DNA of 64,000 nucleotides from Basidiobolus ranarum (taxonomy: Eukaryota). The stretch lies in NCBI GenBank assembly GCA_040143965.1, contig JASJQH010006876.1, forward strand, positions 1 to 64,000. The letters run 5' to 3'. Under the pieces are notes generated by a model that did no database searches, was not told where the DNA came from, and was given only the letters and a program-made list of their open reading frames with translations. The translations under genes were made by a program, and so were the position numbers. Positions 1 to 64,000 of this stretch are shown piece after piece (the first letter of the stretch is position 1; every line of letters begins with the position of its first letter).

Positions 1-135
1 CGGTGTGAGAAAAGGTCTCCAATTCCAAAAACTAGTACCTTTGTTCACTCATAGCATCTTGATTGGACAACTTAGCATTAATCAGAATCAAACGCAAGAG
101 AGCATGTAAAAGCAATATAGGTAACAAGTGAGTGT

Positions 136-990
136 TTAGAAGCACTAACCATGGAAGGGCTCGATTCACCATGTTCATCCTATATTTGCATTATATCAGC
201 TATACTAGTATCACAAGACACTATCAGAGTGATATCTCTAGGCCAGCAGAAGTGGCAGCATTTTCCATTTCCTGCTCGAAATCAAGTTCAACACAGCAGA
301 AATCTTCTTTGACATCGTTGGCGATATCACGCTTAGCATTGATGCTGAAAATAGAACCTTGTTCAGTAAGCAGTCTCATAAACCAGTTGATCGAGTCATA
401 GTCCACTAAATTAAGTCGAAAATCAGCGAGAGGTAGGGAATGTCTTTCGTATATGAGCGAAGTGCGAGTAACACTATCCCCAGAATACGATACTAGTAGT
501 ACATTGAGTGATAAGGTAGCTTCAATAGCGATGTAGAAAGTTGGAGTGTTGAACGTTTCGAACATGATTTGAGCCATCTTCTCACGGTTGTTTTAGGATT
601 AACAGGAGACTCAATTAAAAAGATAAGTGTTCTTCGGGGACATGATATTCATTGTGTGAAATAGTTCGTATATATTTTCAATGGATTTATGGTCAGATCT
701 TTTCCCTATCGTCCCTGTTTGTTATAATACTATGTTCAATACAATATCTCGGGTAGAAATACCGCTGGATTGACCTTTGTCCCTGATGTACGTTTGGCTC
801 GTACTGGACATAGCACCTGGACGGTATGGATGATCAACAATTGAGGAGAAGGCCTTAATCAGTGATCGTTTACAACATAAGCCTGAAAACCCCGCTTTGC
901 TAGACATTATCAATAAATAACTAATGAACAATTAGTATTTCTATACGAAGTTAGTGAGCGGATATAATGACTTGTAGCGGCAACTACTAT
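136..990 (-). pseudogene. Degraded actin pseudogene with frameshifts, stops and a large internal deletion
   Basis: Minus-strand fragments read as diverged actin in the correct order: IDN..KAGF..AFSSIVDHP (about 920-780), PEEH..ESPVNPK..REKMAQ (about 640-570), MAQIMFETFNTPTFYIAI...ELDFEQEMENAATS (577-224) and the actin C-terminus DEHGESSPSMV/CF-stop (182-136). The 5' end is approximate. Confidence 0.85.
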
Positions 991-1438
991 CTTTTGTTTT
1001 TATCGAACATTAATTGGTAAAAAACCATGTATGTGAATATTTTGTTCGGTGTCAATAGATAAATGATCCAGCTAAGCCTCCAAATAGTTTAATCAATCTT
1101 GAACGGCGAAAGTTACCATTGATTTTAATCAATTTAGCTTTATATTTTGCTTCAAGCTGTCAAACTTTCGCCACTGATTTTTAGAGTGATCATCCTGGGA
1201 TCCATCTGGTTGATGATCACTAAACATTTTCTCTTTTTGTAGTTTATTATATGGCGTAATGTTGTATATTACTATCAAGGCTTACAGGCACAATTAGTTT
1301 GTCTGTGTACGTGACAAATGTCTAGTTCAAGTAATCTAATATTCATTCTGTTTTGAATAGTTGTACTCTGGTTTACATGTTCTATAGGTTATTACTTTAC
1401 GATACAAGCTTTACACAATTGGTCACAAGAAAGCTTAA

Positions 1439-4264
1439 ATGATATACAAAATAAAATACAGTGAGTGCTATATTTATATATATCAACGTCCAATTGTTTA
1501 TCAACCCTGCTTTTTATTTAGACATGTCGAAGTTTCAACAGATACGAATGTGAACTTTGTTTCTCAGACTAATGTAAACTTGAATCTCTTCCCTTACGTG
1601 TCCAATTTATTTCAAATTCCAACGATTCTGTATATCATTAACCTAGGCCTTTAAAATCCGTGGAAGTACTTACGAGAAGGTTGACAGTGCGTATGTATTC
1701 AGTATCAAAACATTATATACTGTGTTTGGTCTAATCCATTAGTAGAACGAAAGAAATTATGAAAATAATTAATATTTCTTTGAAGCAAGAGGTATGTATC
1801 TCTACGCGATACAAATAAGTTCAACAATAACAGTGGTTTTAAATCCAAATTTAGCAACGTTCTCGAGTTAAATTTGAAAATCCAATTACGCCCACATATT
1901 CTTTTACCGGAAAAAATACACTTAAACACCAGAATGTAGACGAACCTGTTGTCAGAAAGCGCTCTAGAGAAGATGCGAAAAATCCAAGCCGGGTTAAAGA
2001 AGTGACGAAATCGTTTTTATTCCATCCAGATATTGAAGATCCTTGGAAAATCTTAGTACCACAAAGCGAAACCAACTATTTAGAAGAGATATCACAGTCT
2101 ACCAAAACAACTGCACTATTGGAGGATAGAGTAATCATGATAATGTAAAGTCTTGCCATATTTCAAATTATAACGATTCAACTTTGTGGTAGACCGTTAC
2201 TATTACTGGTACTAGTCTCGAGTGTATCGAAGAAGCTTTAGCCAGACTTGAAAATCTGCAATATCGCGCTGTAAGAGAATGATACTCTAACAACATGAAT
2301 TGAACTGAGAACTTACGTCTAATGCTTGTCCAATCCAGTTACAAGCGCCTTATAGGTATCAGCACATCCCGCTAGTACACTACCCGCATATTCAAGATCG
2401 CTTCAAATTATACTTTGTTAACTTCACAACAGCTGGTATAAACCTGACTTTTCCTTTCACTAGAAAGCATATACTCTCAGAGATATATCTACTTCTTCCG
2501 GTGACTGAGGATCGTAAAACTGGTTTGTGGTCTGGACCTGACGACATCCACCTCTCTTCGTTGAATAAGATCATTAGTTGTCAGAATGCCCTTACCAAGA
2601 GTTCATTGAATCGGGCAGAATCTATGGCTGTTGTTCAGGAAAGAAAGGTCCCCATAGTAAGAATATCCTGGAAAGATATTGACAAGTTCCACTCTGATGA
2701 AGTTGATGAACACTCAGCTTATCATACTTTGGCGAAGGAGATTGACAGAAGCCCATCCAATCTTGACTCAACCTCTGCTGACATTGATTCTGACATGAGC
2801 GAGAAACCAGATTTTATGAGCTTAGATCACAATACTGGTCACAAAACTAACTCCAAGTCAGCATATGGTATATCAAATGAAGCCGAGAAACGCTTTAATA
2901 AATCCCATGATATCTTGAAGCAAGAGTCTCCAGGAAAAATGTAAGTAATCACTTACTTGGCAGACAATGTATCGTATTAATATATTGCTGGAATTAGGCT
3001 TAAAGACTATAATTTCAACCAGATTAAATCTGCGTTTTACAGCGGGTAAGGACAGCGGCCTCTTATTCCCAGTATTACTTACTAACACAATGTGATTCTA
3101 TAGCCTAGATTATGTTCGCTATTTTCAGGGAGAAGTATCACTAGAAGCTAGGTTATTAGCTGCTCTTACATTCCGAGATATAAATGCCTTACGCCTCTTC
3201 GTAGAATTAACCAATTGTTTAGATTAGGGAAAGTTGCTTATCGAAACTTAAAGCCTGAACTAATGAAGAAATTATGGGAATATTCTGATCTTAAGAATAT
3301 CTTGCTAGAGGAGATGGAACTCAGGCCCATCTTTTCCAATATGTACGTATCTCTTTTCTCAGCAATGCCAATAATACTAACTTAAGTTTTCAGTGTGGCC
3401 ACCGAATACAAAACTATTAGACACCTTATAGAGCGCCTTGGCACAGGAAATCCCCGCCACCCGTATTATGTCATTGAGGCAGATGCTCGATCCAGCACCA
3501 ATACACACTACTGCCCAGTTCGGTTGCACATCAATGTCAACATGGTAAAACTGGAGAAAGTGGTGACCAAGAAGGACCGTGTATTAGATATTGATTGGAA
3601 CTCTCTTTCAAGGTATTTTTTATAACCCTACGTTTTAGCCGTGGATATTCACTCACTCGAACAGAGTCTACGATTTCCAGCTCAAGATTTGGACTCGAAA
3701 GCACTTACGCCATGATGCAAAGCCATATTCTACCTTCTTGAAAAACATATCAATCAAGTAACGATGAACATCTTTAAAAATGAGTGAACTATATTGCTAA
3801 CACCACTTTCACTTCACAAAGTCGAGATGATTTGAGAATCACGTACAAAGACATTCCTAACTTTATCCGGGTTAAGCGAATCAAACTCAAAAAGAAAATA
3901 TTCTATAAGATCAACGATCATTTCACCCTTGAGTTGACATTTGTTACGCTGCTAAACTCTAACGAGAGCTTTTGCGGGAGGATGGAGGCAGACCCATCGA
4001 AGGGTGAGAGCTACTTTACAATGCGGGTAAGATCACATAAATCGAAAGACTTTCATATGATATAGATTTGACTTTTTGTTACAGGTAAGTAGTCACTTTT
4101 GGGACTCCCGCACATGTCACAATCTTTCGCTTAGTCCTGGTGACGTACCATCTTGGTCAGTTGATGAGCTTGTCGGTGGGCCAACTTGCCGTCATCTTAT
4201 ACAACTGGTCCGAACGATGATTATCTTAGTAGAACAGGCTCAAACACAGAGACATGATGCATAG
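1439..4264 (+). CDS. Multi-exon conserved fungal hypothetical protein (possible KH-like N-terminal part; C-terminal part resembles fungal DUF7905-type domains)
   Basis: Consecutive exons with GT-AG introns join in frame in the 3' half: LGKVAYRNLKPE...RPIFSN, VATEYK..., VYDFQLKIWTRK, RVKRIKLKKKIFYK..., VSSHFWD...NLSLSPGDVPSW...HDA-stop at 4264. The 5' exons and start are uncertain, and the family assignment is tentative. Confidence 0.6.
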
Positions 4265-5497
4265 AATACGAGCAGATGGTTGTTACGCAAAGAACTTCAT
4301 CTACTGATTATACGAATTCTATGGGCAACGTGCAACTTTGAAACATCTAACTCGAATGTAATAAACTAATAGCAACACTTGAGCAACGTCCACCGATATC
4401 AAATGTATATATAATCTGAGCATCATCAACCATTCAGGGGGAGAATACTCCAATCCATAACTTCAACAAATCAAAGTATCTTGACCAATGAAGTGGGAAT
4501 GTCTAGAGAAACAATGGCTTATTAACAAAGATCTTAGGTTGACTTTATGATGTTGCATATGCAGCGCTTGACATAAAACAATTATCATGTGTAAATTGGT
4601 CGGTGATGGAAGTGATCTTAGGGTAGTTCTAACAACGAGCAAAGACTGTCTTTGTGAGCTCGACTTGATTGAAACGAATGAAGGCGATTCACGAGCAAAT
4701 ATTCCCCAGATCACACATACTTCCAACTTGTTGGTACGGCATTGTCGAATCAGCAATCGCCTGGCTGCACCTGTAAAGAAATAAAAGTTTCAAACCTCGT
4801 TTCCTTAGCAACCAAGTACAACCATTAATGCTGTGGTCGTATCAAGAATGACCCGACCGGATATTTTTAGTCATGAACATCGCCAGTCTTGAACTGTTTT
4901 TAAATGCCTATATTTCGTTGATTGGGTAATGATACCATTCTTTGTTATTCAAAAAGGGGGTTAGTTACTGGAGCCTTATCCCAATAAACAATAGCGATCA
5001 TTAGTAGACTAAATTATAGGTACAGCTACTAGCAGTCAGATCACGATGTTATATCAATCGTAGATTTCCCTCACGCAGATATTTCATTGTATTAAATGTA
5101 AAACGAAAAAACACGCAGGATACCTATATGCATGTTAGTAATCCGTGATCTTTAACTGTCTCACTGTAGCTGTTTCTATCTCTTCCCGTTCTTTCTTCTC
5201 CACTTTGTCTCTACCTCCTCCGCCTCCTTCTTCAATCAATTGAATATTTCAGCTAGTTGATTAGCTTCGTTTGATACTCCAGAAACTAAAGATTTCGTAC
5301 TAGTTAGTGTTTTTGCAAACTGCTTTTACATATTTTTAACCTAGTGCTGTGTATTTCATTCAAACAATCAACCTTAGCCTCATATCAATTTGGTCTAGCG
5401 CATCTCCCCTGTATTCGCAATCAGTTACCATTAGTAAGGTAGTTTAATACAGGGACTCGATTTCTTCAATTCCAACAGAATTGAGAGACAAATAGAA

Positions 5498-6836
5498 ATG
5501 CACGAGAATACATATGAAAAGCACATGGATTCAACACAGTTCGAAGGTATTGATGTGAAGAAGGAACAAGACGCAACTAAACTCAATAATAGTCACTATG
5601 TTATGTGGAATTATATGGACGAGAAATTGGTTATAAATGACCCCAAACTCCCAACACTTGACCAGGTTCTCTCAAGAAAAACCACACCGCCGGTTTGTCT
5701 ATACAACTACTACCTATTTCTACGTGACACTCATCGTTCAGTAGAGAATCTGGATTTTTGGTTGGATGTGGTCGCTCACGAAAACCTTTGTAAATTATAT
5801 TGCAAAGAGCTACTCTTTAATTTGAACGAATCTCAGAACCAGCCATTTGTTCCCGTGGATAATCTTGGATCAGTAAATAGCTGTAAACTTAGCCTTAAAG
5901 AAGTATCAAATGAGCTCAGGTATAGTCTGATAAGCGGAGCAAGTACAGAAAAACGATCTAGCTCCAACGCTAAATCAGCAATAGACTCGGATGTCGCAGA
6001 TTCATCATTTCAGACCCCTCCTAAAGAGCCCTCGTCTGAAAATTCAGCGGATCCATATGTCAACAGACGAATTGCGTCTGAAATACCGCTCAGACAAACT
6101 GAGAACAAAGTCAAGCGAGATGACTTGCGACAATCTGCAGAGAAAATTTATTACAAATACATCGTATCTGGTGCTGAAAAAGAATTAGTGCTTCCAGAAA
6201 TGATCAGGCATCGAATCTGCCATATGATAGAAATAGATCATCGAGATGATCCCGAGGTTTTTTTAGAGGCCAAACTTTTTGTATTCGACTGTATGGCACA
6301 AGACTCCTTTCCCAGGTTTATTCGAGCAAGAGCGTATTCCAATCTTGTTACTCTACATGCTATGTTTCGGCTAGTGTTGGGTCTTTTTATCTTGTTTCTT
6401 GGCTTTACAGTTGAGTTTACGTTCATATTTCTGGACTATCAACCAAAGCTCATGCGACTCTGGGTATGTGTACTGGTATTTACTTGGGAAAACAAACGTT
6501 ATATTTAAACATTTGTCCATTTATCTAGGGCTTCATTCCTATATGGCTTGGAATATTGAATATTTTTGTACACCAGAAGCGATTTTCGCCTCTTTTGACT
6601 GTTCTTGGGATTAGGTAATGATATCTCTACTAAGATCTCTCTATAACTTAATCTAACCAAAGTGCCTCTTTCATGAATCATTTAGTGAAAAGAGTCTCCT
6701 CCATTTCAATCGAATCAAAGACTCGCATATTCGACATCTTCACATAATTCAAGCGCTTCAAATCACATGTTTTACATTGGTTATTAGCGCAATTGTGGTG
6801 GCTATATTCTATGTAATACCAGGTCACCGCCTATAG
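5498..6836 (+). CDS. RAX1: Rax1-like bud-site/polarity protein (RGS domain plus C-terminal transmembrane helices)
   Basis: LPTLDQVLSRKTTPPVCLYNYY..RSVENLDFWLDV and SAEKIYYKYIVSGAEKELVLP form the RGS domain, followed by hydrophobic segments. Exons are about 5498-6462, 6529-6614 and 6685-6836, ending PGHRL-stop. Confidence 0.8.
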
Positions 6837-7609
6837 TAGAACAATCTCTACATACTTCTATCATCTACGAGACTTTTTTTCAAAGCCCTGATTTAAAGTA
6901 CAAGCAGCTTACAATACCGTATAAAATGCAGATAACCCAACTTGCTGGTCAAGAGTAATGTTCTTGATTGGATTCTCGCATAATTCAACTCAGTTTGAAG
7001 TTTAGGCTAATCTCTGAGCTCTGAAGCTTCTGAGAGAACCATTACAAAATAGCTTGGTTCAGGGGATTGATACTATGTTCTTCCCGGAACCTTTATTTGC
7101 TTTTGTTTTAGAACTCTATATGTATTACATTGTTAATTTGTTCATAGCTTTTGGGTGTACAAACTTCACGTCATAACTTTGTTCATATCAGTAATCCATT
7201 ATTTTGATTGAGTTTAAATTTCAATATAATAATGTTACTTTTCTCTATAGACATTTCCCGTCCATATCACAAACAGATCGACTCCAAGTAAACATTTGTC
7301 AAGTACAATTTCCCAATTCATCATTGGTCTTTATACCAGCTTCAAATCCGATGGAGAAGTCCAAATAGAATTTTGAATGCAATAAAATCTTTATGCTTCA
7401 AATTTTGTAAATAATTTCAGTTATAGTGATCGAAAATATTTATTTTCTCTATGTCAAACAAGGTCGATATCTTTATTTAGTTTACAATTGGTAACGTGAA
7501 GGGGATATGGAAGTGGAAGGCTCTAATAAGGAAGCGAATGCGTAATAACGTCGAAAAGGATGTTGTGAAGGTCGGAGGATATGTAATCTTAGTCATTTTC
7601 GAATTGAGA

Positions 7610-8428
<819 letters not shown>

Positions 8429-9118
8429 ACGTTAAGTTTGAAGGAAGGATTGTGACGGTAATTGTGATGTAGAAACGCAAAAGTGAAATATATATGAGGA
8501 ATCCATCACAAATCTATTACCACTTTATAAAGAACACTTCACACCATTGGACCAAAAATAGCGAATCAAGAGTAAACAAAAATTCAAGGGATATGATTGG
8601 ATGCAGCGAATGGAAACGTACGAGAAAAAACAAACATCAGAAAAAGCAATAATAGACCAATAAATAAATGAATTTTGACGCGTTAATACGCGAATTGGTT
8701 TGTTAATGGTATTTCGTGTTGATTCTGAAGAATAGTTAGACAATATCATGGGTTAGAAATCAAACTATATTTAAATTTACTAAAAATTTGATTTTCCTAG
8801 TTGAATTTTTAACGCCAACACTGGTAGAGCTACTATTTTTAGTTTAATCATTTTGCAAGTAATGGTAGATTTTTTGCTTCTACGTTCACTTGACTCAATA
8901 AACAAAGATATCCTATTTTCGAGATGTAGCGATTCATGTACTGATAGACTGTATGGGTGGTAAAACATCATTTATCGGATTGTGGGATGGGGATGAATTA
9001 TATATTTACTGCAAAATTTATCTTGAGAAATTACTTTACATATCAGTTACTTTGATAATTCTTGGTTTCTTTCTGTAAATCAGTAAAACCTGGTGAACTC
9101 ATAGAACTATTTTCTAGT

Positions 9119-10633
9119 ATGTCTACAGGTTAGTAAGTCATTTTTTTGTTTGACACATCCCAAATTTAAGTTGTTACAAATAATACTTATATACTCTCTA
9201 AAAATCTCTGTAGGTATTGCGCTAAAAGTCGATTTCAACGTGAAGAAATACTTCCATGATCTGATGTCAAATGATTCGGTATACTATTGATCCGATATTT
9301 ATGCTTAGGAGTTGTTAGACTTCGTTTTGCGATGACATTTAGCTAATGTATAATTTCGCGTAGGACATTTCTATGCCGGTTGCTGCCATATTATCTCTCG
9401 TTGAAGTAATTAAGCACAGCAAAGGTATATACTACCTCCATATTTATTGAAATAGAAAATACTAGAATGATCACTCATTCTGACTATAATATAATCAGCA
9501 AGTACTATGTCGGAATTTATGCAGATGTTGGAGGAAGCCAGTTTAAGCTTAAAAACCTCTACTCGAAACTCTATATCACTCTCTGCTGGATGTGATTTAT
9601 ATATGCGTTTTGTTACCAGAACCATCCATGATCTATCGGTATTGTGTTTTCTAACGGTGTTTGTTTATCTACCACCACTTTTCTAACTTATTTTTATGCT
9701 ATTAGGACTTTGAGGCCTGTAAAAATCATCTCATTGCGCGTGGAAAACTATTTAAAGAAAAGGCCACCGATTGTCGTAAAAGTATTGCCTCATTAGGTTG
9801 CCAATTTATCAAAGACGATGAGGTATTGTGTATGTGTAGATCAATCTGTCAATCACTCTTATGTTAAACTGTTTTTACATAGACAATCTTGATCCACTCA
9901 TTTTCTCGAGTAGTAATGCTACTGTTACTGAAAGCTGCTTCACAAAACAAGCGGTTCAGAGTCTATGTCACTGAATCGAGACCATTATGCAAAGGGTAAA
10001 GTTATCTGTCACGCAAATCATTTCGACGTAGGCATTAATAAGAACATATTTGTGTATCCTAGATTGGAAGCTGCTAAAGTTTTACGTGAAGCTGGGATTC
10101 CAACAACCATTATTTTGGATACTGCTGTAGGATATATCATGGAAAAAGTTGATGCTGTCTTTGTAGGCGCTGAGGGCGTCGTGGAGAATGGCGGTGTCAT
10201 CAACCAGGTACATATATTGTATATTTCACGTATAAACATATGGATATTCATTCTTCATTTTGTAAGATTGGAACCTATCAATTGGCCATTGTAGCCAAGG
10301 CTGCCAATAAGCCATTTTATGTTGTAGCTGAGAGCTTCAAATTCGTTCGTCTATTCCCTTTGAACCAATACGACCTACCCACCATCACACTCAACACCCT
10401 AAGCTTCGATGACATCGACCAACCAAACGATACCGAGTATCTCGAAGAAACTGCCTACGTCGTAAGTTACCATATATTAACCCTACTTATGGACATATAC
10501 TTAGTACATTTTACAGGCCAAGAATCCATGCGTTGACTACACCCCACCCGAGTATGTAACCCTGCTTTTCACCGATCTCGGTGTTCTCACCCCTAGTGGA
10601 GTCAGTGACGAGTTAATTAAACTCCATTACTAG
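9119..10633 (+). CDS. GCN3: Translation initiation factor eIF2B subunit alpha
   Basis: Nine exons join in frame: [82 protein letters not shown]. Confidence 0.93.
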
Positions 10634-11494
10634 AATCGTGTTGCAATTCTCATACAGAATGATGATTCTAGTATAAAACTGCTCACATTTGATACCATAA
10701 GCTTTTGTTTTCCTCAATGGCATCTAGATAGATATTTTGATTAGGTTTTTCATGTTAGATTTTCGTATTATACAGCAGCTAATAAATCATGGTCATGATG
10801 AGTTGTAATGGCTAAAATATACACACTCGGAAAAAAATGACCATGGCTCGAATGCCACGGAAGTTTCACCATTATTCCGGAGATTATTTAATAGATGACA
10901 GCAAGAGTATAGGCCTGGCAACAATCGTTTGTCTGGTAATGCAAGAGTTGGCCTACTAAAACTAGAACATTTTATCTTGGTAAAAGCAAGACTCAGCATG
11001 TTCCAAAAGCAATTATGGATGATAAATTTATCAGGACCTCTATATTCACCAACATGCGCTGAAGAACATGTTATGAAAGGGAGTAGGATTAGTAGATGAA
11101 ATGCCGAAGTGTGTATGTTCGGAGTTCAGATTAACTTTTTTACTCTAAATCTTCATGCCTTACCTAATCTAGCACAAATAATAGAAAAGACACCTTGGTG
11201 TACTAGTACGACAATACATTAACTCAAGTTACTTGCTACAAAGCAAAACGGGCATTCGCTTGCCCTAACCCCAAGTACGGAGTTATTGGGTAAAATGACG
11301 ATCTAATCAAGCTGGATTTGGGTGAGGCTCAGAATTCAAGTATGCAAATATAGGAATCTCTTACTAAGCTACCTAATCTTGTAAATCAACAACAACGATT
11401 GAGCTTATAAGGCTATGCATTTGTCTCGACGCTTTCTTGATATTAATTCCCAAATTTATGGTTTCCAATTAGGGAGCTTAAAATTGCTGAGATC

Positions 11495-12560
11495 CTTTCA
11501 CATGTCTTCTACGGTTTGTCTCATGTTGCAGCAATGATTGCTCACCCAACCTGCATGGCCCCTATCGCTTTGTGTAATAAGGTGAATAAATATGTGATCA
11601 ACCAATTACATAGCTGATGTTGTCACGTTTGGAACCTGTGCCAATACTGTGTAGGTTTTTCTGACCTTCACCATCCCTGACATGTGAAGAACAAAAGGTT
11701 AATCAATCAGCTGTCATTTACAAGATATATATATATATTATGCTATCATAATAATTCCTTATTCAACCGACGCCAGATGATAGATAGGTTCCCAGATAAT
11801 TCAGATTGATGTCTGTCTAGGCTGCTTTGAATCTTTACCATAGGTTTAGGCTAGACCTACATGTGTATCTGAGGCTTTGGAAAGAAACCTGTGTTGAATT
11901 AAAGAAGGGATTTTTCCGCTGAAAGCTCATCCCTTCAGTCGACGGGTATTCACGCCTGTTATGGAATCCAATAGCTGACATATGCAAGCAGTAATAGTTC
12001 AGATGATTACACTTTTTTTTCATCGGAATCGTGCAACCACGTAAGGGCAAAGATGTAGTATTCAAACTCCCTTTTGGACCCTTAGTGAATTGAGGCAACC
12101 CTGGAACAATCTAACCTTTGCCCCAAAATGTAACCTCTGCGCTTACATGTGAAAACTCGGGAATAGAAGGGGAAGTCACAGGGATTTTGCTATTAGCAGT
12201 GCAATGGTTGTTTTCTTGTAGTCGTGTGCTCTCACATGCCTGGTGTGTGTCCAATAATATGGCTTAGGAAATCTAGAAACAGCCATCACAGGGAGTTTCT
12301 TGTTGGTGGGTAATTGCCGATGTCCAATCAAACACCTGTGAAAATAATTGGATAATCTCGTGAATAGATGCAGCCAATAAACAAGCTGCACTAATCGTCA
12401 TTATCTGTTATTGCTGGCAATGACTATGATTTCATTCTAGACGTGATTGGCTACGTGGATATCACACTACCTAACTCCCTACAGTATGGGCTAGCTCAAG
12501 TGCTATACGTTTCCGTCCAGAGAGATTGAGTTTCACGTGCGATTTGGCTCTTTCACATGT
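11495..12560. promoter_or_regulatory. Cluster of E-box/ICRE-like sites (TCACATG/TCACGTG) and CCAAT boxes upstream of the bHLH gene
   Basis: CACATG/CATGTG at 11499, 11681, 11860, 12146, 12233 and 12554, and CACGTG at 12534. CCAAT/ATTGG occurs near 12251, 12324, 12375 and 12446. Confidence 0.5.
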
Positions 12561-13019
12561 CACTCGGTCACTTTTATGGGATTAGCCACCAGGGTCGTTG
12601 ATGGCCTATTTTCACTCTAAATGCACTTTGCTATCTTTTCAAACGGTATTCTGCACCGCGAAGGCGCCAATGGCAGTTGTTGCCCCGAAAATGATTGGCC
12701 AGAAAACACCCACCATCGGATCACTTGGAAATAAACAAGTCCCCACGGTTTGTTCCACTGGTATTATTGGCATCCATATAGGGCTTTTTCTCCAAAATCA
12801 TATGAAAATATTGACTCCATTCATATGCAATCAGTTGAGAGCGATTATTACTTATTTAGAAATATCGATATTTCAGACACCAATTTTCATATGATTTTGA
12901 TGGTGATCGCCTGTTCAACCCCTTTTCATATTCCGTTTTTTCTATAATATGTCCCTTGCTGCCCACACGGAATTTCAATTGCTAAACTTCCATCTTCCTG
13001 TATCATTTTATCATTCATT

Positions 13020-13757
13020 ATGGGTAAACAACGTTCTCTTAGACCCAGTGCCAAAAGTATGTCTCCTGTCACTAATATTGAGTCTTCTCCCTCACCACCT
13101 TTGTCCCCATCTGCCAATAATTCTCAATCCGCCTCCCCTACGATAGCACCAAACCAACCTGGTGCTGCCAATGGACGCTATGAGCGTATTCTACCAAAGT
13201 ACCACCATGTCCCAATGGTTCCTCAATATGCAATTCCTATGGTGCCTGCCCATCCTGCTTTCCCTTACCCCTATCCTTTCCCGACACCGATGTCTGGTGT
13301 GTATTCTCGTGTCTCTGAGGAGCGTCAGGAGAAAGAAATGCTTCGCAAGGTATCCCATTCGGCCATTGAGCGTCGTCGTCGTGAGCGTATTAACGACAAG
13401 ATTTTTCAACTGAAGACACTGGTCCCTAGTTGTGCCAACCAAGTCAACCTACACAAGTTGTCAATCTTGGAATCCGCCATCGATTACATTCAGGAGCTTC
13501 AAGGCCGTTTGATGCAAGCTGGTCAACCTTCTACTGAGCGTAGCTGCATCAAAAGAGAGTCACCCGTGTTCAGCACGCAAACCGAATCCAGAGAAGATAA
13601 GGAAGAATCTACTCCTGTATTTGAGGATGCCAACAACCTTCTTATGCTCGCTGGCAATTCGCCCGAGTCTAGTTCCGATCAGTATTGCTATCCGGAGTCT
13701 ACAAGTATGGATTCCGCACGCAAGCCTAGGATGAGTGTGTATGACCTTCTGTGTTGA
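13020..13757 (+). CDS. bHLH transcription factor (HER-type basic region, predicted CACGTG/CACATG binder)
   Basis: Single-exon 245 aa ORF containing RKVSHSAIERRRRERINDKIFQLKTLVP...LHKLSILESAIDYIQELQ. Confidence 0.92.
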   Translation: MGKQRSLRPSAKSMSPVTNIESSPSPPLSPSANNSQSASPTIAPNQPGAANGRYERILPKYHHVPMVPQYAIPMVPAHPAFPYPYPFPTPMSGVYSRVSEERQEKEMLRKVSHSAIERRRRERINDKIFQLKTLVPSCANQVNLHKLSILESAIDYIQELQGRLMQAGQPSTERSCIKRESPVFSTQTESREDKEESTPVFEDANNLLMLAGNSPESSSDQYCYPESTSMDSARKPRMSVYDLLC

Positions 13758-14809
13758 GTCGATATCCGATTCACACACTCAATGATATCCGCATGCGTCC
13801 ATTTTGTTTTTATACTCCACACTTTACAAATAATTGCAATCTCCGAACATTTCCCATAGACATGCGGGTCAAACTGAACAGCAATTATCTCGCATATCGA
13901 TCGAGTTTCTTGCTACCTTTGATCCGTCCACCCACCCACGTACTCAGTACAAACAAATGCTTTATCTAGCATGAATTTCCCATAGCTATGATGAGTATTT
14001 TCCCAGCCATCATCACATCCTGTATTATTTCAACCTTGTAATTTACTTTTCCTTTCATATTTACTCGATATTTCTAATTTTTGCTCATTTTGAATAATAA
14101 ATCAACTGATAATCAGCCATCATGAGAGGCAAAAATAAGAAACCATTGGGCTAGTTCTATCTTCGTGTCATGTATCAGTCCTGGGATTTTGAATCACGTA
14201 GAGCGTGGGAGATCCTAAACACCTACACGGTCATGACTAAACATGATCACTCCTTGGCAGTTTTCTGTAAAACAGGGTCCAAAAACCTGATGGTAATTAT
14301 GGATATTACAAATGTATACATCATCTTCGATATGGAAAGTCACTCGAGGTTTCAGTATAAGAGTTTGAAAGTTAATGACGCCAACAAATATTGATTGGTT
14401 CGTGCTTATTCTCTTTAGCTTTAACCAAATATACATTTAGAGCTCAGAGTTGATGAGGCAAGGCAGGACCCTGGATGATCTGAAATTTAGTGACAACATG
14501 AAAGCCTGGTTAGATACTAATGCGCCATCTGAGTCAAACTTGTATGGAGTTATGATTAGCCTAATAGTAATGCCACTCAGCTTATTTAAACCATCTTCGT
14601 CAAAGTAAGTTTAGTTTAATCAGTTTAGATTAAACTTAATTGAAGTATGTTAAACAAGATTTAAAATTCAAAATATCTTCAACAGAATTAGCAAATCAAT
14701 ATTTTTGATGAATTTTTCTACACATCCAACAAAATTCTACCATCAACGAAGTTTTATTCATTTCATAAGTTTCTCTTTTCCTCTTTGTATTTTACACACA
14801 TACATTATC

Positions 14810-15113
14810 ATGCGCGTAGCAACCACCAGCACTACAGGTCCAGTTATCAACTCGGCTAAAGGACACATACTATCCTTGTATAGAAATTTACTACGTAACG
14901 CTCGAGGTTTACGTTATTCAGACAAGGACTATGTTATGGGAAGGATTCGTACCGAGTTTAAAAACAATGTAGATGTGAACAAATTACGACAAGACAAGTT
15001 GATTTTGGTAAGTCCATTTCCTTGTTTGATTTTCGTTGAATTTTTTCACTAAAATTTATTGAGTGTAGAAAGCCGAAAGAGTACTAGAGAATAACTTTGG
15101 TGGACTTGTGTAA
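14810..15113 (+). CDS. Small mitochondrial LYR-motif protein, AltMIEF1/L0R8F8-like
   Basis: Exons 14810-15007 and 15069-15113 (GT-AG intron) give ...ILSLYRNLLRNARGLRYSDKDYVMGRIRTEFKNN...DKLILKAERVLENNFGGLV-stop, about 80 aa, with the LYR motif and downstream EF. Confidence 0.8.
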
Positions 15114-15489
15114 TTCTTGTCCATTTCAAAATAAGAGTAGAAGAATTCTCATTTTAATATATAAACTTGGATTTTTATGTGTCTCTTCTTCCTTTTCAGC
15201 ACTTCTTGGTTTATTTCATATTGTACAAAACTACATTTATAAAATTCAACACGTATCTCAGAAACATTTGCAAATATGATCCGTTATTTGGAATGAACAC
15301 TACCTAAGAGTATATACTGGTTGGAGGAATAATGTAATCAATTAAATTTATTGCTTGTAACAGGTGACAAGTAGATGATTATAAATAAATAATATCAAAA
15401 GAAAAGAATTGGTCAATATGCATATGAAGTAAAGCCCAATCGAAATATTCAACAGTGAGAATTTCTAGTTCAATAAAGGTTGTTTCATA

Positions 15490-17365
15490 CTATTTGTGAT
15501 TGCCTTTGACTATATTGATATAGTAAAGCAATAAGAATAACGATGGCTGCATATTTGATGTAAAGCTCCATATCACTAGGCTTCTTGGCAGCAACCTTGA
15601 GCTTTGGATTAGTTTCACAGTATTGCAAAACCTAGATGAATATTCTTGTTAATTCATGGATTACAAGTTGGATTGCCAAGTGAATCCTAATGTTTACCTT
15701 TCCATATGTTTGACTAATTTTGATATAGTTAGGATCGTTGGCATTGTTCTTGAGCACAAATTTGTACATGAACTCTTGGAAGATACTACGGACATTTTCC
15801 AAGCTGTTGGCTTCATAAATAAGCTGAAAGAAATGAAGATTATGTTAATCGAATAAATCTAGCCTCATTGTGATATTGATAAAGACTCCTACTCTAATTG
15901 CGAGTCCCTTTCTTATTTTGACATTGCCACTAAAGACTTTGTAGTTGTTGAAAACTTCGGCAATTGTAGCAATAGCCATGACCTAGTTGGATAAATGTGA
16001 GCTATTGTTTTCGTCCTTGGGTGTATCATATCTACGTACCTGAGGGATGGCACAGAAGTTAAAAACAGACTGATTTTGAATTCTAGACAAATAATCTAAA
16101 GAATCGGTCACATGGGTGAGAGCGTCTAAGCACATATGATTTAAACACGCGAGCGCCTACAAGTATCAAAATAATATCTAAGTTATGTTATCGTTTACTC
16201 AAATAAAGAAAACTTATTACCTTTTGTTTGTTTTCAGGCTTAGTAAGGTCATCAAGATCTTTAACGTATAGACCATATATATCTTTAGGCCAGAATGTTC
16301 TACCATCTAGTAAATCTTCATAGAAATCACGAATGATATTGGTTTTTTGAAGAAAGAGTCCCATGGAGTTCGATCTAGAAGTGTTGCAAATCAGTACATT
16401 AAAACTGAATTAAGACGATGAGAGAGAAGTGAGACTTACAATTCATCCATCCCCGCGAAGCTAGAATCTACATTGAAATTAAAAATCTCTTATTAATGTC
16501 AGGTATATTTGCGATATATTAAAATAGTACTTACCTTCTAAGCCAGAAGCGGAAAACAATTTACTCAAACCCACACCAACCAAACCAGCCACATAATGGC
16601 AGTAAAGATGGTAGTCCTCTTGAGTAGAAACACGTTTGCTACAAAAATCAGCCATACCACCACCCATTCTACGAGTTATGTCGGCAATGACAACTTGATA
16701 TCTTAAGTAATGGAAAATTCATAAATGATCAGTACTTGAGGACTAATGACCGTTGGGAAAATCGAAAAGACTCACTCTTCTTTCAAAGTTAAAAACTCAT
16801 CAATGACGGCATCAAACTGGACAAGAAGGAGACGATCTTTTTCGTCTTTATCGTCTAATAATATATGTAAGGTTATTTTTTATATTGATGTAAAATTTAA
16901 TTGAAAGTAGTACGTACTCTCGGTGAAATTCCACCCAGGTTCATAGATTTTCTCATGGAAGGAGCGAAGCAAAGATAACTTTCTACCAGTAGGGATAGAC
17001 ATATCATCCTCTAAATATAGATGTAAGTATTTGATCAACATAAAATAGACATATGGTAGTATTTACCGATGGTGTCCAGACCACGAAGAATTAGATAGAA
17101 AATACACACCTTTGTAAATAAAGTCGGTTAGTAAAAGCGTTTCGTAATGCATAGAAAATAATCATAAAAATATTACAGCATCTCGAAGCTCCTCGTCTAA
17201 TTCTTTAATTACAGTAGCGAAAGACCTGGAAGTTTGGTCTAAAAAGTCATAACAGATAAACAAGGTATTGCGAGGAAATTTCGGAGGTGTCCGGGTTGCG
17301 TGGGAGAAAAATTTTACGATAGTAACTATCTCGGTGGGATGAAGGACTGACTCGAGTAAACTCAT
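15490..17365 (-). CDS. ERG9: Squalene synthase (farnesyl-diphosphate farnesyltransferase)
   Basis: [80 protein letters not shown] and a C-terminal membrane anchor. The gene has many short introns. Confidence 0.95.
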
Positions 17366-19892
17366 GTTGTAAGCTGCTATGTTTCGAGAAGTAAGAGAGT
17401 GAAGAACGAAATGAAAGACTCGATGGTTTAATTTCAGATATCACATCTTCCCATCCATATTTGGTTTAACTATCTAAGCTAAATCGGTTAAAATCCGACA
17501 CGCTAATCGTTATCGGAACACATGTTCAATGACAATCGCCGTTCATTCAATACATCAAAATGTTTTCAGCGTAATGTTATCAGCACCAGCTTGACTACAT
17601 AGTAGCAACCATTTGACTCAAATTTTAAGAAATTGAGCTTAAAAGCAGACTTCAGATATTCATTCAGTAGCACATAATCAAACCAGCTTCATTGAAAACC
17701 CGATCAAGCACAAAAAGGAAATTGGTGAGCATTATGAGCCAATCTGATTGCCAAAATTATATGTCCTCAGCAATAATTTATACTCATTTGGGAAGTATTT
17801 TAGTAAATATACTCCGACAAACCAATGGAGTCATGAAGAATCACACTATTTTGATTTCTAAATATGGCTGGTTCAGAATGAACTTTAAACCGACTTGAGT
17901 CCATTTAGTTTATTTTATTGTTTAAACCAATTTAGAAATCATGTTTAGTTTACTTCATTGTTTAACAGTTCCGTGAGTTTATAGTGAAAGCTGGAGAAAG
18001 TAATACTCCGAGGGATGATACAAATGGAGTTGCATTTCTCAATTAATACAAATGTAGAGTTGCCATATTTATTATGAACTCTACACAGAGTTTCTCGCAA
18101 ATGAGAGGTGCAAGTTTTAATGAGCTCTAGCAACTATGCGGTCTCTATAAGTCAATTGATGAAACCGCTATGTTGGCAAACTATGGAAACTTTAAGAATA
18201 GTGGTAAGTACAGTTGTGCAACATTGGAGACAGTAGCTAATTCGGGGTGCTATAATAATAATGAGAGATTCATATTATGAGCAATATCCATGTTAAGCGA
18301 AAAGGAACCATTCTACAGATATGTGGGAATGCTTCGTAACACTAGTTTTGTATATTTCCAAACACGTTAAATAAGACATTTCAATAGTATTAAATCTACC
18401 TGTCGTAGCCCACCGCTGGTATAGGCATATGCAGATATAGAGCAATGCACACAATTGCTTAAAATATTGAACGACAACTCTATACTTGGCTATAGGCCAG
18501 TTTTGCATGTTCACTTCCACCATCCGCAAAGAGCGCTCAAATATGTAACCATAAGCCCTAGATTATACAAATACAGTTGAAAGAGAGAATGTAGATCTGA
18601 GAATATAGATAAATATGAGATGTTTTTCAAGTTTTAAAGCCAATCAAATTTCTGAGAAATTCGTACCTATCGGCGCGCTCCATACAAAAACTGTCAGAGA
18701 TTGTCATTAAGGTATTTTTGTGTAATTTTCTTTCATCTCCCCCAGGGTCGCTGCAATTTTGGTATCACAAAAGAAAATTAAACGGTACAACATATGGGGT
18801 TCCTTTACCGCTAGTATTATTTCTATTGATATTCGAATCTCCAAACAGTACTCGAGTTTCATATCTGATGCTTGACCGTAAATACTGATGGTGCGATGCA
18901 AGTCTAGAAAGATGATTACAAACTATGGCTATGTATGTGTCACTTTAAATCCATATTTCGTCATTCTGGAGACATTCAACACATTCCCAGAGATGCAGCT
19001 AGACACTATTTGTGACATGTAATTTAAGACTAAGTAAACAATAATGATCAGCGCTATTACATGTGAACTTGAACTATCGTGGGAGAAATGGGTTTATTTG
19101 ACGCTTTTCTCTTTATCATTCATATCAACAGACATTCATTTCTGCTGAGGAAACCCAAAGAGAGGAGCTATATATATAAGCGCTGCGGAAGCCAAAGTTA
19201 ATATGGAAAAACCTGAGAAACGTATATAGTATTCTAGAACCTCTAGAAGAAGTGGCAAGTAATGCTACTGAGTAGTTTTTAGAGTTTCGCTGATTTTACT
19301 TTATTAGATATGGTCCATATGGTAATTGTCTCGTACGTACTTTGGTACAGATATTAGTCTCAACAATAGCGTAATCAGAAGCATGTCCAGAATCCGAGAG
19401 TAATGGGGTCGCTTGGTGAATACTACCCTCTGATTGGGTCGGGTATTCTAATATGCCTGCAATAGATTTGCCAAGTCCATTTCTTCAATTGGTCCTGCTG
19501 GGTAGACGTTTGTTAACTGAGGTTTAGTATGTTACACGTGGAAATTGTTGGCATATCGAGGTTAGTATTTGGTAAAGCACGCGTTGATTAAGTTTAGCAT
19601 TATCACGTAACATAAGGCATAGCGCTGATAATTATAATATAATAATGTAATTATAAATAAATCCCAACATTTGGCTATTTTCATATTTCACCCAATACAT
19701 TTCCAGAGATACATGCTATTTTAGCACTGATTTGTCTTTTTTTTTAACTTAAATCCCTTAAATATCGAGCTGATCCCAAATATAGTTGTGAGAAACTATC
19801 GAAAGGTGGCTAACTTTTTGAAAAATATAAATAGTGTTAACCACCCTTTCATCTCATCAGCACCTCTCCTTCTGTAAACATCTCCCCTCACC

Positions 19893-20998
19893 ATGCACGC
19901 TACCAATATACTAGACATTAAGTTAGAAAATGATACATTAATTTTCAATGGGTCTCCATCAGACTCAGCCGGTGCTTTGTTAAGAGGCAAAGTTATATTG
20001 CGCTTAAAAGAGGCCACCAAGTTACGTTCACTCACTTTAAATCTCAAAGGAAGAGAAAAGACTACATGGACTGAATGTAAGTTCTTTGGCAATATATATT
20101 TATTCTTAAACAAATCCCTAACGACATATTTTCAGCATACGGAACCAAAGCTTTCGCCAATTACGCCAAAAGAAAATTGATTGATCACAGCTGGGTCTTA
20201 CTCGAACCTAAAAAGGAAGGTCACTCCTTTGCTGCTGGAGAGTATACCTACATATTCGAATATGCATTCCCTGGCTCTTTACCGGAAACTATTCATATCG
20301 ATAGCGGTAAAGTTGAATACAAGCTACAGGCATTCGCTGAAAGAAGTTTTCTTCAAAGAAACTTGACTAGCGAGAAGGAGATCAATATCAAAAGATATAC
20401 TAATAATAGCGAATGTAACGAATCAACCGATCTTTCCGATATTTGGGAAAATAAGGTTCGCTATGAAGTCCATGTACCGATGAAATGCTTTGGTCTTGGC
20501 GAATCAATTCCAATAAGCATCAATATTGCTTCTTTGATGGAGCAGGCTCACATTAAAAGAGTGGTGTGTTTTCTAAGAGAATCGATCACTAACCGTATCC
20601 CGGAGATGAACAAATTCAATGTTGATCATAACTGGTTGCGTCTTTGCTCAGAGAAATATGTCCCAACTACACACCTTCAAACGACACTTAATCTCCAAGT
20701 ACCCAATAATTCCAAATGTGTGCACATCGATTATCGTTCCGAATTGATTCGAATTCGTCACACGCTTCAAGTCAAAGTCGAAGTAGAGAAAGCTGGCACT
20801 ATTGACTACGTCATTTTTGATCTTCCAATTTACATTCTTCCAGCTGCTCATGACGAGTTTTTCCAAGACTTACCTTCGTATTATCCCCCGTGCTACGAGT
20901 ACACCGCAGTTAACGACAGTAACAATTGTCCTCCCCCTTACCCTGCTCGAGAGACCATATCATACCCTGTTAAATACAATGTTCAATGCTCTCGCTAA
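19893..20998 (+). CDS. Alpha-arrestin (ART/ARRDC-like adaptor)
   Basis: Arrestin-N pattern (LRGKVIL, LKGREKT, GEYTYIFEYAFPGSLPETI, GKVEYKL) and C-terminal PY motifs (LPSY, PPCY, PPPY). One intron at about 20077-20135. Confidence 0.88.
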
Positions 20999-21306
20999 TA
21001 TCTACAGAGGATGTTCGTTTCAGTTCCCGTGCTTGGCACCAATGTATAAATATTAACCTTATGTAACATATCCTCTACTAATCATTATAATACATACAGT
21101 ATATAATAAATCACTATAAATATGCTTAATCCATTATTGATTTCTTGTGAAAGCCGATGATTAATCGTCCCTAGTTGTCATTTGAAAGTAGTTTATTTTT
21201 CACATCCAATTTGAACAAGATCGATCAGGAACATTGTTTCTAATTTTGTTGCTATTTCTAATGTCAATCAGTTACCATCTACTGATCCTTACTCTATGAC
21301 TGCGAC

Positions 21307-24300
21307 CTAGTAGCCCGAGCCACTATCGTCTTCATCCTCCTCTTTGGTCTGGACTGGCTCAGATTTGGCTATGGTTTTCTCAGCTTGAAGAAGGCTTTCA
21401 TTGATGCTTTCAGATATACTGTTGAAGCTTTCACTAGCGGAATCTTCATCAGATGTGTACTTGCTAGTAATTGCTCGATTGAAATCCTTATTTTCAGGAT
21501 ACCAATATCCATTGTGGAAGTCATAGCCATCGTGCAAGTCCTTATTAGAAGTGTCACTATAGGAGGAGCCACTGTCGGCATAGGCGCTATCACTAATGTT
21601 ACCATATGCACCGCTTTCAGAATCGTATTGACCGTCTTGGTAAGCATCAGAGTCTGAATTGCTCCAGGATTTACGGAATGCCTTCTGGTTAAACTTTGAA
21701 GCTCCCTTAAAACCAGAGCGGTCAAGTGCATAGCCCTTGGAGTATACTCCCTTCTTAATCAAGCTTTCTATATTAATATCGGGGGATACTAAAGAACCAA
21801 CCAAAAATCCATTCAAATTCAGAGTTTCTTTAAGACTTATAATAGCATTGTCACATTGCTGCATAGTCTCTCTAATGGTTGATAGCTCCTCAAAGAATCT
21901 ATGCGAATCAGTAGCACCTAGTAAGCCAAGTCTTCTGATGGATTCGTTCAAAGTAGGGATAATGTTCAACAAGTAGTCGACTTTCTGACGCTGTTCTTCG
22001 TCTAAAGATAGTAGTTTTTCAGTGCTCTTCGTTTGAATGGTGGTGAGTTTTTCCAAGACTTGATCAAGATATCCTATGCGACGTTTCAAATCCACGAAAT
22101 CTCTTGCATGATTGGGGAAAATCAGTTCTGGTCTAGTAACAATTTTCTCTAGAACCTTGGTGATTTGGTTCAGCCTAGATTTGATTTCTCTGTTCTCTCT
22201 GGATTGCTGTCGAGAAGCGAGTTCGAATCGGTTGATTAGAGAATTGGCATCGTCACCAGTAATTCTCCCCAGGGCATGTCCAATTATGTCCAGTCGATTA
22301 TCCAGACGTTTGAATCCTTGGTTGTTTTGTTGAGAAAGTTGTGTAAATCCACGTTCAATTAAAGAGTTTTGCTCCAAGTTCAAACGTACTGTCAATTGAG
22401 CTAGCTCGTTGATTTGGTTGGAAATACGAGAGACTGCCTCTGCAATCCTGTTGTTATCAAGGGTTTGACGCTTAATGTGGGACAAGATAGTGTCTTGTTC
22501 ACGGACAAGTTTCACCATCAGGGAGCTCACTTGGTTAATGCGCTGGTCGAAATGAGCAGTGATTTCACGATCATTCTTATTTTCTTGTGACCGGAAATCA
22601 TTTATCTCGCGTCTGAGTAAGACTTGGTGTTGGTTGATGATTTTCGCAACTGTATTTCTCAATTCTCCTAAACGATCGTTTAACCCAGCTAACTCGGCAT
22701 GATCATGTTCTTTGGTGTAAACCAGAAGTTCTTGTTGCTGTGATACAAGTCTTGCTACAATACCGTTAAGATTTCCTAGAGCCCCACCCATGTTGTTGAT
22801 TGCTATGGATTGTTTTTCGACCAGGCCAGTTAATCGCATTAGGTTATGTTGCTGACTTATAAGCTGCTTTAGCGCATCTCCAAACAAATTCAGTTTTTGA
22901 TCCAATCTAGTGAATTGTTCGTTTTGTTCACTGCGATTCAGCTCAAACAGCTTTCTTTGCTCGCTTAGCAGGAATTCCACCACTTCTTCGATCTTATAAA
23001 TCTTGGAAGCTAGTGACTCTATCTCTTGGCTATGCTTATGTGAGTTCCTAGATTCCACTGCCAAGAGCTGATTTTGTTGGTGAATAAGCTGATTTACTAG
23101 TTTTGCGATTTCGGAGAGTCTGATATTCATGTTTTCTGATAGAGCGTGCCCTTGTCGATTCAATGTAGTGACACCTCCCTTGGTAAATTCGAATAGTCGT
23201 GCATGCTGCTCAATCAATCTCTTCGTAGAATCACTAAGTCTTTCTAACCTAACCTTGACTTGATGTACGTCTTGGGGTAAGCCTAGTAGAGTGGTCACCT
23301 TGGCATCAATTTGCTGAGCTTCCTTAACAAGGAATTGTACAGCATCATCCAGATGAACTAAATTGTTGTTCAGTCTTTCAACTCCATCAAGTGTGGCCTT
23401 TGATATTTCAGTATTTTCTCTTTCAATGGCGATCAGAGCCTTTTGTTCCTCAAACAAACGATCAACAACTTGTGTTAAACGAGTCAGTTTCTCATTAAGG
23501 AATCGAGTAGAATCTTGAATCTTTCCATCTAAGCGATTTCCTTGTTCTACTTCCAATGCAGCAAGGTTTTGTTGCTTTCGTAAAACAAGTTGAATACCTT
23601 TCTCCAAACCGGCCAGACGAGCGAGTACAGCATCAAATCGATCCCGAGAATATCCAGATTTATCAAGCTTTTGTACAATTGTGCCTAAAAGAGTACGCTG
23701 TTGACCTATCAACGAGTTAACTCTTTCACCAAGTTGTCCAACTCTAACATCAACACCATGAATGGCCCCTGATTGTTGACGCAAAATCGTAAGTAACTCT
23801 TCCCGGTTCATGAGGTCATTTTGCTTCTTCGCGATATATTTCGCTACAGTGGAGAGTTCGTCAAAGTGCTGAGTGAGCAGGTACAGTCTATTTAAGATAT
23901 TTTCGTTTGGTAATCCGCGGTGTTCGTGACTCAAGATTTCCTTTTGAATTTCAAACAGCTTGCCAATACCGGAGTTAATGATCTCAAACTGTCTGTTCAA
24001 TCCTACAATCTGTCCCAACAATTCTTTCGGTGCCTTTTCCACAATTGTTTCTGATAAAAGAGTGGTTTGTCTTGTTATCATTTGACGTACACTCTGGCTG
24101 AATTCAGCAAAGCGACCGATGATTTGTCTACTGATTTCAGTTCCTTGACCAAATGCTTTTTCCACTATTTGAGTGATATCGTTTTGTCGGTGTAGCAGCG
24201 CATTTAGTCGTTCGTTCACCCCTGAAAGGTTATGTTTAATGGGTTCCAAGTCGCTTAATCTCTCTGCAATCACTTTCAGAACTTGCTCATTCCGTAATAT

Positions 24301-27300
24301 CTCTCCTTGTTGTGCAAAGATTCGATGTACGGATTCGTTCAAAGTGCTGAGTTGTTGATTCAAGCCATTGACTCTTTCTTCGAAGTTGACATTGAGTCGT
24401 CCTTGATTTTCAAGAACTGCCTTTTGCTCCTCCTGAATGCGTTCAATGACTGCTCCCAAACCTGTAACTTGTCCTCCTACAGCCCGAATGGTTCGGTGGA
24501 GGTTTTTAGCTACCGCATTCAACATCTCTGGTCTCACTAAATCCTTTTGCTGGTCAAATAGCACCCGAAGAGTATTGCGAAGGCTGCTCAATGTTTCAAA
24601 GATTTTTCTATCATCAATTCGGTTCTCGTGCACAAACGTTTGGAATTGCTTGGTGTTCACAAGGGTTTGTTGGCTATCCAAAATGTGACTAACCAGTCCA
24701 CTCAACCGTGATAAACGGCCATCAATTCCTCGGAATTCTCCATAGAATTTCTCAAGGATTGGACCAACTTTATCGTTGTTTAGAATAGCTTGTTGAAGCT
24801 CTAAAATACGTCGAACAGATTCACTAAGGTTGTTGAATTTCCCAGATATAACCTCAACATTTCGTGCCAAATTTCCAGTAATTTGGTTATTTCTATTTTG
24901 GCTCTTGAGGAAGACTGCTTGCAATTCTCGAATTTCTTTAACGGATTCTCCTAATCCTTGGACTTGCTTATTCAATATCTCGACATCATTAACAATTCGT
25001 TTGGGAAATTGGTTGAGAAGTTGACTATTAGCGAGTAGTTGTTGCTGTTTGAATAGCTGATCAACCACTTTAGTAAGGTAACTGATATTCCCGCCAATCT
25101 TTTTCAAATTGATAATCTCGCCTTGGTGGATGCCGGAGCCTTGGTTTAGCAGTTGCTGTTGTTGGTTGATTAACTGAGTAATTTCCTTGCGAATTGTGTT
25201 GATATTTATACCTAAACCTTGTATCTGATTTGACTGGTGGTTCAACAGAGCTAACACGCGGTCATCGTGAATCAATTTGGCCTGGACACTTGAGATTTCC
25301 TGAAGAATATCTCCAAACTGACCAATACGGCCATTAAGAGCACCCAACCCTTGACGAATTGATTCAAATTCGCCATTTTGTTTTTCAACAATAATGTGTT
25401 GTTGTTGGCCAAGGTTGGCAACATTGTCAGTGAGGTGAATAATCTTTTCGGAAAGTTCTCGAATCGTATTGACCAAGGTCTTGGGTAGAGAGCCAAGAAT
25501 CTCGGGGAGATTGAGTGATTGCTGCCAGTGCAATATACTGGCAACTACACCTTGAAGTTGTTTGACTCTACCAAGAGTTTCGCCCAAACCATGCTCATCT
25601 CGTTCCTGGGTACTGAGCACTTTCTCAAGTAGTTTAGCTTGCTGTGAAAGAAATTCAGTGGTACGTGCAGCAAAGTTAGATAGGCGACTGTTGATATTCT
25701 GAATATAGCCTAGTTGTTGATCTAATGCAGCTTTGACCTCTTGATTCTGGGAGATAATAATCCTTTGCTCTTCATGGATTTGCTTGATCTCTTTTAGAAG
25801 TTGAATTACCCTTGTGGAGATTCCATTCACCTCGCCACGAATTTCATCAAGATCGCGTTTCTCCACGGAAGTCAACTCTAGGAGATATTTTTGCTGATCT
25901 AGCAGTTTGAAGATGGTTGGCCCGAATCTCTCCAGACGTGCGTTGATCTCATTTACTTGCGAGAGAATTTCCTTAGGTATTATCTTATAAGTATCTGAAT
26001 TCAAAATCACTTGCTGGATATTGACAATCGTCTCAGTCAAGTTCTTGAGTTCGCTTAATCTCTTTGCTAGCTCAGTATCTCTAGCTATGTCGCCATCGTT
26101 AGCTGTCTTAGTTTCACGGAGTAAAGCACCTTGAATTTCTACAATACGAACGATATCATTTTTGAATTGCGAGAGTCTGGATTTGATGAGTCGAATATCT
26201 CCAGTTTGTTCTTTCAAAATACTCATCACCTCGTCTCGTCGTAACAGCTGACTTTGTTCAGTAGCAATCTTCTTGATCCATTCAGTTATTTGAGAGAACT
26301 GTCTACGCAATTGAACGAGTTGACCTTCCACTTGTTTGTAGTTGCCGCCTTCTCTTAAGAATTTGACAATCTCGGTCTGCTCCTTTCGAACATTTTGAAT
26401 CACTACTCCGAGTTGAACCATACGATCGTTGAGGCTAGAAATTATCTTCGACACTTCTTCACCAACTTTAGCCGCTATTTCTGGCCCTAGAAGACTTCTT
26501 TGCGACTCGATTAGTTTCCTAATAACTTCGCGTAAAGTCATAAGTTCTTGTGATATTGCTCGATCCCGTTTCGTGTCGTTGGAGGATGCTTCTCCTAACT
26601 GTTTAATTATGAATCCTTGTTCGTTAACCATTTTGTCAAATTGGTTACCCAATTCACTAAGTTTTACACCGAGGTTTGTTATACGCTGACTTTGATCTCT
26701 TAGTAGAGCTGTGATTTCTCGAGTATTCAAAACTTTGGTCTGCTCAGCAAAGGTTTGCTTTATAAAATCGAACAGCCCTAATAAACGTTTGTTTATTTCA
26801 TCAACTTGCTCCTCCAAACGATGCTCCGTATTGTTGCTGTCGCGAGACAATTGGAAAAGGGCGTTTTGCTTCGTGGTAATCTGGCTCACGATTTCCACCA
26901 GCTGAGCGTATTTTTCATTCAACAGTTCTAACTTACGAAGAATTGGCTCTGATACCTTACCGGTTAATGACGCTGAGATTAGTTTCTCTTGCTGTACAAT
27001 TAACTGGCTAATCAAACTTTGAAGTCCGCTTAATCCTTGAAGAATTCTCTTCGTCTCTTTAGCGTCTAGCTTACTTTCTCCATCAATTCTCTTCAAAAGT
27101 TCATACTGAATTCGTACTAGATTTTCGATTTTTTTGTCGAGATTCTTTACTTCGTAGGTCAAACGGTCCGTCTTGCCCAAATTCTGCTTGAGAAGGTCAG
27201 AATTGTTCAGTAGAATGGCTTTTTGTTCGGCAGAGAGCTCTTTAATGTAGGATCCCAGTTGGCCCAACTTAGCATCCAAGTTATCAACCTTTTCGACAAT

Positions 27301-30300
27301 TAGTCTAGAATCCTTACGAGATTGTACCAACAGTTCTTTTTGTAATCCAAGTAGATGATCCACTTCCTTATGTAAACCGACAAGTTTGCTGTTTAGTCGA
27401 GCGATTTCTGCGGGAATTTTTTGTTCTAATGCTTCATCGAATTTTTGTGACAATATGTTGGTTTGTTGACTAATTAAGTTGTAAGCTGTTTTACGCAACT
27501 CTGCCAGACTCTGAGCTATTCTCGCAATTTTTCCATTGTCCATTTGCCCATCTTTGGATAGTACAGCGATAAGTTGCTGTTGCTGCTCTACCAAGCTTGC
27601 AACCTTGTTATCTAGAACTCTCAACTCAGACTTGATATTTTTCAGATCTTGAGCCTGTTCAGGTGTAAGTCCTCCGCGCTTGATGATGTTCAGCTGGAAC
27701 TGTGCGATTTTCTCAACCAACTGGCTTAATCCCGCAAGGTTCTGTTTTACTTGGCCAATATCATCCAAGATACGTTTGGTGTTACCGCCTTCTTGTTGGA
27801 TGAGATAGTTTTGTCGATTAGATATTTGCATAACTGCCTTATTCAATTCCCCGAATTGAGAGCGTAAGGACTCGATATCATTCAATAGTTCCTTAGGTAC
27901 CTTATCCCATCCACTCTGCAGTAATACATTTTGTTGGACTAGAACTTTGCGTACACTTTCGCTCACCTGAGAGAGTACTTTCCTCAATAAATTCAGCTCT
28001 TCACTATCACCCTTCTCATGTTCCAACAAGGTCTTTTGCTGATTGAGTAATTGAACAATATGATTACTAATCTCTGCCAATTCTAATGCGAGACCCTTGA
28101 TGTCTCCCTTCTGCTGCTTGAATAGCTCGACTACTTCTTCACGCGTAATCAGATGCTTTTGAGTCTCTAGTACCCGAGCAACTAAGCTGTAAAGCTTGTT
28201 CATCTGATCACCGAACATTCGGAGTTCTTTCCCGTGCTCCTTTATCATAGCGTTATCCTCCTGTGTATACGCTAGTAGCTTGTTCTGTTGTTCAAGCAAA
28301 CCTCGAACAAACTTTGTTAGCTGATCCATGCCTCCGTCAAGTTTTGAAAGCTCCTCTAGAACCTCTTTTGACTTGATCCCCTTACTCTCAGAGATATAGT
28401 AAGCAAGTTTGCGTTGTTCACTGACCATGAGTTCGATTGATTTTCTTAGTTCCGCCAATTTAGCATCCGTGATTCCGAAGAGTTTCTCAACGTCGTTGCC
28501 ATATTTCTCCAAAAGTTCTTTTTGTTGAATAGACAACTGATTGATATCTTTTCCTAAAGTATTCAAGCGTTGGTTTACAATTCGGAAGTTCTTGTCTTGA
28601 GATTTGGAAAGCTGAGATACTTGTCTCAATAAGACATCCTGCTTTTTAGACACATCTTCCATAACTGAATTCAACTGATCTATCTTAGAATTGATTTGCT
28701 GGGTGTTTTTAGCAATGTATTTGGTGGTTCCCTCAACTTGAGAAAGAGAGGATTTCACTTCAGAGAGTACAATATTTGTAGCCTCAGTTAACATGAGAAT
28801 CTTCTTGCTCATCTGGCGAACATCATCAATTCCCTTGACTGAAGAACCGTTTTCAAGATAACGAAGAATCTCCTTTTGGCTATTGAACATTCTCTCGATA
28901 TTTCCATAAATCTTTGATAGTCTTCCAGAAGTTTGTTTGACATATTGAAGGGTCTCTTTATCAGTGGCAAGATCATCCTTCTGAAGGGCAGACAGCTCGC
29001 CAAGAAGGCTCCTTAAACTTTGCATTTGGCCATTAATCTTTTTGATGTCTGCTGCTTCTTCTTGAATTATTGGAGCAAGTTCCAATAACCGAAGAGTGTA
29101 ACTTTGTTGTGTATTGAGGATCTTTATGATCTCATCAAATTTGCCAAGTCTACCGATAAGCCCACTCAAGTCAATCTTACCGCTGCCTTTTTTGAAGCCA
29201 CCTAAAAGGTTGATTTGATCTTCTGCCAACTTGTTAACCAAATAGGTTAATTGCTCTATCCTCTGTGCCAGTCTTGCTTCATCTTCAAGAATCTTTTGAG
29301 ACGTTTCCTCCTTGGCAACGACTCCAAGTAGTTTTTCTTGTCCAGAATATAATTGACTGATTGTCTGCTTGATTATACTGAGCTGTTTCCCAAGTTTGCC
29401 CAAATCTCCATTGGAGGAATATTCGGAATTTTTAAGGGATTCTTCCTGTAGCTGGATCATTTTCACCGTGCTGTCTCTCAAGATACGGAGCTGCTCATTA
29501 AGTTTTCCAACGTCCTTGGAGTAGTCTGGTATCGCAAACCCTCCATTGAGGAATCGCTTTTGTTGCTTTAATACAAGCGCCATAACATCGCTCAGTTGGG
29601 AAAGTTTGCCATTGATCTTGTTGATATCCTGAGATTGCCCGTTCTCATTATTCAGGATTTTTCGTTGGTCAACTGCCACTTTTTCAATGACTCGGTAGAT
29701 CTTGGATGTTAAGCCTTCGAGTGTGCTAATTTCCTTTTCAAATTTGCCGGACATACCTTCGCCCTCCCCATTTTCGTAAACAACCTTTCTCTGGTTGAAA
29801 ATACCTTTAACTGATACGCGAAGCTTTTCAAGTATACCTCGAAGATCTTTGTACTCTTCACTTTGATCTTTACTAAGTCGATCGAAGATAGATTCCTGTT
29901 GTTTGATAATAAAGTCTACTCTTTCGCTGAGTTTTCCGAGTCGATTATTTAAACCTTCGAAGTTTCCTTTGATAGAGCTCAAGTCAATATTTACTGGCTT
30001 GCCTTTGATTAGAATCTTTTGCTGTCTTGAGATTAACTCCACAACCTCCACCAATTGATTTATACGAGAGTTTAGTGAATCCACAGACTTGCTCGAAATT
30101 CCATCTTTATCAGAGATGTCGGACCGGTAATATTTAGTCAACTCCATTTGCTCTTGAACTAACCTTTCTACGATATTGCTGATGTCAGCAAGTCGATAGT
30201 TAATACTTCCAATATCTTTGGTTATTTCTTTGGAGGTCGAGGGGTTTTTGTACTGCTTGATTAATATTTTCTGAGACTCTACTAGTTCCTGAATCGTATT

Positions 30301-32556
30301 TCGAAGATTATCGAGAGATATTACGACTTTTCCATGCACACCATGGTTGCTCTTTCCTGAGTCTGTATGTTTAAAGTCACGTAGCTTCTCCTGTTCTTCA
30401 ATCAAGTATTCGATCTTCTTTCCGAGGTTGACTAAATTGCCGTCCATCTTAGCAATCAAATTGGATTGTTGTTGTATCCAACGACTCTGCTCGGCAAGTG
30501 ATTGTAGAATCTTATCCAGCTTTGATAGTTTGCTATTAAATGCTGACCATTTTTTATCACTATAGGCAAGTTTGGATTTGATTAGTTCCGTTTGTTCTTT
30601 GAAGAGTGTTTCGGTTACGGACTTGAGCATCATTATAGCCCGAGTTATACCATTAATATCACGAAGAAATTCAGCAGGGATGCGGTTATGCTCGTGCTCA
30701 TGTTTGCTCAGTATTTTCTGTTGACCATCCGTAAGTTCCTCGCATGCTTTTTGAATACGATTCAGTAGATTGACGATTCCACTGTACTCTAAGGTTGCTC
30801 CTTCTTTCTTGTTCCCATATCCGTCTTCCACGACACGGAGTTGTTGAGAAGTGATATTCTTAATCAATTCTCTGAGTGATTCTATCTCCGAAGTGATAAT
30901 TTTGACGTTTTTTCCGTTGAAATCGTAATTTCCGTTAGAGTGATGTTCACTAATCAAGGTTGACTCTTTCTCAACTAAAGAGGTAAGGGAAGAAAAGGCT
31001 TCGTTTAGACGTCCTTTGAGTCCTTTTATCTCTTTGTAAATACTCTCACTGTGCTCTCCTTCAGCGACGTTGCCATCGTGAACCTCTTGAGCCACAGTAT
31101 TGAGTGATTCAACTAGACGACCAACTCTTCCAAACAGATCTTTGAAATTGGAGTTTTGGTTCGCGAGAACTTCAGAAATGGCCTTCATCTCTTGCTTTCC
31201 GGAAATACTGTCTTGTTCAATACTGCTTTCAAGAAGATTTCTAACTTGAGTCAATTCCTTTCTCAAATGAATAATGCTCTCGTTATCTTTGCTGGAGATT
31301 TTTGTGATTCTGCTAACTGCATTGCTGACTTCTTTAGTGATTAGATTCATTGCCGAGTGCAGTCCGCGTATACTGTTACGAATCTCTTGGAGCTCATAAT
31401 CACGCTCTCCGTTATTTTTGCCTGAATCAGTGTATCCAGAGTCAACAGTATATGAACCATCCTTACTCAGGCGGCCAACTGCTCGTAGCAGATCAGTCAG
31501 TCTAGCATTGATCTCAGTAATATCTTTTGATGATTTTACGATGGCGATATTTTGCTCTTGAGTACTGTGTTGTTGCTCTTCAGAGAGTTGAGAAACTCCG
31601 CGTCTAAGTCGCTCAAGTTTTTCATTCAAAGTATTTACTTCACTGATGGTTTTGGCGCTATTTGAGTACGTTTTAGAAGCCAGCTCCTCGATGGCTACAT
31701 TCTGGGTTGATATTCCACCCACGGTACGAATAAGCTCTTCGACTTTACCAGATAGTACGTCCAACTCTTTGTTTGAGCCTTTTCCAAAGTGGTAAGAACT
31801 CGCTGAGGATGACTTGTGCCCTAATGCCACTTCTTCAATTAAGTGATCTAATTTTTCTTCGATTCGGGTGAATTCCTCTTGGTAAAACTCCTCATTTTTG
31901 TGTGTTGACAGCGGAGCTTTTCCGTTCTCTATCTTTTGATGAGTTTCGGGCAACACTACAACTTGTTCAACGCTCTCGCTATCGTCCTGATCATAACCAT
32001 AGCTTAATCCTAGTCTATTCAAGCCAAAGTCGCCTTCATACCAATTTTGAATACCACCAAGGAATCTTAATTGGTTGTCGGGAAACAAGACAATTTGCTC
32101 TTCTGGTGCCGCAGTCAGATACACTTGTTCTATTATACTGGCTGGTCGTGAGGAGATAAGTCGGAAAGATCTACTGTTTTGGCTCACTCTAGCGCGATTG
32201 AGGTTACTATGGTTGTTGCCGACAACCTGGAATGAACGGGACAGTTCGTTTCTACCATTGAGGAATTTGCCACCACTTGTTTTGCTAGTCACGCGAATGA
32301 TTTTCTGGCCGTCATGGCTTTCTCCTCCTTCAAACTCTGGAGTATCATCATTATCTTTATCCGAATCCTCGACCTCATGTTGAATATCCTTTTTCTCAAG
32401 GAACTTTTTTTGCTTCAATAGTGAGGTGCCTTCATCTTCAGTTGCTTCTTCACCAAGTATTGTGTTACTTAGCGCGAGCTGACTGATTAAAAACAAAGCG
32501 GTACGCCAGTTCTTGCCGGCATTGGAGACTCTGATGTGATTGGGGTTTGACAGCAT
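21307..32556 (-). CDS. Giant (3749 aa) intronless segmented coiled-coil repeat protein A, probably secreted; function unknown
   Basis: An uninterrupted 11.25 kb ORF with a recurring L-x2-L-x3-V-x2-L-x3-Q-x2-L heptad motif, an N-terminal hydrophobic stretch (TALFLISQLALSNT) and clear colinear similarity to the neighbouring ORF. Confidence 0.9.
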   Translation of the reverse strand: MLSNPNHIRVSNAGKNWRTALFLISQLALSNTILGEEATEDEGTSLLKQKKFLEKKDIQHEVEDSDKDNDDTPEFEGGESHDGQKIIRVTSKTSGGKFLNGRNELSRSFQVVGNNHSNLNRARVSQNSRSFRLISSRPASIIEQVYLTAAPEEQIVLFPDNQLRFLGGIQNWYEGDFGLNRLGLSYGYDQDDSESVEQVVVLPETHQKIENGKAPLSTHKNEEFYQEEFTRIEEKLDHLIEEVALGHKSSSASSYHFGKGSNKELDVLSGKVEELIRTVGGISTQNVAIEELASKTYSNSAKTISEVNTLNEKLERLRRGVSQLSEEQQHSTQEQNIAIVKSSKDITEINARLTDLLRAVGRLSKDGSYTVDSGYTDSGKNNGERDYELQEIRNSIRGLHSAMNLITKEVSNAVSRITKISSKDNESIIHLRKELTQVRNLLESSIEQDSISGKQEMKAISEVLANQNSNFKDLFGRVGRLVESLNTVAQEVHDGNVAEGEHSESIYKEIKGLKGRLNEAFSSLTSLVEKESTLISEHHSNGNYDFNGKNVKIITSEIESLRELIKNITSQQLRVVEDGYGNKKEGATLEYSGIVNLLNRIQKACEELTDGQQKILSKHEHEHNRIPAEFLRDINGITRAIMMLKSVTETLFKEQTELIKSKLAYSDKKWSAFNSKLSKLDKILQSLAEQSRWIQQQSNLIAKMDGNLVNLGKKIEYLIEEQEKLRDFKHTDSGKSNHGVHGKVVISLDNLRNTIQELVESQKILIKQYKNPSTSKEITKDIGSINYRLADISNIVERLVQEQMELTKYYRSDISDKDGISSKSVDSLNSRINQLVEVVELISRQQKILIKGKPVNIDLSSIKGNFEGLNNRLGKLSERVDFIIKQQESIFDRLSKDQSEEYKDLRGILEKLRVSVKGIFNQRKVVYENGEGEGMSGKFEKEISTLEGLTSKIYRVIEKVAVDQRKILNNENGQSQDINKINGKLSQLSDVMALVLKQQKRFLNGGFAIPDYSKDVGKLNEQLRILRDSTVKMIQLQEESLKNSEYSSNGDLGKLGKQLSIIKQTISQLYSGQEKLLGVVAKEETSQKILEDEARLAQRIEQLTYLVNKLAEDQINLLGGFKKGSGKIDLSGLIGRLGKFDEIIKILNTQQSYTLRLLELAPIIQEEAADIKKINGQMQSLRSLLGELSALQKDDLATDKETLQYVKQTSGRLSKIYGNIERMFNSQKEILRYLENGSSVKGIDDVRQMSKKILMLTEATNIVLSEVKSSLSQVEGTTKYIAKNTQQINSKIDQLNSVMEDVSKKQDVLLRQVSQLSKSQDKNFRIVNQRLNTLGKDINQLSIQQKELLEKYGNDVEKLFGITDAKLAELRKSIELMVSEQRKLAYYISESKGIKSKEVLEELSKLDGGMDQLTKFVRGLLEQQNKLLAYTQEDNAMIKEHGKELRMFGDQMNKLYSLVARVLETQKHLITREEVVELFKQQKGDIKGLALELAEISNHIVQLLNQQKTLLEHEKGDSEELNLLRKVLSQVSESVRKVLVQQNVLLQSGWDKVPKELLNDIESLRSQFGELNKAVMQISNRQNYLIQQEGGNTKRILDDIGQVKQNLAGLSQLVEKIAQFQLNIIKRGGLTPEQAQDLKNIKSELRVLDNKVASLVEQQQQLIAVLSKDGQMDNGKIARIAQSLAELRKTAYNLISQQTNILSQKFDEALEQKIPAEIARLNSKLVGLHKEVDHLLGLQKELLVQSRKDSRLIVEKVDNLDAKLGQLGSYIKELSAEQKAILLNNSDLLKQNLGKTDRLTYEVKNLDKKIENLVRIQYELLKRIDGESKLDAKETKRILQGLSGLQSLISQLIVQQEKLISASLTGKVSEPILRKLELLNEKYAQLVEIVSQITTKQNALFQLSRDSNNTEHRLEEQVDEINKRLLGLFDFIKQTFAEQTKVLNTREITALLRDQSQRITNLGVKLSELGNQFDKMVNEQGFIIKQLGEASSNDTKRDRAISQELMTLREVIRKLIESQRSLLGPEIAAKVGEEVSKIISSLNDRMVQLGVVIQNVRKEQTEIVKFLREGGNYKQVEGQLVQLRRQFSQITEWIKKIATEQSQLLRRDEVMSILKEQTGDIRLIKSRLSQFKNDIVRIVEIQGALLRETKTANDGDIARDTELAKRLSELKNLTETIVNIQQVILNSDTYKIIPKEILSQVNEINARLERFGPTIFKLLDQQKYLLELTSVEKRDLDEIRGEVNGISTRVIQLLKEIKQIHEEQRIIISQNQEVKAALDQQLGYIQNINSRLSNFAARTTEFLSQQAKLLEKVLSTQERDEHGLGETLGRVKQLQGVVASILHWQQSLNLPEILGSLPKTLVNTIRELSEKIIHLTDNVANLGQQQHIIVEKQNGEFESIRQGLGALNGRIGQFGDILQEISSVQAKLIHDDRVLALLNHQSNQIQGLGININTIRKEITQLINQQQQLLNQGSGIHQGEIINLKKIGGNISYLTKVVDQLFKQQQLLANSQLLNQFPKRIVNDVEILNKQVQGLGESVKEIRELQAVFLKSQNRNNQITGNLARNVEVISGKFNNLSESVRRILELQQAILNNDKVGPILEKFYGEFRGIDGRLSRLSGLVSHILDSQQTLVNTKQFQTFVHENRIDDRKIFETLSSLRNTLRVLFDQQKDLVRPEMLNAVAKNLHRTIRAVGGQVTGLGAVIERIQEEQKAVLENQGRLNVNFEERVNGLNQQLSTLNESVHRIFAQQGEILRNEQVLKVIAERLSDLEPIKHNLSGVNERLNALLHRQNDITQIVEKAFGQGTEISRQIIGRFAEFSQSVRQMITRQTTLLSETIVEKAPKELLGQIVGLNRQFEIINSGIGKLFEIQKEILSHEHRGLPNENILNRLYLLTQHFDELSTVAKYIAKKQNDLMNREELLTILRQQSGAIHGVDVRVGQLGERVNSLIGQQRTLLGTIVQKLDKSGYSRDRFDAVLARLAGLEKGIQLVLRKQQNLAALEVEQGNRLDGKIQDSTRFLNEKLTRLTQVVDRLFEEQKALIAIERENTEISKATLDGVERLNNNLVHLDDAVQFLVKEAQQIDAKVTTLLGLPQDVHQVKVRLERLSDSTKRLIEQHARLFEFTKGGVTTLNRQGHALSENMNIRLSEIAKLVNQLIHQQNQLLAVESRNSHKHSQEIESLASKIYKIEEVVEFLLSEQRKLFELNRSEQNEQFTRLDQKLNLFGDALKQLISQQHNLMRLTGLVEKQSIAINNMGGALGNLNGIVARLVSQQQELLVYTKEHDHAELAGLNDRLGELRNTVAKIINQHQVLLRREINDFRSQENKNDREITAHFDQRINQVSSLMVKLVREQDTILSHIKRQTLDNNRIAEAVSRISNQINELAQLTVRLNLEQNSLIERGFTQLSQQNNQGFKRLDNRLDIIGHALGRITGDDANSLINRFELASRQQSRENREIKSRLNQITKVLEKIVTRPELIFPNHARDFVDLKRRIGYLDQVLEKLTTIQTKSTEKLLSLDEEQRQKVDYLLNIIPTLNESIRRLGLLGATDSHRFFEELSTIRETMQQCDNAIISLKETLNLNGFLVGSLVSPDINIESLIKKGVYSKGYALDRSGFKGASKFNQKAFRKSWSNSDSDAYQDGQYDSESGAYGNISDSAYADSGSSYSDTSNKDLHDGYDFHNGYWYPENKDFNRAITSKYTSDEDSASESFNSISESINESLLQAEKTIAKSEPVQTKEEDEDDSGSGY

Positions 32557-33851
32557 GGCAAATAATGGATTCTTCTAACGAAATTTGTAAAGTAGTGATC
32601 AAAATTAATTCCAGAATCAGTGAGAAATATGGAATGCAAAGTATAATATAAGATTGATTCTCGAAAGTCAAAAAAGTCAAAAATAGTTTCTATGTGTACG
32701 AATTGTGGAAGTAAGAAAGTTCCAATTCTTTGGTAAATAGAGAAAAAGTAGTGGTCCAAAGAAATTCCTACGTTGTAAGGTGGTTGATGGCTACTCATCA
32801 TCTATCCTCTTTTTATATCTTATGAACAAACTTTATTCACTACTTGTTCACCATGCATTGGGGTACCATTGCACGAAGGATTCTGAAACTCGAGCCTGAA
32901 TTTTTCTCTAACAGTGCTAAGTGTTTAGGGTTGAATTTGCTGTATTGGTAAGTACCATCACACCATCGTTGTTTCAAAAATATCATATTAAATTCATTGA
33001 TCTTGACATGAAGGGTCCTTGAATAAACGAAATCCACCAAATAATCCAAGTATGCCACTCGAGGCTCGGTTTCAAAGTTTCTCTTTCTTCAATAGCGTAT
33101 TTGGATGGGAATTTCTTTAGAGTGAGTGGTTGAGCTATGACTAGACTTTGGCGGTCTTGACTTCAGTATTAGCCACCAAACGCCACCTATCTAGTAGTAA
33201 TTCGTATGTATAGCTTTGCGCATGGCATGTTTGGATCTATCGTATGAAACATAGGTGATTGCCCGAGTTGAACTGAAAATATTCCAAAACAAACAATCAT
33301 TGCAGATTACAACCTGCCATGGTTTTTGCTTTGTTTTCACCCATTTATTCTTAAAAGATCTGCACCTCGTATTTCACTGTTTCAACGTTGCATGTGATAG
33401 AAAGTAAATTCGGATAACATTGTGCTTTAGCGATCCAACCAATTAACATCCATTTAAATGAATTAATTACATTGAATGAGTATGTGGACGCTGATGCGGA
33501 TCTTGTCAAGATACGAGGGGCCAAATGTAAAAATGCAAAATCGAAGACTGATGATTTTACGGAACTTTTTCAACTGATTTGTTCCACTCGAATGACTATA
33601 CTAATTACGTAGAAAACAATAATAGATGAAGGAAACTAACGGCGTACACTACAGCTACATGTTATTTTGTTTCATTGAATCATCGCTCTTGTGCGATAGA
33701 CGGTAGTTATATAAATTCGCACCGTACATCCTGATGTGATGATTATATTGAACTCTTTTTTGTACCCCCATTCCTGCTTATCCTTTAGATATCTTATATT
33801 ATTCGATAAAAACAACCCTTGAACAAATCACTTACAAAAATCAACAACAAA
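32557..33851. promoter_or_regulatory. Probable bidirectional promoter shared by the two giant genes
   Basis: A 1.3 kb divergent spacer with outward-facing TATA-like boxes: TATAAAA on the minus strand at 32811-32817 and TATATAAA on the plus strand at 33708-33715. Confidence 0.55.
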
Positions 33852-36800
33852 ATGATGTTTGAAAATTCCATCAGAATTCATGATGCTTCCCAGAAATCCA
33901 AGAATTTACGTCGTAGTTTATTCTTGATTTCGCAATTAGCGGTGGTACAAGCTATAAACCATCCTTCATATAGTCAATCAAGGAGTCAAAAAGAGAGTCA
34001 CACCTCTACCAATCCAGAGAAACCTTTTACAAATGGAGCAACCATATCCTCCAAAAAACCACTGGGTTTTCCTAATATCTCAAACAATCCATTGATGTCT
34101 CAATATCCTAGTCCATCAAATGTAAGCTATAGTGAACATCGAGGTAATGTATTGGTGAATGGGTATCCAGTCGAAGTTGCTCCTTCTGGTGCTTTTTACC
34201 ATGATGACGGATATGGGTTCGACCTTTTTGAGTCTGATATTCCTTCATATCTGGAATTCGGCGATTACCCTCTATCGGGGTACTTTAATACACCATCCTG
34301 GGGAATCTCTGGCAATCAGGCTGTACTCTTTCCAGATGGTCAATTGAGATTTTTGGCGCCTGCTTTCGATGACATAAATGACGGCTCATACTATCAAGAG
34401 ATCGATGTACCTGTTTATGTCGAACAAATTGAAGTCGACTCAATAGATAATAGAGAAGCGGAAGAGATTGCTGTGGTGAATAACGAGAATGACTACATTA
34501 ATTCCGTACAGTTAAACGAAGTATCATCAAAGCTAGAACAATCAGAGGAATTCCAATTATTAGATGCCAAACTTGATCAGCTCACACTGGCATTATCTCA
34601 AGTAATATCAGGATCTACTAAAGGTGAAAGTAATACCCCAGCAACAAACCCAAATGTTCATATCAATGGGCTTGTTGAAGGTATGGATGTGTTAAATCAC
34701 AAAGTAGAAGAGTTAGTGAAAGCAGTTGGAATTGTAACAGAACAAAATCAACTAATCGGTACTCAAACCTCAAAAGTATTAAAAACTTCCACAAAAACCT
34801 TATCCGAAGTCGATACTATAAACGAAAAGTTAACCACGATAAAGAAAGATCTTACTCTTATCTCAGAGAAAGAATCTCACATCGAACAACAGCAAACTAA
34901 CAATATCGTACGCTCCTCCAAAGATATCAATGAGATAAATGAACGAATCACCGATCTATTAAGAACAGTAGGAGGATTATCCAAAGGCTCTTATAACCAT
35001 CAACATGATTCTAAGGTTGCACACGATTCTAATGCCAGTCAGGAGTTGAAAGAAATTCGAGGAAATTTGAACCGAATGCAAAATTCCATAACTGCCATCT
35101 CTAGCGAAGTAACCTCATTCTTATCTAAAGTAGAGAAAACGTCGCTGCAAGATATCGAAGGAATAAATCAATTACGCAAGGAATTTAGTCAATTCAAAGT
35201 CTTTATGGATAAACGAATTGCTGAGAGTAATAATTTAGAGAAAGAAAATCATGCAGAAACCGTACAGATGCTTAACAAGGAGTATACTCTAATCGGGGAT
35301 CTTAGTAAACGGGTGGATGGATTATTTGCTAGTTTGAAAATTGTTCTGGAGCAACTCCAGAAACTTGAAAACAAGGATGCAGACTACACAAAAGCAATTA
35401 CAACGATCGAGGGCTTACTGCAACGACTGAGCCAAACTAGTGATACTTTGGATAGGTTAATTAAGAAGGAAATGAATCTGATCAGTAATCGCGATTATTC
35501 CAAACCTACTAGTGGAATTGATTCAAGAAGAGTTCTTTCCAGCTTAGAAGAACTTCGCAACGAAATGAAGAACCTAACAGCGCAGCAAATAGACTTGTTC
35601 CAAAAGTATAATTCCAGCACTAATAATGAAGGATACGAGAAGATAGTAAACCATTTGAATCAACTTCAGAAAACGGTGATTCAATTGGTCTCAGAGGGAG
35701 GAAAATATTTCAAAGTTCCCGATTCCGGAAACTACCCGAAAGAACTCATCCGTGACATCGAAAACATGAGTGAAAATATTATTAATCTCAACTCAATCGT
35801 TAAAGGACTTGTCAAGCAGCAACAGAAGTTGATTGAATCTTACGGGGAAAACAACAAAGGTGGTTGGAAAGAGTTCAATGTCAATTTTGAGAAACTTGGT
35901 CGAGTAATCAATATGCTCTCTACACAGAACAGTTGGATCAAGCAGCAAACAGATGTGATCTCTAAGATGGACTCTCATATTACGGAGATAGGCTCTAAGA
36001 TTAATCATCTTATCGAGGAACAATCCAGATTAGAAGTATATCCACATAAAGGCTCCAAGAGTGATCCAAATATTGCCTACAAACTAGATCAACTGCGCAA
36101 GACCGTGGAGCAGTTGGCACACGATCAACAGATTCTACTTGGGAAATATAGGGAAGGAAAAGCATCAGATGTTCTGACGAAGGATATTCAAAGTGTCAAC
36201 TATAAACTAGCCGATCTTAGTTCAGTGGTTACTAGACTTTTGCAAGAACAGAAGTCAATAGTGAATAAACTTGGCTCACAAAAAAACCGTCCCAGTGACG
36301 GGAAAGATGAATCTAAAGAGATCCATCTTCTGAGTGAGCAAATAGAACGACTCCGAGAGGTGGTTACCCTTATTGCTAAGCAACAAAAAACTCTCCTTCA
36401 GGGAAAGTCAATCACCGTAAATACCGACAACATCACCGTACTAGACTCCAGGTTGAATTCATTAGGCCAGAAGATGGATTATCTTATCAAACAACAACAA
36501 CTCATATCAGGAAAATATGGCAACTCTGAAGACACCAAAAATCAAAACTCAGAATACCGGAACGTTGAGACTATCCTCAATCAACTTCGACAGACAGTTA
36601 CCGAAGTGATTAAAGAGCAGACGGTATTGATTCGAGGATCAGGTGGCAAATTACCAAGCAAATTACCAGATGACCTCGAAAGAGTAATTGAAAATCTGGC
36701 AAAGCAATGCTCTCGAATCTACAATGTGGTTGATAAGATCGGCTATGAGCAAGAACAGATTTTGAAAAATGACAAAGGAGAAGTCAAAGATATCCAGGAA

Positions 36801-39800
36801 ATTAAGGATAAATTGACCAAGCTAAGTGACGTGCTTATATTTATTACCAAGCAGCAAAACCGTATTCTAGGTGGAGATTTCCATTTAAAAATCAAGGATT
36901 ATTCTGGCGATGTTGAAAAACTCGGAGAGCAGCTAGCAAGGCTAAAATCAACCATGAATGTTTTGGTCCAACAACAAAAAAGTCTTCTGAGTGACCGTGA
37001 CGATAATAAGGTTAATGAGCAGCTGAAACAGCTCTATACTGTGGTGGATCGACTTGTTCAAGATCAAGAGAAGTTGATTACTATAAAAATCAACGGCAAA
37101 GGCAATAGCGGTTTGGATCAAAATATTGTAAACATGAACGAGCGACTGGCAAAACTAAGTGTAGTAATCGACCGACTGGTCAATCAGCAAAATGAAATTC
37201 TGAAATACCTTGGAAGCGAGAGCAAGGAAGGCAATGTTAATACAAAGCTCGAATTGATCACATCCAAGCTTGGTCAATTGGGTGAAGTCGTGACACTGCT
37301 GAATAAGCAGCAAAACGTACTTTTGAACATTCCAAGATATTTTTCGCTCATCGAATCTCAATCGAAGGAAATCGGAAGACTGGGACAACAAGTGAGCCAG
37401 ATTCAAGAATCGATCAATGAGTTGGTTGCTTTAGAGAAAAGTCAAGGTTATAGGGATGATCAAGGAAAAGGCGGCAACTTTGCCAAAGTTCATATCAAAC
37501 AATTGACTGATCTCTTCCGATCAGTACAACGCTTAGCTAATGGCCAAGATCAGCTCTTCTCGTACGTAAAATCCAATATCTCGGAAAAACGACTGAATGA
37601 TATCGAAAACGTGACCCAAAAACTATATTTGTTAAATCAGGCAATCCAGCACGTTGTCAACGAAGAAAGAACCTTACTGAACAGTATACATTCTCAAGGC
37701 AAAAATATAGAGAAAAGTATTCAACAGATCGATATGAAAATTGACAAACTCAGTATTGTTGTTGAGACAATGAACAAACGTCAAGAGAATCTGTTTGCCA
37801 CTGTCAATGCGCTTTGGAAGTCCCAGGATAGTAACTTCAAACTTGTGAATCAAAAATTGGCTGTCTTGGGCTCAGATGTCACTAGGTTGATTAGCCAACA
37901 GCAGAAGCTATTCAATAGCAAAGGATACTCGAATGACATCTCCGTCAATGGGAGGTTATCTGAATTAGAGAAATCAATTACTCAGTTGATTCAAGAACAA
38001 CGAAGGTTGATTCTCGTCAAATCTAGTCTTGATATCTCACCGGATTTGAAACGAGAAATTTCTGCAATAGACAACCGTTTAAATCAACTGAGTCAATTCA
38101 TCCGCGAGCTTGTGTCAAAGCAAGATCGGTTCTTACAGTATGCTGAAAAGGGGGAAATTGGAACCTCTGGCGACAAAGGAGATGTCAAGAACTACAATGA
38201 TCAATTCAAGCAACTCTTTATAATGGTGAGCAAGTTGACTCAGAATCAGATTTCACTCATTACTAGAGAGGATGTAGCAAAGCTATTTGATAGACAAAAC
38301 AAGGGAATTCAGAATCTTTCGCTTGACATTGGCCAGCTCAGTAATAGGATTGATAAAGTCTTAAAGCAACAGGAGGTTTTGAATGGAAAGAATTACCTTA
38401 AGAATGGTAATACCCATGACACTCGTCTCTTCAAGATGTTAGTTGATATTAGCAAGAACGCACGACAACTTCTGGAACAACAAAACATGCTTGCTCGGAA
38501 CGTTCGTGACAATTCCTTACCCAAAGATGTAGCCAAAGAAGTTTCAAGCTTACGGAAGGAGCTAACAAATCTTACCAGGGTCATTAATGAAATTTACTCA
38601 AATCAAGAAAAAATCATTCAGCTCAAATCCAGTAGTACCAAAGATTACTCGGAACAAATTTATTCTCAAGTGGAGAAAATCACTACGGAACTAGGCGGCG
38701 TCAGCCAAGGGATCGGTCGTATTTCAACTGTGCAGTTGGAGATCCTTAAGCGACTCGGCGTTCTCAGTGACCAACAGCTCCAAAATTTCAGAAATGTAGA
38801 TTCTAAAGTCTCAACTTTAGGGAAACGAGTAGATCAATTGGTTACTGGGCAGAAGGTTTTGATAGGCAAAGAGGATAATAACACAGATAAGCTTGACAAA
38901 GTTGTCAAAGAACTGGGAGACCTACGAGACGTTGTTTACAAACTCGTCAGTCAACAAACTACAATTCTGGAAGCCAAGTGGGGAGGCTCGTACAAACAAA
39001 AAGTTCCATTTGACGTGTCTGTTATTAATACAAAAATTGCCAAAGTAAGCGATACTGTGGATCAACTCCTAGTTCAACAACGCAGAATTATGGACCGCAA
39101 AGTGGATGGCGGCTTGACGAAGGAAGTCAACGAAAGTCTCGAGACACTAACAGTCTCAATCAAACAGATTGGTGGCTATGTTAAAAATTTGTATACAGAG
39201 CAAACACAAATTCTGCAAAACCATACTGAGTTGTTGAAACAAAATCTGAACAAAACTGACAAGGTTGATCACCAATTAATTGGCTTATCTCAAAAGGTAG
39301 ACGAAATTATACGCATCCAAGCTATTCTGTTGAGACGTGTTCAGAAAACCGACAAGGGAACTGAAACTAGAACTGATGATGACGCTATCATTCAGAAACT
39401 TAGTAGTCTTCAAGGTCTTGTAAATCAAATTGTCCTTCAACAGGAGAAACTATTCAAAGCTAAGTTAAACGGGCGAGTTCCCAAAGAAGTTCTCGAGGAA
39501 TTAAGAAAACTAGACTCACGCTTTGGGGAACTAATAGGCTCAGTGAATAGCTTCTCTAACAAGCAGCGAATCGTGATTTCCAAGGATTCTGATAGCAAAC
39601 TATCAGAGAGCTTGGTGACTGACATCAATAACCTCTCGGAAAAACTCGATAGCATATCTAGCTTCGTTAAGGAAACCATGAATATTCAGTCAAGAGTATT
39701 TAACAATAATGAAGTGATTCAATTGCTCAAAAACCAATCAGGTCAGATCAACAAGTTAGATGCCAAGTTGAACGAACTGAATTCAAGATTTTCAAGTCTT

Positions 39801-42800
39801 GTGGAACAACAGGCAATTATCATCAAGAGAATCGACTATAGCAAAGGCTCAAAAGGCTCGAACGACAATATGACGCCAATATACGAGGATCTACAAGGAT
39901 TACGCAGTGTTGTCAAACAAATTGTTGAATATCAAAAGAGTCTTGGTAGCCCTAACGTTAATTCGCGTTTACCCAAAGAGGCTTTGATCCTAATGGAGAA
40001 ACTGAATGAGCGGTTCTTGGCCTTGGATAGTCAAATTGTTGGTTTTTCTGAAGGTCAGAGTAATTTATTGAAGCTTGAGAAACAGGACGAACGCCACTTG
40101 GGTAGCATTGAGGGATATATCTCGGGAATAGTCAAAGAATTTAGACCCTTAAAAGAAGCAGTAAATCAGATTCTTTCTGAGCAATCAACGCTTTTACGCC
40201 GTAACGATGTCATCAAAATCCTCCAACAACAGGCTGGCCATATTGATCAAATAAACAATCGACTAGGCAGCCTTGGTGCTCAAATGAACCAACTGGTTAA
40301 CATCCAAAAAGAACTTCTGCGTGGCAATGGCTCCAAGCAACAGACCAACAATGCAGGGATTGATAGTTTGATCAATCGATTTAGCGAATTAAGCGAAACG
40401 GTCAACAACATTGTTGATAGGCAGAACGAGCTAACCAAGCCACAGATCATGAATCAAATACCTCAAAGTGTGGTAGAAGAGATAAAAACGGTCACACAAC
40501 AAATGTCTACGCTGAATGAGCAAGTCACTACACTTAGTGAACAGCAACAAGCAATAATCCAAAGTCTAGCCGGCAAGAAGGGGTCACCATCTGAACTCGT
40601 AGTTAAAACATACAACCGTGATCTTCAGATTTTAAGTGAACAAATATTTAAATTGGGTAAAATGATTAATGGGATCTCCAGTCGCCAAGATAAAGTCGCC
40701 AACAATGATCGTGTCCTAGATGTGATCAAGAAGCAAGGTGCACAGATTCAATCGCTGGGCATAGGTATGAATAACCTCCGAAAAGAGCTTGGTGTATTGA
40801 TCAATCGTCAGCAAGGCCTTCTTCAAAGAACATATGGCAATACTCAACAAAATCGCCAAGGTACACAAGCTATCCTAGAACAACTTCAGAAACTAGATAG
40901 CAGAGTCGATGGTTTGTTTGAACAACAAAAAGTGCTTGTCAACAAAGAGATTTACGCTGCTATACCGAAAGAGATCACGTCACAAATCGATCAAATAAGC
41001 TCTCAGCTTGGGGAACTTCGCCAAGTTGTTACAGAGGTTTCTAGAGAGCAGACAACCTTCATTGAACACGGAAATAAGAACAAAGATGATGGAAACGCCA
41101 GTAATATTGATGGAATACTCAAACTGAACCAGCGCTTTAATCAATTGACAAAGCTAGTAATCAGGATCGCTGAAGGTCAGAACCGCATTACTTCAAACGA
41201 GAAAGTAGTCAAAATACTGGAGCAACATTCTCGAGCAATTCAAAGAATTGACAACAGACTTACCGAAGTTGGCAGCATGGTCCAGAGAATCTTAGAGAAT
41301 CAGTTTAAGCTTATTCAATCGCCTGACTACCAAAATCACGCCAATAATAAGGGTGTCAACCTACAACCCATAGTTTTGAACTTACAAGATCTTCGAGAAG
41401 AGGTCAGATATTTGATTGAACAACAGAGGAAACTGAATCGTCCATCGGTTGGGAATTCTCTTCCTCAAGCCCTAGTAGGAAAAGTGAACGAAATCAACTT
41501 GAACCTCAATGGCTTGAATAGGCATATCCAAAGCTTGTTTGAAGAACAATCTGAACTGATCAAAGCATCCAACAATAGACAAGGAGCAAATTACAAAGAT
41601 TCAATTGACAAGATCAACCGCAGCTTAAATGAGTTTGGAAGAGTGATACGTGCTCTTGTCGGTCAACAAACACAAATTCTTAAGAATGAAGAGGTTCTAA
41701 AAGTGATCGCTAGCGAACTTGGTGATCTCAAAGAAGTGAAATCGACCGTCAGAAACTTTGGCCATCAAATTCGGAATCTTGTTGAACAACAAAGGATAAT
41801 CTTGAACAACATTTCTCAACTAGGCAAGTATAAGAGCGCAGATTCGAGCCGAGACCTGCTTGGTAAATTAGCTTTACTAAGTCGGACTGTTAATGAATTG
41901 GTGGAAAAACAGACGATTTTATTGAGGCGTGAGGTTGTTGGAACTGTGCCCAAGGAGATAATGGAAGAAATTACAATTCTGAACAAGAAGTTCAATTTCG
42001 TTACTAGCAGCCTAGAATCGATAGCAGAATTACAAAAACGTCTACTTGACCGTAGAAACGATGGCTCAGATAATCACGAAGAAGCCAGCCCGGAAGTGAT
42101 CGGATACTTGAATGACTTGAGACAAAAATTTGGCAAACTTTATCAAGAAGTGACTTCAATCTCTAGTTATCAACAGGAATTGATGAGTCGCAAGGAGCTT
42201 TTGAGTATTCTGAAGCGTCATTCTGTAGATATCAATATCGTTGGACGTAAAGTTGAGGCTGTTGATGAGAAGATTCAAGTACTTATCAACCAACAGAGAG
42301 AGCTATATAACCTGATTGAGAAAAAAGGGACAAGGGACCAAGTAGGAGGGAAAAACTATTCAATCGTAATTGAACGCCTCCAACAGCTTGAAAAATCAAT
42401 TGTTCTACTCTCTGGCGAACAGAGAAGGTTGCAAGGAATTGAGAGAAATGGCACGAAGCAAGTTCTGGAAACAGTCAATAGCTCTACACAATATTTGGAT
42501 GGTAAAATGGGCAGACTTTCTACTTTAATTGATCGTGTCCGGAACGAACAACAGGAAATACTTCAAGCTGTAAAGAATAACAATATAATATCTAAGGAAG
42601 TCTTGAGTAGAGTTGACAAAGTCAATGACGAGATCAAGAATCTCGAGGATGTAGTGAAGCAATTGGCACAAGAGCAGCATGAAGTCAATGTCAAAGTAAC
42701 TAAACTTCTAGGCCTACCCCAAGATATGCAAGAAGTCAAACAGCGCCTGGTAACTCTGAACAATCTCACCAACAAGCTTATAAATCAGCAGGTTCAGCTC

Positions 42801-44636
42801 TATGAGGTCACAGTACAAGGGTCAAAAGGAAATGGAGGTTCAGGACCAAAAGGTTATGATAACGATCTTCGCAATCGCCTCTCAGAGCTGTTCCAGCTTA
42901 TGCAACAACTTACTGTTCAGCAAAATGGCCTAATGAAGGTGGAGAATAGAAACTCACAGAGTCATACTCAAGAAATTTCTTCTTTGGCTTCTAAAGTTTA
43001 CAAGGTTGAGCAAACCGTAACTCATTTGTTGGAAGAGCAGCAATCTCTGCTTAAAAAAGACAACATGAATAATCTCGGTGGCTTTAATAATCTAGACAAA
43101 AAGGTTAACTTATTGAACGAAGCTGTAAAGCAACTTGTCAATCAACAACAGAAGATTATGAAATTGGCGGGTTTGGGGCGACTAGTACAACAGCAATCGC
43201 AGGATATTCGAGGTGTAAAAAATAACTTGACGAACCTGACAGATGTAGTCAATCAACTAGTAAATCAACAGAAAGACCTTCTCATCCGTACGAAGTATGA
43301 AAAAGAATACGTTACTAACAACGAGTTGAATACGAAATTTGGTGAATTGAGAGACACTGTCCTCAATATTGTCAAACAACAACGCATTATAGTCGAGAAG
43401 AATATCAAAGACCGCGAGCGCAATGGTTATAAAAAAGGAAGTGAGCCTGGTGAAACTGTCTCCTATAACTTGGAGAATCGGGTTGAGCAAGTGACTGATT
43501 TGATGAAACAACTGGTACTCCAACAAAAAGAAACAATTTTACGAATTTCTAGAAAAGAAAGCATCAACTATGATGATATAGTTGGTAAAATGAATACAAA
43601 GATTCTGCAATTGAACGAGTTAGCAAAGCAGCTATTCGCCGAACAGACCTCTCTGATTCAACGAGGCTTTGATTCTTTATCGAAGCAACAGTATACCGGC
43701 TTTCAAAAGATTGACGGTAGATTAAATGACATTGGTAGTGCTTTGAAGAACCTTTCAAACTATGATAATGGTGCTTTGGATCGCAGAATTCAAGCACTAT
43801 CTCAGCAACAATCAAGGGACACCAGTAAATTGAATTCTCGATTAAATCAAATCAGTAAAATGCTGGAGCGCATTGCTACTCGCCCTAATACTGGAGATAA
43901 TACAGGCTTGAATGAAATCCGGAACAAGTTGAATGGATTAGAGAGCGCCATGACTCGAATACTTGGAAAACTTGACAGGGGTGGCAACGCAAACCTTTCA
44001 CAAGAACAGTTTGAAGAACTGAGACGCGTCAGTCGGCAACTACCCAACCTTAACCAGTCCGTGGAGAAATTAGCTTTGGTTGAAGAAGTAGGAAACCCAA
44101 TATATATTCAAGAATTAACCAACATGGACCAATCCTTGAGTGAATATGGAAGGGCTATAATTGATATCGATGGGTCCATAGGAGGTACTTATTCTAATCC
44201 TGTGGGCTACGATTCTCAGGATATGGGCCTGGATATCATTGACATAGATACTGGTGATCTCTACAGTGGTGACAGATTCGCTTGGGATGGCGCAAATGTA
44301 GATGGATATAGGTTTGTTGATAAGGGCTTCGGTCCCCTCCGGCCCGGTCCTATTATTTCTCGTCGCCGAATTGAGTTCCGCAGCAATAGGAATAGAAGAG
44401 GCAGTAAACTTGGTAGCAAAAACAAAACTTATAGAAAAACTACCAGGCCCTTGGAAAGACTTGGCAAAAGGCCATTAGTAATCTCTAAACGACCTAAAGT
44501 ATTAGAAGGTTCCATTACTTCGTTCAGTCCTGCAAGTGTGAAAAGATCCAACACTCGCTATCAAGGATATGAATATCGTCAAGGTTTTTGGTATCCTAAG
44601 AATGAACAATTTGAAAAGATCATGCAAGTGAAATAG
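33852..44636 (+). CDS. Giant (about 3594 aa) intronless segmented coiled-coil repeat protein B, paralog of protein A; function unknown
   Basis: An uninterrupted ORF whose first ATG is at 33852 (the track starts at a TTG at 33819). It shares LFLISQLA, LFPDxQLRFL, SSKDIxEIN.R.TDLLR, KVTxLLGLPQD and GxWYPxN motifs with protein A. Confidence 0.9.
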   Translation: MMFENSIRIHDASQKSKNLRRSLFLISQLAVVQAINHPSYSQSRSQKESHTSTNPEKPFTNGATISSKKPLGFPNISNNPLMSQYPSPSNVSYSEHRGNVLVNGYPVEVAPSGAFYHDDGYGFDLFESDIPSYLEFGDYPLSGYFNTPSWGISGNQAVLFPDGQLRFLAPAFDDINDGSYYQEIDVPVYVEQIEVDSIDNREAEEIAVVNNENDYINSVQLNEVSSKLEQSEEFQLLDAKLDQLTLALSQVISGSTKGESNTPATNPNVHINGLVEGMDVLNHKVEELVKAVGIVTEQNQLIGTQTSKVLKTSTKTLSEVDTINEKLTTIKKDLTLISEKESHIEQQQTNNIVRSSKDINEINERITDLLRTVGGLSKGSYNHQHDSKVAHDSNASQELKEIRGNLNRMQNSITAISSEVTSFLSKVEKTSLQDIEGINQLRKEFSQFKVFMDKRIAESNNLEKENHAETVQMLNKEYTLIGDLSKRVDGLFASLKIVLEQLQKLENKDADYTKAITTIEGLLQRLSQTSDTLDRLIKKEMNLISNRDYSKPTSGIDSRRVLSSLEELRNEMKNLTAQQIDLFQKYNSSTNNEGYEKIVNHLNQLQKTVIQLVSEGGKYFKVPDSGNYPKELIRDIENMSENIINLNSIVKGLVKQQQKLIESYGENNKGGWKEFNVNFEKLGRVINMLSTQNSWIKQQTDVISKMDSHITEIGSKINHLIEEQSRLEVYPHKGSKSDPNIAYKLDQLRKTVEQLAHDQQILLGKYREGKASDVLTKDIQSVNYKLADLSSVVTRLLQEQKSIVNKLGSQKNRPSDGKDESKEIHLLSEQIERLREVVTLIAKQQKTLLQGKSITVNTDNITVLDSRLNSLGQKMDYLIKQQQLISGKYGNSEDTKNQNSEYRNVETILNQLRQTVTEVIKEQTVLIRGSGGKLPSKLPDDLERVIENLAKQCSRIYNVVDKIGYEQEQILKNDKGEVKDIQEIKDKLTKLSDVLIFITKQQNRILGGDFHLKIKDYSGDVEKLGEQLARLKSTMNVLVQQQKSLLSDRDDNKVNEQLKQLYTVVDRLVQDQEKLITIKINGKGNSGLDQNIVNMNERLAKLSVVIDRLVNQQNEILKYLGSESKEGNVNTKLELITSKLGQLGEVVTLLNKQQNVLLNIPRYFSLIESQSKEIGRLGQQVSQIQESINELVALEKSQGYRDDQGKGGNFAKVHIKQLTDLFRSVQRLANGQDQLFSYVKSNISEKRLNDIENVTQKLYLLNQAIQHVVNEERTLLNSIHSQGKNIEKSIQQIDMKIDKLSIVVETMNKRQENLFATVNALWKSQDSNFKLVNQKLAVLGSDVTRLISQQQKLFNSKGYSNDISVNGRLSELEKSITQLIQEQRRLILVKSSLDISPDLKREISAIDNRLNQLSQFIRELVSKQDRFLQYAEKGEIGTSGDKGDVKNYNDQFKQLFIMVSKLTQNQISLITREDVAKLFDRQNKGIQNLSLDIGQLSNRIDKVLKQQEVLNGKNYLKNGNTHDTRLFKMLVDISKNARQLLEQQNMLARNVRDNSLPKDVAKEVSSLRKELTNLTRVINEIYSNQEKIIQLKSSSTKDYSEQIYSQVEKITTELGGVSQGIGRISTVQLEILKRLGVLSDQQLQNFRNVDSKVSTLGKRVDQLVTGQKVLIGKEDNNTDKLDKVVKELGDLRDVVYKLVSQQTTILEAKWGGSYKQKVPFDVSVINTKIAKVSDTVDQLLVQQRRIMDRKVDGGLTKEVNESLETLTVSIKQIGGYVKNLYTEQTQILQNHTELLKQNLNKTDKVDHQLIGLSQKVDEIIRIQAILLRRVQKTDKGTETRTDDDAIIQKLSSLQGLVNQIVLQQEKLFKAKLNGRVPKEVLEELRKLDSRFGELIGSVNSFSNKQRIVISKDSDSKLSESLVTDINNLSEKLDSISSFVKETMNIQSRVFNNNEVIQLLKNQSGQINKLDAKLNELNSRFSSLVEQQAIIIKRIDYSKGSKGSNDNMTPIYEDLQGLRSVVKQIVEYQKSLGSPNVNSRLPKEALILMEKLNERFLALDSQIVGFSEGQSNLLKLEKQDERHLGSIEGYISGIVKEFRPLKEAVNQILSEQSTLLRRNDVIKILQQQAGHIDQINNRLGSLGAQMNQLVNIQKELLRGNGSKQQTNNAGIDSLINRFSELSETVNNIVDRQNELTKPQIMNQIPQSVVEEIKTVTQQMSTLNEQVTTLSEQQQAIIQSLAGKKGSPSELVVKTYNRDLQILSEQIFKLGKMINGISSRQDKVANNDRVLDVIKKQGAQIQSLGIGMNNLRKELGVLINRQQGLLQRTYGNTQQNRQGTQAILEQLQKLDSRVDGLFEQQKVLVNKEIYAAIPKEITSQIDQISSQLGELRQVVTEVSREQTTFIEHGNKNKDDGNASNIDGILKLNQRFNQLTKLVIRIAEGQNRITSNEKVVKILEQHSRAIQRIDNRLTEVGSMVQRILENQFKLIQSPDYQNHANNKGVNLQPIVLNLQDLREEVRYLIEQQRKLNRPSVGNSLPQALVGKVNEINLNLNGLNRHIQSLFEEQSELIKASNNRQGANYKDSIDKINRSLNEFGRVIRALVGQQTQILKNEEVLKVIASELGDLKEVKSTVRNFGHQIRNLVEQQRIILNNISQLGKYKSADSSRDLLGKLALLSRTVNELVEKQTILLRREVVGTVPKEIMEEITILNKKFNFVTSSLESIAELQKRLLDRRNDGSDNHEEASPEVIGYLNDLRQKFGKLYQEVTSISSYQQELMSRKELLSILKRHSVDINIVGRKVEAVDEKIQVLINQQRELYNLIEKKGTRDQVGGKNYSIVIERLQQLEKSIVLLSGEQRRLQGIERNGTKQVLETVNSSTQYLDGKMGRLSTLIDRVRNEQQEILQAVKNNNIISKEVLSRVDKVNDEIKNLEDVVKQLAQEQHEVNVKVTKLLGLPQDMQEVKQRLVTLNNLTNKLINQQVQLYEVTVQGSKGNGGSGPKGYDNDLRNRLSELFQLMQQLTVQQNGLMKVENRNSQSHTQEISSLASKVYKVEQTVTHLLEEQQSLLKKDNMNNLGGFNNLDKKVNLLNEAVKQLVNQQQKIMKLAGLGRLVQQQSQDIRGVKNNLTNLTDVVNQLVNQQKDLLIRTKYEKEYVTNNELNTKFGELRDTVLNIVKQQRIIVEKNIKDRERNGYKKGSEPGETVSYNLENRVEQVTDLMKQLVLQQKETILRISRKESINYDDIVGKMNTKILQLNELAKQLFAEQTSLIQRGFDSLSKQQYTGFQKIDGRLNDIGSALKNLSNYDNGALDRRIQALSQQQSRDTSKLNSRLNQISKMLERIATRPNTGDNTGLNEIRNKLNGLESAMTRILGKLDRGGNANLSQEQFEELRRVSRQLPNLNQSVEKLALVEEVGNPIYIQELTNMDQSLSEYGRAIIDIDGSIGGTYSNPVGYDSQDMGLDIIDIDTGDLYSGDRFAWDGANVDGYRFVDKGFGPLRPGPIISRRRIEFRSNRNRRGSKLGSKNKTYRKTTRPLERLGKRPLVISKRPKVLEGSITSFSPASVKRSNTRYQGYEYRQGFWYPKNEQFEKIMQVK

Positions 44637-45171
44637 CCATAATGCTTTAGATAGATATCAATATATGCAATAAATTGTTATTTTATCTCATCAATATCAA
44701 GTATATGAACAGTTGGCAAGACTTGTCAATAGATTGTGCTGATAACAGGTATTCACAAGATCACCAGCCGAGGTAATACCAACAACTCCACATGTACATA
44801 CTTCTTAATTATTCGTGTGATGACATTGAAGTTGTAAGAGTAAGTCATGTCTATCTACTACGAAAATATTTGCCATTAGCTTTTAGAGCTAAGCATCTCA
44901 AACAGAATAATCAGCATAGAGTGAATTCACTAGAGCTTGCTTTTGAGTCCCATTGCTATATAAATAATATACATCGGCTAAAATGATATTGTGGGAAAAA
45001 GCAACGTGGTTTTCTTCGATATTTTCAGCATACGAAAGATCTAACGGCTAGTAGCCCAAAATCACTTCCAATTTTGTGCATTAACCATGTGACAAGCATT
45101 ACCCGACCCTGAGTACAAAAGGAGCTTGGTATGGAATAGAGCTTGTTGTTCTCTCATTTTTTTAGTCTATA

Positions 45172-46133
45172 ATGTTGGGATTCACCTTAGGACGTACGTT
45201 GAAGCGGGGCATTAGACTCCAGAGATACAAGCCTCTTGGACAATTCGCCTCAATTGGATTCGTTCGCTACACACATATCAACACCTCTTACAACAATGAC
45301 TTGGTCACGATAGAGTCAATTCCGGAACAAAATACTGCCATTATTCATCTTCATCGGGCTCCAGCAAATGCTTTTAATGATGAAATGGTACGAACCGTTA
45401 CTGATGTATTTACTCAAATTGAGAAGGATAAATCAGTAAGAACAGTGATCTTTGCTTCGAAAATCCCTAAGTTCTTTTCTGCTGGTGTTGACTTGGAAGA
45501 TTTTCATCGATCTGGTGAACTGTGGATGGAGTTTTGGAGAGATTTGCGAACAATGTTTATTACTATCCATGGATCAAGGCTGAATACTATTGCTGCTGTC
45601 AACGGATTTGCTGTAGGTCTTGGATGTGCTCTGACATTAGGTACTAGGATGCTTATTTCTCACTTTTCTTATTCTAATTACTTTATCACTTGTTAGCTTG
45701 TCAAGATCGCTATATGTTATCAGGCAAAGGTGCAATTGGCATCAACCCTGTCAATATTGGTATCCCAGTCCCTGTATGGTTAGTCCAACGTTATGTTGAG
45801 GTGCTCGGCTATAGAACAAGTGAAAAGATGCTAACTGCCGGTGTTTCTTTGAAAGCCACTGAAGCCAAAAAGATCGGTTTGGTAGATGAAATTTTTGATG
45901 ATCATGATCAATTACTAGAGGCTTGTAAGAAGCTTGCCAGAGAAAAACATAAGATAAACGAAACCGCTCAAGTCGAAACGGCTAGACTTTTGAAGGTACC
46001 GTTTATTAAAACGTTTTATTCGGAAGAAGCCGAAGACATGGAAAGGATGGCTGGTTTCATTGAGCGTCCTGAAATGAGACAAATCATTAAAGGAATGCAA
46101 GCACAAATAGAAGCAAAAAAGATCAAATCCTAA
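45172..46133 (+). CDS. Crotonase-family enoyl-CoA delta-isomerase, probably mitochondrial
   Basis: HRAPANAF, FFSAGVDL, IAAVNGFAVGLGCAL and EAKKIGLVDE, with an Arg-rich N-terminal presequence. One intron at about 45641-45696. Confidence 0.88.
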
Positions 46134-46705
46134 TCCTTAAAGGCCTTGAGTTATGAACGTAGCATATTACACTTGCATCTCATTTATTTATTTCAATAAA
46201 GATTCATCTTCAGCACATGCATTTACGATAAAACACTAGAAAAATCCCTGCTCTATCGCAAACCAAGCATCAACAAATCTAGATTAACAAAAGTTGATTA
46301 AGGCTCAGGAAACCATCACCATCAGAACCAAATAGTCATCAGCAACGGATGAAAATAGCTAACTGCATATAAATGACGACTGAACCAACTAGTTTAATAT
46401 TGACGTTGAAGTTATTCTCAAGGACTTTACCAACATCTGAGAGACTCGTGCTTTCTTGGGAACCCAAAATAGCTTCAAACATAACAGCTATCAAAATACA
46501 AACGTGCAACATTACTTCTTGCTAAATAAAGCGTTGACAACTACTGAACCCTTTACATTGCTCCATCTCCGTATGCTTGTGTACAATTCCTCTCGTTTAA
46601 CTTTGCTAAACAGAAGGTGAATTATATGAATGAATTCTTCAGATGATTCTCAAGTTTAAAATTAGATGTTATCTAAATGGGGGAAGGGGAAAATCCTATG
46701 GCTTT

Positions 46706-46808
46706 GATATATATTTCAAGGGTTTTTCTATAGAAAAGATGATATATATTTCAAGCGTTTGTTTATAGAAAAGATGATATATATCTCAAGCGTTTGTTTA
46801 TAGAAAAG
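46706..46808. repeat. 35-bp minisatellite, about 3 copies
   Basis: GATATATATTTCAAGCGTTTGTTTATAGAAAAGAT-like units start at 46706, 46741 and 46776. Confidence 0.9.
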
Positions 46809-46965
46809 TAAATAGAAATCAAGAAGTCACCCATTGAAACATTAATTCCACCATGAAAAAGGAAAAACAACTATTGACATCAGTTACATAAAATCATGTG
46901 AAAGGATAGAGGTGGAGGCTGTGTGTAAGGATGCATAGTCGATGTAGGTAATGAACAAATTGCAC

Positions 46966-48307
46966 TTAGAAATCAGTGAACAAGTGCTGGTAATTGTCAT
47001 CAGTCACTAACCCATAGACCTCTGGGGATTCTTGATACATATCAAAATTACTGGTATCTCCATCGCTAGACACTATGGGGATGATTGGTGGCTGAACTTC
47101 TAATCGAGATAGTTTGTTCCAGTCAATCTCAACAAACCAAGGATGACGTTTGATATCCCAAACTCCATTTTTCAAGTTACCAAAACGCTTGGTTAAATCT
47201 GCGGTAGTCAACCGCTTGATTAAATCACGAGCAGTAGGATCAATGTGAGGTGGCCATCTTATCTTTCCAGCAAGAATCTTCTCGTACAGTTTGAAATGAT
47301 CATCATCGTAGAAGGGCGGATACCCAGCTAATAACTCAAAGATAAGAATACCGAGCGAGTACCAATCCACGGCTTTACCATAACCTTTCGATTGAATAAT
47401 CTCGGGTGCCAAATAGTCTGGAGTCCCGCACAGTGTCCAAGTAATATCTGGCACATGCTTGGCAAACCCGAAATCTGTGATCTTAATATGGCCTTGAGCA
47501 TTGATCAAGATATTCTCAGGCTTCAGATCACGGTATATAGTGTCAACCGAATGAAGATATTCGAACGCCAACACCACTTCAGCGGCATAAAATTTGGCTA
47601 CATGAGCAGGGAACCTCTACATAAATACACTATGTTGTTAAATTTCAATGGTACTAGTAGACTGTGCAAAAACCAGACATTATACTGACTTGGAATTTTC
47701 TGATATAGCTAAATAGCTCTCCACCAGGCACGTACTCCATGATCATGTAGACATTAGCAGTATCTTGGAAAGTTCCAAGCATATTGACAAGAAATGGATG
47801 GTTACAAGCATTGAGAATACTACGCTCATTGTTTACATGCTCAACTTGTTTTAATCTAACCACTTCGGTCTTTTTCAATACCTTCATAGCATAATACTTA
47901 CTATTGGCCTTCAATTGAACAAGGTGTACACGTCCAAAAGAACCGGTCCCAATAGTACGTAATAAGACGAAATCAGCCAAGCAAAGGCTGGGTTTATCAG
48001 CTTTTGGAGTAGGCACAGGAGAGGAATGAGTTTGTGTATATTGGGTGTTGGGGATAGGCTGATTTGATCGCGCAGAGTCTTGTTGTGAATAAAATTGTTG
48101 GTTTGAAGACTGTTGGTAATTTGACTGTTGCTGGTAATTTAGTTGCTGTTGTTGGAGATTTGATTGTTGTTGATATACACCACCATTGTTTGAAAACAAT
48201 TGTTGATTATCTGGACTAGACTTCTCAGCTGTTGGTGCCTTATGAAAAGTTTGTTGGGGAACTTTGTAAGTGGACTTATCGAGTAGCTTATTTAGAAAAT
48301 TCGCCAT
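46966..48307 (-). CDS. cAMP-dependent protein kinase (PKA) catalytic subunit with Gln-rich N-terminus
   Basis: [50 protein letters not shown] and C-terminal FTDF. Intron at 47617-47689. Confidence 0.95.
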
Positions 48308-49329
48308 ATTGAATCGGAACTCAGAGGAGAATTAGTAACCAGGTTTAACTAGGAACTGAATTAGTGAAGCAAATACTACGCGTCAGTAGAGATGCGTAAC
48401 TTATGAAATGAAAATTATCCACCACTATATTGAACTTGGAAAATAAAGCCAATAACAATAGGAGGGAAAAAGTGGGGACAAGAAATTTGGATAGAGAAAG
48501 TTAGCCTAAGATGAGACTGTTTCTTTTCTTATTCTTTCCAGTCTTTTCCCTTTCGTTTACGCAATCATTCAATTAATCATTGAGTTTTCGTCACATACTC
48601 GGGAGTAGTAAAATCCTAGTTTGATGATTGGATTGAGGTCAAATAAACATATATACGTATACTGAATACATTACGATTCATTCCACACTCCTGATCCATT
48701 CATCAAAAAATTCCCAAATGGCTTGGGCTTGGGATTGCCGATTCTCGCGTTAGGATGCTTCTCCTACTGGACGTGAAGCCCTTCCACTTACGCCAATATA
48801 AATCCTATTTTGGTGTTGCCACTAATGACTCAAATCAAATATCCAATTTCATCAGCGACAATTAACCTCAGTTGATCCTAATTGGTCCCAAAATACTGAG
48901 AATGAATGATAATTGCGATTTAGCTCAGTGATCTGAAACTTATTGGTTTTAGGACAGCAAATCATTTTTGTCATAAACTAGCACGTACTTGATAATTCAT
49001 GCGAGAGTTCCCCATTACCCATGGTTGTGGAACAATATAGATTGCATAATAAATAGTTTTGCTGCTAAATTAGATCACGCACTCCTAAACGCAAGAGTGG
49101 CCGACCATCAGACCAATTCCTTATTCTGATTCCACGTGGGAGACAGGAACGGCATATTTGTTTTAGTTAACCAAAATTCCCAACAATTTTACTCAGTTGA
49201 ACTACACAAATTGTATCATAAACACACTACATCACTAGAGGGAAATTACTAAAATTCATATGAAATATAAGATATTATTTACAATTGCTCTAACTTCCGT
49301 TCAAACAGTGTGTTCTAATAATAAAAACC

Positions 49330-49929
49330 ATGGAAGATCGGGTTAAGCAATTTCACGTAGATGCACAACAGGTTGGAAATATAGCCTTGAATAAGGCTGT
49401 AAAAGGAATGAATACTTTACGTAAGTTTATTTTTAAAAACCAGGTATGTGTTTTTTGTGCCATCTTCACCCTATGTTCGCGCAGAAATTCATAAGATGTC
49501 TTTAACTCTGTCATCAGGATTATAGATTTTCAGATAAAGAGAAAAATAAATTGTTTGGCGCCATAGAGTCATATTTTCATGCATTCGACCGAAGGTAGCT
49601 ATTAGTACAATCGTATTTCCCTTGTTATTTTACCTTAATTAACCCGCTGGAACGTTGCATCGCAATTATCTTTAATTTACCCTAGTGAGACTATTCAAGA
49701 GACTGCCTTCCCTTTAATTGAAGATGCCTTAAAAGTTCCAATATTTACTACTAAACAAAAGAGCACGATGTTAAAGTGGTATGAAGAGATTGTAGCCAAG
49801 CAAAATGGCGACACAGGGCCCAAACAGCAACCCAGCGACTCACTCAAGAAGAAAAATCCTTACTACGATGATGATGATGAATATAATTGGGATGAGTGGG
49901 AGAATGAAGTAGATGAAAATGTATTATGA
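49330..49929 (+). CDS. Three-exon small hypothetical protein (about 145 aa) with acidic tail; absent from the ORF track
   Basis: Exons 49330-49443, 49518-49594 and 49686-49929 join in frame through GT-AG introns: MEDRVKQFH...LRKFIFKNQ/DYRFSDKEKNKLFGAIESYF.../...PIFTTKQKSTMLKWYEEI...YYDDDDEYNWDEWENEVDENVL. The 3' end is uncertain. Confidence 0.65.
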
Positions 49930-50532
49930 TTGCTACCATTATTCCTATTGTCAAGCTTGCAAAGTTGATTTTCAATTATTGAGATGATAAACCCTTTTAG
50001 CCATGTTTGCCTTCAATTTTGATATCTGCAAAGTTGTTCGATATAATAGTGATTCAAAAATTAATGAAGTAAAAGCTTTGATCGTATTATTATAAACTGC
50101 ATCCTTAGAGAGAGGGAGGCATCAATATACTTGGAAATACTTCATTATTTTCAACTCTCTCTGTTGGCCCCTCAGCTAACACAGCTTTTTTTGTCCTACT
50201 CCTAGATTTGCATTTATTTTCGTCTGCTTGTTGTACAACTAAGAATATTGAAAAATCTGATACCCTATCGTTAAATGGTGTAATATGGAATTCTTAAAAC
50301 TATGCATTTTTGCCAGAGTTTCGAAATTTACACGTATCTAACAAACAATATATGCTAGTTCTATCTTGTATCTTCTCTTTTACTTGCGTTTAAGTTATAT
50401 TTATTTCGACACAAAGGGACTTTGTTTCAAGACGGGTTGACATATCTTCATATTTAGAAAATACTTTAAAACTAGCAACACGGGATAATACTATATATTG
50501 AACAACCACCAAGCTTCCATAGTACATACAAA

Positions 50533-51616
50533 ATGCTAACTGGGTCTGAAATTACAGATGAGAATTTTTCAACTCCTTATTTTATGGGCAGTGAGTTGGA
50601 GATGGCCTGGTTGAAAGAAGCACAAGATGTTCAAGAAGTACGTTCGAAAATCCTTGAGTACTTCAAGCCACCTAATTTCTACGTTAAACAGGCCGAGACT
50701 GCTTTTTACCTTGGTAGGAGCCTTCTTGCTCATTTCCGTTTCTCCTCAATATGTTTTTTAACACTGAATACTTGACTAGGTACAAACAAAAGTACTCTGA
50801 AGCGATATATACTTATTCCTTATCATGTATACCGAGACGTCAAAGCAGATCTTGAAGGTTTACTTGGGATTCCCTTACCTGAAATACAGACACAAAATTT
50901 GTATCAAGAGATTCAAGAGACACGATTTGACAGCCATGCAACGTATTTCAAAGTAGTGAAAATGTTAGGACGCCGTAATAAAAAATCCAAGAAGAAAGTA
51001 AAGGCACTACAGGGACAGAAGCTGCTAGAAAACGCCAAATTACTGCTGAGTGAAAACAAACACATATTTTTCACCATCGACGTGGAGATGTATGAGCGAG
51101 ATCATGTTTCAATCATCGAAGTTGGTTGGTCAATGTATCACTCTAAACGCGGATTGTTCAAAGATAGGCATTTTGTAGTTCAAGAAAACCTTCATTTACG
51201 TAACGGGCGTTACCACCCTGATAACAAGGAGAAGTTTCTTTTTGATGAATCTGAACTTGGTACTCTGGATGAGATCATCAACTGTCTTGAGGAGGATTTG
51301 TCTACAGGTCCACCAAAAATTCTCATAGGACATGATTTGAAGTCCATTCTCGAAGCTACACAGATTGTGAACATCAATCTGGAATCTCTAGACGAAACGC
51401 TAGACACCTCAGATTTACACACTGTGAAGTTTGGTGGAAAAGACAAACCCAGTCTAAGTCGAATGCTGGACGATCTTGAGATTGACTATTATTGTCTTCA
51501 TAATGCTGGTAATTTGATGTGCCTCTTTGCTATCCAATTAACACTACTAACTCGTACTTTCTCTAGGAAACGATGCTCATTATATAATGGAAGCTTTCCT
51601 TAAGCTTGTGAGATAA
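50533..51616 (+). CDS. Gfd2/YDR514C/QIP-like RNase H-fold (DEDD-type) domain protein
   Basis: FTIDVEMYE..IIEVGW, RHFVVQE..LRNGRY..DNK..FLF, ILIGHD, LDT and LHNAGNDAHY. Exons are about 50533-50712, 50780-51508 and 51567-51616. Confidence 0.8.
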
Positions 51617-52026
51617 TTAGCTGCCCCATTACTCCCTATTCTCTCACTTATACTTTCTTGACCAACGAAAGAAATCCCGCATTCCATCTCATCTCATCAC
51701 ACACACATACACTACATTCCTTATTATGCTTATTATTACGCTCACATAATGATTCTTATATACTTTGCGCACATCTTGACTCGCCACTGGTTCAGGGATC
51801 CTAAGGAGTACGTCACCCATTCTTTGTTGGTATCTTGCAATGCTTCAGTGATTAATTCTTCAATAAAGTGCAACATATTCAATTCCACTGGGCTTTATCA
51901 ATGATGCACAATACATGAGTATTCCTAGATGTTGTTTAATGGATAATTCAGTGAAGATGAATGTCAAAATCGCATATATCAGGGTGGCTTTTATTAGTAT
52001 TGTGATGGTTCAGCGTATGTTCTGAA

Positions 52027-52623
52027 CTATTGTAGTTTTTTATGCCCGTATTGAGATACAGCATTTTGTAAGAACTTGTATGATTGCATTAGTAATAATA
52101 ATGGTATTACTACCCACAGGCCATTGAAGAGAGTCAAATACACCCAAAGGTACATAGGATTATCGGTAACCAGTGATGGGGAGCCTACCAACCACTCCGG
52201 AGCAAACGTCATCCAATCACCATATAGCTCAGCAGTACATAGCAAGACTTGTAAAAAGTGTCTGCTTGGCAAGTCGTTAACTAACGCATATAGGACGGCA
52301 AAGCTTAAAAACCCGGCTAGTACTACGGTTATTATTTCGATGCTTACGACCGTGGGATCTGAATACAACCAGCGGGTATCAGCTTTTCCATATTCTTTCC
52401 AAATGCTAGCTAAAAAACCTGAGCTGGTTTCGACCTGACGACCAAATATTGACATGTAAACGAAAGGGCCTTCTAAGAACAAGTGGATTAAAAAGTCAAA
52501 GCTCAACCATACGAATATCCATTTTTCTAAAGCTGGCTTCTCTTTTACGTAACGTTTCGATGCTGCAAATGAGATGCCTAGAAGTAGTAGAATAAAACTC
52601 AATGAGATTAGCAACGATAACAT
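52027..52623 (-). CDS. EBPL: Emopamil-binding protein-like (EXPERA/EBP family), EBPL-type
   Basis: WKEYGKADTRW..DPTVVSIEIIT, RHFLQVLLCTAELYGDWMTFAPEWL and YLTLFNGLWVVIP closely follow EBPL as I recall it. The protein is multi-pass transmembrane with a C-terminal KKxx motif (KKLQ). Confidence 0.85.
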   Translation of the reverse strand: MLSLLISLSFILLLLGISFAASKRYVKEKPALEKWIFVWLSFDFLIHLFLEGPFVYMSIFGRQVETSSGFLASIWKEYGKADTRWLYSDPTVVSIEIITVVLAGFLSFAVLYALVNDLPSRHFLQVLLCTAELYGDWMTFAPEWLVGSPSLVTDNPMYLWVYLTLFNGLWVVIPLLLLMQSYKFLQNAVSQYGHKKLQ

Positions 52624-54275
52624 TGAGTCAAAGTGATCTGTAGATTCCCTTCTACAAAATAGTATTCAAGTTCAATATGCAAATACCTAATCAAAGCTAT
52701 CCCCATCCCCATGTTGTCATGTGAAATACAGGAAATCTCTTGCGTTTGGTAAAATTATCTTTCAATATTTGTGTGTAAGTTACTGCAGTCGTAAGTGGTT
52801 AATATATTTGTTCCAATTTCATCGTAACCTGTGACGGAAACGAAATTTGTACGAGTAACCACAATATCATGATCAATATACAACGGTATGTTTCAACTCT
52901 ACATTTGACAAATGGGATAATATAATAATAACATATTTCAACCTTAGTTACTCAACCAAGCTCCACAATTGGTTAATAATAGTAGGCTAAACTTTAAGTA
53001 ACAGGGATCTTCATTAATATTATACAAATAACATTCCCCGACCTTTTTTATTAACAATTCCACATCCCCACATTTTAGTGATGAATTGACTTTGTAACTG
53101 TCGGTACTGGAGAAGAGATGCACCGTACTTGAGTACGGAGAGAACTCACCATGAATGCGAATATAGACAGATAGAAAAGAATGGATACTCTGTATCAATA
53201 AACACTGGGTTAACTTTGCTAGCTGTTAGATACATGATAATGGCTCGACCACTACCAGCTTCGCTTCAAATAAGCCACAGTGAGATTCTAAACAGTTCCA
53301 AAAAGGTAGGCGATTCACACCACATTCATCAAATATGTAATTCAATTTTGACAAATGTTGTATTTGGCTAGGGCTTTCCTTTCCTTTGTATATCGCTAAA
53401 CCGCTCAAACTAGGTGCATCTTTTTTTCCGAATACCGGATCCATTCTCCGATCTCCATGGATTTAACTTGTTTGATGTTCAAGCTTTAAAAGAGGATGGT
53501 TTAGCCACTTGGCTAGAACAATCGCACACCTCGAACGCTCAATATTTTGGCAGCTGTGCATTCTTTGCATTAAACTCTATGATTTCATACCAGTTCATAT
53601 CTTCCGCTACTGGTTATGGCCATTCATATATAATTCAAGTTATATCCTAGTAAAGAGATAAAGCGTAGATACGTTTTTTGGGTAAAGTATACTACCCTGC
53701 CTTATTCGCCAAATTGCTTGTAAATACCCACTGGAGGGATGCTCCTCTTTAGGCTAGAATCTGGTTTTTTCTAGCTAAACTTTCCTCGATTTTCACTCAG
53801 TATTTATCGCGCATTTATTCATTTTTAGCAGGAATTCTTGAAATTAATCAGCCAATTATATTTTGCTATAGAGGCCAGCTGTCCATTCCTAATTTTGGTG
53901 GGATTTGTTAAGACCAAACCTGCTTCCCCATTTTAACTAATAATTGAAATCTACTTGTGATTGACACCAAGCTCTTTTCCCTGCGTGTTTATATCCTTTT
54001 CTCCAGAGCAGGCTTCTCATACATCAGCTCATTTCTTATTGTTTCATCAGTCCTTTAAATTTCTTGCCTCATTAAAGATCATCACTTTTGTAAGATTTGG
54101 CCTCTAAGCACCTGATTAGTGTGTCCGCTCATCCTTATCAATTCATTAAGGCCTTCATCTTTGGTTGTATAACATAAAACTCAGCTAAAATCTCCAACCC
54201 CTGTCAATACTCTGCCAGCTTAGAACCTTTTATCTGTCAAAACATAATTCATAGAGACCTGTTCGATACTTAACG

Positions 54276-56183
54276 ATGTCTACTACACAATATGTTGCTA
54301 CCTCAGCACAGCTGCAGGTACTAAAACAAAGACAACAACAACTTTTGGCCAATCAAGCTGCTTTACGCAAAGCACAACTTGGGAGAGGAAATCAGCCTAT
54401 GCCCAACCAAGGTCTGATAAATCAAGCAATGATGGCAAATCAAGCCATGTTAAATAATCAAGCACTGCTGGCTAATCAGGCCATGGCTGGCTTAAATCGC
54501 AATGGACAACCGACACTATCCGCTCCAAATTCTCATACAGGGCAAGTAACTCAAAACGCAATCACTGTTCCTCAAAGTATATCCCAGCCTATGCAGCCGC
54601 AATCTATTCATCAAACTGGTGCACAAATACCCACCACAAATATTGGGGTTTCTACATCTAATCCTGCAGTCGCCACTTCCGCAGTTTCACGCGCCGCATC
54701 AGTTCCGGCGACGTCCGTCAGTAACACCGCTAGCTTGTATGTACATTAGCAAACTGTATTGTTATATAATTTTGACTTAGCAGTTCTGTCTAATTTTTTG
54801 TACTTTATAGGCTAACAGGCTCAGGAAGCGCAATCATGAAAGTAATCCAATATTCCGAACAACTTACCGGAAAGAATGAAGTATGTTGTTTAATATATAT
54901 TATCATAGGTTTGATATACAGTTTTATTAACTTTCGTATCTTTAAATTGACTTGGAATATAGGATGAAAATTTACAACTAGCTGGACATTGGAACAAGAT
55001 AATGTCTGAATTTTTCGCGTCAAATGGATTAATGAAATACACGCTTTGCCATTCCCAACTCAAAGATACTAGAACATTTGGTAATTAGAAATTCAACAAT
55101 ATAACAATATATCGCTACTGACTTAATACTTTCAGATCTGCCCACTAGCTTATTAGCTAGATTTTACTTAATAAATTATGAATCTGGTGTTACTGATATT
55201 CAGTTAGTCTTGGAAAACCCGGTGGAATTCGCCCTTCCTAACGGTTATCATGTTGTTGAATGCGTGCGAGCCGCCTTTGTATATCATTATTGGGATGGAA
55301 CACAGGTAACTATTTACTGATATACGAAGAAATGCTATTTTGATATGACCACTAACAATACGTGCATCTAGGTTTATGCTAATGGTACTCTCAAAGTAAC
55401 GCTTGACTCCCAGCTTAAGTTTGAATTATTTGAATTCGCTACCACTGAATATACCGAATTACTGCGCCGTGGCTTACTACTAGCTCTAGCTCAATCTCAT
55501 AACGAAGGAAAGATAGATATAAACCATTTGCCTGACTCTCCTATCAACGATTATGGAGTCCCTATTCGAACAATGAGATGCTTGGAGGTAACCCAACTTA
55601 TTCATTGTACAATTATTTCTCAGCTTAATCAAAATATATTCTAATAGATATCTGAAGTTATAACTGAAATGAGTGATTTAATATCCTACAGTTTCTCCTC
55701 TAATCTTGGCCCAATTCGTAAGCTATACGATATAAATACTACAGACCTCTTGGTGGAACAATGCTAACCACTCGATATTTTAACAAACTAATTTTAGAAT
55801 CACTGCGAAAATACGGGGAGATGTTAAGAAATGGTTCGGTAGGAGCTAGCGGTGGTTCAAATATTGGAGTTAATGGCTTGTCTGACCCTAACAAATCTCA
55901 AATACCTGGGGTTAACGATCGGTCAGGTGGAAATCCTACAAGTTCTATGCAATCACAAGTCCCGACTACATCCGTATTAGGTGAAAAATAATCAGCAAGG
56001 ACAGAGTAGATCAATCAATCTTATTAAACTCTATTTCGTACAGGCAAACAGAAGCTTTCTTTAACGATTGACACCGATAATAAAATGAAGAAAGTGAAGA
56101 TTGAGTCCCCTCGTATACCCAAAAAACCGAAAACTCCAACGACACCTGGATTCAAAAGAAGGCATTCACAGTCCGAGAAATAA
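54276..56183 (+). CDS. LIM-domain-binding/SEUSS family transcription cofactor (PtaB/Mfg1/Adn1-like)
   Basis: Gln-rich N-terminus, then spliced exons giving HWNKIMSEFF, RTFDLPTSLLARFY..YESGV, VVEC..AAFVYHYWDGTQVYANGTLKV and INDYGVP.RTMRCLEISEV..MSDL. A basic NLS-like tail lies before the stop at 56183. Confidence 0.85.
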
Positions 56184-58198
56184 GTAAAAAATCACGTAAA
56201 AGCAAAACTCCCATTTAATTTTTCTTATTTTTGTTATATCAGTATTTGCATCGGTTTTTTTATATTTTTGCGCATCTCTCGTGACATTACCAAATCATCT
56301 TTTGTTTCCCACAGATTCTCATGTATCTTCTATTCCATGTCTCTAATCATCCTTGATCTATTGTTTTTATTTCGTTATTTGTGTTCATGATGCTTGTATA
56401 GTATTCCCAATTTACCTACTATCGTTTTCGCTTTTGATTATTTGTCAAGGTCTTTTGAATTTCGACAAGATATATTTCCATATTTTTCAAGGGTCTTAAT
56501 TTGATTCACAAAGCTTATAATGCTACAAGCCCAAGACAGGTGAGCTTTATTACGAATTGGACGAGTCAGTTGTTTTACATTGGTGCTGGTCATTTTCTCA
56601 GTATTAGGAGTAATATAATATTCTCGCAAATTATCTTCGACTTGGACATTGTTTGCTTGGTTTCCTGTGTAAAGCTTTCTTTTTACCCCAAAGACATTTT
56701 TCATAAACACAACATCTATCCAAAATGAATTAAACTTCTACACTACTAATAATTTATCCGGTATGGAGCGGCTAGTTTACCCGTTTGCCCATACACCAAT
56801 TCAACATCACTATTTGAAGTTAAGGCTGTTGGTGCTTGGTTTGGCATTTTACATAATCCTTATAAAGCTACTCTATCAATTTCTGAAACACTAAAACCTT
56901 AATGGAATGTTCCGATCTATCTAACGTTTGATGGCCTAGAAAGATTGGTTACAAACAATAGATCTCTTGATGGTCACGATAGTTACGGTGATCTGTGTAC
57001 AGTCAGTGAATCATAATAATGAGTTGTCTTCTCTTTGGAACAAGTTTCTTGAACACCCAAGAATATTTATATAAGTATTTCGCCTGATTCCCACTCTTAC
57101 ATCAAGGTTGTGGAGAATATTCCAGATATCTCAGTTAGTATTGGAGAAGTATATTATGCTCAGAATACCAAAACATAGAATTCAGCGCTTTCAGCATCAT
57201 GTCGTAAAGACTCACAGGAGCTGTAGAGTAAATACAGATTCAGCACTCCATTTAGTACTTGTATAATGCTATAACTTTTGAAACATTGGCATTGAAGTGT
57301 ATAGTGGTGGTTTGATAGTCTCCTGCTATCTGGATCAATATCTAGATACTAAAAAAGTCACACTATGTAATTCACATCACACATTTGATTTCATTTAATC
57401 GCCGATGTACCATACATCATTTCATGTTTATGTAATCTATAGCAGGTGTGCTAGAGGAGGTTTCTCCAGTTATACTGACACGCGCTCTATATACCAGGTA
57501 ACTTGAGCCTAACGTTCAGAAAACTTCATCAAAGATAAGCGCTAGCAAGTATTAGGTAAGTCTCATGCAGGAACAACATCCTCAGAACCCCTCAGAACTC
57601 ACTCATACCATAGCAATAATATTCCGAAAATAGTTCACATTCATGGATCGTTTACATAGAATTATTTGCTGCATATTCCTGTATTGTGCTATACGATCAC
57701 AGATTATACATATTTATTAATGTCACTCTTAAGTAATCATTTGAACTAGGAATGCACTATACCATCTTAGATTCAGCATTCAGCCATTGAACATGATTTG
57801 AGACTAGAGATGCGCAGTAATACAAAAAATTTGAATCCTCTGAAACCCCTGGTGATCAGTATATATATATAGATTTCTATATAAGCCCTTCACCTGTATG
57901 GTAATGAATGATTGCCGGTTTTTTGTGATGAGATGCTATTAATGCAACCCTGATATCTGGTATTTAAGAGTCAAGTTTTCGTACTACATCCTTTCATCTA
58001 TTCTACACTCTTTCTTGCAAGTTCTTGAAAATCCTCCTTTTTGTTTTGCATAGATCTGTGAATTCCTGCTGACAATTTTACTTCGAATTACGACTCAGTC
58101 AGCATATTCTAGTGAGTTAGACAACCCCGCCCCCCCCCGCACCGGTCAACGTGTGGGTATGTTATTTCTACACACATCCCAACAGTTTGGATAAAACG

Positions 58199-59452
58199 AT
58201 GGATAATTCAAGAAGTTCATCATTTGACCCCAGTTTGTATCAGAAATTCTCAGAAAGTATGATGAACTTCAACACGACAGTCAGCGTACCTCAAAGCATA
58301 AATATATTCGACCACGGTCCCTTTATATCAGCTTCACCATATATTCCAACCTCTCTGGATATGGCCCAAAATCTCCTAGTTGACCAAGCACCCTCATTTA
58401 CAGAGCCTCTACTACAAAACATGTTCAAAAGTGAAGAAATCCACCCCGAATCTAACAGGAAAAGCGGCCGGTCTAATGGTGTTTCTAGCGATCCTAAAGA
58501 GTTCTGTTATGTTATTACTCCTTTATGCAATCTATTATATTGTTCCTCTTCTTCACAAGAATTGACTGGGTACAGTCCAGAAGAATTGGTCGGTAGATGT
58601 ATAACCGAATTTATTCATGAAGATGATATTGACACGTTTATAAGACAATTCAATATGGGACTTACTCGTCAACAGTCGCGACTTTACTATCGTTTTCAAA
58701 AGAAGAACGATGAATTTGTGATGTTAGAAGTCCAAGGGAACGCGTATTATCAGTCCGAGGATCACCAATTGAAATATCTCTTCTGTATCGCTAGGCCGTA
58801 TCTCTCTAAAGCCTCCAGTATATTAGATGCCTTTTTAGAGTTAAAAATGGAAAACGATATACTAAAACGACAGCTATCTGATCTTGGGAATTTTGTACAA
58901 GATAGTAACTGGGTTAGTTCCAAGAACAACAAGGATTCAGAGACTTATTCGAACGTATTTGGAAGCATCCCTTCACCGAAATCAACTATTCAAGTCATCT
59001 CTGAGCAATCAGGAATCTGTAATATTAGCAGAAGTCCTATAGATGCAGATATAAATAGCCCAGAGCAACTGAAAAGGAACTACACACCGGACGAAAGTCT
59101 TGGCAGCCAGGATGGTATTCCGAAAATTAAGAAAAAGGTGAGGTTACCGATATTCCAAGAACTCATTCACCTACAATTTATTCATGCTATTACATTTAGA
59201 AAAAGCAAAAAAGTGAGGATAGCCATGATCATGTGTGTTCTGAATGTGGAACGGTGGAATCTCCAGAGTGGAGAAAGGGCCCTCAGGGACCCAAGACGTA
59301 AGCCATTCAATGTCATAAACCATCTCTACTCATTAATTGGGCTGATCATATTACTTGCTCCATTAAGGTTATGTAACGCCTGTGGATTACGATGGGCAAA
59401 AAAGACTAAGCGGGAACAACAAACATTCAAAACTGAGGATATCAACAGTTAG
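58199..59452 (+). CDS. White collar-2-like PAS plus GATA zinc-finger transcription factor
   Basis: PAS domain ([27 protein letters not shown]), coil ([11 protein letters not shown]) and a GATA finger [32 protein letters not shown] after removing introns at about 59138-59198 and 59298-59367. Confidence 0.85.
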
Positions 59453-62085
59453 CAGTTGTTTGAATTCCGCGCTCAAATCACCTCTTGCATTTTGATACTA
59501 CTATGACTATCTTCAATTTGATGTGGCATATTGTATTACGTGAATGAAACGCAACTCGAAGAGAATAGACGTTTATATTCATTCAACCCTTTCTAGAATT
59601 ATTGCCCTCGAACATCACCACGGCTATTAAATGGGTCACATTTGGTCGGTTCGAAGTTATTTGCTTTATTTTTCCGATATCCTTCTCGGTGGCGATAGAA
59701 ACTTCATAGATATATGCAAAGAAGCTACCTCACAGTTGGCTTACATAATAAAACATCAACAACTCCCTCAATATATCAGGACAATCATTTTTCTTTGCGT
59801 CAATTCTCCGGCTTCCATGTTGTAATGGATTGGATATTAAAAAACCTCTTAGATTTAATAATATTGATCTCTTTCACTCCAAATCAAATGAGACAAATAT
59901 TTAATATTGAGAGTGTCACATTAATTTCAAACGTTTTATATGAATACTAATCATTTGATACTAACTAGAATATTGATCAAAAGCTTGTATTTATTGATCC
60001 AAAAAATGACAGTGGACATGACGTACTCCAAGAATATGGTGAACCATGTTTTACTATGACACATGCTTCATATGATTCGACATTAAACTCTGACAGCACA
60101 GGAGAATTTACATTTTTGGAGGATTGTTATCAGGATCGCGTGTTTCATGCTTGGCAATCCTGAAATAGCCCAAGTGGGTTACCACATTCTAACCAGTTAC
60201 ATCCCTAATGGTTTGTGCCGCACAGGGTACAGCTCAGATCGTTAAAATGAGTAATTACATCATCCAGGGAAGTCGGTAAACATATAGGAGAGACTTGGCC
60301 TATCATGTACCTCAAAGGCATGTGTTTCAACAGAAAGCGTGCATCAAGAGTTCCTCATAACTCCCTTCATACTCACAATTTATCGATTCTGCAGTGGATT
60401 TGAGAAAAGCAAATTGCGATTGACTTGCATAACCTGCATATCATTTACTTTCTACAGTGTGCATCTACTGTCATTATACTTAGACAGGTTAAAGTATTTC
60501 CAAGGATTCGGCATCAGGGTGGTGACTGTTCCACCATTATTGGATGGAATTTGGGATACTTTTATGTAAGCCCGCATTTCCCTTTTTGGGCGAAGGAGTG
60601 ATTATCGACTGAAGCAACTGGTACGTTTTAACACAATCATCTATAATGTTTGCAGGTTTCAGGACAAGCAATAACTTTTATGGATTTCAAATCACCAAGA
60701 TTTCCAATTAGGTTACAATCTTTCAGACCATCAGAATATATGGATCGAGCTTGCCTCACAACACTCGGAAATAAAATATCTCGCCAGATTTCAAATGATA
60801 GATAAAGTTTGCTTTATGCTGGATTAGGACAGCCAACTACATAACGGAGTGGCTGGCATTCAACAAATAAAAAGGTGTATTTGAGCTTACCTAAGCATTT
60901 TCATAATACTAGGCGCAGTTGTCTCATTTGAATCACACTCAACCAATCCACTTTTTAGCCGTCGACAAAAATATATAGGATCTGTTAGTTTGGTCACTGT
61001 AGATGGTTTCTTTTTATAAGGAATCCCATTGGTGATTTTACATGCCCATAGATAAACATATCCAAAATTCCAAGTCTATATTGCTCAAGTATATCCTACT
61101 TCTGCCAATTGTCTTCAACCTCATAAACAGTAACATAATATCGAAGAATTCTAGACTATTTTAAAGATAAATGACTCATTACTGCCCATCTTGGGCTTAC
61201 CTCTTCTACTGATATCTGCGGAAAATATTGATTGGTATGAATTTTGGGAGGTTGTAGCACTGAGGTTTCAAACAAGTACGTAATACAATGAAGGTATCAG
61301 GATTGGCTTTGGAAAAAAACATAAACGGAGAGAATAGTGTAAATTACAATCTGATCCCAAACTGGTTCCGAAATGTATCCATTCTGTTATAGATATAACT
61401 TGTCACTAAACAACTGCTAAAGGTGCATCTTCACGCTTCCAGTACCAGTGTTTATTTATTAATTCCTTACTTCTGTCGCTTCCTATTTATATTTTCATTG
61501 TATATTTAGATGGCCTTACTTCTCACTTCATTTCCACAAGAATGCTCTGGAAAATGTACAGCCATTCTTGCCAGAGATGGATCCGTTATGAGACCACATT
61601 TATTATTGCATGGAGTCGAATACTATTTCTATCGCATAGATTTCAAAAGCGCTCAAAGGCTTCACTAGATGATATTTGACAATAGTTACACATATAACCT
61701 TGACTAATTGCCCTGTAACCACAAATATGAATTTCGGATCTCAGTGATAATTCCAAAACTGCACAATACACTACAAATACATTCAGTCAATACTGGCTTT
61801 AAATACCTCTTATAAAGGTTCTAATAACCAGTTTTCTATTGTTATCCTGGCAAAAAAGTTACATGGATATTTTTAAACCTGTAAATGTGAATTTGTGATT
61901 CAGAAATAGCGTTAAAATTCAACAGTATTTAATTTGTGTATTAGGATTTAGACGTTTTGAATACTACAATTACAAAAGATAAGTATAAATGAGGTTTCGA
62001 TTAAAATGTTTACAATGGAGTGTAGTTCAATTGAATCAGTATATAAGAGTTCATAAAAGAAAATCACCTTCTAAAGCCTATTAGA

Positions 62086-63675
<1,590 letters not shown>

Positions 63676-64000
63676 TCTTGTAGAAGGAATATACTTTGGC
63701 AGTATCAACTACTATCTAACATCCAATATTCATTAGAAGGTGGTTTTTTATGGACAAAATTTAACAGATTTAGCAAGATCGATTCAATCTATGAATCTTT
63801 ACATACAATTATGGTATCGTAACAATAGTCTCTACCTTCCATAGGTATTTTGCTATCGTTCTCGAGTAGCGATAGCGAATCATGTTCGTTTCAGTTCTTC
63901 CCGACCACAACTCGTCAGAATCGAGAAAAAAATCAATTTTTATGGCTGGTCATGTGATAGATCATAGAAAAAAGGGTTCTTGGATACATGGACAACGGGA

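Follow-up and report, generated by a model that had tools for sequence, protein, structure and literature searches.

A divergent pair of giant helical-repeat genes in Basidiobolus and their proposed identity as a lineage-specific family of bead-chain proteins

A window of Basidiobolus ranarum DNA, 64 kb in length, carries a head-to-head pair of giant paralogous genes, here called A and B, whose products are built over most of their length from tandem copies of a single helical unit of about 40 residues. The family is confined to Basidiobolus, where both the A-type and the B-type have been kept in two species. In the preferred reading, the two belong to a new family, specific to this lineage, of giant bead-chain proteins that occur in pairs and are probably two subunits of one extracytoplasmic structure. 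Taken with all of its parts (restriction to Basidiobolus, rods formed as chains of helical bundles, secretion, and the joining of A and B in one element), this explanation is tentative and is held with slightly less than even confidence.

The gene pair and its coding frames

The reading frames of A and B (Table 1) are open over 11.2 and 10.8 kb, respectively, and diverge from ATG codons separated by 1295 bp; an in-frame TTG at position 33819, upstream of the ATG of gene B, would give a product of 3605 residues. An earlier sequence-only reading had described two frames of about 11 kb transcribed divergently from a 1.3-kb spacer, and had regarded them as ancient paralogs, both intact, that are colinear but strongly diverged. 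Each of these points was borne out, with BLASTP aligning A and B colinearly over 3468 columns at 27% identity and 8% gaps. Apart from A and B, the longest ATG-initiated frame of the window encodes 417 residues and hence, as inferred from the frequency of stop codons, the 11-kb frames lie well outside chance expectation. Both proteins are labelled hypothetical in the deposited records, and no mention of them was found in the parts of the full-text literature covered by searches that included six locus tags and accessions.

In each of the two deposited gene models, a single in-frame stretch (57 nt for A, 51 nt for B) is removed as an intron. Because both stretches encode the core of the conserved repeat unit, the annotated introns are likely false, and they are probably not introns at all; residues equivalent to those removed occur in the homologue from Basidiobolus meristosporus. 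The earlier view of A and B as intronless genes is consequently the better one, and the uninterrupted reading corrects both models. That the pair could be an annotation artefact, or the remnant of a decayed repeat or mobile element, is extremely improbable in view of the length of the two frames relative to the 417-residue runner-up, the existence of full-length relatives in a second species at 54-62% identity, the position-specific conservation of 75 of 78 units, and the lack of tandem repeats at the DNA level other than one 18-nt doublet; nothing in favour of such an origin came to light.

The spacer holds two copies of a 12-mer, one upstream of each gene and in the orientation of that gene, and these were the sole matches to it in the window when up to one mismatch was allowed. 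The comparison made earlier with the head-to-head genes of collagen IV, COL4A1/A2 among them, which are divergently transcribed paralogs whose products form the chains of one assembly, holds for the divergent orientation over a short spacer; A and B differ from these collagens in having neither Gly-X-Y repeats nor an NC1 domain. A second proposed likeness, to the coiled-coil silk fibroins of Hymenoptera, had to be abandoned. These fibroins are small (about 30-45 kDa), Ala-rich and encoded by a cluster of four paralogs, whereas Ala accounts for 4.2% of A and 2.7% of B, and the two proteins have masses of 425 and 408 kDa.

Table 1. Positions of the two genes and of their features in the 64-kb window.
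Feature	Position	Strand	Description
Gene A	21307..32556	(-)	Uninterrupted CDS, 3749 aa from ATG, 425 kDa, pI 7.4; B. ranarum K7432_000010
A tail	21307..22020	(-)	Last helices, then Tyr/Ser/Gly/Asp-rich acidic low-complexity stretch; conserved GYDFHNGYWYPEN motif
A rod	22021..31785	(-)	82 units of ~40 aa, ~20 four-unit super-repeats
Stretch of 57 nt spliced out of deposited A model	24034..24090	(-)	Codes for conserved repeat core
A units 50-53, 161 aa	25369..25851	(-)	Without counterpart in B; indel of one super-repeat length
A residues 1828-2152 (units 40-47), AlphaFold2 segment	26101..27075	(-)	Units 43-46 are the predicted four-helix bundle
A head	31786..32445	(-)	Non-repeat; conserved motif VLFPDNQLRFLG
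A residues 1-37	32446..32556	(-)	Signal-peptide-like; basic n-region, then uncharged hydrophobic stretch
Intergenic spacer	32557..33851	(.)	1295 bp, divergent; presumed promoters of A and B
12-mer ATCTTATATTAT	32643..32654	(-)	87-98 nt 5' of A ATG, orientation of A
12-mer ATCTTATATTAT, second copy	33791..33802	(+)	50-61 nt 5' of B ATG, orientation of B
Gene B	33852..44636	(+)	Uninterrupted CDS, 3594 aa from ATG, 408 kDa, pI 9.1; K7432_000011
B residues 1-34 (from ATG)	33852..33953	(+)	Signal-peptide-like; KNxRxxLFLISQLA common to A
B head	33954..34529	(+)	Pro- and aromatic-rich; conserved motif VLFPDGQLRFLA
B rod	34530..44108	(+)	79 units of ~40 aa, four-unit phase as in A
Stretch of 51 nt spliced out of deposited B model	43341..43391	(+)	Codes for conserved repeat core
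B tail	44109..44636	(+)	Arg/Lys-rich, net charge +16; conserved GYEYRQGFWYPKN motif

Repeat anatomy and predicted fold of the rods

The head-rod-tail layout recognized at the outset is present in both proteins, with the repeats spanning approximately residues 260-3510 of A and 240-3420 of B. In each unit, a heptad helix of 29 residues carrying a near-invariant Gln in its core precedes a variable linker. Hydrophobic residues occupy unit positions 4, 7, 11, 14, 18, 21, and 28, and the Gln is found at position 25 of 68/82 units in A and 63/79 in B; the spacing between units is 39.8±2.8 residues in A and 40.5±3.7 in B. Similarity between units is highest at separations of 4, 8, and 12, and about 20 copies of a four-unit super-repeat of approximately 162 residues were recognized, with class-specific linkers and a phase that is held in 47 (A) and 50 (B) of the 60 central units. 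When the two rods are compared, 75 of 78 colinear unit pairs are in register, and such pairs are 34% identical as opposed to 18.7% for other A-B unit pairs. The sole large difference in length between the rods amounts to exactly four units.

A segment of A comprising two super-repeats was modelled with AlphaFold2 using a shallow alignment of 30 in-phase rows built from the protein's own repeats. Eight helices, which pack back onto each other, were predicted (mean pLDDT 71.1, pTM 0.50); the predicted bundle of units 43-46 had pLDDT values of about 70-80, and the junction between classes 2 and 3 was predicted to be near-helical. With moderate confidence, the super-repeats are thus predicted to fold as antiparallel four-helix bundles, from which it would follow that the rod is a chain of bundles and not a single long coiled coil. 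A model of the C-terminal 700 residues, based on four rows, had a mean pLDDT of 46 and was used for secondary structure alone. Taken together, the two models divide the chain into helices of 27-43 residues with breaks between them.

The best structural matches to one predicted super-repeat (model residues 127-295) were the soluble domain of Chlamydia IncA (6e6a_B; Z 11.2, rmsd 4.2, 160/161 residues aligned) and the coiled-coil domains of NLR proteins, 4m70 and 7x8u (Sw-5b, 7x8u_A; Z 11.6, rmsd 3.0, 120 residues aligned). At 10-13% identity, and with Z scores for four-helix bundles of 10.5-11.6 that all fall under the value of about 13 advised by the tool for helical bundles, these matches indicate a common arrangement and are not evidence of kinship or function. 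Foldseek gave this group of matches an E value of 0.04 and returned nothing from the PDB at E≤0.001, and the best score for the first 2000 residues of A in the ESM Atlas, 0.77, was under the tool's lead level. Among sequences of solved structures, the profile was matched best by two de novo single-chain antiparallel coiled-coil bundles (sc-apCC), 8qae (E 1.4e-8) and 8qad (E 1e-7), which resemble A and B in their helices of about 30 residues, clean heptads, and short loops; as these are designed proteins, the match denotes a shared pattern and not descent.

The rods had initially been envisaged as a continuous coiled coil of up to several hundred nm. In this model, A and B would associate as a parallel, in-register, two-chain coiled coil in which the 40-residue units are mere modulation, an arrangement that would accommodate the strong 3.5-residue hydrophobic periodicity along both rods, the near-helical class 2-to-3 junction, and the register between A and B, by which the conserved Gln residues would fall in common layers of a parallel dimer. 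It is nevertheless very unlikely. The spacing between units is a multiple of seven in 12 of 81 intervals in A and 7 of 78 in B, over a range of 29-59 residues, and thus heptad phase is lost from one unit to the next; phase maintained over hundreds of residues, as in myosin tails, intermediate filaments, and golgins, was found in neither protein. Moreover, Pro or Gly occurs in the linkers of 40/60 (A) and 43/60 (B) of units 12-71, the linkers are specific to their class within the super-repeat, the predicted helices fold back on one another, and the four additional units of A would throw the two chains of a straight heterodimer out of register. Given the loss of phase and the predicted four-helix bundles, any rod would be several-fold shorter than first supposed, and bead-like. 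Each protein of about 400 kDa has four parts, namely a hydrophobic N-terminal segment resembling a signal, a head some 200 residues long, a rod with roughly 80 units, and a low-complexity tail. Every four consecutive units would fold into one antiparallel four-helix bundle, with a short kink leading into the following bundle, and some 20 such bundles would be strung together like the beads of a spectrin or talin rod.

Relatives and comparable systems

The absence of any named family, as noted at first sight, stood up to profile searches. No Pfam family scored above its cut-off with whole A, whole B, or 30 eight-unit segments of them, and the weak matches obtained (AraA_N, Baculo_PEP_C, DUF948, and others) were taken as helical noise. 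With regard to a possible SNARE- or IncA-like bundle, Syntaxin (PF00804) was matched by 5/30 segments with a best E value of 1.3e-4, and the first segment scored 12.7 bits where the cut-off is 26.7. Among 2188 candidates scored in a search for homologues, five proteins had E≤0.001, and all five are from Basidiobolus. An exhaustive HMMER search of 1,835,955,588 representative proteins with a C-terminal profile yielded seven at the same threshold, six of them from Basidiobolus. The seventh, P0011, is an unnamed metagenome protein (E 2e-5) that was rejected as a relative, having matched 49 profile positions and having repeats that, in our reading, look like those of a phage tape-measure protein. 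Searched against longer proteins, the repeat profile matched solely a fragment of the family itself and a bacterial chemoreceptor, P0012 (E 5e-6), the latter being regarded as a generic four-helix-bundle match. The head (260 aa) found no match at E≤0.01 among 472 candidates of 143-455 aa, and the first 300 residues of A, comprising the signal-like segment, the head, and the first unit, had none under E 0.05 among PDB sequences. Horizontal transfer from bacteria, which has reportedly occurred with other Basidiobolus genes, was also considered and rejected; no bacterial relative was detected, and the base composition of the A/B region equals that of its flanks.

Among characterized systems, the rods of the spectrin superfamily (spectrin, dystrophin, plakins, and nesprins) are likewise giant and contain long tandem series of antiparallel helical bundles with heptad patterns; these repeats have diverged from one another, their number is fixed, and the paralogous alpha and beta chains assemble side by side. 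A and B share each of these sequence features and are themselves paralogous chains, the bundles being predicted. They differ in having a period of about 162 residues with four predicted helices, compared to about 106 residues and three helices in spectrin, in the conserved core Gln of each helix, in their signal-like N-terminus, and in the absence of CH, PH, EF-hand, and KASH domains. The Spectrin repeat (PF00435) was not matched by whole A or B at E≤1; 13/30 eight-unit segments did match at this level (best E value, 2.8e-4), and these matches were treated as weak. The talin rod is made of four- and five-helix bundles that are able to unfold under force, their helices being about 30 residues long, and the bundle predicted for A and B has the general up-down-up-down form seen in talin, vinculin, and alpha-catenin. 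A and B differ, however, in consisting of about 20 modules of near-identical length derived from one 40-residue unit and in lacking a FERM head and any actin- or vinculin-binding motif; the Pfam talin, vinculin, and catenin families and the FERM head gave no match to either protein at E≤1. If A and B are extracellular, their nearest analogue would be Ebh of Staphylococcus aureus, a giant, signal-bearing, Cys-poor surface protein that is also a tandem helical-bundle rod, but which is bacterial and has repeats of about 126 aa built from three-helix modules. The profile searches detected no bacterial relatives, Ebh included, except for chance helical matches.

Location, assembly, and significance

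The N-termini of the family resemble signal peptides when judged by heuristics, and Cys residues are scarce (2/3749 in A and 1/3605 in B), in agreement with what had been anticipated from sequence. In four of five proteins examined, the most hydrophobic 11-mer of the entire sequence falls among the first 45 residues (residues 19-29 in A), and the corresponding segment ranks second in the fifth. A basic n-region and small residues at candidate -3/-1 sites are seen in this segment, and signal-peptide geometry was recognized in 5/6 proteins having an N-terminus; the h-region is moderately hydrophobic and contains Ser and Gln. Its mean Kyte-Doolittle value over 19 residues is 0.85-1.04 in the four proteins where it ranks among the top four windows, while in P0005 and P0006 it falls outside the top four. 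The deposited model of a B. meristosporus B-type protein, P0008, begins without a hydrophobic segment, which may reflect a problem with the gene model. N-x-S/T sequons are fewer than in local shuffles (fraction ≤0.05) in six of eight family members, and a column-preserving shuffle of A gave 18.8 expected against 10 observed; depletion is absent from the B protein of the window (33 observed, 36.4 expected) and from fragment P0009 (4 and 7.1, respectively). A secretory or extracellular location is favoured because of the conserved signal-like segment, the near absence of Cys, and the depletion of sequons. A and B would accordingly pass through the secretory pathway and have an extracytoplasmic function, whether in the wall, at the spore surface, or within a secreted matrix.

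The same proteins could instead be intracellular, forming a membrane-anchored or nucleoskeletal bead chain akin to spectrin, talin, or nesprin, with the N-terminal segment retained uncleaved as a membrane or organelle anchor and the basic tail of B binding to acidic partners or nucleic acid. Helical bundles in tandem are a typical trait of intracellular scaffolds, and such a role would be in keeping with the weak Spectrin-repeat matches described above, with the missing hydrophobic segment of P0008, and with the undepleted sequons of the window's B. It would also suit the Arg-rich tails of the B-types, with Gly-Arg repeats in B. meristosporus, a composition commoner in nuclear or RNA-binding proteins, as well as the numerous Lys-Arg pairs (14 in A, 13 in B), which are possible cut sites for Kex2-type proteases of the Golgi. 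Set against this are the failure to find actin-binding, FERM, PH, KASH, or other cytoskeletal domains, or any Pfam family above cut-off, and the lack of a segment of transmembrane strength (best 19-residue hydropathy, 0.85-1.45), together with the signal-peptide geometry, the scarcity of Cys, and the sequon depletion seen in most members. An intracellular scaffold is therefore considered rather unlikely, and an extracytoplasmic location is preferred.

Evidence on the pairing of A and B comes from B. meristosporus, in which a B-type (ORY04168.1) and an A-type (ORY04169.1) are encoded on one scaffold of 204,214 bp; as their accession numbers are consecutive, the two genes are apparently adjacent. 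In a phylogenetic tree, the clades (A', Bm 334011) and (B', Bm 297118) run parallel, with supports of 1.0 and 0.97, and by this tree the A and B types are duplicated in parallel. Both observations uphold the proposal that the pair has been retained together for a long time. The tails finish in a conserved GY..(F/Y)WYP.N motif and have net charges of -13 (gene A), -10, and -8 in the A-types and of +16, +16, and +1 in the B-types, the last being that of B', which is hence not basic; in both adjacent pairs the charges are opposite (-13/+16 and -8/+16). A and B would be two subunits of one long, flexible, and possibly extensible tether or matrix element, assembled or anchored through their Tyr-rich tails, which bear opposite charges, and through the conserved ends of the rods.

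Alternatively, A and B may be independent paralogs that form separate homomers, or act at separate stages or places, with the head-to-head arrangement a relic of inverted tandem duplication. Their 27% identity leaves room for separate functions, the compositions of their heads and tails are strongly different, and neither binding nor co-expression of the two drew support from the tools applied; a complex prediction for A 3050-3480 with B 2923-3360 scored 0.00 in two runs made without controls and is uninformative. This alternative is nonetheless unlikely, given that both types are kept in both species, that they have duplicated in parallel, that the two members of one pair apparently lie next to each other in B. 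meristosporus, that register is conserved unit by unit, that tail charges are opposite within each adjacent pair, and that an identical 12-mer lies upstream of A and B. The two-subunit reading remains the preferred one. A more specific version of it, that A and B are a new kind of fungal extracellular protein, namely a secreted, Cys-free, spectrin-like chain of about 20 four-helix bundles that is cross-linked or anchored through Tyr-rich ends of opposite charge and acts as an extensible tether or glue, is doubtful. The tether would then serve a genus-specific structure, such as the adhesive beak of the capilliconidia or the elastic wall involved in conidial discharge.

At about 425 and 408 kDa, A and B are among the largest proteins possible for a fungus. 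They have been kept intact in two species of Basidiobolus, in the form of at least one A-type/B-type pair that is apparently adjacent, and have no detectable relatives outside the genus among 1.84 billion representative proteins. Their regularity is unusual, with one 40-residue helix unit bearing a buried Gln, four units to each predicted bundle, and about 20 bundles to each rod; they provide a clean example from nature in which to study the way long arrays of helical repeats escape misregistered folding, and are candidates for a new protein material. Basidiobolus is an opportunistic pathogen and gut symbiont whose molecular biology is poorly understood and, if extracellular, A and B would add a new class to the wall, matrix, or adhesive proteins of fungi.

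The gene pair and its relatives

Genes A and B are divergent, lie 1295 bp apart and each consist of one uninterrupted open reading frame (ORF), the longest other ATG-initiated frame in the 64 kb being 417 amino acids. Alignment by BLASTP was colinear, with 27% identity and 8% gaps over 3468 columns, and Cys accounts for 2 of the 3749 residues of A and 1 of the 3605 of B; the two giant, divergent, colinear and Cys-poor paralogs described in the sequence-only reading were thus borne out by the frames, the alignment and the residue counts. The proteins are 99-100% identical to K7432_000010 (A) and K7432_000011 (B) of B. ranarum, both encoded on one 92,976-bp contig. From each deposited model a short in-frame stretch has been spliced out; each codes for the conserved repeat-unit core '...V..l..(Q/R)Q..ll', and the residues equivalent to the spliced-out stretch are present in the B. 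meristosporus homologue. The annotated introns are probably false, and both genes are therefore read as intronless, as had been proposed at the outset.

Features of the window, from its ORF reading and motif and domain searches
Feature	Position	Strand	Detail
A	21307-32556	-	uninterrupted ORF, 3749 aa
B	33852-44636	+	uninterrupted ORF, 3594 aa from ATG, 3605 aa from upstream in-frame TTG
Stretch removed in K7432_000010	24034-24090	-	57 nt (19 codons), in-frame
Stretch removed in K7432_000011	43341-43391	+	51 nt (17 codons), in-frame
12-mer upstream of A	32643-32654	-	ATCTTATATTAT, in A's own orientation
12-mer upstream of B	33791-33802	+	ATCTTATATTAT, in B's own orientation
18-nt doublet, A tail	21505-21540		encodes duplicated DLHDGY/DFHNGY just before conserved WYP motif
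RGS ORF	5498-6508	+	
HLH ORF	13020-13757	+	helix-loop-helix transcription factor, E 6e-17
Most GC-rich 2 kb	12001-14000		GC 0.438
Arrestin C-terminal domain ORF	20480-20998	+	convergent with A, end 309 bp from A stop codon
Enoyl-CoA hydratase ORFs	45172-45696, 45714-46133	+	consecutive Pfam model positions 4-110, 118-245
Protein kinase ORF	47654-48307	-	
DEDDh exonuclease ORF	50962-51603	+	
EBP/EXPERA ORF	52027-52623	-	
PAS/GATA ORF	58199-59452	+	PAS domains, partial GATA zinc finger

A word-indexed search with A (2188 proteins scored) returned five proteins at E ≤ 0.001, all from Basidiobolus, and an exhaustive HMMER search of 1,835,955,588 representatives, using a profile built from the last 700 residues, returned seven at the same threshold, six of them from Basidiobolus; the seventh, a metagenome repeat protein (E 2e-5) spanning 49 profile positions, was taken as a chance match. 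None of 472 candidates matched the head, the region preceding the repeats, and among longer proteins the repeat profile found nothing beyond one family fragment and one bacterial chemoreceptor. No Pfam family reached its cut-off with A or B, in line with the initial remark that no named family was recognised, and no paper found by literature search mentions the proteins. As far as the searched collections reach, the family appears restricted to Basidiobolus. Its B. meristosporus members are the A-type proteins ORX95758.1 and ORY04169.1 and the B-type protein ORY04168.1. B. ranarum also encodes a second A-type protein (P0005, 65% identical to A) and, as second B-type sequences, P0010 and P0009 (62% to B), all fragments on short contigs (12.8 kb for P0005, 5.7 kb for P0009 and 6.0 kb for P0010); the region of this second pair seems to be poorly assembled.

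Among the flanking genes, the two enoyl-CoA hydratase frames seem to belong to a single gene interrupted by a short intron, unlike A and B, which are read as intronless over 11 kb. The PAS/GATA frame presumably resembles a white-collar-type light-sensing transcription factor, and the HLH frame lies within the window's most GC-rich 2 kb. The RGS, kinase, exonuclease and EBP/EXPERA frames are ordinary genes of a eukaryote and show no evident connection with A and B.

Repeat architecture and predicted fold

Hydrophobic residues recur every 3.5 residues, with a further periodicity at about 39-41. When the protein's own units (helix plus linker) were used to build an HMM by iteration, it hit A 83 times and B 80 times; once close anchors were merged, these became 82 units in A at a spacing of 39.8±2.8 residues and 79 in B at 40.5±3.7. 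The unit core of about 29 residues, followed by a linker of about 11, is hydrophobic at positions 4, 7, 11, 14, 18, 21 and 28 (a/d heptad spacing) and mostly also at 22 and 29; position 25, an 'a' position, is Gln in 68 of the 82 units of A and 63 of the 79 of B. The units are not equivalent. Similarity is maximal at separations of 4, 8 and 12 units, and the phase of this four-unit super-repeat, whose successive units are termed classes 0-3, is kept in 47 (A) and 50 (B) of 60 central units and is at its most irregular at either end of the unit array, or rod. The linker before class 1 is of the 'PKE' type, that between classes 2 and 3 carries a conserved 'R(D/N)EV..L..Q' and is poor in Pro and Gly, and those after classes 1 and 3 are variable loops rich in Gly and Asn. 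Between units the heptad phase is lost, the spacing being divisible by 7 in 12 of 81 intervals in A and 7 of 78 in B.

With four homologues in the alignment, AlphaFold2 modelled the last 700 residues poorly (mean pLDDT 46), as helices of 27-38 residues and one merged helix of 66, with breaks of 2-10 residues between them. A two-super-repeat model (A residues 1828-2152, aligned as 30 in-phase segments of A and B) reached a mean pLDDT of 71.1 and a pTM of 0.50 and comprised eight long helices. Foldseek found nothing for the latter at E ≤ 0.001, the best match being the IncA four-helix bundle (E 0.04). With a Foldseek-independent aligner, model residues 127-295 matched the four-helix bundles 6e6a_B (Z 11.2, rmsd 4.2, 160 aligned) and 7x8u_A (Z 11.6, rmsd 3.0, 120 aligned), and residues 1-124 matched three-helix bundles. 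All Z values lie below about 13, the level advised for helical proteins, and the match is therefore to an ordinary antiparallel four-helix bundle, with no information on kinship. The same holds for the PDB sequences matched by the repeat profile, the best being de novo designed antiparallel single-chain coiled-coil bundles (E 1.4e-8), followed by chemoreceptor hairpins and then syntaxin Habc. A complete bundle consists of classes 3-0-1-2, the model's first three helices being without a class-3 partner, and the class 2-to-3 junction is a break of two residues only.

With moderate confidence, the rod is predicted to consist of about 20 four-helix bundles in a chain. Since such a bundle begins and finishes at one end, straight stacking with collinear junction helices would not be expected, and at about 5 nm each, 20 bundles end to end would measure roughly 100 nm. 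The continuous coiled-coil fibre of several hundred nm envisaged earlier is accordingly corrected, given the loss of heptad phase and the predicted bundles, to a shorter chain of beads. Such rods would work like those of the spectrin family and talin, or like those of Ebh and other giant surface proteins of bacteria, without membership in any of these groups: no Pfam cut-off was reached and no accessory domains are held in common. The spectrin repeat has a period of 106 aa and three helices, compared with 162 aa and four helices in A and B.

Descent and pairing of A and B

Neither gene contains DNA-level tandem repeats save one doublet in the tail (the low-complexity C-terminal region) of A, and the array is therefore old. 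Colinear A/B unit pairs are in register in 75 of 78 cases and share 34% identity, other A-B unit pairs being 18.7% and unit pairs within A 18.9% identical, and the sole large difference in length is four units present in A only; completion of the array thus preceded the split of A and B, and its positions have since been retained one by one. Conservation between A and B is highest in the first units, where 45 of 92 positions are identical (residues 301-400 of A), and in the last, where 45 and 40 of 100 are (residues 3101-3300 of A).

ORY04168.1 and ORY04169.1 are consecutive accessions on one 204,214-bp B. meristosporus scaffold, and their genes are taken as neighbours. In a family tree computed on 1064 gap-free columns, the second B. 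ranarum copies and B. meristosporus proteins form parallel clades, (A', Bm 334011) and (B', Bm 297118), with supports of 1.0 and 0.97, which suggests that the genes were duplicated as a pair. Upstream of each gene, 50-98 nt before the ATG, stands the same 12-mer, these being the window's only two matches at up to one mismatch. It may be a common promoter or leader element, but is a hint only, because at least two matches arose in 32 of 100 shuffles.

Location and possible function

The four A-type proteins and B of the window start with a basic stretch and then an uncharged hydrophobic run (ALFLISQLALSNTILG in A), with small residues at plausible -3/-1 positions. The N-terminal block KNxRxxLFLISQLA is nearly identical in A and B, against 27% identity overall, and the most hydrophobic 11-mer of the protein falls within the first 45 residues in four of five examined proteins and ranks second in the fifth; hydropathy revealed no 19-residue window of transmembrane strength in the proteins examined. 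The motif VLFPD(N/G)QLRFL is common to the heads, and the tail ends carry (D/N/Q)GY(D/E)(F/Y)..G(F/Y)WYP.N..F. A-type tails are acidic and rich in Tyr, Ser and Gly (net charge -13, -10 and -8), and B-type tails have net charges of +16, +16 and +1.

On balance, these features lean slightly towards a location outside the cytoplasm. Counted in its favour were the signal-like N-terminus, the near-absence of Cys, the low Met content (0.9% in A, 1.2% in B), the Tyr-rich terminal regions, the absence of any cytoskeletal or nuclear Pfam domain from A and B, and N-x-S/T sequons below local shuffles in six of eight family members (in A, 16 observed and 30.1 expected, or 10 and 18.8 when the shuffle kept repeat-column composition). 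Counted against it were undepleted sequons in B of the window (33 observed, 36.4 expected) and P0009, Lys-Arg pairs (14 in A, 13 in B), the Arg-rich B-type tails, partly with Gly-Arg repeats, and the deposited B. meristosporus B-type model P0008, which has no N-terminal hydrophobic segment; an intracellular scaffold was nevertheless judged rather unlikely.

If A and B are extracytoplasmic, they would each be translocated into the ER and fold module by module into their bundles, the conserved buried Gln near every helix end setting the register and discouraging mispairing among 80 similar helices. They would be co-regulated subunits, a proposal drawn from the gene arrangement, the shared 12-mer, the retention of both types in parallel and the way in which the tails complement each other. 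Binding between A and B would be through the conserved rod ends and the Tyr-rich tails of opposite charge, which would also anchor the complex to wall polymers or to each other, leaving the bundle chain as a long, flexible and possibly force-extensible element. Both the two-subunit and the extracellular ideas are plausible. The likeness to collagen IV pairs drawn initially holds for the head-to-head gene arrangement and nothing beyond it.

Candidate user structures would be genus-specific, for example the capilliconidia, which in Basidiobolus carry an adhesive tip. An adhesive-covered beak is described for another, related genus of this family (PMC13370150). Whichever structure may employ them, A and B represent a real, intact and conserved giant gene pair that founds an undescribed, genus-restricted family, with an architecture of predicted helical-bundle repeats of unusual regularity.
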